A stretch of 42,857 bases of DNA from a virus. Positions 1-42,857 of the stretch are shown here, piece by piece. Numbering within the stretch: the stretch's first letter is position 1; each line of letters begins with the position of its first letter. Below the pieces are notes generated by a model, which had not been told where the DNA came from, searched no databases, and saw only the letters and a program-made list of their open reading frames with translations. The DNA lies in IMG/VR virus record IMGVR_UViG_3300025006_000006, positions 1-42,857 of that record; one strand, given 5' to 3'. A program made the position numbers and the translations under genes.

Positions 1-127
1 CACCGCTACCTGTTGACCCAGCTTCACCGCGATCCGGCGATTGTTGTACACCGCCGAGTCCGACGCCGCGCCCGTGCCCGTGCGCTTCGCCGACTGTGTC
101 GCCGCGTCATAGGCCCAGCCGCCTTCG
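1..127. repeat. Terminal direct repeat copy 1, identical to 42731-42857 (circular-closure overlap)
   Basis: Compared base by base. Both copies begin caccgctacctgttgaccca and end aggcccagccgccttcg. The repeat lies inside one continuous minus-strand reading frame. Confidence 0.95.
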
Positions 128-846
128 TAAGTCCAGCCCGCCGCGCCATCGGCGAACTGCGGGTTGATGACGTTCGGCGTGTTCGCGTTGGCGGTGTTCG
201 CCGTGCCTTGCGCCGCGTCGGCTTTGGCCTTGGCCAGCGCATAAATCTTGTTCAGCAGCGCCTGCCGCGTCGTATAGACGGCCGTCCAGTTGCTGTCCCA
301 GTCGGCGCGCACGAGCGCTGTGGTGCCGGTGACGTTGGTCCAGTTGTAGCCGGCGTCGAGCACGAAGACGTTGTTCTTGAGGTACGTCTTGAGCGCGCTG
401 ACTGCGCTGTCGTAGGCGGTTTTTTCTGTGGTGATCGCGTACGCCGACGCCTGCGCGGCGATGCCGGCTTGCTCGCCGGTGAGGGTCAGGTAGTCCTGCT
501 TCGACAGCACCTTCTCCTGCGCCGTCAGCTTGCCGTCGCTGGCGATGTCGGTGAGCTGGTTGAGCGCGCTGGTGGCGTCGGCTTGGGCGTCACTGGCCGC
601 CGTCGACAGGTCGCTCAGCGTGATGTTGCCAGCCGCCACGTCCGGCACCACGGCGGTGTGAAGCACCCAGGCGGAGGGTGCGCCACACGCGGAAATGTCG
701 CGCACTTCCACGTCGTAGGTCTTGGCGCGGTCCAGGCCCTCAAGCCGCAGTTCGGCGACCGGCGAGCAGGTGGCGATGTCGCTCCACGCGTCGGTGCCGG
801 TGACGCGCCAGCGCACTTCGCGACGGATGGCGGAGGAGTAGGCCAT
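1..846 (-). CDS. N-terminal 282 codons of a 1,026-aa tail fibre / distal host-specificity protein; the ORF continues across the circular junction into 42730->40496
   Basis: The ATG at 846-844 overlaps the stop of the upstream J-like gene (ATGA). I checked every triplet of 1-846 in this frame and found no stop. The frame is continuous with ORF 40496-42781 once 1-127 is overlaid on 42731-42857. It starts MAYSSAIRREVRWRVTGTDAWSD (FN3-like), then DIASDGKLTAQEKVLSKQDY. Confidence 0.8.
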   Translation of the reverse strand, partial: MAYSSAIRREVRWRVTGTDAWSDIATCSPVAELRLEGLDRAKTYDVEVRDISACGAPSAWVLHTAVVPDVAAGNITLSDLSTAASDAQADATSALNQLTDIASDGKLTAQEKVLSKQDYLTLTGEQAGIAAQASAYAITTEKTAYDSAVSALKTYLKNNVFVLDAGYNWTNVTGTTALVRADWDSNWTAVYTTRQALLNKIYALAKAKADAAQGTANTANANTPNVINPQFADGAAGWTYEGGWAYDAATQSAKRTGTGAASDSAVYNNRRIAVKLGQQVAV

Positions 847-3299
847 CAGGCGAGTACCTCGCGGACACCGTGGCGGTTGTAGACAGGCAGGCGATGGATG
901 CCGGGCTTTGGCGTGCCCGATACGCCGGTCACGGCATGGATTACCCCGGCATCGTCCGGGCCGCTGTCGCTGATGCGGATGGTGACCTCCGGTGGTGGTG
1001 GCGCGCTGCACCAGGGCGTGCCGGTGATCGCGCTGACAAAGGTCGGCGGCGTGCCGGTACCGGCGGCGGGCACGTCGGGCGCTTCATCCACCGCCGTGAT
1101 CCGCGCCGACAGATCCTGCTGCGGCTCGATGCGTTGCACGATCAGCCGTTGCGTGACCAGCGTGCGCTCGCCGACCACCACCAGGTCGCCCACATGCACG
1201 CCGGCGGGCAGCGCGCTGGCAAAGGCGAAGGTGGCCACGTCGCCTGCGCCGGTGGTGCTGGTGTTGACCACGGCCTGCACGCCGTCGTCGCTGCGCACTT
1301 GCACGGCGTAGAGCGTGCTGGCCTGCAGGGTGATGGCGCCGTCCAGCGTGATGCTCTTGCGGTCGCCGGCAATGCTCTTGATGCGGGCGGATCCCGCGCC
1401 CCACTCCACCACGTCGTTGGCCGCGGTCACCAGCTGCCCGCGCTGGCACACCAGGTGCTCCATGTCGGCGGTGAGGGTGTAGGTGTTCGCGCGCTGCTCG
1501 CTGGCTTTCAGGTGGTAGGCGCCCAGGCGCCACACCGCCACCGGGTCGGTGCACATGCGCAGGTCCATGACCTCGTAGCGGGTGGCCTTGGTGGTGCCGC
1601 CGGCGCCGTCGGCGCTGTAGCCGTCGGCGTAGACGATCAGCTCGTCCTGCTGGTTGTTGGCCTGCGGGTTGATGAACTGGCAGCGCAGGGCATGCGGCGG
1701 GTCGAAGAACACGCGTTGGCCGCTGAAATCCCAACTGTTGCGCGGGGTGAACATTTGCACCGGCGTGGTCTGCGCCACGTCGCGCACGCAGCCGTATTTG
1801 CCGTTGGGCATGCCGAAGGTGGCGCGGCCGCTGGCCAGCACGTCGCGCAGCAATTCCAGCTGCGTGCGACCGGATTCCTCCATGGCGTTGTAGACGTAGC
1901 CCATGGCCTCGCAGTCGGCGGCCCAGTCGACAATCTCGTCGATGGCCACGCGCGACTCCGGCACCAGGCGCGCCACCAGCTGCGGCGGTGCGGCGGTGAG
2001 CAGCCAGTGATACACCCAGGCGTTGTTGCTGGTGGCCACGCCGGTGGTCCAGGTGCCCGTGCCGGGATCGTAGGTGCGGATCAGCTGCGAGGCCAGCACG
2101 CTGACGGTGCTCACCACGGAGTTGAGCTGGTCGGTGGCGCGGATGCGCAGCGCCAGCTTGGTGGTGCCGGTGGTGCTGGGCAAAGCGCCGCTCAGGCTGC
2201 GCAGCACCGTCCAGGTCATGTCCGCATAGGTCTGGACCGTGGTGCCGTCCCAGGTGGTTCCGGCGCGCGTCACGCGCACCTCGTACTGGCCCGCCGCGGG
2301 CAGCGTCCACCGTACGCCAACGCGCACCGTCTTGCGCACGGCGCTGCTCAGGGTGAAGTTGGTGCCATTGCTGGTGATGCCGCCATAGGACATGGACAGG
2401 CCGCTTGCAGCCGCCGCATTCAGCCACGTCGATGAGCCTACCGCGCGGTATTCGATGGTCATGTTGACGTGACCAGCCACGTCGCGGCCCTTGTTGTCGA
2501 CGCCGAACAGGCCGCTGGGGCACTGCAGATCCAGCGACATCTCGGTGCTGTTGCTTTGCCCGGTGCGCGATGCCGTGGCACCGGAGCCGTTGAGGTTCAC
2601 GGCCACCGCCAGCTCATAGATATCGTTGGTGTACAAGGTCGGCGTCTTGGTCACCTCCCACTGCACGCCTTGATAATCCCCGATCGGCGTCTCGCCGATC
2701 TTGATGTCCGATACGGCCAGATCGCCGGGGCCCAGGTCCAGCAGCATGCGCAGGTACTGATCGTTGCCGACGATCTCGGTGTAGGGCAGCGCGGCATGCG
2801 TGGGGAAAAACCGCACTGTGCCGATCACGCAGGGGATCGGGCTGTAGACCGTAGCGCGGTTCTGCGTGCCGGTGAGCGAGTTGAGCGTGTCGAACGGGTC
2901 GCCGGCGCCGGGCAGTTTGGGCATCGGCGGTGGCACCAGCAGGTTCGTGATGGCGAAGCCATACGCGAGGATCTGCGCGGCGCCCTGGTAGTCGCCGGTG
3001 TAGTGCGCATAGACGATGGCGACGATCACCACCACGATCTTGAGCAGCTTGTTGTTGTTGCCGCCACCCATCGGCACCGCGGTCACCACCAGCTGCTGGC
3101 CCGCCTTGGGTTTCACCTTGGCCCACAGCGTGCGCGGCACCAGCTCGCCGCCCAGCTCCACGCGCAGGCTTTGCGAGGCGCCCTGCCCCAGCAGCTCGGC
3201 AATGGTCTGCCCGGCCGGCGCCTCGGCGTACACCGTGTCGGCGAGCGGGTGGGCGCGGCCGGTGACCGTGACCATGCCCCGGGTGATGCGCTCAGTCAT
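846..3299 (-). CDS. Tail tip / host-specificity protein, lambda gpJ-like with a gpI-like N-terminal segment (817 aa)
   Basis: It follows the NlpC/P60 K-like gene. The N-terminus has a small soluble domain plus a hydrophobic stretch, KLLKIVVVIVAIVYAHY, as in tail assembly protein I. The large remainder fits a J-like tip protein. The ATG at 3299 overlaps the upstream stop. Confidence 0.75.
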   Translation of the reverse strand: MTERITRGMVTVTGRAHPLADTVYAEAPAGQTIAELLGQGASQSLRVELGGELVPRTLWAKVKPKAGQQLVVTAVPMGGGNNNKLLKIVVVIVAIVYAHYTGDYQGAAQILAYGFAITNLLVPPPMPKLPGAGDPFDTLNSLTGTQNRATVYSPIPCVIGTVRFFPTHAALPYTEIVGNDQYLRMLLDLGPGDLAVSDIKIGETPIGDYQGVQWEVTKTPTLYTNDIYELAVAVNLNGSGATASRTGQSNSTEMSLDLQCPSGLFGVDNKGRDVAGHVNMTIEYRAVGSSTWLNAAAASGLSMSYGGITSNGTNFTLSSAVRKTVRVGVRWTLPAAGQYEVRVTRAGTTWDGTTVQTYADMTWTVLRSLSGALPSTTGTTKLALRIRATDQLNSVVSTVSVLASQLIRTYDPGTGTWTTGVATSNNAWVYHWLLTAAPPQLVARLVPESRVAIDEIVDWAADCEAMGYVYNAMEESGRTQLELLRDVLASGRATFGMPNGKYGCVRDVAQTTPVQMFTPRNSWDFSGQRVFFDPPHALRCQFINPQANNQQDELIVYADGYSADGAGGTTKATRYEVMDLRMCTDPVAVWRLGAYHLKASEQRANTYTLTADMEHLVCQRGQLVTAANDVVEWGAGSARIKSIAGDRKSITLDGAITLQASTLYAVQVRSDDGVQAVVNTSTTGAGDVATFAFASALPAGVHVGDLVVVGERTLVTQRLIVQRIEPQQDLSARITAVDEAPDVPAAGTGTPPTFVSAITGTPWCSAPPPPEVTIRISDSGPDDAGVIHAVTGVSGTPKPGIHRLPVYNRHGVREVLA

Positions 3300-3696
3300 G
3301 GCGGTAGATGCCCTCGATGCGCCGCGCCCAGCGCGGGCTGTCCAGCCGGTCGATCACCGTGCTGTCGCCCGGCGCGGCATGCAGAAAATGCACGGCATCC
3401 AGCATCAGGGCGCAGTGCCACGGGCGGCGCGCGATCGCCAGCACCAACAGGTCGCCGGCGCGAGCCTGCTCCACGCGTTGCCACCCGTCGCATAGACCCA
3501 TGCGCACGGCATGGCCGATCGCAGCCCAGTCGTCACCATCGCGATAAGTGTCGTCATAGCCCGGCAGCTTCACGTGAAACACTTCGGCCAGCACCAGCCG
3601 CACGATGCCCCAGCAATCAATGCCCGCGCGCGTGCGCCCCTTGTCGAGGTACGGGATGCCCACGTAGGGCGCAGCAAAGGCGGGGATGGCTGGCAT
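3292..3696 (-). CDS. NlpC/P60-family tail protein (lambda gpK-like), 134 aa
   Basis: It has the catalytic Cys context GIDCWGIVRLV and downstream His residues (WHCALMLDAVHFLH). It sits between the L-like and J-like genes. Confidence 0.8.
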   Translation of the reverse strand: MPAIPAFAAPYVGIPYLDKGRTRAGIDCWGIVRLVLAEVFHVKLPGYDDTYRDGDDWAAIGHAVRMGLCDGWQRVEQARAGDLLVLAIARRPWHCALMLDAVHFLHAAPGDSTVIDRLDSPRWARRIEGIYRHD

Positions 3697-4175
3697 CAGA
3701 GAAAGAGCCCCGGCGAGTTCGTGGGCGTGTACGTCATCGCTGGCACCTGCTGATTCAGGATGTCATCCTCGTAGCCCAGCGTGCCGGTGATCGCCAGCAC
3801 GTCGTAGGTGGCGGACTTCAACGCGAAGTCGAACGGACCGGCCTCCACCGTGTCGGGGCTGCTGGCCATGATGACCTCCATGGTCACCTGCGGCACGCCG
3901 GCCAGCAGGCGGATCTGGCGCAGCACCTCGCGGTCGACGTTGTCGATCACGATATCCACCTGCGGCAGCTGGTCGTCGCGCTGCGCCGGCAGGCTCAGTT
4001 GCATGGGGTATGGCTGATAGGTTCCAGCACTGCGCACCACGGCCTGGGTGTTGTTCACCAAGCGCAAGGTGGTGATGTCCGGGTGGGTGATGGTGAGGCA
4101 CACCAGGAACACCTCGCCGGTCTCCTGCGCGAACATCGCACGCATGGCGTTGATGCTGACCTGGCTGGTGTTCAT
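3696..4175 (-). CDS. Minor tail protein (gpL-like / DUF1833-type), 159 aa
   Basis: Its position in the tail-tip module is conserved. Sequence FLVCLTITHPDI...DIVIDNVDREV is typical of this family, recalled from memory. Confidence 0.65.
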   Translation of the reverse strand: MNTSQVSINAMRAMFAQETGEVFLVCLTITHPDITTLRLVNNTQAVVRSAGTYQPYPMQLSLPAQRDDQLPQVDIVIDNVDREVLRQIRLLAGVPQVTMEVIMASSPDTVEAGPFDFALKSATYDVLAITGTLGYEDDILNQQVPAMTYTPTNSPGLFL

Positions 4176-4531
4176 GGCATTTTCTCCAGTTGCAGCGTCA
4201 CCAGCCAGCGGTTGATCGAGCCTTTCTGGAAGCTGCCCTGCGGGCGCTGGATGAAGCGGTAGGTAGCCGGGTCACCAGTGCGGAAGTCGGTCCAGTCAAA
4301 CGGCAGCACGTCGGCCAGCGTGGTCTCGTAGAACGCGATCAGCGCGTCGTATTGCGTCTGCGTGAGCTTGAGCGAGCAGTTGAACGGGGTGGCCACGGCG
4401 GTGAAGCGACGGCGCACCTTGGCCACACCGGACTCGGTGTTGCTGCGGATCGCGTTGCTCACCGCCTGGTAACTGGTGGTGTTGTCTGCCAGCGGCGGCG
4501 GCAGCGTGCTCGGCCACATGGGATTCGCCAT
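4172..4531 (-). CDS. Minor tail protein (gpM-like by position), 119 aa
   Basis: It lies immediately downstream of the tape measure gene and has an ATGA overlap with the next gene. Confidence 0.55.
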   Translation of the reverse strand: MANPMWPSTLPPPLADNTTSYQAVSNAIRSNTESGVAKVRRRFTAVATPFNCSLKLTQTQYDALIAFYETTLADVLPFDWTDFRTGDPATYRFIQRPQGSFQKGSINRWLVTLQLEKMP

Positions 4532-4534
4532 GGC

Positions 4535-7500
4535 TCAGCCTCCCGCCGCGGCGTAGCTGCGCGCCGGCCGGCGCGTGCCGGTGGCGGCGTGGATCGCCTG
4601 GCCCAGCCGGCCGCCGCGCGCCACGTCCTGCGCCGCCGCGTTGATGAAGATGTCGAGGTACTTGCGCCCGTCCGCGCCGTCGCGCTGCTCGGTGCGTGCG
4701 CCGTTGTCGGCGCCGTAGATGTTCACCACCACGCCGCCGGCATCGGTGCCGCCAGCCGCGCCACCGCTGCTGCCACCGATCGGGCCGCCTGCGGCGTAGC
4801 GCGGCAGGCGCTTGGCGCGCACGTCGTCCATGAACCGCTCGCCGTAGTAGTTCACGGCATCGGCGGTCTGCATGTATTCGCCGTTGCTGGCACGGATCAG
4901 CACGCTGTCGCTGGTGCCGGTGCCGGGGCCGCGGATGGGGCCGCCATCGGCGTGGCCGCCGGTGCCGGCCGTGGCGAGGTTGAAGCCACCTTCGCCGGTG
5001 ACCGAGTTGTAGCCGCCGCCGAAGTAACCGTATCCGCCGCTGGCGGCGGCGCCAGCCCCTGGCGCGAACAGGTCGAGCAATGCGGTGGTAGCCTGCGCGA
5101 TCAGCGCTTTCGCCACCATGTGCGCCAGCATGTTTTCAAAATCCTTTTCGAAGCTCTTGAACGTGAGCTTGCCGCCAGCAAGCCAGTCGGCCGCGGCATC
5201 CTCGGCGTCACTGTAGAGCGTGGTGATGCCGCGCTGGGCCTGGCCGGCCTTGTCTTTCGCCTGCGCGGCGTAGTCCTGCCACGCGGCGCGCGCCCCGTTG
5301 ATCCAGTCACCCTGCGCATCGTCCATGCGGCGGAAACCGTCGCGGATGATTTCCACCTTGCGGTCGGTAGCATCCTGCAACGCCTTCACATCGGCATCGT
5401 AGGCTTCCTGCGACAGGCCGCCCTGCTGCCCAGCCGCGCCAGCTTGCCGCTGCAGCGCCAGCTTCTGCAGCTGCTCGGCCTCGTCGCGATAGGCCTTGGT
5501 GATCTGCTGGGTGCGCTGGTATTCCTGCGCGCCCATGCCGATGCGGGCAACCTGGTTGTCGACCGAGTCCTGCAGCGCCGCGTTGGTGCGGTCCAGCGCA
5601 TCGGCGTATTCCTTCTGTCCGGCCAGCTCGCGCTTGCGGTTGTCGTCCAGCGTGCGCTGCAGCGCCTGCTGGCCGCGGTTGAACAGCTCGGCGGCCTTGG
5701 TGGCGTCGCCGCCTTTCTGCAGATAGGTCTCCATCTGCGCCGCCAGCTGGGCGATGCCCTGCTGGTACTGCGTCAGCGCGCTGGTGTCGGCCTGGATGCT
5801 CTTGCGGTCCAGTGCGTCGACTTGGCTGCTGAACGTGTTGTAGGCGGCGGGCTCCTTGCTCTTGGGGCCTTGCGGGCCGGCCAGCTTTTTCAGCGACGCC
5901 TGGTAGGTGTTGTTGGCCGCCTTCACCTGGTTGTCGAACTGCGCCTCGATCAGCGCGCGCTGCTGCGGGTCGACGACACCATAGAGCGCGGAAGCGCGAT
6001 CCATGCGCAGCTTGTCCAGCGTGTTCTTCAGCACCACGTCGGCCGGGGTGCCCGCGGACAGGCGCCGTTGCGCCGCGATGGCCTCGGCGTTCAGAGCCGC
6101 GTCGTTCGACGTTTGCTGCGACGCGAACTGGTCGGTGATGCCCTGCAGCTGCAGCGCCGCCAGCTGCTTGCGCAGCGCCGCCAGCTGCTCACCACCCTGC
6201 GCCTGCACCAGGTTGCCGGCGCGGTCGAGGTGCGGGGTGGTGAGCTTGTCGATCGCGGCCTGCACCTCCTTGATCTGATCGGTGATGCTCTGGGTGCGGC
6301 CCAGGCCCTTCATGGAGTCCCACGCGCCGTTCCACGCCTCGGCCACGGCATGGCCGGCGCGGATCATCCAGCCGGCGTTGTCCTGCACGTCCTGCGCGCG
6401 CTCCTTCATCGCCGCCGCGTCGAGCTGGTTGGCGATGCGCGCCGCCTCGCGCGTGTGGCCCTCGGCTTCCAGCGCGGCGATCTGCGCGTATTGCGCGGCG
6501 GTGAGGAAGTGATATTGCTCGTTGAGCTTGGCGATCGCCTCGGACGGCTTGTCGCCGATCTCGATAATTTTGGCCACCGACTTGTCGATGCTCTCGCCAG
6601 TGACGGTGGACATGTCCACCGCCTGCTGCGCGAGCACATCCAGGCTGGTGCCGAAGCTCTTGCCCGACCCCACCAACTGCTCGATGGCCTTGCGCGCGTC
6701 GCTGTACTTGCCGGTGGCCGCGCCCACCGCCTCGGCCATGTCGTTGACCTGCCCGACGGTGGCGCCAGCGGCGCCGCCGGTGGCGATCAGCGATACGCGC
6801 AGCTGCTCCGTTTCAAAGTAGCCCTTGGCGGCGGCCACGGCAAAGCTGCCCAGCACCGCCACCGCACCACCGATGAGCAGGCCGGCCGCGCTGAACGCAA
6901 GGCCCATCACGCCGGTGTTGGCGCCCAACGTGAGGATGCTCTGACTCAGCCGGCCAAACTGCCCGGTGGCCAGATCCTTGGTGATGTAGCCCAGCTCGCG
7001 CCGCGCGTTGGCGTTGTTGACGCTGAACCCGTGCATGGCGTTGCCGGCGGCGGCGATGCGCTCGCGGCTCTGGTCGATCGCCGCGCTGAACATCTTGTAG
7101 TCGTCGGCGCCGAGCACGCCCTTGGCGCGGAATGCGTCCAGTTTGGCCTGCTGCGCATCAAGCTTTTCCAGCGCGGCGATGGTGGGGTCGATCTGGCCCA
7201 GCAGGCGGCCCAGCTCGGCGCGCTGTTTCTCCAGCCCGGCGGTGTTGGCGGCGGCGGCCGCCGCCTGCTGTTCGGCGCGCACCAGGTCGGTGGCGCCGTG
7301 CATGGCGCGGGTCTGCGCCGCCACCACGCGCTCGTAGCCGGCTGCGGCGCCGGCATTGGTGGCGGTGCTGCGCTGGGTGGCGGCAATGGAGCTTAGCTCG
7401 GCCTGCTGGCGTTCCAGCGAGGCACGCACCATCGCCTTGATGCGTGCGGCGGCTTCGTCGTTCGATTCGCCCAGCGCGGCGGTGGCGCTGGCGTTTTCCC

Positions 7501-7654
7501 GCGATGCCGCCGTGGCGGCATTGGTGGAATCCACCACGCTGCGCTGCGCTTCGTCCAGGTTGGACACACCCTGCGCGGCATCGCCCATCGTGGCCTTGAA
7601 TTGGCCATCGCTGGTTGCCTCAAGCTTCACCCGCAGGATGTTTTCGCTGATCAC
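4535..7654 (-). CDS. Tail tape measure protein, 1,039 aa (GTG start)
   Basis: It is very long and Ala/Gln-rich with coiled-coil character. It has a central hydrophobic block, GVMGLAFSAAGLLIGGAVAVLGSFAVAAA. It sits after the G/G-T chaperones. Confidence 0.9.
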   Translation of the reverse strand: MISENILRVKLEATSDGQFKATMGDAAQGVSNLDEAQRSVVDSTNAATAASRENASATAALGESNDEAAARIKAMVRASLERQQAELSSIAATQRSTATNAGAAAGYERVVAAQTRAMHGATDLVRAEQQAAAAAANTAGLEKQRAELGRLLGQIDPTIAALEKLDAQQAKLDAFRAKGVLGADDYKMFSAAIDQSRERIAAAGNAMHGFSVNNANARRELGYITKDLATGQFGRLSQSILTLGANTGVMGLAFSAAGLLIGGAVAVLGSFAVAAAKGYFETEQLRVSLIATGGAAGATVGQVNDMAEAVGAATGKYSDARKAIEQLVGSGKSFGTSLDVLAQQAVDMSTVTGESIDKSVAKIIEIGDKPSEAIAKLNEQYHFLTAAQYAQIAALEAEGHTREAARIANQLDAAAMKERAQDVQDNAGWMIRAGHAVAEAWNGAWDSMKGLGRTQSITDQIKEVQAAIDKLTTPHLDRAGNLVQAQGGEQLAALRKQLAALQLQGITDQFASQQTSNDAALNAEAIAAQRRLSAGTPADVVLKNTLDKLRMDRASALYGVVDPQQRALIEAQFDNQVKAANNTYQASLKKLAGPQGPKSKEPAAYNTFSSQVDALDRKSIQADTSALTQYQQGIAQLAAQMETYLQKGGDATKAAELFNRGQQALQRTLDDNRKRELAGQKEYADALDRTNAALQDSVDNQVARIGMGAQEYQRTQQITKAYRDEAEQLQKLALQRQAGAAGQQGGLSQEAYDADVKALQDATDRKVEIIRDGFRRMDDAQGDWINGARAAWQDYAAQAKDKAGQAQRGITTLYSDAEDAAADWLAGGKLTFKSFEKDFENMLAHMVAKALIAQATTALLDLFAPGAGAAASGGYGYFGGGYNSVTGEGGFNLATAGTGGHADGGPIRGPGTGTSDSVLIRASNGEYMQTADAVNYYGERFMDDVRAKRLPRYAAGGPIGGSSGGAAGGTDAGGVVVNIYGADNGARTEQRDGADGRKYLDIFINAAAQDVARGGRLGQAIHAATGTRRPARSYAAAGG

Positions 7655-7701
7655 AAGGGGCTCGGTGAATTAGTGAACGATTCCAGCTGCTTTCAGTACA
7701 G

Positions 7702-8582
7702 TTATTCCGGCGGCGAGTCGCCGCGCTTTTCGGCGGCCTGCTCCGCCCACGCCGTCAGCAGGGCATCCTCGATCGTGCGCAGGTCATCCAGCAGATCGGC
7801 GACCTCCATGCCGTGCAGCGCATCGCCGGGTGGCGCCATCGCCTGCCAGCGCGGCAGGTACAGCGCCAGCGTGGCGATGCACGCGCCGTAGTCCAGCCCG
7901 GTGGTGCCGGCAAACCCCACCCGCATCTGCGTGCTGCAGGTGTCCCATGCGCGCAGCGCCGGCAGGCATTCGGGCAGCAGGTGCGGTTTGGGACAGGCAT
8001 CGCAGCCGCCGGTAGCGCGGCAGGTCTTGCAGTAGTCCGGCAGGTTGGTCTCGTCCGGCCATTGCTGCTCCGCGTCCCACAACCGCTCCTCGCTGCCGTC
8101 CGGCAGCTTTACGCCTGGGCGGGCGCCGGCAAGCCAGCGAGCCCAGGCCGTGAGTTTTTTGAGTGTGCCCCGCTGCTGGCGTCCACCAGGCCCTGCAGCA
8201 GCGTGTCGCGCAGTACCTCGCTGCGCAGGAATGCGGATAGCGCGGCGGCGCTGAACGGGATCGGCACACCGTCCTGGTCGGCGATGTCGAACCAGCCGAG
8301 TACGCGATCGGTCAGCAACGCGTCGTCCGCCTGCAGGCGCTGGTCGGTCAGCGTGCGCCGTTTCGCCGCGTTCTCGTCGGTGTCGGTGGCGCCTTCGGCC
8401 GGCATCAGTCCGCGGATCTGGCGCATGAAATCGGTCATGGCGTTGTCGCGTGCGCGCAGCTCCTCGCGCGTCATCACGCGATACACCACCGCAAAGGTCT
8501 GCGCGGCGGTGCTGCCGTCTTCCTGCAGCTGCTCGATGGTGACCGGCCAGCGCACGCGGCCGTCTTGGGCGAATCGAAACAT
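7702..8582 (-). CDS. Tail assembly chaperone G-T-like fusion made by a -1 programmed frameshift at 8160-8154 (about 293 aa)
   Basis: The zero frame reads TCA AAA AAC. After a -1 slip the reading CTC ACG GCC TGG ... runs in the frame of ORF 7702-8082 (..RLWDAEQQWPDETN..) with no intervening stop. Confidence 0.8.
8109..8582 (-). CDS. Tail assembly chaperone (gpG-like), 157 aa
   Basis: It lies between the tail tube and tape measure genes. It contains the slippery heptamer A_AAA_AAC in frame near its 3' end. Confidence 0.8.
   Translation of the reverse strand: MFRFAQDGRVRWPVTIEQLQEDGSTAAQTFAVVYRVMTREELRARDNAMTDFMRQIRGLMPAEGATDTDENAAKRRTLTDQRLQADDALLTDRVLGWFDIADQDGVPIPFSAAALSAFLRSEVLRDTLLQGLVDASSGAHSKNSRPGLAGLPAPAQA
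8114..8147 (-). promoter_or_regulatory. Stem-loop 6 nt downstream of the slippery site (probable frameshift stimulator)
   Basis: On the minus strand, CCTGGGC (8147-8141) pairs with GCCCAGG (8120-8114). The spacer after the heptamer is TCACGG. Confidence 0.5.
8154..8160 (-). promoter_or_regulatory. -1 ribosomal frameshift slippery heptamer A_AAA_AAC
   Basis: The plus strand reads gtttttt at 8154-8160. Codon phase was verified against the stop of ORF 8109-8582. Confidence 0.8.
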
Positions 8583-8591
8583 GGTGGTCCC

Positions 8592-9587
8592 TTATTCGAT
8601 GGTGGCCAGCGGCGACTTGAGCACGGCGGTGACGCCGATCTCGCCGGTGGTGCGGTGGCCGGTGAAGCTGGCCTGCAGGCGCACGCCCTTGGGGCCGGTG
8701 ACCACCGGCGTGGTGGCGGCAAACACCAGCGCCGGCACCGTGATGGTCAGCTGCTCGTTGCCCAGCGTGCCGTCGCCGGTGCCGCGCGTGAGCGTGAGCA
8801 CCAGGCTGCTGTCGGTGTCGGCCAGCGCGGCGTCCAGCAGGTTGCTGTCTTTCAGCAGCGCCTCCACCGTGCCGGTGGGCACCAGCTTGCCCTCGGGCAG
8901 GTCGCCGCGCTTGCCGGCGCCGCCCACGACGTAGGTGTCTTCGTCGAGATTGTTGCTCAGGGTCAGGTCGAACTTGGTCACATCCAGCGCCAGCGAACCG
9001 CCGCCGAACACCAGCGTGGCGGCCAGCGCGCCGAATGCGGCGTGGCCGTTGTCGGTGGGCGAGGCTTCCAGCGGCGTGGCGCTTTTCACGTAGTCGGCAC
9101 CGGCCACGGTAAACGTGGCCTGCACGAAGCCGCTGGGCGACAGCGAGAACTGCGCCTGGCCGATGCGGCAGCCGACGTAGCGCACGTAGCGCGCGGTGGA
9201 GGTGAAGCCCGCGCCCAGGTCTTCCTCCAGCTCGAAGCCGGGCGGCAGCGCATTGGCGCCGCTGGCGGCCACGCTGAAGGTGTGGGTGTAGGGCACCGCG
9301 CTGCCGGTGGTGGTGGGCACGCCCAGCAGGTGCTTCAGCCAGAAGCCGATGGTCTGCGGGGCGGTGTTGACCTGCACCGTACCGCTGACGGTGCGGTTGC
9401 CCGCCACGCTGCGCGTGGCGCCGCGGTAGCCGTCGATGGTCTCGTCGGTGTCGCGCTGCTGGTCGGCCTTCACGTTGTTCTGCACGTACGGCAGGATCAG
9501 CGCATCGGGCGATGCCGGCGTGGTGCCGAAGGTGGCCTCGGTGCAGCCGATCAGGCGAACGTTGGCGCCGCGTACTTGAGTGCCCAT
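8592..9587 (-). CDS. Major tail (tube) protein, 331 aa
   Basis: It lies upstream of the chaperone pair. Size and beta-rich composition fit siphovirus tube proteins. Confidence 0.75.
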   Translation of the reverse strand: MGTQVRGANVRLIGCTEATFGTTPASPDALILPYVQNNVKADQQRDTDETIDGYRGATRSVAGNRTVSGTVQVNTAPQTIGFWLKHLLGVPTTTGSAVPYTHTFSVAASGANALPPGFELEEDLGAGFTSTARYVRYVGCRIGQAQFSLSPSGFVQATFTVAGADYVKSATPLEASPTDNGHAAFGALAATLVFGGGSLALDVTKFDLTLSNNLDEDTYVVGGAGKRGDLPEGKLVPTGTVEALLKDSNLLDAALADTDSSLVLTLTRGTGDGTLGNEQLTITVPALVFAATTPVVTGPKGVRLQASFTGHRTTGEIGVTAVLKSPLATIE

Positions 9588-9588
9588 G

Positions 9589-9819
9589 TCACTGCTCCTC
9601 GTTGCTGTCGTCGACCGCAGGCGCTGCCGGCGTGGATGGGGTCAGCTCGCGGCACGCCGCGGCCTCGTCGTTCGGGTCGGCAAAGGCCAGACCCTTGGTG
9701 TCGACCAGGTGCACCGCCTCGGCGGCGCTCACCTTTCCGCTCTGGCCGCGCCGGATGCCGCCCACGGCAAACACGCCGGGGCGCGCGGTATCGGGGAAGA
9801 TCACTTCGTACTTGTTCAT
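9589..9819 (-). CDS. Small hypothetical structural-module protein, 76 aa (MNKYEVIFPD...)
   Basis: It uses an internal ATG of track ORF 9589-10173. That ATG at 9819 overlaps the stop of the upstream gene (ATGA). The N-terminal extension in the track is Arg/Pro-rich noise. Confidence 0.55.
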   Translation of the reverse strand: MNKYEVIFPDTARPGVFAVGGIRRGQSGKVSAAEAVHLVDTKGLAFADPNDEAAACRELTPSTPAAPAVDDSNEEQ

Positions 9820-10295
9820 GCGTCCCTCGCGATCGGGTAGTCGGCCTGCAGTCGGGCCACGAAACACTGCACGGGGTGGCGAATGCCCTGGTCGGGAATC
9901 CATTCCTGCAGCCACGCACCATTCACGTCGCCGGGCTGCGGGTTGCGCAGCAGCAGGCGGGCAAACAGCTCCGGCAACTGGCTGCGCTGGTCGGCGGCGG
10001 TCTCGCGATCCTGCTGGAACCACAGCAGCGCTACGTCCAGCTCGCTGGTGAAATCCTGGCTGCTGTGGCCGATCACCAGCCCGTTCTCGTCGCCGGTGCC
10101 CCAGCCGCTGGTCTTGCCCGGCGACTGCTCCACCACGAAGCACGGCAGCATGGCCGCGCCGATCTGCTCCCACGGCGTATTGCCGCGGATCACGCGCGCC
10201 ACCGGCGCGCCGATCAGCGCGCTGATCTCGGCGGCGAACGTTGCATCGTTCGCAAGCAAGGTCGCCACGGCATCGGTGAAGGTTTTCAGGCCCAT
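9816..10295 (-). CDS. Tail completion / tail terminator-like protein, 159 aa (MGLKTFTDAV...)
   Basis: This is the real C-terminal part of track ORF 9816-11051. The ATG is at 10295. It sits between the HK97 gp10-like gene and the tail tube gene. Confidence 0.6.
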   Translation of the reverse strand: MGLKTFTDAVATLLANDATFAAEISALIGAPVARVIRGNTPWEQIGAAMLPCFVVEQSPGKTSGWGTGDENGLVIGHSSQDFTSELDVALLWFQQDRETAADQRSQLPELFARLLLRNPQPGDVNGAWLQEWIPDQGIRHPVQCFVARLQADYPIARDA

Positions 10296-10708
10296 GCGCT
10301 GATGGCCCCCTCGACTTCGCGCTGGATCACCATCAGCGGCTGCTCGCTTTCCACCGCGTCGTCGATGAACAGTCGCGGCTTGTGGAACACCATGCGGTGT
10401 TTGCCGCGCCCGGCCCAGCTCGACACGTAGCCGCTGTGGATCGCGGCGGCATAGGCGGCGGTGTTGAAGATGTACGCCACGGTGGGCGACTCGATCTGCA
10501 TGCCCTGGTTGGCGCGCAGGCCGCCAGGCGTGCGCACCGGCACGGGGTACGTCCACGGCGCCGCCTTGCGGCTTCCGCTGAGGTTCTTGATCGCCGCGCG
10601 GTTCACCGCCGTGGCGGCTTTCTTCATGCCGCGGCTCAACGCCGCATCCAGCGCCTTGACCAATGCCAGCAGGCGCTTGCTCATCTGCGCAGGCGTGTAA
10701 GCGGCCAT
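10286..10708 (-). CDS. Head-tail joining protein (HK97 gp10-like), 140 aa
   Basis: Position in the neck module plus sequence features (NRAAIKNLSG..., FIDDAVE) recalled for this family. Confidence 0.6.
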   Translation of the reverse strand: MAAYTPAQMSKRLLALVKALDAALSRGMKKAATAVNRAAIKNLSGSRKAAPWTYPVPVRTPGGLRANQGMQIESPTVAYIFNTAAYAAAIHSGYVSSWAGRGKHRMVFHKPRLFIDDAVESEQPLMVIQREVEGAISAWA

Positions 10709-11199
10709 CAGCCCACCCCGACAACGCTGGTAGTGGTCGGCGGGTAGCGGCCGGTCTCCACCACGCCGGCGGCCAGGCCGGTGCCATCGAACAGGGTACT
10801 GTCATCCACGCCGCTGGCGCGCAGCGCCTCGCCAAGCCAATACAGCGCGTTCTGCAGGGCGGCCTCGGCCTTCTTGCGCAGTTCGGCCAGCACCATGGCC
10901 TCATCCTTGTTGCTGCCGGACGCTGCGTTGCTCTCGTAGTACGCGTAGCGGCGGCGGAACAGCACCATGGATGAATACTGCACCTCGGACTGGCGGGCGC
11001 TGTCTTCGGCGTAGCTGCCGACCGGCATGGCGGCGTAGACCGCCGCGCCACACTTCTGCTCCACCCACAGGCTGGCCGATTTCAGCACGCGCGCCAGATA
11101 ACCCGTGGCCTGCGTTTCGAAATCCGAAGGCATGCCAAACTGCGAGGCGGTGAAACCCTCGTCTTGCAGGTCCGCGATGGTGGCCTTGGGTGCGCTCAT
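10708..11199 (-). CDS. Head-tail connector / head completion protein, 163 aa
   Basis: It is the first gene after the capsid terminator and has a 1-nt overlap with the next gene. Confidence 0.5.
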   Translation of the reverse strand: MSAPKATIADLQDEGFTASQFGMPSDFETQATGYLARVLKSASLWVEQKCGAAVYAAMPVGSYAEDSARQSEVQYSSMVLFRRRYAYYESNAASGSNKDEAMVLAELRKKAEAALQNALYWLGEALRASGVDDSTLFDGTGLAAGVVETGRYPPTTTSVVGVG

Positions 11200-11212
11200 G
11201 CTGCCTCGTTCG

Positions 11213-11245
11213 AAAAATGCCGCGCGGGGTTACCGCGCGGCATTC
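11213..11245 (-). terminator. Rho-independent terminator after the major capsid gene
   Basis: On the minus strand, a perfect 12-bp stem AATGCCGCGCGG/CCGCGCGGCATT (11245-11234 / 11228-11217) has a 5-nt loop and is followed by TTTTT (11218-11214). Confidence 0.85.
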
Positions 11246-11269
11246 GTGGATGCCTGCCCGGTTGACCGA

Positions 11270-12343
11270 TCAGGTGAACTTGACGCGCGCCACCTGGTCG
11301 GTATCGCCGATCGCCGCATTCGCCTGGAACGTGCCCACGTAGTCGGCGGCGCGCACGTAGATGTTGCGGGCCGACTCGATGGTGAGGTCTTTCCAGTTGC
11401 CGCGCTTCAGCTTGCGGCCCGGCAGCACCAGGTAATAGCCGCCGAGATTGGCCGGCAGGTTGGCGGTGGCAATCACCGCCTGCACGCGCACCGTGATCGG
11501 CTGCACGTTGGCCTGGTAGGCCACGATCAGACTGCCCGCCGTGGCGGTGAGCATCTTGGTGATGCGGCCCACGTCTTCCGGCGCGCAGTAGATCAGGAAG
11601 CCCGCGTTGCTGCCGGCACCGTAGCCCTTGGCTTTCACCGCACGCAGGATCTTCGCGGCGGCCTTGTTCAAGGTCTTGGTGTCGTCGGTGTCGAACGCCA
11701 CGTCGACGCCGCTGCTCAGCGCGGTGAACAGGTCGTAGTGCCAGCTGGCCAGCTTGTCCTGCGCCTTGGCGTTGAACTCCGCCACGGTGTCGCTGACCGC
11801 CCACCACTTCTGGAAGCGCAGCCAGTCGTCCAGGATGCCCACGCCATCGGCGAAGGTGCACACGCTCACGCTCATCTTGCTGTCGGTGACGCCGCGGCGA
11901 ATCTTCACCTCGGCGCCCGGCTTGTACTGCTGGAACGTGATGCCGTTGTTCGCGTCCAGGATGTCGAACGAGTCCTGGTTGCTCGAGCGCATGTCCACCA
12001 GGTCGAACGCTTGCTGGTAGCCCAGGTCCATGTCCGGCATGTTGGTGTGGAAGAACTCCACCACGCGGTTGCTGGCGTCGACCAGGTTGGGGTTGTCGCC
12101 CGGCACCGCCCACTTGGTGGACAGGTGCGCCTTCACGCGCTCCACGCCGGGCACCACCAGGTTGCCATCCTTTCCGCCGATGACCTTGATGCCATCCACC
12201 GTGGCGATGCGCGGCGAACCACCCAGCTCGCCGAACAGGGCCGGCAGGTTGAAGTCGGTGTTGATCGCCTGTTCCAGGGCCTTGAGCTGCTCGCCCGGGT
12301 CGGCAATGGTGCCGAGCTTTTCGAACTTGCTGAAAGTGCGCAT
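11270..12343 (-). CDS. Major capsid protein, 357 aa
   Basis: It follows the protease/scaffold and decoration genes and is followed by a strong terminator. Its size is typical of HK97-fold capsid proteins. Confidence 0.8.
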   Translation of the reverse strand: MRTFSKFEKLGTIADPGEQLKALEQAINTDFNLPALFGELGGSPRIATVDGIKVIGGKDGNLVVPGVERVKAHLSTKWAVPGDNPNLVDASNRVVEFFHTNMPDMDLGYQQAFDLVDMRSSNQDSFDILDANNGITFQQYKPGAEVKIRRGVTDSKMSVSVCTFADGVGILDDWLRFQKWWAVSDTVAEFNAKAQDKLASWHYDLFTALSSGVDVAFDTDDTKTLNKAAAKILRAVKAKGYGAGSNAGFLIYCAPEDVGRITKMLTATAGSLIVAYQANVQPITVRVQAVIATANLPANLGGYYLVLPGRKLKRGNWKDLTIESARNIYVRAADYVGTFQANAAIGDTDQVARVKFT

Positions 12344-12356
12344 GTGGGCTGGCTCC

Positions 12357-12704
12357 TTAGGCCGCGAAAGCGTTGAAGGCGATCAGGCCGGTGGTGGCGT
12401 CGCCCGACAGCGCCGGCTCGATCGCGTAACCGACCAGCGTGTTCGAAGTGGCCACGTTGGTGAACGCCTTGGCCGTGTTGTCCCAGTACACCTTGTCGCC
12501 CACGGCGAGCGCCACGGCGGCCTTGGCACCACCGCTGATCTCGGCTTCGTAGGTGAAGCCGTTCAGCGCATTGGCGTCCGCCGTGCTGGTGGGAATGAGC
12601 AGGTGCGAATTGATCAGCACCGGCACGTGCGCGGTGGTCGCCGCGGTGTGCGACATCTGCAGGGTCTTGATCTGCGATGCCGGGGAGCGAACTTGCAGGC
12701 CCAT
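12357..12704 (-). CDS. Head decoration / capsid cement-like protein (DUF2190-type), 115 aa
   Basis: The start is an internal ATG at 12704 with a GGAG RBS (TGAGGAGACTTACACCATG). MGLQVRSPAS...GDKVYWD...LVGYA resembles the DUF2190 family. Confidence 0.65.
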   Translation of the reverse strand: MGLQVRSPASQIKTLQMSHTAATTAHVPVLINSHLLIPTSTADANALNGFTYEAEISGGAKAAVALAVGDKVYWDNTAKAFTNVATSNTLVGYAIEPALSGDATTGLIAFNAFAA

Positions 12705-12717
12705 GGTGTAAGTCTCC

Positions 12718-13812
12718 TCAGGCCGCCAGGGCCGGGTTGTTGATCGGGGAATCGGCCGGCGCCGCCTGGGTGCCGGGGCCGCCGGCATTGGTGTGCGCGC
12801 CCTTCATCTGGCCGGTGGCGTACAAGCCGCCGGCGCGCCGCTCGTAGCCCTTCTGCATGGTCTGCAGGCGCTCCACGTTGAACTCGGCCAGGAAGGCCTT
12901 GGCGGCGGCCACGTCTTCCGGCTTGTCACCGGTAAGGCCAAGCTGCCGCTCGAGCGCCACGATGTCGTCGACCAGCGCGGCCTTGAACGCCTTGGCGTCG
13001 GCCACGTGCGCCTTGAGCTGCGCCGGGTTGTCCAGCAGCGCGGCGTCGTCGCCCAGTGCGGTCTTGATTGCGGCCAGCGCGGTGGCGGCCTTTTCGCCGG
13101 ATGCAGCCTTGGCATTCAGCGCGTCGAAGTCTTCCTGCTTGATGTCCATGACATGCTCCGGCTTGGTGGTTTCGGGTTCGGGGTTTTCTTGGGTGGCGGA
13201 TTTCACGGCGCGGGCGCCGGGCTGGGCGCCCAGCCACACCAGCGACATTTCCAGCGCCTTGGCCGGCCCCATCCAGCGGCGCGCGGTCAGCTCGTTGCCT
13301 TGCGCGTCCGTCACCTTCTGCAGCGACTGCGCGGTGAAGCCGATGGACACGTCGCCAGCAATGCCGGCGTCCTGTTTGATCAGCAGGCTGGCGTTGTCGG
13401 GGGTCTTGGCGAAAAACGCGGAGGCCAGCAGCAGCTTGGCCTGGCTACGATCCGGGGGCAGCTGCAGGTCGGGCTCGCGCAGCAGCGTGCGCGCCTCGTC
13501 CAAGCTCATGGTCTTGGTGCTGGTGGCGTACACGCGGCCCTCGGCCGGGCCGCCATCACCCTGCCAGCTGCTGGGGTGCTTGATGTACACCCCTTTGCCC
13601 GGCAGGGTGCGCGCGAAGTCGTCCAGCACACCCTCGTCGAAAATCTCGTTGTCGCGGTCGATGCAGTTGTGCGCCAGCACGTACTCGCGCACCTGCAGCT
13701 CGTCGGCGGCGAAATCGCGCAGCGTGTATGCGCGAATGGCAGCCAGCGCGGCATCATCTGCCGCCTCGGCCGCCTTCACGCGCAACGCCAGCGATTTCTG
13801 CTGCACACTCAC
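12718..13812 (-). CDS. Prohead protease / scaffold fusion protein, 364 aa
   Basis: It lies between the portal region and the capsid gene. The N-terminal half is globular. The C-terminal half is Ala/Lys/Asp-rich and helical (scaffold-like). Confidence 0.6.
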   Translation of the reverse strand: MSVQQKSLALRVKAAEAADDAALAAIRAYTLRDFAADELQVREYVLAHNCIDRDNEIFDEGVLDDFARTLPGKGVYIKHPSSWQGDGGPAEGRVYATSTKTMSLDEARTLLREPDLQLPPDRSQAKLLLASAFFAKTPDNASLLIKQDAGIAGDVSIGFTAQSLQKVTDAQGNELTARRWMGPAKALEMSLVWLGAQPGARAVKSATQENPEPETTKPEHVMDIKQEDFDALNAKAASGEKAATALAAIKTALGDDAALLDNPAQLKAHVADAKAFKAALVDDIVALERQLGLTGDKPEDVAAAKAFLAEFNVERLQTMQKGYERRAGGLYATGQMKGAHTNAGGPGTQAAPADSPINNPALAA

Positions 13813-14177
13813 TTCGTGCGCGCCTCGCGTACCGGCTTGATGTTGGCCACGCGCCAGGCGGCCTGCTCACCATCGAGCGGTCCGGTGTAGTCCGGGTGGC
13901 GGAAGTCGGTGGCGGGGATCTTCCCGGCGCCTTTCGGCGCCGGGTCGACCTTTTCACCACCGCCCGTGGGAGTCTTGTCGCCCTGCTCGTCGCCGGGATC
14001 GCCGTCCAGCGCGATCAGCGCGGCGTCGATGGCTGCCAGCGCGGTCGCGCGATTCTTGCCGGCCGCCTCCTGCGCCTGCAGTTCCACCAGGCTTTCGCGG
14101 TCCAGCGCCGGAAGCTGCTCGGTGAGCTTGTCCACCGACAGGTCCAGCACGTCACTGATCTGGTTCTTGTCCATCAC
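13809..14177 (-). CDS. Hypothetical head-module protein, about 121 aa (probable ATG at 14174)
   Basis: The track start at 14177 is GTG and the next codon is ATG. The protein is acidic with a Pro/Gly-rich centre. Confidence 0.5.
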   Translation of the reverse strand: MMDKNQISDVLDLSVDKLTEQLPALDRESLVELQAQEAAGKNRATALAAIDAALIALDGDPGDEQGDKTPTGGGEKVDPAPKGAGKIPATDFRHPDYTGPLDGEQAAWRVANIKPVREARTK

Positions 14178-14269
14178 ATGGCAGCCTCTGCGCGCAGATG
14201 TGCGACTCAGTAGGCTGCATCAGACTTCAATCCCGCGATGCGTTTCCATGCGCGGATGTGCCACGCGGA

Positions 14270-16447
14270 TCAGTCGTCCGCGCGGCCAGCGATCACACAG
14301 AAACAACCGGGGTGTGAATCGCGCACGGGGATCGGGCCGGTGGCCACCTCATACGGGCCGGCGGCTTCGATCGCGATGCAGATGCTGCAGGCTTCCGGCG
14401 CCAGCATCCAGTCGTAGTGGTTGATGCCCATGTCCGTCAGCGCCTTTTTCTGGCCCATGGCATGGCTTGCGGAAATCTCGCTGCCGGCCAGGCGCTCCCA
14501 ATCGTAGGCGTGGGCGTCGAACTTCTTGCGCAGCTCGGCGGCCACCTGGCGCGGGTTGGTGCCGTTGTAGGCGGCGTCCTGCAGCGCCTGCACGATGTCG
14601 TTTTCGTACACGCGCACGGTGGTTTTCTGCAGCACGTTGTGCAGCTCGGCCGGCAGCGCGGCGGCGCGCTGGGCGCGGGCCGCGGCGATGATGGTGTCGG
14701 CGCCGGCGGGGCCGTCGCCCGCTTCGGCGGTGTTGGCGATGCCGCGGACCCACGCCTCCAGCACCTGCTGTACCAGCGCGCTGTCGGCGCCGGACTGGTC
14801 AAGGATGAACTGCGTCTGCAGCTGCAGCAGCTGCTGCAGCATGCTCACGGGGTCAAACGCGAACGCCTGCGGGGTCTTGCCGGCCACCGGCAGGCCCAGC
14901 ACGCGCAGGGTGTCGTCCGCCAGCGTGTCCCATGCCTCCTGCAGGGCGCGGGTGGCGGCGCGCTGGATGCGGGGCAACGCCGGGTCGTCGATGGCCCAGA
15001 TTTCGCTGGCGGCCTTGTGCACGTGCGCGTGCTCGCCGGCAGCCTTGAGCGTTTGGCGCAGGGCGGCGCGCACGATCGGGTCGAGGTCGTCAAGCGCGCC
15101 AACCATGGCCGCCTTGGCCGGCTGGGTGGCGGGGTCGTTTTGCTGGGTGGGGTCGGCGGCGGGCAGCTTGCCGCCGTTGGCCTGCATCAGCGCGGTCTGC
15201 GCATTAAGGAATGCCGCCTGCGCACGCTTGAGCTCGTCGCGCAGGTTGGGCAGGTTCTGCACCAGCTTCCAGTCGCCCGGGCGCCAGGTGAGACCTCGCC
15301 CGCGCAGCCACGTTTCCGTGAGGCGGTTCAGGCCGGGGCTGCGCGCCTCGAAGCGGGTCTTGCTTTCCTGCAGCACCACCTCGGCCTGGTTGTCGGCCAT
15401 GCGCTCGGCGGTGCCGCCGCCGATGCCCATCATCCACGCCGGCAGTCCGATCTTCGCCAGCACCTGTTCCTGCATCTGCCGGGCCGGCATTTCGATCTCC
15501 AGCGCCTGGCCATCGGCGCCGATCACGGTGACGCTGATGTCGTCGTCCGCGCCAACCGCCGTGGTGAAGTCGGCGCTGTTGCCGTTGCGCTTGGCGATCA
15601 GTGCAGCCTGAAGGTTGTCGGCCAGCTGCTTGCGGCGCGTGTCCAGCGCGCCGTCCTTCAGCGCGCGGTTCTTGGTCTTGTAGTTCACGTGGAACACCGG
15701 GTCGCCGAAGCGGTCCCACGCCTGCCCGGTGGCGTTGTGCATCTTCAGCAGGATCTGGCCGACGAACTCGATGCTGCGCATCAGGCTCACGCCGTAGGGC
15801 TGGTCGTTTTCCGGGTTGAACGCGCCGTAGACCAGCCGCGCCGGGTCGATCTGGGTATAGCCCTTGCCCTGCAGCACGCTCGCATTGAGCTGCCGGCCGT
15901 TGTTGCGCAGCACGGTCTCCACCGCGTCGGTGCCATCGCGCCGGCCGGTGACGCTGGGCATCGGCGGCAGATACCAGGTCTGCAGCTGGCCGGTGTCGGT
16001 ATCGCGGTGAAATAGCACGCCCTTGCTGTCCGCCACGCGCAGGCCGATCAGCTCACGCCCGCGCCGGTCGAACACCATTTCGCCCACGGTGAAGCCCTGC
16101 TCGTACAGTTCATTGCCCTGCGCGGCGTAGAACGCCTGCAATCCACTCTGCAAGTCGCCCACCGGCATGGCGCCGAACAGCTCGCGCTCGATCAGCTGGG
16201 TGAGCTTGTCGTTGCCGCCCTCCACCGCCATGACCCCATCCATCGTCACCATGCGGTTGATCGCGCCGTCGAGGATGCCCAGGGCCTCGCGCAGCGCCTC
16301 GTAGAACCACGGGTTCACCGTGCGCGGCACGAAGCCGTTGATCTGCGTCGTCCACGGCCCCATCGCCATCCCGGCCCGCGCGATCGCGCTGCTGCCGATG
16401 TCGTTGGATTTGCGGCCGGCGAACCAGGTGCGGGGGTTGATGTTCAT
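14270..16447 (-). CDS. Portal protein fused to a Mu gpF / SPP1 gp7-like minor head domain, 725 aa
   Basis: It sits downstream of the large terminase region. The C-terminus, WMLAPEACSICIAIEAAGPYEV...RDSHPGCFCV, matches the MuF-domain Cys/His signature. The ATG at 16447 overlaps the upstream stop. Confidence 0.8.
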   Translation of the reverse strand: MNINPRTWFAGRKSNDIGSSAIARAGMAMGPWTTQINGFVPRTVNPWFYEALREALGILDGAINRMVTMDGVMAVEGGNDKLTQLIERELFGAMPVGDLQSGLQAFYAAQGNELYEQGFTVGEMVFDRRGRELIGLRVADSKGVLFHRDTDTGQLQTWYLPPMPSVTGRRDGTDAVETVLRNNGRQLNASVLQGKGYTQIDPARLVYGAFNPENDQPYGVSLMRSIEFVGQILLKMHNATGQAWDRFGDPVFHVNYKTKNRALKDGALDTRRKQLADNLQAALIAKRNGNSADFTTAVGADDDISVTVIGADGQALEIEMPARQMQEQVLAKIGLPAWMMGIGGGTAERMADNQAEVVLQESKTRFEARSPGLNRLTETWLRGRGLTWRPGDWKLVQNLPNLRDELKRAQAAFLNAQTALMQANGGKLPAADPTQQNDPATQPAKAAMVGALDDLDPIVRAALRQTLKAAGEHAHVHKAASEIWAIDDPALPRIQRAATRALQEAWDTLADDTLRVLGLPVAGKTPQAFAFDPVSMLQQLLQLQTQFILDQSGADSALVQQVLEAWVRGIANTAEAGDGPAGADTIIAAARAQRAAALPAELHNVLQKTTVRVYENDIVQALQDAAYNGTNPRQVAAELRKKFDAHAYDWERLAGSEISASHAMGQKKALTDMGINHYDWMLAPEACSICIAIEAAGPYEVATGPIPVRDSHPGCFCVIAGRADD

Positions 16448-16629
16448 GCGTTGTCTTCCTCGAACCAAGGCCGAAGTTGTCGATAGATGCGGTCCATCTG
16501 CGCATGGCTGACAGTCAGCTGCAGCGACGCAATGGAAATCTCGTAGGCGTTCCCGGCCACGTCCGGGGCGATCTCCGCCGGCGACTCATCGTCGTCCTCG
16601 TCGCTAATGTCGATCTGGATCGTGGTCAT
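16444..16629 (-). CDS. Small acidic hypothetical protein, 61 aa
   Basis: It has ATGA overlaps on both sides and GC-rich third codon positions. Confidence 0.5.
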   Translation of the reverse strand: MTTIQIDISDEDDDESPAEIAPDVAGNAYEISIASLQLTVSHAQMDRIYRQLRPWFEEDNA

Positions 16630-16865
16630 GCAACCCGCGCCTCGGTGTCGGCGTATGGCTGCAATTCTTCAACCCAATCCAGAACATCCTGCAGCCTGTC
16701 AAACTGGTTGAATTCGAGCTCGCCAAAACGATCGGCGGACTCCGTCGTCAGCGTCACCGACCAGCAAGGCACTGACTCACCCGGAGTTGGCGACCACTCG
16801 TAAATAACCTCCGAAGCCTCGGCCCCTTTGTGCTTCAGCGCGCTCAATATCTTTCGCTTGCTCAT
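16626..16865 (-). CDS. Small hypothetical protein, 79 aa (MSKRKILSAL...)
   Basis: The internal ATG at 16865 overlaps the terminase stop (ATGA). Confidence 0.5.
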   Translation of the reverse strand: MSKRKILSALKHKGAEASEVIYEWSPTPGESVPCWSVTLTTESADRFGELEFNQFDRLQDVLDWVEELQPYADTEARVA

Positions 16866-18751
16866 GCCGCTCGTGCCTCCGTCCCACAGCTGAAAACATC
16901 CATCTCGCCGCCCACGTCGTCGTACAGCTTGCGCAGCATCTGCATGCGCCGCGCGTCGATATCGTGGTCGTCTTTCTTCGCGTAGATCGGCCACTTCGTG
17001 CCCTGGCGGGCGGTGTGGTTGGTCATGTGATTGAGCACTTCCACGTCATAGGCCATCGCGTAGCCGTTGGCCTGCAGGCGCTGGCTGATGCACTGCGTGG
17101 CCCAGTGCTTGGCCGGCGCGCGCACGATGGTTTCGCCGTCGCCGTCGTCGCGGGCGCGGTCCACCAGTGGCTCGCCGTCTTCGCCAACGCAATCCACCGC
17201 GTTGCTGAACTGGTAGCCGGTCATGACCTCGTCGAAGTGCTGGTCGGTGTAGGCCTCCATGGTCTGCAGGTCTTTCACCACCACGGTGCCGGCGCTGCCC
17301 AGGTCGACGCCCCAATGCGGCAGGCCGCCGAACAGCTCCTGCAGGCAATAGATCAGCTCGCGCTGAATGTAGTAATCCACGCCGCGGGCGTTGATGCGCA
17401 GCACGTCCTGTAGCTGCGGGCCGCGCTGTTCGCTGATGATGATTTCCGTGGGGTCGTTGGTTTCGCCCAGGTCGGCGCCGGCCCAGTACACGCCGGCCGT
17501 GGCACCGGTGAGGTATTCGCGCAGTAGCGCGCGCATGGCCTGGCGGCGCTCGGCGTCGTTGCGGCTGGCGAAGGGGGCCAGCGCCAGCGTGCCGTCGAAC
17601 AGCCAGTCGTAACTGCCTGACTTGCGACCTTGCTCCACGTGGAGCACTACACGTTTCACGGCCACGTGCAGCTCGCCGCGCTGGCGGTCGATGTTAAGGG
17701 TAAGCACGCGGTAGTCGGGCAGCTCGTGCACGTTGGGCAGCAGCAGATCCCAACTCCACACCGGGTTCTCGGCCTCGCCCCACTCGCCCAGCACGTTGCG
17801 CTTGTAGCCCGGCGTGTGCCGGCCTCCGAAGTCGCGGATGAACGCGGCATCGCGCTCCGGCGTCCAGAACGGCGCCGGCATCAGCGTCTTCGGCCACAGG
17901 AACAGCCGCCGGCCCGGCTTGCCTTCCGGCAAGCCCACCACGGCCTCGGTGCACATCTGGAAAAATCCGGTGCTGCGGTCGCCATCGGGCACGCTGTACA
18001 CACGTTTCACGCAGCCCGGCTCGCACGATCGCCAGAACTCACTCCACTGCACCGCGCGCTTGAGCTTGGCCGCCTCGTCCACCAGCGCCATGGCGTTGAC
18101 GTGCACACCGCGGAACGCTTCGCCGTCGTGGCCGGCGGGCCGGTAATACACGCGGCCAATGCCTGGCTTTTCCGTTTCGCCCAGCGGGATGGTGAGAAAC
18201 CGCTGCATCATGTGCGGCGTGCGCTTGGGCTGCAGCCAGAACTGGCTTAGCAGCGAGCCGCGCGCCTCGGCGCGCCCTTCCTGCGCGCCCACCTGGCCCT
18301 CGATGGCCAGAATGATCTCGTCCAGGTGCGTCTGCTGCGGCGCGCCCACCAGCATCCACGGCCGGCGCACGGTGAACCCCATCGACGTGCATTGGCCCCA
18401 CAGGATCAGCACCGTGATCTCGCGCGTCTTGCCGACCTCGGCGCCGTCCTGGTGCACCACGTCCTGCCGCCAGCTGCGCACGCTCTCGCGCTGGTAGTCG
18501 AAGAACTGCCACGGCTCGCCGGTGCGCGGCTCCACCATGAACGTTTCCGCCCACCGCACCGGGTCGACGAACACGAACAGGAACATCGCCTGCTCCAGCG
18601 TGATGCCGTAATCGCCCCGCGACAACGCCTGCCATGCCCAGCCCTTTTCGCACAGCCACGCGTCGAACTCGTCCGGCGCGAACACGCCGCGCTCGTCCAT
18701 CTGGCGCAGCACGTCGTGGTCGGCGGTGGGGCGGCGGCGGAGCTTAGGCAT
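16862..18751 (-). CDS. Terminase large subunit, 629 aa
   Basis: The ATG is at 18751 (MPKLRRRPTADHD...). It has a Walker A-like DGAEVGKT and lies upstream of the portal. The track N-terminal extension to 18949 overlaps the upstream gene and is rejected. Confidence 0.85.
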   Translation of the reverse strand: MPKLRRRPTADHDVLRQMDERGVFAPDEFDAWLCEKGWAWQALSRGDYGITLEQAMFLFVFVDPVRWAETFMVEPRTGEPWQFFDYQRESVRSWRQDVVHQDGAEVGKTREITVLILWGQCTSMGFTVRRPWMLVGAPQQTHLDEIILAIEGQVGAQEGRAEARGSLLSQFWLQPKRTPHMMQRFLTIPLGETEKPGIGRVYYRPAGHDGEAFRGVHVNAMALVDEAAKLKRAVQWSEFWRSCEPGCVKRVYSVPDGDRSTGFFQMCTEAVVGLPEGKPGRRLFLWPKTLMPAPFWTPERDAAFIRDFGGRHTPGYKRNVLGEWGEAENPVWSWDLLLPNVHELPDYRVLTLNIDRQRGELHVAVKRVVLHVEQGRKSGSYDWLFDGTLALAPFASRNDAERRQAMRALLREYLTGATAGVYWAGADLGETNDPTEIIISEQRGPQLQDVLRINARGVDYYIQRELIYCLQELFGGLPHWGVDLGSAGTVVVKDLQTMEAYTDQHFDEVMTGYQFSNAVDCVGEDGEPLVDRARDDGDGETIVRAPAKHWATQCISQRLQANGYAMAYDVEVLNHMTNHTARQGTKWPIYAKKDDHDIDARRMQMLRKLYDDVGGEMDVFSCGTEARAA

Positions 18752-18753
18752 GG

Positions 18754-19059
18754 TTAGGCCGCACTCTCGCGCAGCGCATGAATCGCGTTGAGTGCGGCCG
18801 CGCGGTCCTCGTCGCACCCCGGAAGCGAGCGGACGCCGATTTCCATGGCATCCAGTTCCTCTTTTGAGCTTGCTCCGACAAGCCCTGCGAGCGCGGCGCG
18901 CAGCTTGTCGCGCTGCTCGATTACCGCGCGCATCGGGTGCTGCTTGCACCCTGCGATATGGTCGGTCAGCACCTGGTTGCCGTGCGCTGGCGTGTCTTGT
19001 GGGTACTCATGCCCGCAGTACACGCAGGTGAGAATCCTGTGGCTCATTTCCTCGCTCAT
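18754..19059 (-). CDS. Hypothetical Cys/His-containing protein, 101 aa
   Basis: CVYCGHEYPQ...HIAGCKQHP suggests a zinc-binding motif. It is tightly coupled to its neighbours. Confidence 0.5.
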   Translation of the reverse strand: MSEEMSHRILTCVYCGHEYPQDTPAHGNQVLTDHIAGCKQHPMRAVIEQRDKLRAALAGLVGASSKEELDAMEIGVRSLPGCDEDRAAALNAIHALRESAA

Positions 19060-19889
19060 TCGTCGTCCCTCGCAGGTGGCGGCAGCTTTCGCTGCGCGCG
19101 GTTGAAGATCGCCCCCAGCAGCGACTGCAGGCCACCGGCGGCTTCGTCGTCGTCTTTCAGTTTTTCGCGGGCGCGCGGCGTGGCCATTAGCTCGGCGAGG
19201 TTGATGCCCAGCGATTCGTTGAGCTTGATCAAGTGCGCCAGGATCGGGTTGGGCTTCATGTCGGCGACCATCGGTTTTCCGTCCTGGTCGCGCACCACGT
19301 CACCATCCCGGGTGATCATGGGAATCTCGATCAGCAGGCCGTGCTCGGCGATCTCCTCGCGGATCTGCCGCAGCAGCTGGAAGTTGCCAGCCATTTCGGT
19401 GGCGAGCAGGCCGTGCATGCCGTCCATATCGCCATCGGTGAAGGCGGACATCAGCGAATCCAGCGCGTGCACGTAGACGGTTTTGTCCAGGCAGCTGCCG
19501 CCGGCGCGGGTGAGGCCATCCAGCACCAGGCTGCACGGCGCCTCGGTGCGGTCGGGGTTGTCGGGGTGGAACGGGCACGTGGTGACGCACGGCTTGCCGA
19601 ACATCTTGGCGATGCTGGTGGCGCCGCTGGCGAACTGCGCGCGGTTGATGGCGCTGTAGCGGCCATGCTTCCACGCGTTGCGGCTGCTTGCCGCCTTGCC
19701 CTCGTCGGTGATCGGGCCGGTGGCGGCGGCGGCAGCGGCTGGCAGGTTGTCGCGGCGCTGTTGCACGGCTTCCTCGCTCATGGTGTAGCCCGATTTCGGC
19801 GCCGAAGCGCCCGCTGGCGACGCCTTGCGCCGCTGCTCCAGCGCGGCCGGCGACAGCGTGTACGGGCGTTTTGTCGGTTTGTCCGTCAT
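19056..19889 (-). CDS. Hypothetical protein, possible small terminase subunit by position, 277 aa
   Basis: It lies upstream of the large terminase. I recognised no diagnostic motif. Confidence 0.4.
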   Translation of the reverse strand: MTDKPTKRPYTLSPAALEQRRKASPAGASAPKSGYTMSEEAVQQRRDNLPAAAAAATGPITDEGKAASSRNAWKHGRYSAINRAQFASGATSIAKMFGKPCVTTCPFHPDNPDRTEAPCSLVLDGLTRAGGSCLDKTVYVHALDSLMSAFTDGDMDGMHGLLATEMAGNFQLLRQIREEIAEHGLLIEIPMITRDGDVVRDQDGKPMVADMKPNPILAHLIKLNESLGINLAELMATPRAREKLKDDDEAAGGLQSLLGAIFNRAQRKLPPPARDDE

Positions 19890-20275
19890 CCGCGCTGTTT
19901 CTCACGGGTGGCCGGTGCAGTTCCATGCGCGCATGTGCCGCGGTGGCGGGCGGCGATGCGCTGCACCTGGGTGTGGCTCATGCACATGCGCCGCGCGATT
20001 TCGCGCTGGCTCACGTCCTGGTCGAGCAGCGTGGTGATCATGTTTTCCAGCGTGGGGCCACCCAGCGCGTTGAAGAACGTGCGCCGCGATGGCACCCACA
20101 CCGCGCCGTTGCCGAATTCGTCCAGCACCACCATCAGCGCCTCCAGCCCGGCACGCTGGGCGATCAGCAGCCACAGCTCCTGCGTGGTCGATGGGTGATG
20201 CACGGCGGCCGCGTCGAGCAACTGGCGTTCGAACGCGGTCGGGGCCTCACCCGGTCGGGAGAACACTGGATCCAT
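19886..20275 (-). CDS. HTH DNA-binding protein (possible terminase small-subunit-like DNA recognition component), 129 aa
   Basis: It has a C-terminal HTH-like segment, DVSQREIARRMCMSHTQVQRIAARH. Confidence 0.5.
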   Translation of the reverse strand: MDPVFSRPGEAPTAFERQLLDAAAVHHPSTTQELWLLIAQRAGLEALMVVLDEFGNGAVWVPSRRTFFNALGGPTLENMITTLLDQDVSQREIARRMCMSHTQVQRIAARHRGTCAHGTAPATREKQRG

Positions 20276-21419
20276 GGCGCTTCCTCTCGAGGTCTTGGGC
20301 CCACAGGGGCAGGTCGTCGGGCACCGTGCCCAGCGCGGCGTGCTGGCGGTGCGCTTTCAGCGTGTAGCGGTTCATGCGGTTGCTCACCGCGAGGTAACGG
20401 CGCGTGGTTTCGATGGACTCGTGGCCCATCAGCACGCGGATGCGCTCGATGTCGGTGCCGTCGTCGTAGAGCATCGTGGCGAAGGTGACGCGGAAGCGGT
20501 GCACGCCCCAGCTGCCCAGCCCGGCGCGGCGCGCGGTGCGCTTCACCACGTCCTCGATCGCCTTCACCGTGACCGGGCCGCCCTTGATGCACAGCCCGGG
20601 CCGGCCGCCGCGCGACAGGTTCACGAAAACGCTGTCGGTGCACAGATCCGGCACACGGCTGCGCGCTTCCAGCCAGCGCAGCAGCTCGCGCACCACCGGC
20701 CCCTCGATCGGCACCGTGCGCTCCTTGCTGCCCTTGCCGAACACGTGCACTTGGCCCTTGCGATCGCTCGCCAGGTCCAGCTGGTGGACGCGCAGCTCGG
20801 TGATCTCCTCGCGCCGTAGACCGGCCGCGAGCAGCAGTAGCAGCATGGCCCGGTCGCGCTGCACGATCAGCTCGGATGTGCCCTGCTTCACTGCCGCGAA
20901 CAGCGCGCGGAGCTGCGCCACGCTGTACTTTTTCGCCTGGGTGATCACCCGCTTCGGCGCCTTGTAGCCGCGCGTCACGTCCACGCCATCGCCGCGGGTG
21001 GCCAGGTAGCTGTACAGGCTCCGCACGGCCATCAGCGCGGACCGCCGTGCCGAGGCCGACAGCCGGCGCTTGACGTACAGCCATTTCTGCCAGTCGTCGA
21101 GCTCGCGCACCGTGATTTCGCGGAAATCGTGGCCAGCTTCCTCGGCCCAGCCCATGAATCGCGCCACGGCTTCGACGTAATCCGCCACCGTGGTCGCGCC
21201 GCGGAACCCGCGCACCACCACCAGGCACTGCACCCACAGCCAGCACGTCGCCAGCCAGCGCGAATCGCGCCACGGGCGCGCCTCCACCGCCCGCATCGCC
21301 GACGCCAGCGGCCCACCCTGCCCCAGCAACGTCGCTCGCAGCTGCGCCTCCTGCGGCGGTAGCACCAACCCGGCCGGAATCGGCGGCACTTCAACCACAG
21401 CGCACCCCCTCGCGGCCAA
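20247..21419 (-). CDS. Tyrosine recombinase 1 (XerC/D / phage integrase family), up to 390 aa
   Basis: Motifs seen: AGLRREEITELR (Arg I), GKGSKERTVP, HRFRVTFAT (H-x-x-R) and GHESIETTRRYL (catalytic Tyr). The track start at 21419 is TTG. The first ATG is at 21296. Confidence 0.85.
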   Translation of the reverse strand: MAARGCAVVEVPPIPAGLVLPPQEAQLRATLLGQGGPLASAMRAVEARPWRDSRWLATCWLWVQCLVVVRGFRGATTVADYVEAVARFMGWAEEAGHDFREITVRELDDWQKWLYVKRRLSASARRSALMAVRSLYSYLATRGDGVDVTRGYKAPKRVITQAKKYSVAQLRALFAAVKQGTSELIVQRDRAMLLLLLAAGLRREEITELRVHQLDLASDRKGQVHVFGKGSKERTVPIEGPVVRELLRWLEARSRVPDLCTDSVFVNLSRGGRPGLCIKGGPVTVKAIEDVVKRTARRAGLGSWGVHRFRVTFATMLYDDGTDIERIRVLMGHESIETTRRYLAVSNRMNRYTLKAHRQHAALGTVPDDLPLWAQDLERKRHGSSVLPTG

Positions 21420-21461
21420 AAACCAAAAACGCTCCCCATTTTTCGAGGCCCCACCAGGTTA

Positions 21462-21516
21462 GGGGTCGGGCGGCATGCCCCCCTGCTTTTGAGGGGGGGT
21501 GTCCTGCACCGACCCC
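21462..21516. repeat. Nested inverted repeats
   Basis: The outer pair is GGGGTCGG (21462-21469) / CCGACCCC (21509-21516). The inner pair is CCCCCCT (21478-21484) / AGGGGGG (21492-21498). Confidence 0.8.
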
Positions 21517-21580
21517 AGCCGACACCCCGTAGGCCGCGCCAGCACTGGGTTTCAGGCATTCGGCATCCGGGTTCTTTGTG

Positions 21581-21600
21581 GTCTCACCGTAGCGTGAGAC
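21581..21600. repeat. Hairpin GTCTCAC-cgtagc-GTGAGAC
   Basis: A perfect 7-bp stem with a 6-nt loop, read directly. Confidence 0.8.
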
Positions 21601-21701
21601 TGGAAACGAGCGCGAAGCGGGATGGATGGCGTCAGCTCGCCGTTCCGGCGGTGGATAACTCAGGCTGGGACTAGCGGAGAGAACAACGGTTAGGCGAATG
21701 C

Positions 21702-22316
21702 TCATGGGGAAATCCCGAGGGAAACAGCGATCTGGCGCCGTATCTCGGCCACAGCCTCAGGCTCGTGCCCAGGCGGAATCGGGCGATGGACGCGCGATGG
21801 CAGTGCCTGCCTGATCGGCTCAGCGAGGGTTTCACCTCGCGCCAGGCGATCGAGGGCAGTGCGGTACGCCACGTCGAACGCCGTGCGCACCGCTCGCTCG
21901 TCGAGCGTGCGCAGGTTCCACGTGCCAACCGATCGCGCTGCGGCGCCGATGGCTGGATGCGTGAACTCGTGGTCGGTGTTGCGCGACCAGGCCAATGCCT
22001 CGCGCAAAGCCTGCTGCAGATCCGGCGCCGATGGCCGGCACAGCGCAATGAACTCCTCGTCGCTCGGTGGCCAACCCGTGCCCACCTTCGACAACGCCGC
22101 CAGCCCCAGCTTGGTCGCCTCGGCTGAAACGCCAGCAGCGCGCAGCGAGGCAAACCACACACCGCGGGCATGCGGATCCTCGAACCTGTCTCGCCAGCGC
22201 TGGCCGTACTTGCGCTGGAAGATCGCGAACACCTGCGCCACAGCCATGCGCAGCGCCTGGTCCTCAGCGAGTGCCGGCGAATTCGCGGCTGAGCTGATCA
22301 CCTCGCTCATAGCCAC
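21702..22316 (-). CDS. Replication protein, lambda P-like (helicase loader family), 204 aa
   Basis: It aligns by eye with lambda P. VAQVFAIFQRKYG...WPPSDEEFIALCR matches INGVFSQLLATF...LPSPGQFVAWCR. RLARGETLAEPIRQALP matches RINRGEAIPEPVKQLP. Confidence 0.7.
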   Translation of the reverse strand: MAMSEVISSAANSPALAEDQALRMAVAQVFAIFQRKYGQRWRDRFEDPHARGVWFASLRAAGVSAEATKLGLAALSKVGTGWPPSDEEFIALCRPSAPDLQQALREALAWSRNTDHEFTHPAIGAAARSVGTWNLRTLDERAVRTAFDVAYRTALDRLARGETLAEPIRQALPSRVHRPIPPGHEPEAVAEIRRQIAVSLGISP

Positions 22317-23127
22317 CTCCGGTGTTGGTGTTGGTTTCAGCCGTTGCCGGCACGCCGGCGATCACGTCGTCGACGAAGCACGCGAGGAACCCCAGGTTCA
22401 CCGGGTGCTGACTGCGCTGCTGTTCGCGTTTCCGCTTGGCCCGGCGCATGGCCTCGGCCAGGTTGGCATCGGTGAGCCCGTGGGCCAGCCACTCGGTCAG
22501 CTTGCCGCGGTTCATCGTGCGGATGCCGATGTGCGCCGGGATGCCCTGATCGGCTACCCACGCCCAAAAACCACCGGCATCAATGATCGCGCCCGCCTGC
22601 TCGCGCACGGTGCGCGTAGTAGGTGACTTTAGACTTGGGTTACCAGAATCTGCAGAAGCATCGGAGAAATCGCAGTTGCTCTGCTCTTTCTCCTCTGTGG
22701 GAGTTACTCCGTTACGTACGGCGTTAGTCACGGGAGTAACGCCGTTATTATCAGGTCGAGCAGCAGCGGCGAGTGCCCGCTTCAGCTTCTCACGATGCCG
22801 CCTCTGCCTGGCCGCGTTGGTGGCGTCCAGCTTGACCGGCTGCTTTTCCAACCAGTCGCTTATCTCGCCGTCGACAATCAACCCGCGATCGCGGATGGCG
22901 TCGACCACGGCCGTGATCTGCTCCAGGCGCCAGCCCGTGAAGTCGGCCAACGCGTGAGCATCGAACGAGGTCACCATGCCCCTTGGCGAGGCCTTCGAAG
23001 CACACTCCTTGAGATACCCCCACACCACGAAGACGTGGCCGGGCGTAACACCGTTACCGGCAGCGCGCGCCACGCCAAGCCAGCGCGGATCGCAGACCTC
23101 GCCGTGATATTGACGGAACCAATCCAT
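22264..23127 (-). CDS. Replication initiator, lambda O-like by position and internal iterons, 287 aa
   Basis: It lies immediately upstream of the P-like gene. It contains repeated DNA units that encode NGVTP three times. It overlaps the P-like gene by about 50 nt. Confidence 0.6.
   Translation of the reverse strand: MDWFRQYHGEVCDPRWLGVARAAGNGVTPGHVFVVWGYLKECASKASPRGMVTSFDAHALADFTGWRLEQITAVVDAIRDRGLIVDGEISDWLEKQPVKLDATNAARQRRHREKLKRALAAAARPDNNGVTPVTNAVRNGVTPTEEKEQSNCDFSDASADSGNPSLKSPTTRTVREQAGAIIDAGGFWAWVADQGIPAHIGIRTMNRGKLTEWLAHGLTDANLAEAMRRAKRKREQQRSQHPVNLGFLACFVDDVIAGVPATAETNTNTGGGYERGDQLSREFAGTR
22699..22748. repeat. Iteron cluster (putative ori) inside the O-like gene
   Basis: The units are GGGAGTTACTCCGTTAC (22699-22715) and GGGAGTAACGCCGTTAT (22732-22748). 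An inverted core ACGGCGTTA lies at 22718-22726. The cluster is followed by the short A/T stretch ttattatc. Confidence 0.6.
23041..23057. repeat. Third iteron-like unit GGGCGTAACACCGTTAC
   Basis: It matches the 22732 unit at 14 of 17 positions. A fourth core, CACGCCGTTAC, lies at 23387-23397. Confidence 0.5.
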
Positions 23128-23379
23128 CAGCGCGTACCCGCCGCTGAAAGCGCTGGGTCATGCGCGGCGCATCCCGACGTGGCAGGATGGCAATGCGAGG
23201 CGGCAAGCCCCGCAAGGCGCTGTGCAGAAAAGACTTCCCACATGAGGCTCGTCCTGAGCCGGTGCGCGAACTGATCCTGTCAAACTGTATATTATGTAAA
23301 GTCGCGCCAGATTCGGCGGGTTTTACATCGGAATCAGACGCTTACCGGCTTTCGATGGGTCCACTTTTGGACCCGATGT
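23128..23379. promoter_or_regulatory. Most AT-rich intergenic region; divergent control region and possible att site next to recombinase 2
   Basis: It contains tcaaactgtatattatgtaaag. An inverted repeat ATGTAAA (23294-23300) / TTTACAT (23322-23328) is present. A hairpin GGGTCCA-cttt-TGGACCC lies at 23357-23374. Confidence 0.5.
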
Positions 23380-24453
23380 GTGATACCACGCCGTTACAGT
23401 CAAATGCATCTGCCTGCTGGCAAGGGCGAGCTGCTGCATGTGGATTCGCAGGATGCGCTGGCGCGGTTTGCGCGCATCCTGTCGGGTAGTCGGGCGCCCA
23501 CCACGGTTCGGCTGTACGTGGGCGTGGTGCGTCGGTGGCTGGCTTACGGTGGAGCGGCAGACCGGCTCGATGCCGCCCTGCTGCAACGGTGGTTGAGCGA
23601 TCGTCGCCGGCAGCACGCGGCGCCGGCGACGATCAACGTGGATATCAAGGCGCTGCGCGCGTTCTACGACACCATGGCGCTGATCGGTGCCGCTCCGCAA
23701 GCAGAATCGAATAATTGTCCAAAAGGGCGGCGCGTGCCGGTGCGCCTGGTGCGCTGTTTCAGCGACGAACAGGTGCTGGCGATGCTGGCGGCTCCCGATG
23801 TGTCCACGTTCGCCGGCTACCGCGACAGCGTGATGATGCGCACGCTGTGGGAAACCGGCCTGCGCGCCAGCGAGCTGATCGGGCTGGGCCTGGGCGACGT
23901 GCTGCCCGATGCGGTGTACGTGGCGTCCGGCAAGGGCGGGCGCAGCCGATGGGCGCCGATCAGCGCGGAGCTGCACGCCCTGCTGGTCGGCTACATGGCG
24001 CTGCGCGCCACCACGCGCCCCGGCAAGCGCGCCGCGCTCTGGGTGACGGATGCCGGCCGCGCCCTGCGCAGCCGGCGCAGCGTGTGGGCCATCGTGAGCC
24101 GCTGGGCGCGCGCCACGCTGGGCAGTGCCGTGGGTTATGACCGGGTGCGCCGGGCGGCGCGCCAGCGGCCGTGGAGCGGGCAGTATCCGCACCTGCTGCG
24201 CGCCAGCATGGCTACCACCCTGCTCCGCCACGGCTGTCCCCTGCCCGCCATCATGCAGATGCTCGGCCACACCAGCCTCGATAGCACCGCGCGCTATTTG
24301 GCCGCGGACATCAGCCATTTGCGTGCAGCGATCGACAAGCATCCGCGCAACCATCGGTCAGCCCGCCCTGTCGAGTCGACCACGCCGGCGGGCGCGGCGG
24401 GATCCAGCGATCCACAGGGGGGAATCGGGCAAGCCGCGGAGCCCGACCAGTAG
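23380..24453 (+). CDS. Tyrosine recombinase 2 (XerD/integrase family), 357 aa (GTG at 23380; first ATG at 23404)
   Basis: Motifs seen: TGLRASELIGL (Arg I), GKGGRSRWAP, HLLRASMAT (H-x-x-R) and GHTSLDSTARYL (Tyr). It is the only plus-strand gene inside the minus-strand early operon. Confidence 0.85.
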   Translation: MIPRRYSQMHLPAGKGELLHVDSQDALARFARILSGSRAPTTVRLYVGVVRRWLAYGGAADRLDAALLQRWLSDRRRQHAAPATINVDIKALRAFYDTMALIGAAPQAESNNCPKGRRVPVRLVRCFSDEQVLAMLAAPDVSTFAGYRDSVMMRTLWETGLRASELIGLGLGDVLPDAVYVASGKGGRSRWAPISAELHALLVGYMALRATTRPGKRAALWVTDAGRALRSRRSVWAIVSRWARATLGSAVGYDRVRRAARQRPWSGQYPHLLRASMATTLLRHGCPLPAIMQMLGHTSLDSTARYLAADISHLRAAIDKHPRNHRSARPVESTTPAGAAGSSDPQGGIGQAAEPDQ

Positions 24454-24681
24454 CTGGTGGAACTGGTCCCGGCCCAGCCGCAGGCATGTATCCACGCCCA
24501 CCGCCGCCAGGCGCAGCCGGTATTGCTCCTCGGTGAGGCCTTTGCGCGAGCGCGCCAGCACGTGGATCATGCGCACCCGGTCCCGCGTCATCTGCCAGCG
24601 CTTGCGCGCGAACAGGTCCAGGCCGCAGCACCAGCGGTGTGCGGTCGGCTGCTGGCAGCGGGGGCAGGTGCGCCGGGTCAT
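24358..24681 (-). CDS. GemA / Mu gp16-like protein with an N-terminal Cys-rich segment, 107 aa
   Basis: RVRMIHVLARSRKGLTEEQYRLRLAAVGVDTCLRL resembles the GemA/DUF1018 pattern. It overlaps convergently with the recombinase 2 3' end by about 96 nt. Confidence 0.4.
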   Translation of the reverse strand: MTRRTCPRCQQPTAHRWCCGLDLFARKRWQMTRDRVRMIHVLARSRKGLTEEQYRLRLAAVGVDTCLRLGRDQFHQLLVGLRGLPDSPLWIAGSRRARRRGRLDRAG

Positions 24682-24935
24682 TCGTCATCACCAAAGGCAG
24701 CGAACGGGTCCATTTCCGTTTCCGGGTCGTGGCTGGTGTGTTCGTAGCCCTTGGCGAGCTGGAACCAGTCAGCGTCGATCCAGCCGCCAAGGTCGGGCAG
24801 CACCTTGAACATCACGCCCGATTGGCAGTGAGCGTCCACGCGCCGCGCCGTGATCACGTGCAGGCTTTCGCGGCCGTGGTCGTAGGTGGTGCTCACGTGG
24901 GCGCCGGGCTCGAGCTGGCGGCTGGCGTGGGTCAT
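24678..24935 (-). CDS. Hypothetical protein, 85 aa (MTHASRQLEP...)
   Basis: The ATG at 24935 overlaps the methyltransferase stop (ATGA). The longer track ORF is rejected. Confidence 0.5.
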   Translation of the reverse strand: MTHASRQLEPGAHVSTTYDHGRESLHVITARRVDAHCQSGVMFKVLPDLGGWIDADWFQLAKGYEHTSHDPETEMDPFAAFGDDE

Positions 24936-26830
24936 GCAGCCCTCGCGTAGAACTCGATCAGGTCGGCCAGGTCGTTGGCTACCTCGGCCGCCGCCATGTC
25001 CGGGCAGACGCTGTTGCCGATCAGGCGCACCTGGTCGGTCTTGGTGACCTGGCGCCACTCGTATTCGCCGCTGCCTGGTGCGGTTTCGAACAGGCCTCGG
25101 TCGATGATGTAGCTGTCGGGGAAGCCCTGCGCCCGGGCGAGCTCGCGCGGCACCAGCATGCGCAGCGTGATGTCGGCCAGCACGTAGCCGCCCAGCAGCA
25201 CCATGCCGGCGGGATCGGGGAAGTGCTCCGGCAGGTACTCGTGCAGGAAGTCGGCCACCGCCTTGGCGCGTTCGCGCAGCTCCGGCGCCAGCGTGTCGGC
25301 CGGCACCTGCACGCACTGGATCAGGCCCATGCGGTCCTTCGTCGGCACCGTGTGCATCGGCTCGTCGCAGCCCTGCCACTGGCCGCCCTCGCCGTAATAC
25401 TTGACCAGGTAGGCCGACACCAGCCGCTGGTTGGCTCCGCTGGCGCAGATGGTCGACACCGGATCGCGCAGGTCGCGGCCGTCGCCGTCGTAGAAACCGC
25501 CGTTGGCTTGCTCAAGGAAGGAAGAAATCACGCCGTACCGCGTCGCGCCGGCGAGGGCGGTTTGCATGGGTTCGCGCAGATCACTGCCTTTGGCGTTCTG
25601 GCCGAATGCCGTGATGTGCGCCGCGACCAGCGCATGCTTCACGCCACCAGCCACCACCGTGCCCAACGGCTTGCCGATGTCCAGCGCGCGCGGTTCTTGC
25701 CCTTCGCGCTCGCCGTAGCCGGTTTGCACCAGCGTCGGCGCCACCAGCGAGAAATGCCCGCCCTTGATCTGCGCCACCTGCGTGCGCAGCGGCTCGTCGG
25801 CCGGGAACACGCGCTGGCTGCTGCTGTTCGCGTGCTCGGTCAGGTAGGGTGTGACCAGCGCGTGGTGCGTTCCGCCGCCAGTCACCGTGCTCAGTGGCTG
25901 GCCGAGGCCGTGCGTCGACGTGTGTCCGCCGCTTGTGCCGCGCAGCGGCACGATGAACGGCTGCGGGCAGTTCAGCACGTAGCGCCACATGCCTTTCGCG
26001 ATGCGCTTGAGCGTATTGGTCGCCAGCGGCTTCTTGCGGCCGAAGATGGAGCGCGACGGCAAGGTGAAGTCGATGCACTCGGCGGCGGTGCGGTAGGGTT
26101 TCAGCTTGCCGGACGCCACGGCTTTGCTGTCCTGCGCCGCATGCGTGTCAGGGCTCCAGGTGATCGGTCGGCCGTCGCGGCGGAACTTGATCACCAACCG
26201 TTTGCGGATGGTCTTGGCGCCCTTGTCGCACGCCCGGATTTCGCGCCAGTCGGCGGTGTAGCCCAGGCCGCGCACCAGCGCCGCGCGCGGCACCGCATCG
26301 CCCAGGAACTCCACGATCTCGTCCATGGCGGGGTGGTCATCGGCCAGGCCTTTGGTCATCACGTCGATGAACGCCCGGAACGTCTCGCCCTTGCGCTCAA
26401 CGATCGCGCTGCCGCTGTCGTCCAGCGGGCACCAATGGATGAACTCCTCCACGTTCTCCATCTCGATCACGCGCGGCGTGGCGAAGTAGCCCCAGCGCAC
26501 CACCACCCACGCCAGCCCGCGGATGCGCTTGCTGCGCGGCGCCTTGCCCTTGGCCTTGCTGTGGTGCCGGCAGTCCGGCGATGCCCACAGCAGGCCAACC
26601 GGCCGGCCGCGCGTGGCCGCCAGCGGGTCGACCTCGAATACGTCCGCCTGGTAGTGCTCGGTGTGCGGGTGGTTGGCGCGGTGCACGGCGATGGCGATGG
26701 CGTTGTGGTTCACTGCCACGTCGGGCTCGCGGTAGGCGCGGGCGATGCCGGTGGATGCGCCGCCGCCGCCGGCGAACAGGTCCACCACCAGTTCCTGGTC
26801 GAAGTTGAGGAAGGCGGTCCCGTCAGCCAT
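24932..26830 (-). CDS. DNA (cytosine-5) methyltransferase, 632 aa, with an unusually long variable region
   Basis: Motif I is DLFAGGGG and motif IV is SPDCRHHS. ENV is present in EMENVEEF. Motif VIII-like is KTIRKRLVI. The C-terminus has AQGFPDSY and LIGNSVCP. The ATG is at 26830. Confidence 0.9.
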   Translation of the reverse strand: MADGTAFLNFDQELVVDLFAGGGGASTGIARAYREPDVAVNHNAIAIAVHRANHPHTEHYQADVFEVDPLAATRGRPVGLLWASPDCRHHSKAKGKAPRSKRIRGLAWVVVRWGYFATPRVIEMENVEEFIHWCPLDDSGSAIVERKGETFRAFIDVMTKGLADDHPAMDEIVEFLGDAVPRAALVRGLGYTADWREIRACDKGAKTIRKRLVIKFRRDGRPITWSPDTHAAQDSKAVASGKLKPYRTAAECIDFTLPSRSIFGRKKPLATNTLKRIAKGMWRYVLNCPQPFIVPLRGTSGGHTSTHGLGQPLSTVTGGGTHHALVTPYLTEHANSSSQRVFPADEPLRTQVAQIKGGHFSLVAPTLVQTGYGEREGQEPRALDIGKPLGTVVAGGVKHALVAAHITAFGQNAKGSDLREPMQTALAGATRYGVISSFLEQANGGFYDGDGRDLRDPVSTICASGANQRLVSAYLVKYYGEGGQWQGCDEPMHTVPTKDRMGLIQCVQVPADTLAPELRERAKAVADFLHEYLPEHFPDPAGMVLLGGYVLADITLRMLVPRELARAQGFPDSYIIDRGLFETAPGSGEYEWRQVTKTDQVRLIGNSVCPDMAAAEVANDLADLIEFYARAA

Positions 26831-27629
26831 GCGCCCTACTCCCCGCCAGCAGATCCACGAACCACGGGGTGTGTCCTGCCGGCAGCTTGCGTAGGTCGAC
26901 GTGGATCGCGTGGGTGATGATGAAGTTGCGCAGTGCCTGGTTGGTGACGCGCCAGGGCGCTCGGCCGTCCGGGGTTGGCTGGTGGGTGGGGTCGCGTTCG
27001 GCGGCGAGCATGCCCAGGTGGATCCAGCGCGTGACGGTGGTGGGATCGTGGCCGAGCAGGCTGGCGACCTCGCGGGCGGTGTAGTCGTCCTCGCGCGGGT
27101 CGCGCTGGATCGCGCGGCGTTTGCGTTGCACGACAATCGCGGCTTCCGTGCGGCGGAAGCCCTGGCGCCGCAGTGCGTGTTGCACACCGGCGGGCCGCAG
27201 GTTGCGGGTGGCGCGCAGAATATCCAGCTCCGCCGGGCTCCACGGCGCCTCGCGGAAACGCGGGGTGGTAAGGCCAAGGTCACGCGCCCGGCGGCTCACC
27301 CACCACACCGGCCGCGCCAGGCGCTTGGCCAGCGCCACCACGTCGCCCCGCTGCATCGGGCGCTGATGCGCGGCGCGGATGGCCTCGTCCATGCCCGGCT
27401 CCAGCGTCCACGACTCGCGCACCAGCGGCTGGCTGGCGCAGCGCAGGCCCAGCGCGTTGGCATGCTGGTAGATCGCCGATCGGCTGCGGTGCGGCAGCAG
27501 CGCGATCACGCCATTGATGCCGCCCGCCGGGTACGTCTCGCGCAGCACGCGGATCTCGCGCGTGGTCCAGGCCGCGCGGCTGATGGGCTGGGCGTGCGGC
27601 GTGCTGATGGAAGCGGTGCCGTCAGGCAT
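26823..27629 (-). CDS. DNA-binding protein with repeated Myb/SANT-like segments and a C-terminal MerR/excisionase-type HTH, 268 aa
   Basis: WTTREIRVLRETY and WSPAELDILRATR are repeats. The HTH is YTAREVASLLGHDPTTVTRWIHLGML. Confidence 0.5.
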   Translation of the reverse strand: MPDGTASISTPHAQPISRAAWTTREIRVLRETYPAGGINGVIALLPHRSRSAIYQHANALGLRCASQPLVRESWTLEPGMDEAIRAAHQRPMQRGDVVALAKRLARPVWWVSRRARDLGLTTPRFREAPWSPAELDILRATRNLRPAGVQHALRRQGFRRTEAAIVVQRKRRAIQRDPREDDYTAREVASLLGHDPTTVTRWIHLGMLAAERDPTHQPTPDGRAPWRVTNQALRNFIITHAIHVDLRKLPAGHTPWFVDLLAGSRAHG

Positions 27630-28464
27630 GGGGCGCCTCCTCGGACTGCTCCAGCGCGTCGGCGAGGGTTGGCTGATCGTGCTGCACGCCAGGTGTCCAG
27701 TCGTAGCTGTCCAGGCTCACCAGGAAGCGCAGTGCCATAGCGGCAGCCTGTTGTGCTTCCTTGCGCACGTCGTCGGGCTTGTTCTTGTGCGGCTCATAGA
27801 CCTGTTGCAGCACCGCCTTCGACAGCTCGCCGGCTTCCTCGTTGAAAACGCCGACGGCGTGCAGCGGATCGGTCGGCCACGTCGGGAACTTGCGGATCGC
27901 CTTTTCCAGCTCGTCCATGACTTCGCGGACGACAGCCGGCACCCTCGCGCGCTCGGCGTTGGCTTTGGCTGCATCCCAGCCAGCGTCGTTCGGTGGCTGC
28001 AAGTCGCAGTTTGTCTGCGCCGGCAAGACTGACTCGCCGCGCTGGTGCAGGAACATGGCGAAGTTGCCCACGTCGCGCGGGTCGCCCTTTTCGACATGCG
28101 CGCGAAGCATGTCCGACAGCCGTTGCTGCATGCCCGGTTCGTCGTTGTTCCAGCCGCTGCGACCCTTTGCGCGAGCCTCGGCCAGTTTGGCCTTGAGCGC
28201 AGCGGCGAAGCGGTCAACGGCGGCATCGTCCGGGTGCGGGATACCCTCCCCCTGCGCGTTCTGCGAATCAAGTTCAGCGTTGACCATCTGCTCATACTTC
28301 GCCTGATCGTAGCCGCGACGAAACGCATTGCCGTGAGCCTGCGCGTTCTGCGCGAGGGCGTTACGGGCTTCATCGACGGCGTCGCAAGCTACGGTCGCGC
28401 CCAGCTGTTGGAGCAGTGTTTGCAGGCAGCGAAGCTTCCCATCCAGTGTGGCCTTTTCCATCAT
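27622..28464 (-). CDS. MazG-like nucleotide pyrophosphohydrolase-domain protein, 280 aa
   Basis: The C-terminal segment FPTWPTDPLHAVGVFNEEAGELSKAV...VRKEAQQAAAMALRFL is an EExxE-type MazG signature. The start MMEK is at 28464. The track extension to 28797 overlaps rdgC and is rejected. Confidence 0.6.
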   Translation of the reverse strand: MMEKATLDGKLRCLQTLLQQLGATVACDAVDEARNALAQNAQAHGNAFRRGYDQAKYEQMVNAELDSQNAQGEGIPHPDDAAVDRFAAALKAKLAEARAKGRSGWNNDEPGMQQRLSDMLRAHVEKGDPRDVGNFAMFLHQRGESVLPAQTNCDLQPPNDAGWDAAKANAERARVPAVVREVMDELEKAIRKFPTWPTDPLHAVGVFNEEAGELSKAVLQQVYEPHKNKPDDVRKEAQQAAAMALRFLVSLDSYDWTPGVQHDQPTLADALEQSEEAPHA

Positions 28465-29381
28465 GCATCCCCCGGCCGCGGCAGCCCGAACACCTCGGCC
28501 AGCTGCTCCAGCAGGCGGCGCAGTTCGGTGGTCATCAGGAACAGGGCGGCGGCGGCTTCGTCGTGGGCGTCCTGCAGGCTGTCGCCCAGCGTGTCCAGCA
28601 CCACGTCGAGGAAGCGCAGCTTGTGCAGCACCAGGTCTTCGCCCAGCACGAAGCTGATACGGTCGTCGTAGACCAGGCCCAGCTTGAACACCTGCTTGCC
28701 GCTGCGCAGGTGTTCCTTGACCTCCTCGGCGTCCATGTCCTGCCGGCGGGCACGGATGACGGCGCCTGCGGCGGTGGCGGGGTCGCGCAGTTCGCACTCG
28801 TCGCCCAGGGCGAAGCCGGCCGGCAGGCGGCCGGTGGCCAGCCAGTCGGTCAGCAGCACGCGCGGGCCTTCCTCCGGTGCCGGCGGCACGGCGGGGAAGC
28901 TGCCCAGCGCCTCGCGCCAGCAGGTGAGCACGGTGTCGGCCTGCTTGCGGCTGGCGGTGTCGATCACCAGCCAGCCGTTGGCAATGTCGGCATAGGCGGC
29001 GGTGCGCGAGCTGCGCACGAAGGCGCGCGGCAGCAGCTCGGTCAGCAGATCTTCGCGGATGCGCTTTCGCTCGCGGCCGCCGACGTTGCGGCCTTCCTGC
29101 TCGGTGATCTGGCGCACTTTGCGCTGCAGGGCATCGGTGAGCACGGCGGGTGGCAGCAGCTTGTCTTCGCCGCCCAACACGGCCAGCGTGCAGCCGTTCT
29201 CGGTAAGCGTGAGGCTATCCCAGCCGTCAGCGCGCCCCACCGGCGGCACGAAGCCGCGGGTGAACAGCTCCAGCGGGCCGCAGGGGCGCAGGCGGTAGTC
29301 GTCCAGCGCCTCGTCCAGGCGCTGCAGGTCGTCGGCCACGGCGGGCGAGAATCGGAACAGGGTGAGGTTGCGGAAGAACAT
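28461..29381 (-). CDS. rdgC: Recombination-associated protein RdgC, 306 aa
   Basis: It is collinear by eye with E. coli RdgC. MFFRNLTLFRFS matches MLWFKNLMVYRLS, PCGPLELFTRGFVPP matches PCGSQDMAKMGWVPP, and LLPRAFVRSS matches LLPRAFSRFS. Confidence 0.85.
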   Translation of the reverse strand: MFFRNLTLFRFSPAVADDLQRLDEALDDYRLRPCGPLELFTRGFVPPVGRADGWDSLTLTENGCTLAVLGGEDKLLPPAVLTDALQRKVRQITEQEGRNVGGRERKRIREDLLTELLPRAFVRSSRTAAYADIANGWLVIDTASRKQADTVLTCWREALGSFPAVPPAPEEGPRVLLTDWLATGRLPAGFALGDECELRDPATAAGAVIRARRQDMDAEEVKEHLRSGKQVFKLGLVYDDRISFVLGEDLVLHKLRFLDVVLDTLGDSLQDAHDEAAAALFLMTTELRRLLEQLAEVFGLPRPGDA

Positions 29382-29384
29382 GGC

Positions 29385-29630
29385 TCAGCCCCTCCGCAGG
29401 TTGGCGGCGCGGCGCCGGCGGCGTGCGGTCTTGCCGGCCGGCGGGCGGGTGGTGCGCACGTGCTGGAATGGCTTGCGGGCGCCGGTGCGGCCCCTGCCCT
29501 TGCCGCGCCTGTCGCGGCGGCCGGTAGTGGTGTGGGCTTGTTCGGTAGGCAGGCGCGGCAGGGGCGCGGCGTTGCTCATCAGCGACAACGCCATGGCGAC
29601 CAGGTGGGATAGCGGGGTGCGTTTGTGCAT
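29385..29630 (-). CDS. Hypothetical small protein with a hydrophobic N-terminus and an extremely Arg-rich tail, 81 aa
   Basis: GC3 is high in this frame and it is the only sizeable ORF in the gap. The composition could still be a GC artefact. Confidence 0.4.
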   Translation of the reverse strand: MHKRTPLSHLVAMALSLMSNAAPLPRLPTEQAHTTTGRRDRRGKGRGRTGARKPFQHVRTTRPPAGKTARRRRRAANLRRG

Positions 29631-29653
29631 GGTGGGTTCCTAAGCGGTAGTGG

Positions 29654-29899
29654 TCAGGCGCGCTTGCCGGCGCGGCGGTGGTGGATAAGGTGGTACTCGG
29701 CCACGCGCACGATGTGCCGGCGGCGGTCGCGCACCTTGACCATCTGCATGCCGATGGCGATGCCGTGGTCGGTTTTCAGCTCGTGCATGCGGGCGCTCAC
29801 GCAGATCACGCCGCAGCGGCGAATCAGGTGCATGGTGGTGGCCGGGCCTCGTCGCAGCTCGGCAAGGATGGCCTCGTGCTGGGGGCTGAGTTGGGACAT
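29654..29899 (-). CDS. Winged-helix DNA-binding protein, 81 aa (MSQLSPQHEAILAELRRG...)
   Basis: The internal ATG is at 29899. The wHTH-like segment is ILAELRRGPATTMHLIRR. Confidence 0.5.
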   Translation of the reverse strand: MSQLSPQHEAILAELRRGPATTMHLIRRCGVICVSARMHELKTDHGIAIGMQMVKVRDRRRHIVRVAEYHLIHHRRAGKRA

Positions 29900-29901
29900 G
29901 C

Positions 29902-30138
29902 TCAGTCCTCCCACGCGATGCAGCTGGGCGTGCGGCACTGGCCCTTGCTGTGCACGATGGCGCCGGCCTCGTCGTACTCCACCTGCACGCTGCAGCGCGA
30001 GCCGCAGGCGGTGCAGCGGTAGCTGCCGCTGGTGGCGCTGTAGCGACTGGCCAGGCGCAGCACGTTGCGCTTGGCGGCCTTGCCGGCGACGCTGTCCATG
30101 ATCGCCGGCGGCACGAACATTTCAGCGGGCGCGAGCAT
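29902..30138 (-). CDS. Zinc-ribbon-like small protein, 78 aa
   Basis: YRCTACGSRCS...GQCRTPSC gives two Cys pairs. Confidence 0.5.
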   Translation of the reverse strand: MLAPAEMFVPPAIMDSVAGKAAKRNVLRLASRYSATSGSYRCTACGSRCSVQVEYDEAGAIVHSKGQCRTPSCIAWED

Positions 30139-30409
30139 GGAGGGCCTCCTCGGTGGACTGGTTGAGCGCGGCCAGCAGCGCGTCGGCGTAGCGCACGGCG
30201 CGCGTGGCGTAGATGTCGGCGTTGCTGGTGCTTTGGGTGGTGGCGGGGCTGGCGGCGAGCAGGCCCTGCAGGGCAGCCTTGGCCGTCTCGTAGCGCATGC
30301 GGTCGATCACGGTCATGGCCGATTCGCGGAACGCCGTGACATCCTCCGGGCACTCCGGCATCGGCGACATGGCGGCGGCGAGTGCCCGTGGCAGGTATCC
30401 ATTCGTCAT
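30122..30409 (-). CDS. Hypothetical protein, 95 aa (MTNGYLPRAL...)
   Basis: The internal ATG at 30409 overlaps the upstream stop (ATGA). Confidence 0.45.
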   Translation of the reverse strand: MTNGYLPRALAAAMSPMPECPEDVTAFRESAMTVIDRMRYETAKAALQGLLAASPATTQSTSNADIYATRAVRYADALLAALNQSTEEALHARAR

Positions 30410-30705
30410 CGCTGCGCCCTCCCCTTCGCCGCGCGCATCGGCCGCACGTTGTCGCGGCGCGGGGCCAGCGGCAGCGGCAGGGTTTCGCCCAGCTCGCCCC
30501 AGGCGCGCACGGCGTCGGGCAGGCTGGCGCACCAGCCGGTGCAGCGGCGGCACGGGCACTCGAGCTGATGGCGGTCGGCGATCACGGCAAACTGCACGCC
30601 CTCGCGCTGGGTGCTGCCGCTGGCCACGTAGTGGCGCGGCTCGACCTTGCAGGTGGCGCAGGCGGCGAAGGTGCCGCGCGGGTGGGTGATCTGGCGCTGT
30701 CTCAT
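30406..30705 (-). CDS. Cys-rich hypothetical protein, 99 aa (MRQRQITHPR...)
   Basis: It has CATC and CPCRRCTGWC motifs. The ATG at 30705 overlaps the upstream stop. Confidence 0.45.
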   Translation of the reverse strand: MRQRQITHPRGTFAACATCKVEPRHYVASGSTQREGVQFAVIADRHQLECPCRRCTGWCASLPDAVRAWGELGETLPLPLAPRRDNVRPMRAAKGRAQR

Positions 30706-30890
30706 GGGGTGACTCCCTTGGCGCGATGGGTGGCGGACCGCCAGCGGTAGGCGGTGGCGCGGGAAACGTTGAAGCGCTGGCGGATGGCTTCGACCGTTGG
30801 CGGGGCCTGTTGCTGGGCGTGCCAGTAGGCGTAGCGCATGAGCAGCTCGGTCCAGTTGAACGTGCCGGTGACGCGGTCCTCGGCTTTCAT
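30702..30890 (-). CDS. Small HTH protein (excisionase/regulator-like), 62 aa
   Basis: VEAIRQRFNVSRATAYRWRS is a typical HTH. The ATG at 30890 overlaps the upstream stop. Confidence 0.55.
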   Translation of the reverse strand: MKAEDRVTGTFNWTELLMRYAYWHAQQQAPPTVEAIRQRFNVSRATAYRWRSATHRAKGVTP

Positions 30891-31297
30891 CGGCCCACCT
30901 CGCGCACTGATTCGGGGTTGGCGTCGAGCAGTTGCAGCAGCTCGCGGCCCAGTGGGGACAGGCGCAGGCATTTGTCGCCGTCATCGCACAGGCAGTGCTC
31001 GCCGCAGCCGCCGGCCGGCGCGTCGAACGGCTCCAGCAGCTCGCTCTCCAGCGCGTATTCCTCGGCATCGCCGCCGTCGACATCGCAGCCGCCATCCGCG
31101 CGCGCCGCGGCCAGCATCTTCGCCGCATACCGCGCCACGCCCTCGCTGTAGGGGATGCGCAGCGCGGCGGCCAGCTGCTGGAGCAGCACCAGCGCCTTCT
31201 CGCGCGGCAGGAAGTTGTAGCCGGCGCCCACATAGACTGCGATGCGGCCATCGGGTTGGCGCTCGGCGAGCGGGCGGAAGATGGTTGGCGCGTTCAT
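30887..31297 (-). CDS. Hypothetical acidic, Cys-containing protein, 136 aa
   Basis: It has ATGA coupling on both sides and contains GGCGEHCLCDDGDKC. Confidence 0.5.
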   Translation of the reverse strand: MNAPTIFRPLAERQPDGRIAVYVGAGYNFLPREKALVLLQQLAAALRIPYSEGVARYAAKMLAAARADGGCDVDGGDAEEYALESELLEPFDAPAGGCGEHCLCDDGDKCLRLSPLGRELLQLLDANPESVREVGR

Positions 31298-31677
31298 GCT
31301 GCCGCCCTGCGCGAGCGCATGTAGTCGTCGTCGAACGGCAGGCCTTCGGCAACAAGCTCCTCGATGATCTGCGCGCCAACTTTGTCGTGCACAGCGCGCG
31401 GCATCTTGAATCTGACGGAATTAACGCACCGCTCGTGTTCGATCACCTCGCCACGCGCCACCAGTTTGCGCAGGTGCGCCCTGGCGGCGGCCACCGAGCA
31501 GCCTGCGGCAGCCCCGTAATTCCACGAATAAAAACTGGACAGGTGGAAAGTAAAGTCGTCTGGCGCGCGGCGTTTAATTGTGCGTTGGCCACCGACATAG
31601 GTGGTTTCGAACACCCAGCGGATGGCCCTTTTGTAAGCGCTCAATGCGTCAGCGCGGATCGCGTCGAGGTCGTTCAT
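31294..31677 (-). CDS. Hypothetical protein with a winged-helix-like segment, 127 aa (MNDLDAIRAD...)
   Basis: The internal ATG at 31677 overlaps the recombinase 3 stop. The wHTH-like segment is AAARAHLRKLVARGEVIEHE. Confidence 0.5.
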   Translation of the reverse strand: MNDLDAIRADALSAYKRAIRWVFETTYVGGQRTIKRRAPDDFTFHLSSFYSWNYGAAAGCSVAAARAHLRKLVARGEVIEHERCVNSVRFKMPRAVHDKVGAQIIEELVAEGLPFDDDYMRSRRAAA

Positions 31678-32639
31678 CCCGCCCTCCTCACCGCATCCAG
31701 ATCCGCGTGTTCGCGCAGCACGTGGCGCACCACGGCGGCGGCTTGCGCGCCGTAGACATTGGCGGTGGTGGATTTCTTGGCGTGGCGGGCCAGGTGCTGG
31801 CCGGCTTCCAGGCCCAGGGTTTCCACCACGTCGCCCACGCGGCGGTGGCGCAGCAGTTGCGGGTTGAGGTGGGCGATGCCGGCGGCGGCGCCCAGGGTGC
31901 GGATGCGGTTGTAGGCCTGCTGGCGGGTGATGCGGGTGCCGCGGTTGCTCACGAACATGGCCTGCTCGCGCTCGGCCGCCATCGCCGGGCGCACGGCCAG
32001 CCAGTCGGCCAGCCACGCCACGCTGCGCGCGTTGATCGGCACCACGGCCGGCTTGCCGCCCTTGCCCACCATGCACAGCTCGCCGCGCGCCAGATCCACG
32101 CTGTTGCGCGGGCGATACACCGGGCCGGGCAGGTCCAGCGCGGTGGCATCGCTTACGCGCAGCGCGCCATCCAGCATCAGGCGCATCATGGCGCGGTCGC
32201 GCAGTTGCATCGGCGTGCGCGTGGGCAGGGTTTCCAGCAGCGCCATCAGCGGCGCCAGCTCCGGCGCGATCTGCGGCAGCGCCACGAAACGCACGTCGCT
32301 GTCTTTCGTCGGGTCGTGGTGCAGCCAGCCCTCGCGGTTGGCGTGCGCCACCAGTTGGCGCAGCACCACCAGCTTGCGCGCCTGGCTGCGCGGGGAAAGC
32401 CCGCGGTGGCCCAGCCGATCCAGCCAGCGTTCCACCAGGCGTTCGCCCAGCAGGCCGATCAGCTCCACGCCCTGCAGCGCGGCAAACTCGGCGAAGTCGT
32501 GCAGGTCGCCGCCGTAGGCCACCAGCGTGTTGATCGCCGCGCCGCGCAGGCGCTTGCGCTGCAGGTAGTGTTCGATCGCCTGCGCCATCGTCACGGGCGC
32601 CACGGCGTGGCCGGCCAGGGTGATGAGGTTGGCGGTCAT
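31674..32639 (-). CDS. Tyrosine recombinase 3 (XerC/D-like), 321 aa
   Basis: The start is MTANLITLAG at 32639. It has an N-terminal SAM-like core-binding pattern (AINTLVAYGGDLHDF). Motifs seen: GALRVSDATAL (Arg I), GKGGKPAVVP, LLRHRRVGD (H-x-x-R) and HAKKSTTANVY (Tyr). Confidence 0.8.
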   Translation of the reverse strand: MTANLITLAGHAVAPVTMAQAIEHYLQRKRLRGAAINTLVAYGGDLHDFAEFAALQGVELIGLLGERLVERWLDRLGHRGLSPRSQARKLVVLRQLVAHANREGWLHHDPTKDSDVRFVALPQIAPELAPLMALLETLPTRTPMQLRDRAMMRLMLDGALRVSDATALDLPGPVYRPRNSVDLARGELCMVGKGGKPAVVPINARSVAWLADWLAVRPAMAAEREQAMFVSNRGTRITRQQAYNRIRTLGAAAGIAHLNPQLLRHRRVGDVVETLGLEAGQHLARHAKKSTTANVYGAQAAAVVRHVLREHADLDAVRRAG

Positions 32640-32848
32640 GGCTGGTCCTCGCCGGTGGTGTCGGCAGGCATGTCGCTGCGGTCGATCCATTCCATGAGCC
32701 GCGCGGTCAGCCAGTAGCAGAGGCTGGCAAGCCCGATAAGGAAGGCGAACAGGCAGAGCAGGACCAGGGCGGCCACCCAGCCGCCGACGCAGTACATCGC
32801 GGCGGTGTAGCCGACCAGGGCGAGCGGGATCAGCGTGCGGGTCTTCAT
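32636..32848 (-). CDS. Small two-TM membrane protein, 70 aa
   Basis: The sequence is MKTRTLIPLALVGYTAAMYCVGGWVAALVLLCLFAFLIGLASLCYWL. The ATG is at 32848. Confidence 0.55.
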   Translation of the reverse strand: MKTRTLIPLALVGYTAAMYCVGGWVAALVLLCLFAFLIGLASLCYWLTARLMEWIDRSDMPADTTGEDQP

Positions 32849-33138
32849 GCGCCACCGCCCGCGCGCTGCAGCGTCTCTTTCAGGGCCACCATGGCGCGCT
32901 CGCACTCCAGTCGCTCGGCGGCGCCGAAACCGTAGGTGGTGCCTAGTTTCTCGAAGGCCTTGATGACGCGGTTTCCCGCTGCCACCAGTTCATCGGCCAG
33001 GCCCAAGCTATCGGCGGCACCCTGCAGATGCATTTCGCACAAGCCGGCATGACCAGGTGCTTCCATGGCCCGGAACTGCTTGGCCGACTCACTCAGCGCG
33101 TGTTGGCAGCCTTCGATCGTCGTTCGTAGCGTCGTCAT
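32845..33138 (-). CDS. Hypothetical helical protein, 97 aa
   Basis: It is a complete ORF with an ATG start and ATGA coupling. Confidence 0.5.
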   Translation of the reverse strand: MTTLRTTIEGCQHALSESAKQFRAMEAPGHAGLCEMHLQGAADSLGLADELVAAGNRVIKAFEKLGTTYGFGAAERLECERAMVALKETLQRAGGGA

Positions 33139-33269
33139 CGGGCACCGCCCAAGCTGACCACGATCAGCGCGACGAGCAGCAGAAGGCAGGCGACGACGGC
33201 GAAGCCGGCGCCCAAGGGCAGCAGCTCGGCCGGCGGCGCGCCGTGGCGGCGTTCCGTGCGGCCGCTCAC
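33135..33269 (-). CDS. Very small single-TM protein, 44 aa (GTG start)
   Basis: The GTG at 33269-33267 overlaps the upstream TGA (GTGA). The C-terminus is LLPLGAGFAVVACLLLLVALIVVSLGG. Confidence 0.4.
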   Translation of the reverse strand: MSGRTERRHGAPPAELLPLGAGFAVVACLLLLVALIVVSLGGAR

Positions 33270-33457
33270 GACGCCACCGCCCGCAGCTGTTGCTGCAGCG
33301 AGTGCCACAGGCGGCGTGCGGCCTGCTCGGCCTGCGCCTGGTTGTTGAACAGGTTGCCGGTGCGGGCTTTCAGCGCGCCGCTGGTGCCGATCACCTGGCC
33401 GCGCCATAAGCCGCCCTCGCGCTCGCCGTGGAAATAGACGTCCATGGGTTTTTTCAT
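33266..33457 (-). CDS. Hypothetical small protein, 63 aa (MKKPMDVYFH...)
   Basis: The internal ATG at 33457 overlaps the upstream stop. Confidence 0.5.
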   Translation of the reverse strand: MKKPMDVYFHGEREGGLWRGQVIGTSGALKARTGNLFNNQAQAEQAARRLWHSLQQQLRAVAS

Positions 33458-33741
33458 GCGCGTGCTCCCGGCGCGTACCAGGCGGGTCGGAACCGTTCGC
33501 CGGCCAGGTCGCCCGCCATCAGCCACAGCGACGGCACGGCCAACACCTTGGCCATGGCGCCGATCTGCAGCGGGTCCGGCGGCGTGCTGCCGCCCATTTC
33601 CAGCGAGGCCAGCCGTTTGGGGGTGATGCCGGCGGCGGTGGCCAGATCCTCCGGCGCCATCCGGGCGTGCTCGCGCGAGGCGCGCAGGCGCTGGGCGAAG
33701 CTGTCCGCGTGGGCGTTGTGCTGGCGGGTCTCGGCGCGCAT
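33454..33741 (-). CDS. XRE-family HTH protein, 95 aa
   Basis: FAQRLRASREHARMAPEDLATAAGITPKRLASLEMG is a classic Cro/CI-type HTH. The ATG is at 33741. Confidence 0.7.
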   Translation of the reverse strand: MRAETRQHNAHADSFAQRLRASREHARMAPEDLATAAGITPKRLASLEMGGSTPPDPLQIGAMAKVLAVPSLWLMAGDLAGERFRPAWYAPGARA

Positions 33742-34187
33742 CAGGCGAGCCTCCCGCGCGTGCTGGCTTCGCCCGCGATCATCAGCAGGTCGAACACCGC
33801 GTCGCCCACGCTCAGCTTCCAGCCGGGCAGCTCCAGGTTCTTCAGCGTGCCGGGAAACTCCCGGAACGCCGCCACCGCAGCGGCCTGCGCGCCCTTGGGC
33901 GTGATCACCGTGCACACCGGCAGCTCGCGCGAACCCTCGCGCCGCAGCGTTACCGCGTAGCTGCGCATCGTGCCGTGCGCCTGCACCATCTTGTGCAGCA
34001 TGCCGCGCGTGCAGCCCAGGTCCGCCGCCACCGATTTCAGGGTGGCCTTTGCCCGCTTCGCCTCTGCTACCGCTTCGGCTGCTGCCGCACAGGCTTCCGG
34101 TGTGGCCGGTCCCACGTACAGGGGGGGGGTCTGGCGGCGCGTGGTGGTGGCCGCGTCGATGGCCGGGTGGGTGATGGGCGCTTCCAT
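33741..34187 (-). CDS. Hypothetical protein with an HTH-like segment, 148 aa; contains a C9 homopolymer near its 5' end
   Basis: The HTH-like segment is LKSVAADLGCTRGMLHKMVQ. The ATG is at 34187. An alternative GTG at 34115 lies just after the C9 tract. Confidence 0.5.
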   Translation of the reverse strand: MEAPITHPAIDAATTTRRQTPPLYVGPATPEACAAAAEAVAEAKRAKATLKSVAADLGCTRGMLHKMVQAHGTMRSYAVTLRREGSRELPVCTVITPKGAQAAAVAAFREFPGTLKNLELPGWKLSVGDAVFDLLMIAGEASTRGRLA

Positions 34188-34534
34188 CAGCGCGCCCTCC
34201 CCTGCTTGGCCAGGCCGCCGAGGATCAGCGGATAGCCGGGGCGGTGCAGGCGCAGCGCGTCGATCAGGCGCAGCGGCATGCTGGGATACCAGCGCAGCAG
34301 CGCGCATTGCGCGGCGGCCAGTTGGCGGCGGCGCGTGGGTTGGGTTACAGTGGGCATGTCTTCCGTACTCCTAAGCGCGGCGGGCACTTCCGAACGCCCG
34401 GGGTTGCCGCCCCGGGCGTTCTTCGTTTGGGCAGCAGACGCTGCGCTGATGGCCCGGCGGTGGGCGGTGGGGACCGTGGGGAGCGGGAAACCGCGATCCA
34501 CCACCAGGCCATCAGCGAAACGTCCGGCGGTCAT
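34187..34534 (-). CDS. Hypothetical protein, either 115 aa (ATG 34534, ATGA-coupled) or 56 aa (ATG 34357 with a GGAG RBS)
   Basis: Both starts are plausible. The long form would encode through the perfect hairpin at 34392-34421. Confidence 0.4.
   Translation of the reverse strand: MTAGRFADGLVVDRGFPLPTVPTAHRRAISAASAAQTKNARGGNPGRSEVPAALRSTEDMPTVTQPTRRRQLAAAQCALLRWYPSMPLRLIDALRLHRPGYPLILGGLAKQGRAR
34392..34421. terminator. Perfect 12-bp GC-rich hairpin GAACGCCCGGGG-ttgccg-CCCCGGGCGTTC (terminator/attenuator or processing site)
   Basis: Read directly. On the plus strand it is followed by ttcgtttggg. On the minus strand there is no U-tract. Confidence 0.45.
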
Positions 34535-34770
34535 TGCATGTAGTCCTCGACGCGGATGGCGGCGATCGCGTCATTGAGCGAACCGCGCGGCAGGCCGTAG
34601 GTTTCGCGCGCCGCCGCCATGGCCACCAGCGCCCGCCGCGCGGCGCGCCAGCGGTACACCGCCGCCAGTCTCGGGCGCCCTTCGCGCTGGGCGGTATCGG
34701 CCAGCACCTGCTGTTCCTGACAGGCATCCGCTGCTGCCGCCATGCCCTTGAAGCTGCGCCCGCGCATCAC
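34531..34770 (-). CDS. Hypothetical protein, 79 aa
   Basis: It is a complete ORF coupled to both neighbours. Confidence 0.45.
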   Translation of the reverse strand: MMRGRSFKGMAAAADACQEQQVLADTAQREGRPRLAAVYRWRAARRALVAMAAARETYGLPRGSLNDAIAAIRVEDYMQ

Positions 34771-35342
34771 TTCACGCTCCGCAGCGGCTGGCCGTCGACC
34801 ACGCCCAGCACGTGCTGGTGGATGCTGCTTTTGAGCGTCACGGCGTAGGCCTGCAGCGCGTCCAGTTCGGCCAGCGCGGCGCTGGCGTGCGCGGCATCGC
34901 CGGCATCCATGCGGCCGTCGTCCAGCATCGGCGCCAGGCGGTTCACGGTGTCGCCCAGGTGGCGCAGCAGTTCGCCCAGCTGCTGTTGCTGGCCGGCGGG
35001 CGTGGGTTGCGGCTGCGGCGCGGCCAGTAGGCCCAGGCGGTGGCTCAGGTCCGCCAGCAGGTGGCTGCGGTACGGCTGCGGCAGCGCGAGGATCAGCGCC
35101 TCCTCGATGTCCACCGCCATGCGCACGCGGCCGTCCAGCATGCGCTTCACCGTTTGCCGGTTGGCCTCGCTGTCGGCGTAGGGGTCGGCGCTGATGGCAA
35201 AGGCCACGCTGCGCGCGTGCAGCGAGGTGCGCTGCAGGTAGATGTCCGCCACCGTCTGCGCGTAGGTGCGCTCGGTGAGCGCGCTGCGGCTGATGGCCAG
35301 CAGCACGTGCTCGGCAATGAGCTGGCTGCGCGACTCACGCAT
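34767..35342 (-). CDS. Hypothetical protein, 191 aa (MRESRSQLIA...)
   Basis: The internal ATG is at 35342, with an 8-nt overlap with the upstream gene. Confidence 0.5.
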   Translation of the reverse strand: MRESRSQLIAEHVLLAISRSALTERTYAQTVADIYLQRTSLHARSVAFAISADPYADSEANRQTVKRMLDGRVRMAVDIEEALILALPQPYRSHLLADLSHRLGLLAAPQPQPTPAGQQQQLGELLRHLGDTVNRLAPMLDDGRMDAGDAAHASAALAELDALQAYAVTLKSSIHQHVLGVVDGQPLRSVK

Positions 35343-35640
35343 GGCCGTGCACCCCGTGCACCAGCGCCAGGTCCATCGCCATGTCGGCGCTGGCCGCCTC
35401 GTAGGCATCGCACACCAGGTCGGGCGCGGTGCCCAGGCGGTACGCGCGCTGGGTCAGCATCTCGGCGATGATCGCGTGCACGCCCTCCACGGTGGCCACG
35501 CCCTCGCGGCGGATGCGGGCGTTCAACGCGCGCAGGGTCATGGCCTCGTGCGCGGTGGCATGGGTCAGGCGCGCAAAGGCGCGGCGCTGGGCCTCATTCA
35601 TCGGCGGCATGCCGTCCGTTTCCAGCTGCAGCTCAGACAT
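35335..35640 (-). CDS. Hypothetical protein, 101 aa (MSELQLETDG...)
   Basis: The internal ATG is at 35640, with an 8-nt overlap with the serine recombinase gene. Confidence 0.5.
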   Translation of the reverse strand: MSELQLETDGMPPMNEAQRRAFARLTHATAHEAMTLRALNARIRREGVATVEGVHAIIAEMLTQRAYRLGTAPDLVCDAYEAASADMAMDLALVHGVHGHA

Positions 35641-36400
35641 GCGTTGAAACCTCCGGGTCAGGCGTGGCGGGGGCGCCGGTGGCAAGCTGAGCCATCGGTA
35701 ACTTGCGGAGCGATTCGTGATGCGTGCGCAGTTCGCGCAGGGTGTTCGGGCTCCACCGGGGTTTGCCGGTGGGGCTGGGGATGTTGCGGGCGGCAAGATG
35801 TGCGGCGACGCTGCGCAGGCTGATGCCGTGCGTCATGTCTTCCACGGCATCGGCGCGCACCGGCCACGTCTCGGGGTCGCGCATCAGCCGGCGGTCGTCG
35901 CCCTCGCCCACTGCCACGCAGCCATACGGCACGTGGCCGTACACCCTGCCCTGCTCGCGCAGCGCGGCGTTGCACTCAGTGGCGCGCTGCACGGCCAGGT
36001 CGCGCTCGTACTGCGCGGCCGCCAGCTGGATGGTCAGGCTGAGCTTGCCGGCCGGCGTGCTGGAGTCGATCAGCTCGCTGATGCTGTGCACGGTGGCGCC
36101 GGTGCGCTCGGCGGTGCGGAAAAACGTGAGGCCGTCCAGCGCGTCGCGGAACAGGCGATCCAAGCGGATCACCACCACGCCCTGCGCGGTGCCGGCTTTC
36201 AGCGCGTCCAGCACCTGCCGGCCCCCTGCCCGCTTGGCCAGCGGCACGCTGGCGCTCACGCCTTCGTCGGCGATGGCGTCCACCAGCGTGTGGCCGTGCA
36301 GGTCGCAGTACGCGATCAGGCGCGCGGTCTGCTGGCCCAGGCTCACGCCATCCTTGGCCTGCTCCTCGGTGGAAACGCGGATGTAACCGACGAGCTTCAT
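35633..36400 (-). CDS. Serine recombinase, 255 aa: resolvase catalytic domain plus part of a large-serine 'recombinase' domain, with no zinc-ribbon/coiled-coil
   Basis: MKLVGYIRVSTEEQ carries the catalytic Ser. VVVIRLDRLFRD is present. GHVPYGC...PETWPVRADAVEDM...GISLRSVAAHLAARNIPSPTGKPRWSPNTL resembles the recombinase domain. The ATG is at 36400. Confidence 0.8.
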   Translation of the reverse strand: MKLVGYIRVSTEEQAKDGVSLGQQTARLIAYCDLHGHTLVDAIADEGVSASVPLAKRAGGRQVLDALKAGTAQGVVVIRLDRLFRDALDGLTFFRTAERTGATVHSISELIDSSTPAGKLSLTIQLAAAQYERDLAVQRATECNAALREQGRVYGHVPYGCVAVGEGDDRRLMRDPETWPVRADAVEDMTHGISLRSVAAHLAARNIPSPTGKPRWSPNTLRELRTHHESLRKLPMAQLATGAPATPDPEVSTHV

Positions 36401-36693
36401 GCGGCCGCCCATATGCGTGGAATGGAAACGCGCCGGGCAAAGGCGCCAGTGGGCAGCCCAACATCCAGCGTGCGCCGCGGTGCACGCGCCGCCGCAGGAA
36501 AAATGTCCTCGATGTCGATATTGGGGAGCAGCTTGGTGATCGCGATCGCGCGCCGCGGCGACGGATGGTTGCGGTTGCATTCCCAGTCCGAAACGGCCTG
36601 CTTGGTCACGCCCAGCAGATCGGCAAGCGCCTGTTGCGTGAGGTTGGCGGCTTCCCGCGCATCGCGCAGGGCGGCGTTGGGCAAGGATTTCAT
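36397..36693 (-). CDS. XRE-family HTH protein, 98 aa, second gene of the early operon and a paralogue of the Cro-like gene
   Basis: The HTH is LTQQALADLLGVTKQAVSDWECNRNHPSPRRAIAITKLLP. The ATG at 36693 overlaps the upstream stop. Confidence 0.7.
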   Translation of the reverse strand: MKSLPNAALRDAREAANLTQQALADLLGVTKQAVSDWECNRNHPSPRRAIAITKLLPNIDIEDIFPAAARAPRRTLDVGLPTGAFARRVSIPRIWAAA

Positions 36694-36914
36694 GCGGCCG
36701 CCCTGCCCGACTCGGTCGGATAGATATGCTCGATCTTGAGTCCCGGCAGCAGGCGGATCAGCGCCAGCGCCTTGCGCGGCGCCGGTTCGTCCGTGCCTGT
36801 CTCCCACCGCGACACCGCTCCCTTGCTGACGCCAAGGGCATCGGCGACGTTCTGCTGCGTGAGGCTTTTGCGCAGGCGCGCCTCTTTGATCGGATTGGGT
36901 TTCGCTGTGCTCAT
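36690..36914 (-). CDS. Cro-like XRE-family HTH repressor, 74 aa
   Basis: The HTH is LTQQNVADALGVSKGAVSRWETGTDEPAPRKALALIRLLP. It is the first gene, divergent from the cI-like gene. The ATG is at 36914. Confidence 0.75.
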   Translation of the reverse strand: MSTAKPNPIKEARLRKSLTQQNVADALGVSKGAVSRWETGTDEPAPRKALALIRLLPGLKIEHIYPTESGRAAA

Positions 36915-36993
36915 AGCTGAAGTTTCGGACAGCGCAACCCATTTGTCAAGTACAGCGCAACCACAAAGTTGCGCGCCTCTATACGCTTGCCGC
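36915..36993. promoter_or_regulatory. Immunity switch region: divergent promoters and operator repeats
   Basis: ACAGCGCAACC occurs twice (36929-36939 and 36952-36962). A palindrome GCGCAAC-n6-GTTGCGC lies at 36955-36974. The minus strand has a perfect TTGACA (36949-36944), then 17 nt, then GAAACT. The plus strand has TATACG at 36980-36985, 8 nt before the cI-like ATG. Confidence 0.6.
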
Positions 36994-37344
36994 ATGAACA
37001 CATTCGGCGGGCGGCTGCGAGCCGCTAGACATAACGCCAACCTGACTCAGGAGCGCTTGGGGGAGCGCGTAGGGGTGAGCAAGGGCGCCATCTCCCGATG
37101 GGAGAGCGATCAGGACCAACCGCAGTTCGCGGTGCTGCAGCCACTTCGGTGCGCGCTGCGGGTTTCGCTTGACGAGCTGGTTTGTGGTTACATGCAAGGC
37201 ACGGCGGGCGGCGTGGCGGACCCCTACGCCAAAAGCGACCCACCCAATACCGCTGAGTGGGCGCTGCTCGTCCATCTTCGCCGCGAACCACCGTCAAAGC
37301 TTGGCGCGTTGCTGGAATTTCTCGGGGTCCAGGTCGAATACTGA
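36994..37344 (+). CDS. cI-like XRE-family repressor, 116 aa
   Basis: The sequence MNTFGGRLRAARHNANLTQERLGERVGVSKGAISRWESDQDQP carries the HTH. It is divergent from the Cro-like gene. Confidence 0.75.
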   Translation: MNTFGGRLRAARHNANLTQERLGERVGVSKGAISRWESDQDQPQFAVLQPLRCALRVSLDELVCGYMQGTAGGVADPYAKSDPPNTAEWALLVHLRREPPSKLGALLEFLGVQVEY

Positions 37345-37361
37345 AAAATCAGGAGACAGGG

Positions 37362-37766
37362 ATGAGAGTTCCGTTGGTGATGCTGTTGGTTTCGATCAGC
37401 ACTATCGCAATGGCCGCATGTTCGGTCCGCCCCGATGGCAGCAATGGCCTGCAGCGCGCGTTCGATGTGCCGGGTGTGAAATACGAGCAGGCATATCACC
37501 GTGCCGACAGCTACTTCCGACAGTGCGTGCGCGGTTTCGTCGGTTTGAGTCCCAACGTCACCACCGGGAATATCTACGCCGATTCGAACAGTGCGGAGCT
37601 GCAGACGATGAACGGCAGCGGCATCATCGTGGCGCGCGTAAACATCGCGGCCACCACCACCGGCAGCCATGTCAATGTGGTCACGATTCGTGCGCCGGCA
37701 TGGAACGCCAAGGATCTGGACGCGATCCAAGCAGCCGTAAAAAGCGGCGATATCGTCTGCAAATAG
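37362..37766 (+). CDS. Lipoprotein (moron; candidate superinfection-exclusion / lysogenic-conversion factor), 134 aa
   Basis: An AGGAGA RBS lies at 37351. The signal peptide MRVPLVMLLVSISTIAMAAC ends in a lipobox-like AMAAC. Third-position GC is visibly lower than in the flanks. Confidence 0.7.
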   Translation: MRVPLVMLLVSISTIAMAACSVRPDGSNGLQRAFDVPGVKYEQAYHRADSYFRQCVRGFVGLSPNVTTGNIYADSNSAELQTMNGSGIIVARVNIAATTTGSHVNVVTIRAPAWNAKDLDAIQAAVKSGDIVCK

Positions 37767-37784
37767 CGTCGCCGCGCGAGCGGG

Positions 37785-38096
37785 TCAACGCTCCGCCTTG
37801 GCACACTCCGCCGTCACCGGCACCTTCGCCGCCGTCTGCCACCACCACACCAGGCACTCCATGCGCACGGCGCAGCTTTCGTATGCCGCGCGCCAGGCGC
37901 TGCCGTTCTCCACGATGTCGCGCACCTGCGCGGTGCGGCGCACGGTGGCCGCCGTGCACAACTGCATCAGCGGCGCCGGCGGGGTGAGCAGCTCAATTTT
38001 TGTGCGGGTGGTTACGGTCGGCGCAGGGGCGACCGTCGAGCACGCAGCCAACATCATCAGGCACGGCAAGATCCAGTAGCGATTTGGCTGCAGCAT
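37785..38096 (-). CDS. Outer-membrane spanin (Rz1-like lipoprotein), 103 aa
   Basis: MLQPNRYWILPCLMMLAAC carries the lipobox and is followed by a Pro-rich mature part. Its start lies inside the 3' end of the i-spanin gene. Confidence 0.7.
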   Translation of the reverse strand: MLQPNRYWILPCLMMLAACSTVAPAPTVTTRTKIELLTPPAPLMQLCTAATVRRTAQVRDIVENGSAWRAAYESCAVRMECLVWWWQTAAKVPVTAECAKAER

Positions 38097-38448
38097 TGGT
38101 CCTCTCCAGCTCGGCAAGCTTGGTGCGAATGGCGGCATCCTGCGCGGTGGCATGGCCCAGGCGTTGCTGCAGCCCGTCCAGCGCCTTGCTGTCGGTCTCG
38201 CGCAGGGCTTTGAGCCCGGCGATCGCCGCATCCTGGTCCCGGTTGGCCTGCACCTGCTGGTTGAGCGTGGCGGCCATGCCTCCCAGCTGTCCGCTGAGGT
38301 CGGTGACCGTGCGCGCCAGGCGGTGCCGCTGCAGGGTGCTGCTGACCGCGTAGCCGGCCAGCGCCACCACCAAGGCGATCAGCGCGTACTCGATCCACAG
38401 GCGCGCTCGCGCGCCGACAAAGGCCAGGGCCTTACTGAGTAGGTTCAT
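37993..38448 (-). CDS. Inner-membrane spanin (Rz-like), 151 aa
   Basis: It has an N-terminal TM, WIEYALIALVVALAGYAV, then a coiled-coil. It follows the holin gene. Confidence 0.7.
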   Translation of the reverse strand: MNLLSKALAFVGARARLWIEYALIALVVALAGYAVSSTLQRHRLARTVTDLSGQLGGMAATLNQQVQANRDQDAAIAGLKALRETDSKALDGLQQRLGHATAQDAAIRTKLAELERTNAAAKSLLDLAVPDDVGCVLDGRPCADRNHPHKN

Positions 38449-38791
38449 CGTCGTGACTCCGGTTCAAGCCGAGCTTGTTCCACACGAGCCGTTGCAGTAC
38501 CTGGATGCTGGCCGATGCGCCCAGCCAGCCGCATACGCCCACGGTCACCGCGGTCCATTGCTGGCTCAGGCCCGCGGACTGGCACAGCCACATCGCGAGC
38601 AGGCCGACAAAGCCGGCCGACGAGCCCTCCACCAGCGCCCGCCAGCCGCTCAGGCGCGCCCCGCTGTCCATCGTGCGCATGATGTAGCCCAGCACGCCGG
38701 CCACCGCCGCAAAAAACGAATACGCCGCCGCCTGCAGCCAGCCACCGGCGGCGAGCAACCAGCCACTGAACGGGCCGCCCGGCTCGATCAT
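38432..38791 (-). CDS. Holin, 119 aa, about three TM segments
   Basis: The hydrophobic segments are WLLAAGGWLQAAAYSFFAAVAGVLGYI, FVGLLAMWLC and AVTVGVCGWLGASASI. The C-terminus is charged. It lies between the endolysin and spanin genes. Confidence 0.7.
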   Translation of the reverse strand: MIEPGGPFSGWLLAAGGWLQAAAYSFFAAVAGVLGYIMRTMDSGARLSGWRALVEGSSAGFVGLLAMWLCQSAGLSQQWTAVTVGVCGWLGASASIQVLQRLVWNKLGLNRSHDDEPTQ

Positions 38792-39417
38792 GCGACGGCC
38801 GCCAGGTAGGTCTTGGGCGTGACGACCGGCGCGCGCGGCGCCGAGGCGTGGCCGCCCATGGCCATCACGTAGGCGCGGTCGATCACGCCGGTGTCGTCAT
38901 CCTGCGCGCCGTCCTGCGTGCCCATTACGCGCCGGGTCCAGCCCTTGCCGAAGGTGTCGAACGTGGCCAGGCCGCGCAGGAACTGCAGGCGGGCGTGGCA
39001 CAGCGCGTCGGTGAGCGCGGTGGTCTGGTACTGCGCGTCGTAGCGCGCCACCGCGGCCAGCGTGTAGCGCCCCGCCATGCCATCCTCATCCACACCCACG
39101 ATGCGCTGCAGCGTGCGCACGGCGCGGCCCACGCCGCTATTCACGGCAAAGTCGAACACGGCGTAGTCCACGCCGGCTGGCAGCTCGTCGCCGCGCGTGG
39201 TGTCCCAGTAGCGGTGGCGGTAAATCGCCGCGCGCTCGGCTTCGGTGCTCAGCCGCACGCTCTGCCGCGGCAGGCGCCGTGCTTCGCGGTCCTCGTCGTA
39301 CACGCGCTGGGTAATGCCGCACATGGTGGCGCCACCGGGGTCGCGCGGGTGGTTGCTCCAACCACCCTCGTAGAGCAGGGTGAGGGCCAGGCTGGCAGTG
39401 AAGTTGGCGGCGCTCAT
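38788..39417 (-). CDS. Endolysin, glycoside hydrolase family 108 with a C-terminal peptidoglycan-binding domain, 209 aa
   Basis: YEGGWSNHPRDPGGATMCGIT is the GH108 signature. It is followed by a PG_binding_3-like region. Confidence 0.85.
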   Translation of the reverse strand: MSAANFTASLALTLLYEGGWSNHPRDPGGATMCGITQRVYDEDREARRLPRQSVRLSTEAERAAIYRHRYWDTTRGDELPAGVDYAVFDFAVNSGVGRAVRTLQRIVGVDEDGMAGRYTLAAVARYDAQYQTTALTDALCHARLQFLRGLATFDTFGKGWTRRVMGTQDGAQDDDTGVIDRAYVMAMGGHASAPRAPVVTPKTYLAAVA

Positions 39418-39483
39418 GGCGGCCAGCGTGGCGGCCCGTGCGCGCCGAATCCATGCGGGGATGTGCCAGCGCGATGGCGCTGC

Positions 39484-39657
39484 TCAGTGGCCCTTGCTTG
39501 CCGCAATCGCCGCGCGCACTTCATCCTGCCAGCGCTGCGCCGCGTCGGTCCGCGCCTCCATCTCGGCGATGCGCGACTTGAGCGAGCGCACCTCACGGCG
39601 CCCGGCGGCCGCAGCCAGCACCAGGGCGATGGCCAGCGCGATCACCGCCGCGATCAC
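39484..39657 (-). CDS. Small single-TM / coiled-coil protein, 57 aa (GTG start), not in the ORF track
   Basis: My own translation is VIAAVIALAIALVLAAAAGRREVRSLKSRIAEMEARTDAAQRWQDEVRAAIAASKGH. The GTG at 39657-39655 overlaps the upstream TGA (GTGA). It lies just upstream of the endolysin gene. Confidence 0.5.
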   Translation of the reverse strand: MIAAVIALAIALVLAAAAGRREVRSLKSRIAEMEARTDAAQRWQDEVRAAIAASKGH

Positions 39658-39962
39658 GGCAGCGGCTCCCGCGACAGCACGATGCGCTCGCGCGCCAGCT
39701 GCGCCACGTAGCCGGCAGCCACCGGTGCCACCGTGCCGGCGAACGCCTGCATCAGATTGCCCGCCGTGTCGTGCGTGTAGATCCGGCGCAGGCTGTCCAG
39801 CAGTCCCGCCTGGTTGAGCCGCACGGCCTGCGCGAAGAGCTGGTCGGCCAGCGTGGCGTCCGCCTGCGCCTGCACGTCGACGCCGACGATGAAGCTGGTC
39901 AGCATCGCCAGGTCGTCGGGGTTCACGTTGGCGAGGAAGGTCGGGTAGTCGATGACGGCCAT
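39654..39962 (-). CDS. Hypothetical protein, 102 aa (MAVIDYPTFL...)
   Basis: The ATG is at 39962 with an AAGGAGA RBS. The track N-terminal extension is rejected. Confidence 0.55.
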   Translation of the reverse strand: MAVIDYPTFLANVNPDDLAMLTSFIVGVDVQAQADATLADQLFAQAVRLNQAGLLDSLRRIYTHDTAGNLMQAFAGTVAPVAAGYVAQLARERIVLSREPLP

Positions 39963-39972
39963 CGTGGTCTCC

Positions 39973-40488
39973 TTACAGCCCGAGGGTGGCGAGCTTGGCC
40001 GCCGTGTCGATCTGCGCCTGCAGCGCATTGGCGTAGCCGGCGGCGATGCGGGCCAGCTCGCCCTGCGTGTAGATCCACGCCTGATCGGCGGCGGTGTCGT
40101 AGTAGCCCGTGCCGTAGGCTGGCGTGCCGGTGGGCGCGCCGCTGCCGCTGGTCCAGCCTGCCGGCAGGTTCGCGGCACTGATGGTTTCGCCGCCCTGCGG
40201 CATGTATCGGCACCAGGCGTCGTAGAGGCAGTGCGTGCCGATCATCACGCCGGAGAGCGCAATGCTGTTCGTGCCATCAGTGCCGCTGACCGGCACGGCG
40301 GTGTGCGTGTCGAGCACGGGCACGCCCTGCGCGTCGATCAGCAGCGCCCAGCCGGAGACGACCAGCGTCTGGCCGTCGTTGCTCACCGTCGTCAATGGCA
40401 CGCGGCAGTAGCCGGCGGCGATGGCGAAGTCGAAAACGGGCTTGCCGCTCGGCCGGTTGGGGATGCTGGTGACAGGGGTTGCGCTCAT
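39973..40488 (-). CDS. Tail fibre accessory / assembly protein by position, 171 aa
   Basis: The ATG is at 40488 with a GAGGA RBS. It lies immediately downstream of the tail fibre gene. Confidence 0.5.
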   Translation of the reverse strand: MSATPVTSIPNRPSGKPVFDFAIAAGYCRVPLTTVSNDGQTLVVSGWALLIDAQGVPVLDTHTAVPVSGTDGTNSIALSGVMIGTHCLYDAWCRYMPQGGETISAANLPAGWTSGSGAPTGTPAYGTGYYDTAADQAWIYTQGELARIAAGYANALQAQIDTAAKLATLGL

Positions 40489-40495
40489 GGAGTCC

Positions 40496-42857
40496 TCACT
40501 TGACCGGATTGTGCGAGTAGAAGCGGTTGGCCGGGTCTTCGCCCGCCGCATAGCTGCGGCCGCCGACGTGGATGCGCATCACCGGCTGGATGCCGACGCC
40601 GATCACGTCGACCACGCGCCGCCAGCCGTGATCGGTGAGCACCTCGTGACCGTACATGTCGGCGGCGAACATCGTGGCGCCGTCGCGCAGGTCGAACGGC
40701 GTGTGGATGGAGCACACCAGCGCTGCACCCCCCTCGGCGACGAGGCGCACGCACGGCTCAAACCGCACCCGTGCCGGCCACGACTGCCAGCGACGATAGC
40801 GATGGCCCCGGTGTGCGCAGTCCAGCCGCTGCCACCAGCGCACGTGCTTGGCGCGCAGGCCGGGTTGCAGCCATGAATCCACGTGCACGCAGCCGCCGCC
40901 GCCCGGCAACCCGCCACCGCCGCTGCCGGATGAGGGCACCGTGATGCTGCCGCCGATGTAGGCGTCGTCGAAGCTGTTGGCCGTGGCCGCGCTCTGCGTC
41001 GCCAGCCACGTCGGCGAGCCGCCGGCGTAGTTGTCGCGCGTGTAGATCTGGTAGGTCTGGCCCACGGTCAGGCCAGTTACGGCGTTGCTGACCGCGTTGT
41101 AGTTGATCGCCGCCGGCCCCATCGTCAGCGTGTGCGCCTGCACGTCGACGGCGCCGGCCGAGTAGACGGTCAACGCCGTGACGCTGCGCACGGCACCGTA
41201 GGCGCGAGACAAGCTGCTGGGCGTGTTGCGCTGGTCGCCCAAACGGTGCCCGCTACCTGGCACGCGCAGCCCCACGCGATTCACGCCGCCGCTGACATAC
41301 AGGTCAGCTTGCGCTGCTCGACCGTAGACGCTGCCGTCAGCAACGTCGGTATCGAGCGACGCCGCTTGCACATATTCGATGCTGCCGAGGACTACGTCGT
41401 AGTAGTCTGCCGCCAGCGTCGTAGCGCCGCCCGGGTTCGTGCAATAAGACGTCAGGAAGCAATAGCACGCCACCGCGCCCGTGGGCACCGTGCCTGTCAC
41501 CGTGACGGGTGAGGCAGAAAACACATCAGCATCGAAGATGTGATTCGCCACCCCCGCGCCAGCAGAGTCTCTAAAGCTCAAGTAGACCCGGTGATAGAAC
41601 GTCAGTCCTGCGTTGAGCGAACCGCTCACGCCGGCGCTGCGCCCGATGGCCAATGCATAGGGCTTGCCCGAGAGCACAGCGAACATGTCACTCCGGCAGT
41701 AAGCAGCATTGCCGGTCGTGCCTGCGGGGATCGGGAAGCCGGCGTAGGTGCGCACTCGCATCGATCCGTTGAACGGAATGCAAACCGACAACGGAGACCC
41801 GGCGCCAGCGCTTCCCGCCACGTAAGTCCACCCATCGATGATGGTGCCTGATGTAATGGCCACGCCGTTGGCTACCCCGGCGAAATTCTGGGTGAACGTC
41901 GGGTTGGCGATCGCATTTCGACCCGTGCCCAGTATCGACACCACACCCTGCGCCACCTGGGCCGACTTGACACGGCTGTATCCGCCACCATCGGCGATGT
42001 TTTCGAGCGTGCGGCCGCCGAGTCGCGTGATGGAGTCGGCCGCGAAAACACCATCTGACATCGTTTTGACGGTCGTGCCATTCCAAACTTTGGTCACGCG
42101 CCCGCTGGTGTCGGTGTAGCCCGATCCCACGCGGCGGTAATTGGTCCCGTCCGCTACATCCGCATCGAGGTTGACGCTGTTCTTGCTCGCGAGGGTGCCG
42201 GCGTCGCTGATCGTCGCCAGCGGCTGAGTGCCCGTCGCGTTGGCCCGCGCGAGGAAGTAATCGCCCGTGCGCATGCCGTTGTAGTACAAGCCGATCGGGC
42301 GGTTACTGGTGTCGGTGAAGCTCGCCGCCACGCGGCGGTAATTGAGATCGTCGCCGATGTAGCTCTGGGTCTTGTTGACGTGCCCGGGCTGACTGAAGTC
42401 GATCACGGCCAGCCCGTTGCCGTCGACCTGATGCACGCCGTAGCGACCGCCACCGTCCGGCACTTCGCCCAGGTCGGCCGGCAACAACGACAGCACGAAA
42501 TCATCGGTCGTGTAGCTGCCAGCCGAGTGGTCGAAAACAGCCGCCGCAGCCACCGCATAAACGGCTCCTGCCGGTGCCACGCCGATGGCGCGCGAAAGTG
42601 TTGGCGTAGAGACCGTCCCGGTGATCGTGTTGCCGGGCGTGCTATCTGACACATGCGCACCAGTAACGGTGAAGAAGCGCACCATCGCGCCGGCCACGCC
42701 ATCGGCCCCGGAAGCGGTGAGCATGCACTGCACCGCTACCTGTTGACCCAGCTTCACCGCGATCCGGCGATTGTTGTACACCGCCGAGTCCGACGCCGCG
42801 CCCGTGCCCGTGCGCTTCGCCGACTGTGTCGCCGCGTCATAGGCCCAGCCGCCTTCG
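40496..42857 (-). CDS. C-terminal part (from the junction) of the 1,026-aa tail fibre protein, ending in a Hint-like domain
   Basis: The frame is open to the window end and continuous with 1-846. It has two CBM/galactose-binding-like regions, repeated NYRRV..(Y/F)TDTS(N/G)R motifs, a Gly-rich linker, then the Cys-initiated Hint-like 131 aa. Confidence 0.8.
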   Translation of the reverse strand, partial: EGGWAYDAATQSAKRTGTGAASDSAVYNNRRIAVKLGQQVAVQCMLTASGADGVAGAMVRFFTVTGAHVSDSTPGNTITGTVSTPTLSRAIGVAPAGAVYAVAAAAVFDHSAGSYTTDDFVLSLLPADLGEVPDGGGRYGVHQVDGNGLAVIDFSQPGHVNKTQSYIGDDLNYRRVAASFTDTSNRPIGLYYNGMRTGDYFLARANATGTQPLATISDAGTLASKNSVNLDADVADGTNYRRVGSGYTDTSGRVTKVWNGTTVKTMSDGVFAADSITRLGGRTLENIADGGGYSRVKSAQVAQGVVSILGTGRNAIANPTFTQNFAGVANGVAITSGTIIDGWTYVAGSAGAGSPLSVCIPFNGSMRVRTYAGFPIPAGTTGNAAYCRSDMFAVLSGKPYALAIGRSAGVSGSLNAGLTFYHRVYLSFRDSAGAGVANHIFDADVFSASPVTVTGTVPTGAVACYCFLTSYCTNPGGATTLAADYYDVVLGSIEYVQAASLDTDVADGSVYGRAAQADLYVSGGVNRVGLRVPGSGHRLGDQRNTPSSLSRAYGAVRSVTALTVYSAGAVDVQAHTLTMGPAAINYNAVSNAVTGLTVGQTYQIYTRDNYAGGSPTWLATQSAATANSFDDAYIGGSITVPSSGSGGGGLPGGGGCVHVDSWLQPGLRAKHVRWWQRLDCAHRGHRYRRWQSWPARVRFEPCVRLVAEGGAALVCSIHTPFDLRDGATMFAADMYGHEVLTDHGWRRVVDVIGVGIQPVMRIHVGGRSYAAGEDPANRFYSHNPVK
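42731..42857. repeat. Terminal direct repeat copy 2, identical to 1-127
   Basis: Same 127 nt as the window start. This implies a unit genome length of 42,730 bp. Confidence 0.95.

Follow-up and report, generated by a model that had tools for sequence, protein, structure and literature searches.

We report that a tailed phage inserts into dif, the site at which its host resolves chromosome dimers, and that its genome encodes four site-specific recombinases, which an entire phage family conserves as a hallmark so far undescribed. The window, by which we mean the whole 42,857-nt stretch of DNA analysed here, is a circular assembly and complete: bases 1–127 are identical to bases 42731–42857 (127 nt at 100% identity), and removal of this terminal overlap gives a genome of 42,730 bp. 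We read it as a temperate tailed phage that infects Xanthomonadales, with hosts of the Rhodanobacteraceae type. It belongs to a large and essentially undescribed family, which has the four recombinases in its core genome.

The four enzymes were delineated by a Pfam domain scan and by comparing gene starts with orthologues and database gene calls. Three are Xer-like tyrosine recombinases with an N-terminal SAM-like domain and a PF00589 catalytic domain: A (positions 20247–21398, minus strand; 383 aa; 2e-29), B (23380–24453, plus strand; 357 aa; 7e-22) and C (31674–32639, minus strand; 321 aa; 3e-19). The fourth, D (35633–36400, minus strand; 255 aa), is a serine recombinase matching PF00239 (1.6e-28) and the first half of PF07508. 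All four genes lie in the coding frame according to GC3 frame analysis, and domains, frames and catalytic residues agree with the original prediction of four intact recombinases in one temperate phage. The coordinates and strands given there also stand, except for the start of A, which orthologues and gene calls place at 21398 and not at 21419; the resulting 383 aa equal database gene call P0001. D likewise equals gene call P0241, within a family of uniformly 237–300 aa, and C is, at about 321 aa, as long as its orthologues. The Arg/H-x-x-R/Tyr signature claimed for every tyrosine recombinase holds for A and B, which carry R-K-H-R-H-Y (invariant in B), but C of this phage reads P-Q-L-L-R, with Gln replacing the first His of H-x-x-R. 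Among C orthologues this position is His in four of six and Gln in two of six, without any change in R, K, R, H or Y.

The gene neighbourhoods are as had been predicted: A precedes the packaging genes, B sits by the replication genes on the other strand, C is in the middle of the early operon, and D is coupled to cro. The early operon starts with a Cro-like HTH repressor (36397–36696, minus strand), divergent from a cI-like HTH repressor (36994–37344, plus strand). The ATG of D overlaps the cro stop codon (ATGA), and a family-conserved cII-like transcriptional activator (34767–35408, minus strand; phrog_4834, 9e-32) lies downstream of D. The O-like replication initiator (22264–23127, minus strand; DUF1376 in a Xanthomonas relative) is transcribed away from attP and accompanied by a P-like helicase loader (21702–22316, minus strand; phrog_109, 2e-22). 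Upstream of A, a 300-bp non-coding region (21399–21701, minus strand) contains conserved sequence blocks, with no Rfam family match and no significant fold. Directly after A comes a family-conserved small HTH protein (19886–20275, minus strand), which resembles sigma-70 region 4 and weakly matches a 'late transcriptional activator'; A itself, at a distance of 3.4 kb from attP, is just upstream of the genes for this protein and for the terminase.

The integration site was located by junction mapping. On one side, relatives match the window only as far as position 23300, and on the other only from 23286 onward; their flanks are unrelated. The attP (23276–23302, plus strand) is a simple Xer-type core of about 28 bp, situated between the early operon and the replication and late genes. 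It consists of a left arm, CCTGTCAAAC (23276–23285), the centre TGTATA (23286–23291) and an XerD-type arm, TTATGTAAAGT (23292–23302). Centre and XerD arm are a near-perfect copy of the host dif, and phage and host share the crossover region; the left arm is phage-specific and differs freely among relatives. The dif-like site occurs once in the window, with an expectation of 0 by chance. A terminator-like palindrome, CGCGCCAGATTCGGCGGG followed by TTTTAC (23303–23326, plus strand), stands directly after the att core; each relative carries a palindrome of its own here, with another sequence.

Insertion in dif was seen for more than 15 independent prophages, from Rhodanobacter, Dyella, Xanthomonas and relatives. 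On the B side of the prophage there is a complete dif (host XerC arm, centre and XerD-type arm), with B as the first gene inside the junction; the far end, beside O/P and A, carries a hybrid site of phage arm, centre and XerD arm. In the chromosomes of Dyella, Chiayiivirga, a Xanthomonas sp. and a Lysobacteraceae MAG the order is D>, C>, <B and then a full dif, and distant relatives have a dif or pseudo-dif at contig ends. A Burkholderiales-labelled MAG has the A-side gene layout, but a search of it turned up no dif-like site. Of 28 positions, 24 agree between the host junction, ATTTCGCATAATGTATATTATGTAAAAT, and the E. coli dif, GGTGCGCATAATGTATATTATGTTAAAT; the junction also includes the Xanthomonas dif core that filamentous phages use. 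GC skew of the short host flanks gave no independent confirmation of the terminus location. The original prediction held that none of the recombinases adjoins an attP; this was not borne out, as the start codon of B (23380) lies 80 bp from the end of the att core (23302). The use of dif as the integration target is the most informative point that the prediction had missed.

Known elements that integrate at dif, the IMEX, have no recombinase of their own and need host XerCD; their described classes keep the XerC arm and the centre, with a divergent XerD arm. The present phage resembles them in its chromosomal dif target, in an attP that mimics dif, in regenerating a functional dif together with a defective copy, and in tandem arrays at the site: here a filamentous prophage (G2P Rep and Zot) sits beside the tailed one at the same dif hotspot. 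Nevertheless, it stands apart from every IMEX class covered by the review examined. The first difference is that the element is a tailed phage of 42.7 kb. The second is its own recombinase, an Xer-like gene 80 bp from attP, with two more and a serine recombinase elsewhere. The third is the polarity of the arms, which is reversed, as the phage attP keeps the XerD arm and centre and the left arm is phage-specific. These likenesses and differences bear on a classical IMEX route, in which host XerC and XerD both integrate and excise the phage, and its own recombinases are unrelated or modulate the host enzymes, as with XafT of TLCphi. The near-perfect XerD arm and centre, the hotspot shared with filamentous phage, and the use of host XerCD by the dif-integrating elements described in the literature examined all favour this route. 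However, every member has an Xer-like gene no more than about 100 bp from the att core, equipped with regulatory structures of its own; the attP lacks the XerC arm that all described IMEX keep; and the phage arm is free to vary among relatives, unlike a binding site for a host protein. We consider it decidedly unlikely.

The Xer-like gene in question is B. It retains the Xer C-terminal HPR motif and has an insertion of about 17 aa that is specific to the family. Five nucleotides ahead of its start codon ends a hairpin, GGGTCCA-CTTT-TGGACCC (23357–23374, plus strand), which is found 5' of B in nine of nine relatives with covarying stems and through which B is probably regulated, either as RNA or in translation. 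In A, B and C we compared the putative DNA-recognition helix, a segment assigned by analogy with the structures of Cre and XerD. The conserved putative helix of B, RSRRSVWAIVS, set against ISARNVQKRFA of XerC, suggests a XerC-like enzyme, and that of C, ITRQQAYNRIR against MTRQTFWHRIK of XerD, suggests a XerD-like one through its S/T-R-Q motif. A combines an N-terminal extension with a conserved C-terminal tail (RQHAALGT-P---P-W). None of the other three recombinases is as well conserved, yet the putative recognition helix of A is hypervariable. Helix identity is 0.34 in A against 0.63 elsewhere in the catalytic domain, 0.62 in B against 0.55, and 0.39 in C against 0.52, a contrast confounded by shared ancestry. 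This pattern would match A to the variable, phage-specific arm and make it the best candidate to occupy it. Against this, in the window's own subgroup the A helix differs at about 6 of 13 positions although the inner phage arm, GTCAAAC, is constant.

On these comparisons, together with the mapped junctions and the conservation of the genes, we base the explanation that we regard as the best overall, at roughly even confidence: B integrates the phage at dif with a XerD-type partner, and A, B and C form a phage Xer-like machine. B would be the integrase, catalysing integration at dif, in view of its XerC-like helix and HPR motif. Its partner on the conserved right arm would probably be XerD-type, either host XerD or the phage's own C. 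A would occupy the phage-specific arm, its helix being hypervariable like that arm; alternatively, it may act after circularisation, as its place before the terminase genes would suggest. Together, the three may allow integration and excision independently of FtsK-controlled XerCD. Gene order, the sole basis here for the transcriptional logic as promoter prediction gave none, suggests that integration would disconnect the O-P-A-late genes from the early operon (cro-D-cII...C). Before excision, C and D could thus be made, and A, the replication genes and the late genes would be made only once the circle is re-formed.

The arrangement shares with lambda-type modules a tyrosine recombinase adjoining attP, cI/cro/cII-like regulators and O/P-like replication genes. 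It differs in that B has only the SAM-like core-binding and catalytic domains, with no N-terminal arm-binding domain, in that attP is a simple Xer-type core placed between early and replication/late genes, and in the absence of a conserved Xis. A comparison of gene conservation found no Xis-type factor that is conserved across the family; the sole Xis-like HTH, an HTH_17 gene at 26823–27629, is not family-conserved, unlike the recombinases. Closer in architecture are XerC/XerD and the single-recombinase systems XerH, XerS and XerA, with which the phage enzymes share two domains, a dif-type substrate and, in A and B, R-K-H-R-H-Y (C has Gln or His at the first His). A, B and C score best against the models of XerC, XerD and XerA; the scores of 136, 126 and 117 bits, respectively (range 116–138), are far below the NCBIfam equivalog cut-offs, which span 279–335 and are 330–335 for XerC/XerD. 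In contrast to chromosomal XerC/XerD, these are phage-encoded, number three paralogues rather than two, and share 20–28% identity with E. coli XerC. Several distinct tyrosine recombinases co-inherited in one element are also a feature of the gamma-mobile-trio with its GmtY (to which A has a weak match, 7e-6), of RIT ('recombinase in trio') elements and Tn554 with TnpA/TnpB. The phage genes, however, are dispersed within a phage genome, neither adjacent nor overlapping, with B on the opposite strand, and no inverted repeats bounding the tyrosine recombinase genes were found.

D is of another kind. It carries the R-x-S nucleophile and the motifs D-x-G-V-S and R-x-D-R-L-F-R, and comprises the catalytic domain, helix E and recombinase domain that match best, in sequence and predicted fold, those of large serine integrases (Bxb1, phiC31, TP901-1, A118). 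A Foldseek search with the predicted model, which stops after the recombinase domain, returned Bxb1 and phiC31 integrases as best matches over about 240 residues. D nevertheless differs from these integrases in length (255 versus 450–600 aa, with about 450–700 aa for large serine recombinases in general), in lacking the zinc-ribbon and coiled-coil that bind the outer att half-sites and set directionality, and in not adjoining the prophage att site. It differs from small serine resolvases and invertases (Tn3, gamma-delta, Gin/Hin) in that its C-terminal part is a large-type recombinase domain and not a resolvase-type HTH. Distant D-like homologues are full-length integrases beside phage repressors. 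D is a half-size large serine recombinase, one that may have arisen from a large serine integrase and act in the manner of a resolvase or invertase. The genome showed neither a target site for D nor res-like repeats nor an invertible segment. The proposal of DNA inversion switches accordingly found no support: there are no convincing inverted repeats, the tail-fibre gene is a single continuous frame, and gene order is identical in all relatives.

The recombinases may also divide their labour in time, an arrangement that we consider possible, if somewhat improbable. B, with host factors but no other phage recombinase, would integrate under cII-type control; C, expressed from the early operon, would excise on induction; A would resolve multimers or cyclise terminally redundant DNA at the dif-like site, like Cre/loxP in P1; and D would resolve or invert another site. 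The placement of the genes speaks for such a division: C and D belong to the cro operon and are not parted from it in the prophage; B, on the opposite strand, is preceded by a terminator-like palindrome and a 5' hairpin of its own; and A follows O/P ahead of the terminase genes. The lack of a conserved Xis also fits. However, the likeness of A to Cre/loxP is one of position only, TerL matches no family from which a packaging mode could be read, no second, separate site for A or C was found, and the pattern of XerC-like, XerD-like and hypervariable helices is left unexplained. Such a division is compatible with the phage Xer-like machine, and the two are not mutually exclusive.

Conservation across the family bears on whether the extra recombinases belong to the phage at all. 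A, B and C are present in 15 of 15 related genomes examined (31–100% identity), and D in every relative whose D region was retrieved; the original prediction had asked whether relatives carry only one enzyme with the others decayed, and the catalytic residues are kept. Gene order is constant in 24 contigs (D>, C>, <B, att, O/P>, A>, terminase), the recombinase genes spreading over 12 kb here and 5.4 kb in the compact relative L013. The extra enzymes might instead be remnants or cargo of nested mobile elements, or serve a plasmid-like prophage that needs multimer resolution. The GC content around B, which is encoded on the opposite strand, is indeed slightly lower, and the accessory genes near it (MTase, HTH_17) vary among relatives. 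This is barely credible, though, given that the four are family-core, with order, orientation and catalytic residues intact down to about 31–45% identity. Moreover, relatives are integrated in the chromosome at dif, contrary to the plasmid-like prophage first suggested, and the Pfam and PHROG scans that we ran found no partition genes.

Only one deposited genome has the same layout, 'Microcystis phage' MACPNOA1 (KY697807.1), with all four recombinases at 45–52% identity and attP in the same B/O intergenic spot. Its annotation is generic ('site-specific recombinase XerD', 'integrase', 'Pin homolog'), with a minor tail protein mislabelled XerD, and at 68% GC its assignment to a Microcystis host is doubtful. 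MACPNOA1 is named in neither title nor abstract of the three papers that mention it in the collection searched. Our literature search found no paper describing the four-recombinase arrangement, in line with the earlier suggestion of an undescribed multi-recombinase system.

The phages for which dif has so far been described as a target are small, filamentous or tailless, and rely on enzymes of the host. A stronger form of the phage Xer-like machine, which we find rather doubtful, would give it three specificities, with B reading the host XerC arm, C the XerD arm common to dif and attP, and A the fast-evolving phage arm. If so, the phage would enter and leave dif without host XerCD, FtsK control or Xis, and D, the first product after Cro, would contribute something more, for instance directionality or resolution.

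The window has a GC content of 68%, carries nearly all its genes on the minus strand and is identical at its two ends (1-127 and 42731-42857), so that the assembly is circular and represents a complete 42,730-bp genome. Pfam and PHROG annotation give it the layout of a temperate tailed phage: in minus-strand order, tail and tail-fibre genes (the fibre gene spanning the window ends); the lysis genes (endolysin, holin, Rz/Rz1); a cI-like and a cro-like gene in divergent orientation; an early operon that encodes a cII-like activator, RdgC and a C5 methylase; the genes of an O-like initiator and a P-like helicase loader; and terminase, portal and head genes. Megablast against cultured phages found no close cultured phage at the DNA level. 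The structural module is highly divergent, and the large terminase (16862-18949) and portal (14270-16468) are candidates by position and size, without any Pfam or PHROG match. RdgC (28461-29381), a RecA-modulating protein, is kept in most relatives. Compared with relatives at 92-97% identity, the segment from cI to the lysis genes (37345-37784, with a plus-strand lipoprotein-like ORF inside) and the distal tail-fibre gene (39480-42730/1-845) are variable, and additional diverged copies of the segment 189-582 are found in relatives.

Four genes encode recombinases. A (20247-21398/21419, minus strand), B (23380-24453, plus strand) and C (31674-32639, minus strand) match Phage_integrase (2e-29, 7e-22 and 3e-19, respectively), and each has an N-terminal SAM-like core-binding domain; their top NCBIfam models are XerC, XerD and XerA, with scores far under the equivalog cut-offs. 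The fourth, D (35633-36400, minus strand), matches Resolvase (1.6e-28) and also the 'Recombinase' domain, the latter over its first half. When aligned to solved structures and orthologues, A and B have R-K-H-R-H-Y, and D has R-x-S, D-x-G-V-S and R-x-D-R-L-F-R. C retains R, K, R, H and Y, with Gln replacing the first His of H-x-x-R (PQLLRH); this position is His in four and Gln in two of six C orthologues. The original prediction of four real recombinases in one genome is thus confirmed by Pfam and by these alignments, and the H-x-x-R signature that it ascribed to all three tyrosine enzymes holds for A and B and fails for C. Remnant or pseudogene status, which would have lowered the novelty of the set, is ruled out by the orthologue alignments, in which the catalytic residues are intact.

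Scans of viral contigs revealed a family of 40-52-kb contigs. Across the 24 contigs cross-tabulated, A, B and C were found wherever their region was fetched and D wherever its own was, with identities to the window between 100% and ~31-45%, in the constant order D, C, B (on the opposite strand), att, O(/P), A, a small HTH gene and terminase; A, B and C are present in 15/15 genomes of a fixed set, and in a compact relative, L013, all four recombinases lie inside 8.5 kb. For each of A, C and D, protein database searches returned over 120 clusters, those on long contigs being mostly on contigs of ~40-45 kb, and the D homologues are uniformly 237-300 aa long. The large C5 cytosine methyltransferase (24932-26830) is variable within the family, and neither it nor the sole excisionase-like protein (26823-27629, HTH_17) is conserved, which rules out the latter as a conserved Xis. 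Since the recombinases are present throughout while the methylase and HTH protein vary, the recombinases are core genes rather than decayed remnants or cargo; as a family hallmark, the set makes a stronger observation than was first thought.

The only deposited genome that shares this layout is 'Microcystis phage' MACPNOA1 (KY697807.1), the recombinases of which carry generic annotation only. Its CDS 12355-13344, a 'site-specific recombinase XerD' in the tail module, is mislabelled: its orthologue in the window is a minor tail protein, and a fifth recombinase is thereby ruled out. Further product names in this record look spurious (a glycerone kinase at the portal position, an 'intermediate filament'). 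With a GC content of 68.3% and relatives that are Xanthomonadales prophages, a Microcystis host is doubtful, and the GenBank host label is probably a mislabel.

In several relatives, the match to the window ends at 23300 on one side and starts at 23286 on the other, and past these limits they carry 145-372 bp of unrelated DNA, a pattern characteristic of integrated prophages, here with a crossover immediately upstream of B. At the B-side junction, TTAATTTCGCATAA-TGTATA-TTATGTAAAAT leads into phage DNA, and at the far-side junction the phage sequence CCTGTCAAAC-TGTATA-TTATGTAAAAT leads into host DNA. The attP of the window, CCTGTCAAAC-TGTATA-TTATGTAAAGT (23276-23302), is unique in the genome, with a chance expectation of none; 16695 was considered as a second copy of the phage arm (the phage-specific left arm of attP) and rejected as a chance match without dif-like context. 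The host junction site matches E. coli K-12 dif (GGTGCGCATAATGTATATTATGTTAAAT, located beside hipA) at 24/28 positions and includes TTCGCATAATGTATA, the Xanthomonas dif core reported for the filamentous phages phiLf, phiLf-UK and phiLf2. Judged by its sequence, it is a dif site, at which the host resolves chromosome dimers. The same pattern, with a full dif ~100 bp upstream of B and, on the A side, the phage arm joined to TGTATA-TTATGT, recurs in distant family members and in the chromosomes of Dyella ginsengisoli, D. amyloliquefaciens, a Chiayiivirga MAG, a Lysobacteraceae MAG and Xanthomonas sp. The A-side gene layout is shared by a Burkholderiales-labelled MAG, in which no dif-like site was found. 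With short host flanks, a GC-skew switch across the prophage did not independently confirm the terminus location. The junction in related prophages, which the original prediction had singled out as a check, thus falls in dif, and B adjoins attP where no int-attP arrangement had been perceived; a plasmid-like prophage, one of the roles then considered, is contradicted by the chromosomal integration of the relatives. A tailed-phage family that integrates at dif through an attP of reversed polarity and with its own Xer-like integrase is the firm new finding of this work.

A filamentous prophage of 6.4 kb (G2P-type Rep and Zot) directly adjoins the tailed prophage of one relative, between two pseudo-dif sites; filamentous and tailed prophages together at dif form a classic array of integrative mobile elements exploiting Xer (IMEX). 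Such filamentous prophages in tandem with the tailed one, bounded by pseudo-dif and dif sites, lie at 174-6554 in L024 and at 1066-8222 in L083, and in L083 the full dif is followed by a B-like recombinase gene (29% identity). In Xanthomonas-type members, the right arm is unequal at the two junctions (A side in L014/L200, B side in L111), being TTATGTCAGAA on the host side and TTATGTAAGAT on the phage side; this mismatch could be of use in locating the point of strand exchange, or may be a trace of older elements there.

B and the O-like gene diverge across an att region of 252 bp, and attP thus has the early operon on one flank and the O-P-A-terminase-structural genes on the other. From this gene order, D and C would still be joined to the cro promoter region in the prophage, the replication genes, A and the late genes would lie at the opposite end, and excision would rejoin them. 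The early operon runs antisense into B, the start codon of which is GTG. Between the att core and this codon, every member has a palindrome and then a hairpin. The palindrome (23303-23326; CGCGCCAGATTCGGCGGG + TTTTAC) directly follows the XerD-type arm and is terminator-like in the window; its sequence differs in each relative at the same position, and it may act as a terminator, shielding B from transcription that enters across dif. The stable hairpin (23357-23374) ends 0-8 nt ahead of the B start codon across members, with covarying stems in 9/9 relatives (at the same position in L013, L080, L081, L094 and L097-L100) and energies of -12.6 to -17.2 kcal/mol, 2-4 SD under shuffled sequences, as assessed by per-sequence folds because RNAalifold put the stems out of register. 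It probably exerts RNA-level or translational control, and the two features together point to tight control of B. A scan for sigma-70 promoters near attP, B and A gave no matches. Upstream of A, a 300-bp non-coding gap (21399-21701) contains blocks (CGCCTTACCGTTGTTC, GGGTCGGTGCAGGA-CACCCCCC and CCTCGAAAAATGGG) conserved at 70-80% genome identity and may include the promoter of A and the late genes; known RNAs and structured elements were ruled out there (no Rfam match, fold z-score -0.18).

For the division of roles, A, B and C were aligned with genuine E. coli XerC and XerD, and we compared the helix ahead of the AG[IL] turn, which we take to be the major-groove recognition helix of the Cre/XerD fold. 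The helix of XerD is MTRQTFWHRIK and that of C ITRQQAYNRIR, with an S/T-R-Q motif in most of the family; for XerC and B the helices are ISARNVQKRFA and RSRRSVWAIVS. The S-V/I-W motif of B is found in 15/15 genomes, with Arg ahead of it in 14 and Lys in the other, and B alone keeps the Xer C-terminal HPR motif. The helix of A is like neither XerC nor XerD. Computed over the same 15 genomes, pairwise identity in the helix versus the rest of the catalytic domain is 0.34 versus 0.63 for A, 0.62 versus 0.55 for B and 0.39 versus 0.52 for C. Across hosts, dif does not vary in its XerC and XerD arms, and the phage-specific arm is variable (CTGTCAAAC, CTAAGCCAC, CTAAATCAA, GTAAGCCAA, GCAATCAAA, GTAAACTAA and others). 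In this comparison, which is confounded by phylogeny, helix identity mirrors arm variability and suggests a pairing of B with the XerC arm, of C with the XerD arm and of A with the phage arm. Such a division among three half-sites is attractive but unproven, and the variation of the A helix even inside a subgroup with a common inner arm counts against it.

The ATG of D overlaps the cro stop codon (ATGA), its coupling to a small cro-like gene is family-wide, and the cII-like activator gene lies downstream. An identical 15-mer, TTCATGCGGCCGCCC, lies over the translation starts of D (36396-36410) and cro (36689-36703), 293 bp apart. The AlphaFold model of D (25 homologues; pLDDT 85.6) matches large serine integrases, Bxb1 and phiC31 among them, over ~235-242 residues, from the catalytic domain through helix E to the recombinase domain, and D ends where their zinc-ribbon/coiled-coil domain would start. 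More distant D-like proteins are full-length integrases beside S24-type repressors. From these matches and homologues, D is a conserved, domain-minimised derivative of a large serine integrase. A search for its target gave none: neither res-like repeats nor an invertible segment were found, ~10 collinear genomes show no inversion, and inverted or direct repeats, long or short, do not exceed the GC-rich background around D, C, A or attP. An invertible tail-fibre cassette of the Mu G-segment or P1 Cin type was rejected as a substrate because the fibre gene is one unbroken minus-strand frame without opposite-strand coding. The DNA inversion switches once proposed are therefore not supported, and the reading that survives is an undescribed multi-recombinase system; overall, the first interpretation was partly right.

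In the literature covered, the elements known to target dif are filamentous phages, gokushoviruses, some tailless phages and genomic islands, all via host XerCD; these elements have no recombinase of their own, and their attP keeps the XerC arm. The classes in a review of Xer systems (CTXphi, VGJphi, TLCphi, GGI and EludIMEX-1) keep the XerC arm and central region with a divergent XerD arm, and in a Vibrio survey tailed prophages use their own integrases at non-dif sites. The present family shares with IMEX its integration at dif and departs from them in two other respects, since it encodes a recombinase itself and its attP has the reverse arm polarity. The family is likewise distinct from a lambda-type module, as B is without an arm-binding domain and there is no conserved Xis. 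The phage recombinases fit neither the XerC/D equivalogs nor the RIT trio, and D has the full characteristics of neither large nor small serine recombinases.

A family of ~42-kb tailed phages of Xanthomonadales therefore uses dif differently from small filamentous or tailless phages and islands, being distinguished by an opposite-polarity attP, a dedicated Xer-like integrase beside it, two more conserved Xer paralogues and a domain-minimised serine recombinase. Xanthomonadales include plant-associated and soil bacteria. In practical terms, the prophage limits follow a sequence rule, with dif on one side and the phage arm plus TGTATA-TTATGT on the other, and a probable GenBank host mislabel has been flagged. 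The contributions of A, C and D form a well-posed, testable question. If the three tyrosine enzymes do split the half-sites, this would be, as far as known, the first phage-encoded heteromeric Xer system, and it would offer a natural model for the evolution of new half-site specificity in tyrosine recombinases, for directionality without Xis or FtsK, and for the stability of a large prophage where XerCD acts at every division.

What the first reader, a model, noticed from the sequence alone, without database searches (positions are those of the whole stretch)
40496..40891. Tail fibre ends in a Hint / intein-like autoprocessing domain
The 1,026-aa fibre ORF ends with a flexible linker, SSGSGGGGLPGGGG. 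A Cys follows (codon 40891-40889) and then 130 residues with a Hint-domain block pattern. These are CVHVDSW (nucleophilic Cys at +1, block A), LVCSIHTPF (block B-like S/T-x-x-H), and VMRIHVGGRSYAAG....FYSHN (block F/G ending in His-Asn). Only three residues (PVK) follow the HN, so there is no C-extein. The expected chemistry is therefore Hedgehog/BIL-type N-terminal cleavage via a thioester, not splicing. That would shed the domain from the mature fibre, analogous to the S74 intramolecular chaperone of other fibres. Alternatively it could leave an activated C-terminus able to be transferred to a nucleophile. To my knowledge Hint domains are established in inteins, Hedgehog proteins and polymorphic toxins, not as a fibre-maturation device. 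Caveat: the stretch RAKHVRWWQRLDCAHRGHRYRRWQSW is Arg/Trp-rich and could hide a sequencing frameshift.
Basis: partly seen in the sequence, partly recalled or inferred. Interest (0 to 1): 0.72.

Follow-up and report, generated by a model that had tools for sequence, protein, structure and literature searches.

The report
Self-cleaving Hint cap on phage fibre
The last 131 residues of this phage's 1,026-residue tail fibre fold like an intein (Hint domain) and belong to a large, unnamed family that caps phage fibre proteins, most likely as a self-removing module, though cleavage has not been shown.

Summary
The fibre ORF (minus strand) ends SSGSGGGGLPGGGG-Cys896...His1022-Asn1023-PVK-stop, at the stated coordinates. 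The window is a circular assembly with a 127-bp end duplication, so the ORF really is 1,026 aa.

No Pfam, NCBIfam or PHROG model hits the domain. However, an AlphaFold model (pLDDT 89.8) matches only Hint folds: mini-inteins at TM 0.75-0.79, then BIL and Hedgehog. A family profile finds only inteins in the PDB (best E = 3.5e-4).

The domain belongs to at least 1,199 clusters (50% identity). Nearly all share one architecture: Gly-rich linker, Cys-Val start, His-Asn end, then a 3-6 residue tail. Among 50,697 GenBank phage records it occurs in nine, all but one named for Xanthomonas or Stenotrophomonas, always in fibre or baseplate modules.

- The block-B histidine is absent. The family has S-x-x-[T/A]-P there.
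- The short tail is not negligible. It is never missing, and it holds a lysine in 152 of 154 domains.

The suspected frameshift is excluded.

Best reading: a BIL-like autoprocessing cap that is shed from the fibre through a Gly|Cys thioester. Ligation chemistry remains possible. It is a new variant of a known kind, and no experiment has tested it.

The parts
40496..42857 (-). C-terminal 787 codons plus stop of the 1,026-aa tail-fibre ORF (residues 240-1026)
   Evidence: One residue differs from database protein P0008. The same gene is called as 1,026 aa in the independent contig L017.
1..846 (-). N-terminal part of the same fibre ORF. The ATG is at 846-844. Positions 1-127 duplicate 42731-42857 (circular assembly overlap).
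   Evidence: overlap, reconstruction. (TGATG stop/start overlap with the J-like gene, GAGG upstream). P0008 residues 77-228 hit tail PHROGs.
40892..40933 (-). Gly-rich linker SSGSGGGGLPGGGG (residues 882-895). Gly895 is the residue before the predicted scissile bond.
   Evidence: Family-wide there is a mean of 6.3 Gly in the 12 residues before Cys1, and the -1 residue is Gly in 78/143.
40889..40891 (-). Cys896, position 1 of the Hint domain (predicted nucleophile)
   Evidence: Cys in 151/153 family domains, followed by Val in 148/153.
40508..40891 (-). Hint-fold domain, Cys896-Asn1023 (128 aa, 14.7 kDa)
   Evidence: AF2 pLDDT 89.8, pTM 0.86. Foldseek top hits are all inteins, BIL or Hedgehog. 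PDB profile hits are all inteins. Family of at least 1,199 clusters.
40778..40855 (-). Arg/Trp-rich stretch RAKHVRWWQRLDCAHRGHRYRRWQSW (residues 908-933). It replaces the family's usual G-D hairpin motif.
   Evidence: Not a frameshift. It departs from the family consensus at G29, D30 and V46. It is modelled with pLDDT 80-92.
40697..40711 (-). S-I-H-T-P (residues 956-960), the equivalent of intein block B. Ser956 and Pro960 are near-invariant. Thr959 sits where inteins have the catalytic His.
   Evidence: S 149/153; T 92 / A 61; P 150/153. (alignment to SEEH of gp41-1 and TPTH of PhoCDC21-1).
40508..40582 (-). Block F/G equivalent VMRIHVGGRSYAAGEDPANRFYSHN. Arg1001 lies at the position of the intein F-block Asp. 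It ends in His1022-Asn1023.
   Evidence: V113 146/153, A125 146, G126 150, H136 151, N137 149; position 115 is H 66 / K 26 / R 19. (alignment to gp41-1 ELIDIEVSGNHLF).
40496..40507 (-). C-terminal tail Pro-Val-Lys (residues 1024-1026) and the stop codon
   Evidence: A tail is always present (minimum 3 aa, 107/154 of 10 aa or fewer). Lys occurs within 6 residues of His-Asn in 152/154, although Lys is 2.4% of residues overall. The +1 residue is never Cys.
846..3299 (-). Context: central tail fibre / tip attachment protein J-like gene immediately upstream of the fibre
   Evidence: phrog_31 E = 4.2e-88. Pfam FNIII-A_GpJ E = 9.4e-13.
39973..40488 (-). Context: 171-aa ORF starting 7 nt after the fibre stop, function unknown. 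It is followed by 102-aa and 57-aa ORFs and the lysis cassette (endolysin 38788-39417, holin 38432-38791, spanin 37993-38448).
   Evidence: No Pfam or PHROG hit. No counterpart next to the Hint-ended genes in the other loci compared.

Best explanation
The last 131 residues of the tail fibre are a Hint-fold autoprocessing module. The fibre is encoded directly after the J-like tip protein of a temperate siphovirus. The module belongs to a large, uncatalogued family that caps the C-termini of phage fibre and baseplate proteins.

Proposed mechanism:
1. Cys896 attacks the Gly895-Cys896 peptide bond (N-to-S acyl shift) and forms a thioester.
2. His1022-Asn1023 cyclises and cuts off the short Lys-bearing tail.
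3. The thioester is resolved, most simply by water. The 14.7-kDa domain is then shed, and a mature fibre of about 92 kDa ends in the Gly-rich tail.

The domain would act as a transient cap, for folding, assembly or quality control. This is analogous in role, but not in fold or chemistry, to the S74 intramolecular chaperone of other fibres.

Shown: the fold, the family, the conserved junction residues and the fibre context. Inferred: that cleavage happens, which nucleophile resolves the thioester, and the biological role.
For: Fold and homology:
- AF2 model pLDDT 89.8.
- All 23 Foldseek PDB hits at E <= 1e-3 are inteins, BIL domains or Hedgehog. gp41-1 scores TM 0.75/0.79.
- A family profile hits only inteins in the PDB, 11 of 11 at E <= 1, best 3.5e-4.

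Family:
- 1,199 clusters at E <= 1e-3, 962 at E <= 1e-10.

Selection on catalytic positions:
- Cys1 151/153, His 151/153, Asn 149/153, Ser at the block-B Thr position 149/153.
- These residues are kept within the window's own diverged subfamily.

Architecture:
- Gly-rich linker with Gly at -1, as at the Hedgehog G|C site.
- The domain lies at the extreme C-terminus in 107/154 cases.

Context:
- In the window the gene follows J.
- In LucasX, DLP6, RTH11, PhiXhv-12 and XacN1 the domain ends proteins in fibre or baseplate modules.
- In L007 it ends a 223-aa protein directly after a Peptidase_S74-ended protein in a Mu-like baseplate operon.
- No conserved partner gene accompanies it, so the module is self-contained.

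Literature:
- BIL domains predominantly give N- and C-cleavage products (PMC7664689).
- A-type BILs keep a C-terminal His-Asn and sit in variable bacterial proteins (PMC7765530).
Against: - No experiment exists. No virion proteomics was found for any homologue.
- The block-B His is missing (Thr/Ala instead). It is described as catalytically critical for the N-S acyl shift. The F-block Asp position holds His, Lys or Arg. Compensation is known in engineered and natural inteins (PMC6333167), but activity here is an assumption.
- The window's subfamily has also lost the family's G-D hairpin motif.
- Simple shedding does not explain why the terminal Asn and a tail lysine are near-universal.
- No Hint-less homologue of the fibre was found, so dispensability after folding is untested.
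- No Pfam or NCBIfam Hint model matches.
Confidence: 0.6

Rival explanations
1. Ligation rather than mere shedding. The Gly895 thioester would be resolved by an amine. One candidate is the alpha-amine of Pro1024, freed by Asn cyclisation; I recall this mechanism as proposed for A-type BIL domains. The other is the epsilon-amine of the conserved tail Lys or of another virion protein. The mature fibre would then carry the short Lys peptide or an isopeptide cross-link.
For: - The terminal Asn is conserved (149/153). The tail is never absent, and Lys lies within 6 residues in 152/154 against a 2.4% background. The Lys position varies from +1 to +6, as expected for a flexible nucleophile or cargo rather than a fixed active-site residue.
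- In tandem-Hint relatives the first domain is followed by exactly K-K-x-G-x-Cys of a second Hint, which lacks the Asn.
- BIL2 of Tetrahymena BUBL is among the structural matches. From memory, such BILs mediate thioester-based conjugation.
Against: - The reviews read here say BIL domains mainly cleave, and that A-type BILs cannot ligate their flanks (PMC7765530, PMC7664689).
- The tail Lys could equally serve folding, catalysis or protease protection.
- The last residues of the model have low confidence (block mean pLDDT 56).
Confidence: 0.2
2. A permanent, non-cleaving Hint-fold domain serves as the distal knob of the fibre, for receptor binding or trimer stabilisation. The Cys and His-Asn would be kept for structural reasons.
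For: - The canonical block-B His and F-block Asp are missing.
- A Hint-like protein without Cys1 or His-Asn is encoded next to the Hint-ended gene in PhiXhv-12. So non-catalytic Hint folds do exist in these modules.
Against: - A binding domain would not hold exactly the first residue (Cys) and the last two (His-Asn) at about 98% across more than 150 clusters that are at most about 50% identical.
- A flexible poly-Gly tether is an odd mount for a receptor-binding tip.
Confidence: 0.12
3. Artefact or decay: a sequencing frameshift, or a decaying remnant of a mobile intein with no function.
For: The Arg/Trp-rich stretch departs from the family consensus. No Pfam hit.
Against: - The DNA is identical in four independent assemblies.
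- GC3 is 0.73-1.0 in this frame throughout.
- The stretch is a conserved subfamily trait.
- The whole domain is modelled at high confidence.
- There is no homing endonuclease, no C-extein and no conserved host-protein insertion site. The family is far too large and constrained for a remnant.
Confidence: 0.02

Closest known systems
A-type bacterial intein-like (BIL) domains (e.g. Clostridium thermocellum BIL, PDB 2lwy)
   Same: - Hint fold.
- Cys at position 1 and a conserved C-terminal His-Asn.
- A non-nucleophilic residue after the Asn.
- Residence in variable, non-conserved surface-type proteins.
- Expected N- and C-terminal cleavage rather than canonical splicing (PMC7765530, PMC7664689).
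- 2lwy is a structural match (E = 1.4e-4, TM 0.70).
   Different: - No block-B His.
- No sequence-level hit to 2lwy in the PDB profile search.
- Sits at the very C-terminus, followed only by a 3-6 residue Lys tail.
- Preceded by a poly-Gly linker.
- The hosts are phage fibre and baseplate proteins.
Class 1 mini-inteins (cyanophage-like gp41-1 intein, 6qaz/6riz)
   Same: - Best structural match (TM 0.75-0.79).
- Best profile match (E = 3.5e-4).
- About 130 residues, with Cys1, a Ser at the block-B Thr position, and a terminal T/S-His-Asn.
   Different: - Not inserted in a conserved site of a host protein.
- No real C-extein and no Cys/Ser/Thr at +1 in the window (Pro).
- The block-B His is replaced by Thr/Ala, and the F-block Asp by His, Lys or Arg.
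- No Pfam intein model matches.
Hedgehog C-terminal (Hog) Hint domain
   Same: The layout is cargo-Gly|Cys-Hint at the C-terminus of a secreted or exposed protein. Cargo release through a thioester is predicted.
   Different: - No sterol-recognition region follows the Hint (only PVK).
- The intein-type His-Asn is retained.
- The structural match is weaker (TM 0.56-0.59).
Peptidase S74 intramolecular chaperone domain of endosialidase and other phage fibres (Pfam PF13884)
   Same: It is a C-terminal, self-removing module on phage fibres and spikes (established knowledge). In locus L007 an S74-ended protein and a Hint-ended protein are adjacent genes in one baseplate operon.
   Different: The fold and the chemistry (Ser-Lys dyad) are unrelated. 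No PF13884 hit here. The chaperone role is proven for S74 and only inferred here.
Pre-toxin HINT (PT-HINT) of polymorphic toxins
   Same: A Hint peptidase placed in a long filamentous or repeat protein to release a part of it (PMC3482391).
   Different: PT-HINT sits just before a C-terminal toxin domain. Here nothing but 3 residues follows, and there is no toxin or immunity gene.

Membership tests
Hint (Hedgehog/intein) superfamily | Hint beta-fold | tested here: met
   AF2 pLDDT 89.8. All Foldseek PDB hits at E <= 1e-3 are inteins, BIL domains or Hedgehog, with TM up to 0.79. After the family's own members, the BFVD hits that carry a name are mostly intein-containing terminases and proteins named Hint.
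Hint (Hedgehog/intein) superfamily | Nucleophile (Cys/Ser) as first residue of the domain | tested here: met
   Cys896. Cys in 151/153 relatives.
Hint (Hedgehog/intein) superfamily | Block B T-x-x-H motif with catalytic His | tested here: not met
   S-I-H-T-P in the window. The family has S-x-x-[T 92 / A 61]-P. Thr/Ala aligns to the His of gp41-1 and PhoCDC21-1.
Hint (Hedgehog/intein) superfamily | Significant match to curated Hint/intein sequence models (Pfam Hint, Hint_2, PT-HINT, Intein_splicing, Vint) | tested here: not met
   No Pfam hit for the window domain, for 5 phage homologues or for 109 family members. No NCBIfam hit. A family profile does reach intein sequences in the PDB at E = 3.5e-4.
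Hint (Hedgehog/intein) superfamily | Autoprocessing activity | not testable with these tools
   Needs expression and mass spectrometry. No proteomic data were found for homologues.
Canonical intein (class 1) | Penultimate His and terminal Asn (block G) | tested here: met
   His1022-Asn1023. H 151/153, N 149/153.
Canonical intein (class 1) | C-extein beginning with Cys/Ser/Thr, and insertion within a host protein that is restored by splicing | tested here: not met
   Only Pro-Val-Lys follows. The +1 residue is never Cys, and is Ser or Thr in 21/154. The domain is terminal in 107/154.
A-type BIL domain | Cys1 plus C-terminal His-Asn with a non-nucleophilic flank, in variable non-conserved proteins | tested here: met
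   The host proteins have diverse N-terminal parts (fn3, PKD, CBM, collagen, tail-tip). Definition as given in PMC7765530.
A-type BIL domain | A-type-specific sequence motifs or profile | tested here: inconclusive
   No BIL-A profile is available. 2lwy is a fold match (E = 1.4e-4) that ranks below mini-inteins, and it is absent from the sequence-profile hits.
Hedgehog Hog domain | Sterol-recognition region after the Hint module | tested here: not met
   The protein ends 3 residues after the Hint domain.
Peptidase S74 intramolecular chaperone | PF13884 domain | tested here: not met
   No Pfam hit, and the fold is Hint.

The most novel reading that the evidence does not exclude
The domain is not a disposable cap but an enzyme-free protein ligase built into the fibre. 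The Gly895 thioester would be passed to the near-universal lysine of the short tail, to another virion protein, or even to a nucleophile on the host surface. The result would be a covalent (iso)peptide link during virion assembly or adsorption. The remodelled active site would be tuned for aminolysis rather than hydrolysis: no block-B His, and a basic residue at the F-block Asp position.
Probability: 0.15. Interest if true: 0.85.

Novelty: new variant of a known kind. Interest (0 to 1): 0.64.

Why it matters
If the domain is active, phage receptor-binding proteins have a second, chemically different self-removing C-terminal module besides the S74 chaperone. It would be present in more than a thousand sequence clusters, yet it is invisible to Pfam, NCBIfam and PHROGs.

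- For phage biology, it changes what the mature fibre tip is: a Gly-rich tail rather than the encoded C-terminus. That matters for receptor-binding-protein engineering and host-range prediction.
- For intein chemistry, it offers a compact (128-aa) natural Hint that lacks the canonical block-B His, carries a conserved Lys tail, and produces a C-terminal Gly thioester. It is a candidate self-cleaving tag or ligation tool.
- It also tests how the N-S acyl shift can be catalysed without that histidine.

Tried and rejected
- Single-sequence word-indexed homology search found nothing. The family appeared only through tblastn against phages and profile searches.
- Circular wrap at the raw window ends gave a stop codon. 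This was resolved by finding the 127-bp end duplication.
- megablast of the fibre region against phages found no match.
- A genome-contig scan with the fibre found no relative, so the host is not identified directly. A Rhodanobacteraceae MAG protein (P0163) and the Xanthomonas and Stenotrophomonas phage homologues suggest Xanthomonadales.
- A search for Hint-less homologues of the distal fibre, to test module swapping with S74, returned only four relatives, all Hint-ended.
- The AF2 model of the 210 residues upstream of the Hint was useless (pLDDT 33.8), so the fold of the mature tip is unknown.
- No conserved downstream partner or chaperone gene was found.
- Ten literature searches found Hint domains in phages only as inteins in terminase, helicase, RNR, dCTP deaminase and similar genes. 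None was at a fibre terminus. One search failed on syntax.
- The frameshift hypothesis was rejected.
- The class 3 intein reading was rejected. Class 3 inteins are among the structural hits, but they lack Cys1 and use a block-F Cys. Here Cys1 is invariant and the F:4 position is His, Lys or Arg.
Full report
**What is there**

On the minus strand an ORF ends ...YIGGSITVPSSGSGGGGLPGGGG-CVHVDSWL...RFYSHN-PVK-stop. The Cys codon is at 40891-40889 and the stop at 40498-40496, exactly as reported.

The ORF runs off the window end after 787 codons. However, positions 1-127 of the window are identical to 42731-42857. The window is therefore a circular assembly of a 42,730-bp unit with the usual 127-bp overlap. 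It differs at one residue from database protein P0008.

Its ATG shares a base with the TGA of the upstream gene, and a GAGG lies about 10 nt before it.

**Context**

- The upstream gene is a J-like central tail fibre / tip attachment protein (phrog_31 E = 4e-88; Pfam FNIII-A_GpJ).
- Before it come a tape-measure gene, a minor tail gene, and portal and head genes.
- Downstream lie three small ORFs of unknown function and a lysis cassette: a GH108 endolysin, a holin and an Rz-like spanin.
- A serine recombinase is also present.

The element is a complete temperate siphovirus genome, and 'tail fibre' is a fair name for the ORF. The ORF itself has no Pfam hit and only weak PHROG tail hits in its N-terminal quarter.

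**Is the sequence sound?**

It does not.

- The last 438 nt are identical in four independent metagenome assemblies from different projects.
- GC3 stays at 0.73-1.0 in this frame across the domain.
- Diverged relatives carry an R/W-rich stretch at the same place: RWWHWLDC in P0077, RWWHWISC in P0089, and other R/W-rich variants in P0163 and P0164. Their flanks align without gaps.

**Is it a Hint domain?**

Curated models say nothing:

- Pfam at E <= 10 gave no hit on the window domain or on five phage homologues. Pfam at E <= 0.01 gave no Hint-type hit on 109 family members.
- NCBIfam gave no hit.
- PHROGs gave no hit.

Structure and profile evidence is nevertheless clear:

- An AlphaFold2 model of Gly893-Lys1026, built on a seven-sequence alignment, has mean pLDDT 89.8 and pTM 0.86 and is all-beta.
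- Against the PDB, every match at E <= 1e-3 is a Hint protein:

| Match | E-value | TM |
|---|---|---|
| gp41-1 intein | 7.8e-6 | 0.75/0.79 |
| MchDnaB-1 and Msm class 3 DnaB inteins | 1.3e-5 to 1.3e-4 | 0.72-0.77 |
| C. thermocellum BIL (2lwy) | 1.4e-4 | 0.70/0.69 |
| Tetrahymena BIL2 (6y75, 6tmm) | 3.9e-4 to 7.8e-4 | 0.58-0.69 |
| Hedgehog (6tyy); 1at0 follows at E = 1.0e-3 | 4.1e-4 | 0.56/0.52 |

- A 40-sequence family profile searched against all PDB sequences returns 11 hits at E <= 1, all inteins, with gp41-1 best at 3.5e-4 (the smaller profile is).

I consider the Hint fold and remote homology to inteins established.

**The family**

tblastn against 50,697 GenBank phage records finds the domain in only nine. 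Eight are named for Xanthomonas or Stenotrophomonas: LucasX, DLP6, PhiXhv-12/15/16, Ep026, XacN1 and RTH11. The ninth is an unverified 'Erwinia' record, Ep032, which shows the same two matches at corresponding positions as Ep026.

In each record the domain ends a protein in a fibre or baseplate module:

- next to 'similar to tail fiber' genes in LucasX;
- at the end of a 'VlrC' protein in DLP6;
- after a 'tail fiber domain-containing protein' and before a 'tail assembly chaperone' in RTH11;
- among baseplate genes for a second copy in PhiXhv-12.

A profile search of 1.84 billion representative proteins finds 1,199 clusters at E <= 1e-3 and 962 at E <= 1e-10. None of those looked up carries a name other than 'hypothetical protein'. 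Nine IMG/VR viral contigs show the same architecture.

In a Mu-like prophage locus (L007) a 223-aa Hint-ended protein directly follows a 230-aa protein that ends in a Peptidase_S74 domain.

The N-terminal parts of family members are heterogeneous: fn3, PKD, CBM, collagen, Phage_Tail_Tip and Gp53-like_C.

**Family anatomy (153 domains)**

- A Gly-rich linker: a mean of 6.3 Gly in the 12 preceding residues, with Gly at -1 in 78/143.
- Cys1 in 151/153 and Val2 in 148/153.
- An S-x-x-[T/A]-P motif: Ser 149, Thr 92 / Ala 61, Pro 150.
- Conserved Trp, Gly and Val positions.
- A-G (146 and 150), then [T/H/S]-His-Asn (His 151, Asn 149).

First, the canonical block-B His is absent. HMMER aligns the family's S-x-x-T to S-E-E-H of gp41-1 and to T-P-T-H of PhoCDC21-1. 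The window's His958 is one position off and is conserved in only 5/153. The F-block Asp position (gp41-1 'LIDIEV') holds His 66 / Lys 26 / Arg 19, and is Arg1001 in the window. The active site is therefore remodelled. A basic residue at F:4 may stand in for the missing His, but this is inference.

Second, the tail after His-Asn is not negligible.

- No domain ends at the Asn. The minimum tail is 3 residues, and 107/154 tails are 10 residues or fewer.
- A Lys lies within six residues in 152/154, although Lys makes up 2.4% of these proteins. About 14% would be expected by chance.
- Forty-six short tails end in K-P.
- The +1 residue is never Cys.

There are three sub-types:

- T/S-H-N with short tails. 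This is the phage-fibre type and includes the window.
- H-H-N-[LMK]-K with longer Gly/Asp/Trp-rich tails.
- Tandem pairs, H-H-N-K-K-x-G-x-Cys-Hint2, in which the second domain usually lacks the Asn and ends the protein.

**How it most likely works**

Near-absolute conservation of exactly the first residue and the last two residues of the domain is hard to explain except by catalysis at both junctions. This conservation holds across clusters that share at most about 50% identity, and within the window's own subfamily.

The arrangement cargo-Gly|Cys-Hint is that of Hedgehog. The combination of Cys1, His-Asn, a non-nucleophilic flank and a variable surface protein is that of A-type BIL domains. 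These are reported to give mainly N- and C-cleavage products (PMC7765530, PMC7664689).

My best explanation (confidence about 0.6) is as follows:

1. Cys896 forms a thioester with Gly895.
2. Asn1023 cyclises and releases PVK.
3. The thioester is hydrolysed.
4. A 14.7-kDa domain is shed from a 91.9-kDa mature fibre (masses).

The domain would serve as a transient cap during folding or assembly. In role this parallels the S74 chaperone, which sits on the neighbouring gene in L007.

Against this: the missing block-B His, the complete lack of experimental data, and the unexplained conservation of the Asn and the tail Lys. Compensation for the missing His has precedent (PMC6333167).

**Rivals**

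- (a) Ligation (0.2). An amine resolves the thioester: either the new alpha-amine of the tail after Asn cyclisation, or the conserved Lys. The fibre would then end in a short Lys peptide or in an isopeptide link. The Lys statistics and the tandem architecture favour this. The reviews' statements that BILs mainly cleave, and that A-type BILs do not ligate, count against it.
- (b) A permanent non-catalytic knob (0.12). A Cys-less, Asn-less Hint-like gene next to the PhiXhv-12 Hint-ended gene shows that such proteins exist. The conservation pattern of the terminal residues argues against it here.
- (c) Artefact or decaying intein (0.02). This is contradicted.

**Comparison with known families, and novelty**

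The domain is a member of the Hint superfamily by fold. It fails two sequence criteria: the T-x-x-H motif and the curated profiles. It is not a canonical intein, because it has no C-extein and no +1 nucleophile. It is not a Hog domain, because it has no sterol-recognition region. It is not PT-HINT, because no toxin follows. It is closest in logic to A-type BIL domains.

Ten full-text searches found Hint domains in phages only as inteins in replication and packaging genes. None was at a fibre terminus. Older BIL surveys in subscription journals could not be read, so prior mention cannot be excluded.

I rate it a new variant of a known kind. It is a large, uncatalogued Hint family with a remodelled active site, a conserved Lys tail and a new biological setting.

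**Limits**

- Only the best 150 of the 1,199 clusters could be inspected.
- Model coordinates could not be examined.
- The fold of the mature fibre tip could not be modelled (pLDDT 33.8).
- The host was not identified beyond a likely Xanthomonadales affiliation.

Noticed in passing
window 1-127 and 42731-42857: The two ends of the window are an exact 127-bp duplicate. The window is therefore a complete circular assembly of a 42,730-bp temperate siphovirus genome, and genes crossing the junction (the fibre) look truncated.
   Followed up: yes
family members P0007, P0015, P0017, P0018, P0029, P0038, P0041, P0058, P0082, P0145: Tandem double-Hint architecture. The first domain ends H-H-N or S-H-N and is followed, in most pairs, by K-K-x-G-x and then the Cys of a second Hint. 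In seven of the ten pairs (P0015, P0017, P0018, P0029, P0041, P0058, P0145) the second Hint lacks the terminal Asn and ends the protein (HHD, HHS, HCG, HIG, HE). In P0007 the second Hint keeps H-H-N; in P0038 and P0082 it matches only partly.
   Followed up: partly
family-wide; window 40499-40507: A lysine lies within 6 residues after the His-Asn in 152 of 154 domains, against 2.4% Lys overall. Many proteins end in K-P. The tail is never absent. Its function is unknown.
   Followed up: partly
L003 3303-3722 (Xanthomonas phage PhiXhv-12): The gene that starts at the stop of the Hint-ended gene encodes a 139-aa stand-alone Hint-like protein (E = 1.5e-11 to the family profile). It lacks both the N-terminal Cys and the His-Asn.
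   Followed up: partly
L007 5710-7073: In a Mu-like baseplate operon, a 230-aa protein ending in a Peptidase_S74 domain is directly followed by the 223-aa Hint-ended protein P0001. Two different self-processing C-terminal modules sit side by side.
   Followed up: partly
L024 1215-1646 (Stenotrophomonas phage DLP6, left genome end): A second copy of the Hint domain lies in a stretch with no annotated gene, upstream of AAY80_001. It is probably a missed or split ORF.
   Followed up: no
L014, C-terminal extension after HHNMK: One viral-contig member carries a longer tail after the Hint domain, with the motif GGYISGPGTGTSDSIPAKLSNGEFVIPAAIV. I could not place it.
   Followed up: no
window 37785-38448, minus strand: The 148-aa ORF at 37785-38231 overlaps the Rz-like spanin gene (37993-38448) in another frame. 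It contains a lipobox-like LAACS, which suggests an overlapping Rz1-type o-spanin.
   Followed up: no
window 40892-41300 and relatives P0009, P0163-P0165; 36 of 143 family members: The stretch just before the Gly linker is itself conserved in the subfamily (...YTRDNYAGGSPTW...SFDDAYIGGSITVPSSG...). A P-[TSA]-x-G-[TS] motif precedes the linker in a quarter of the family, so part of the N-flank may travel with the Hint module.
   Followed up: partly
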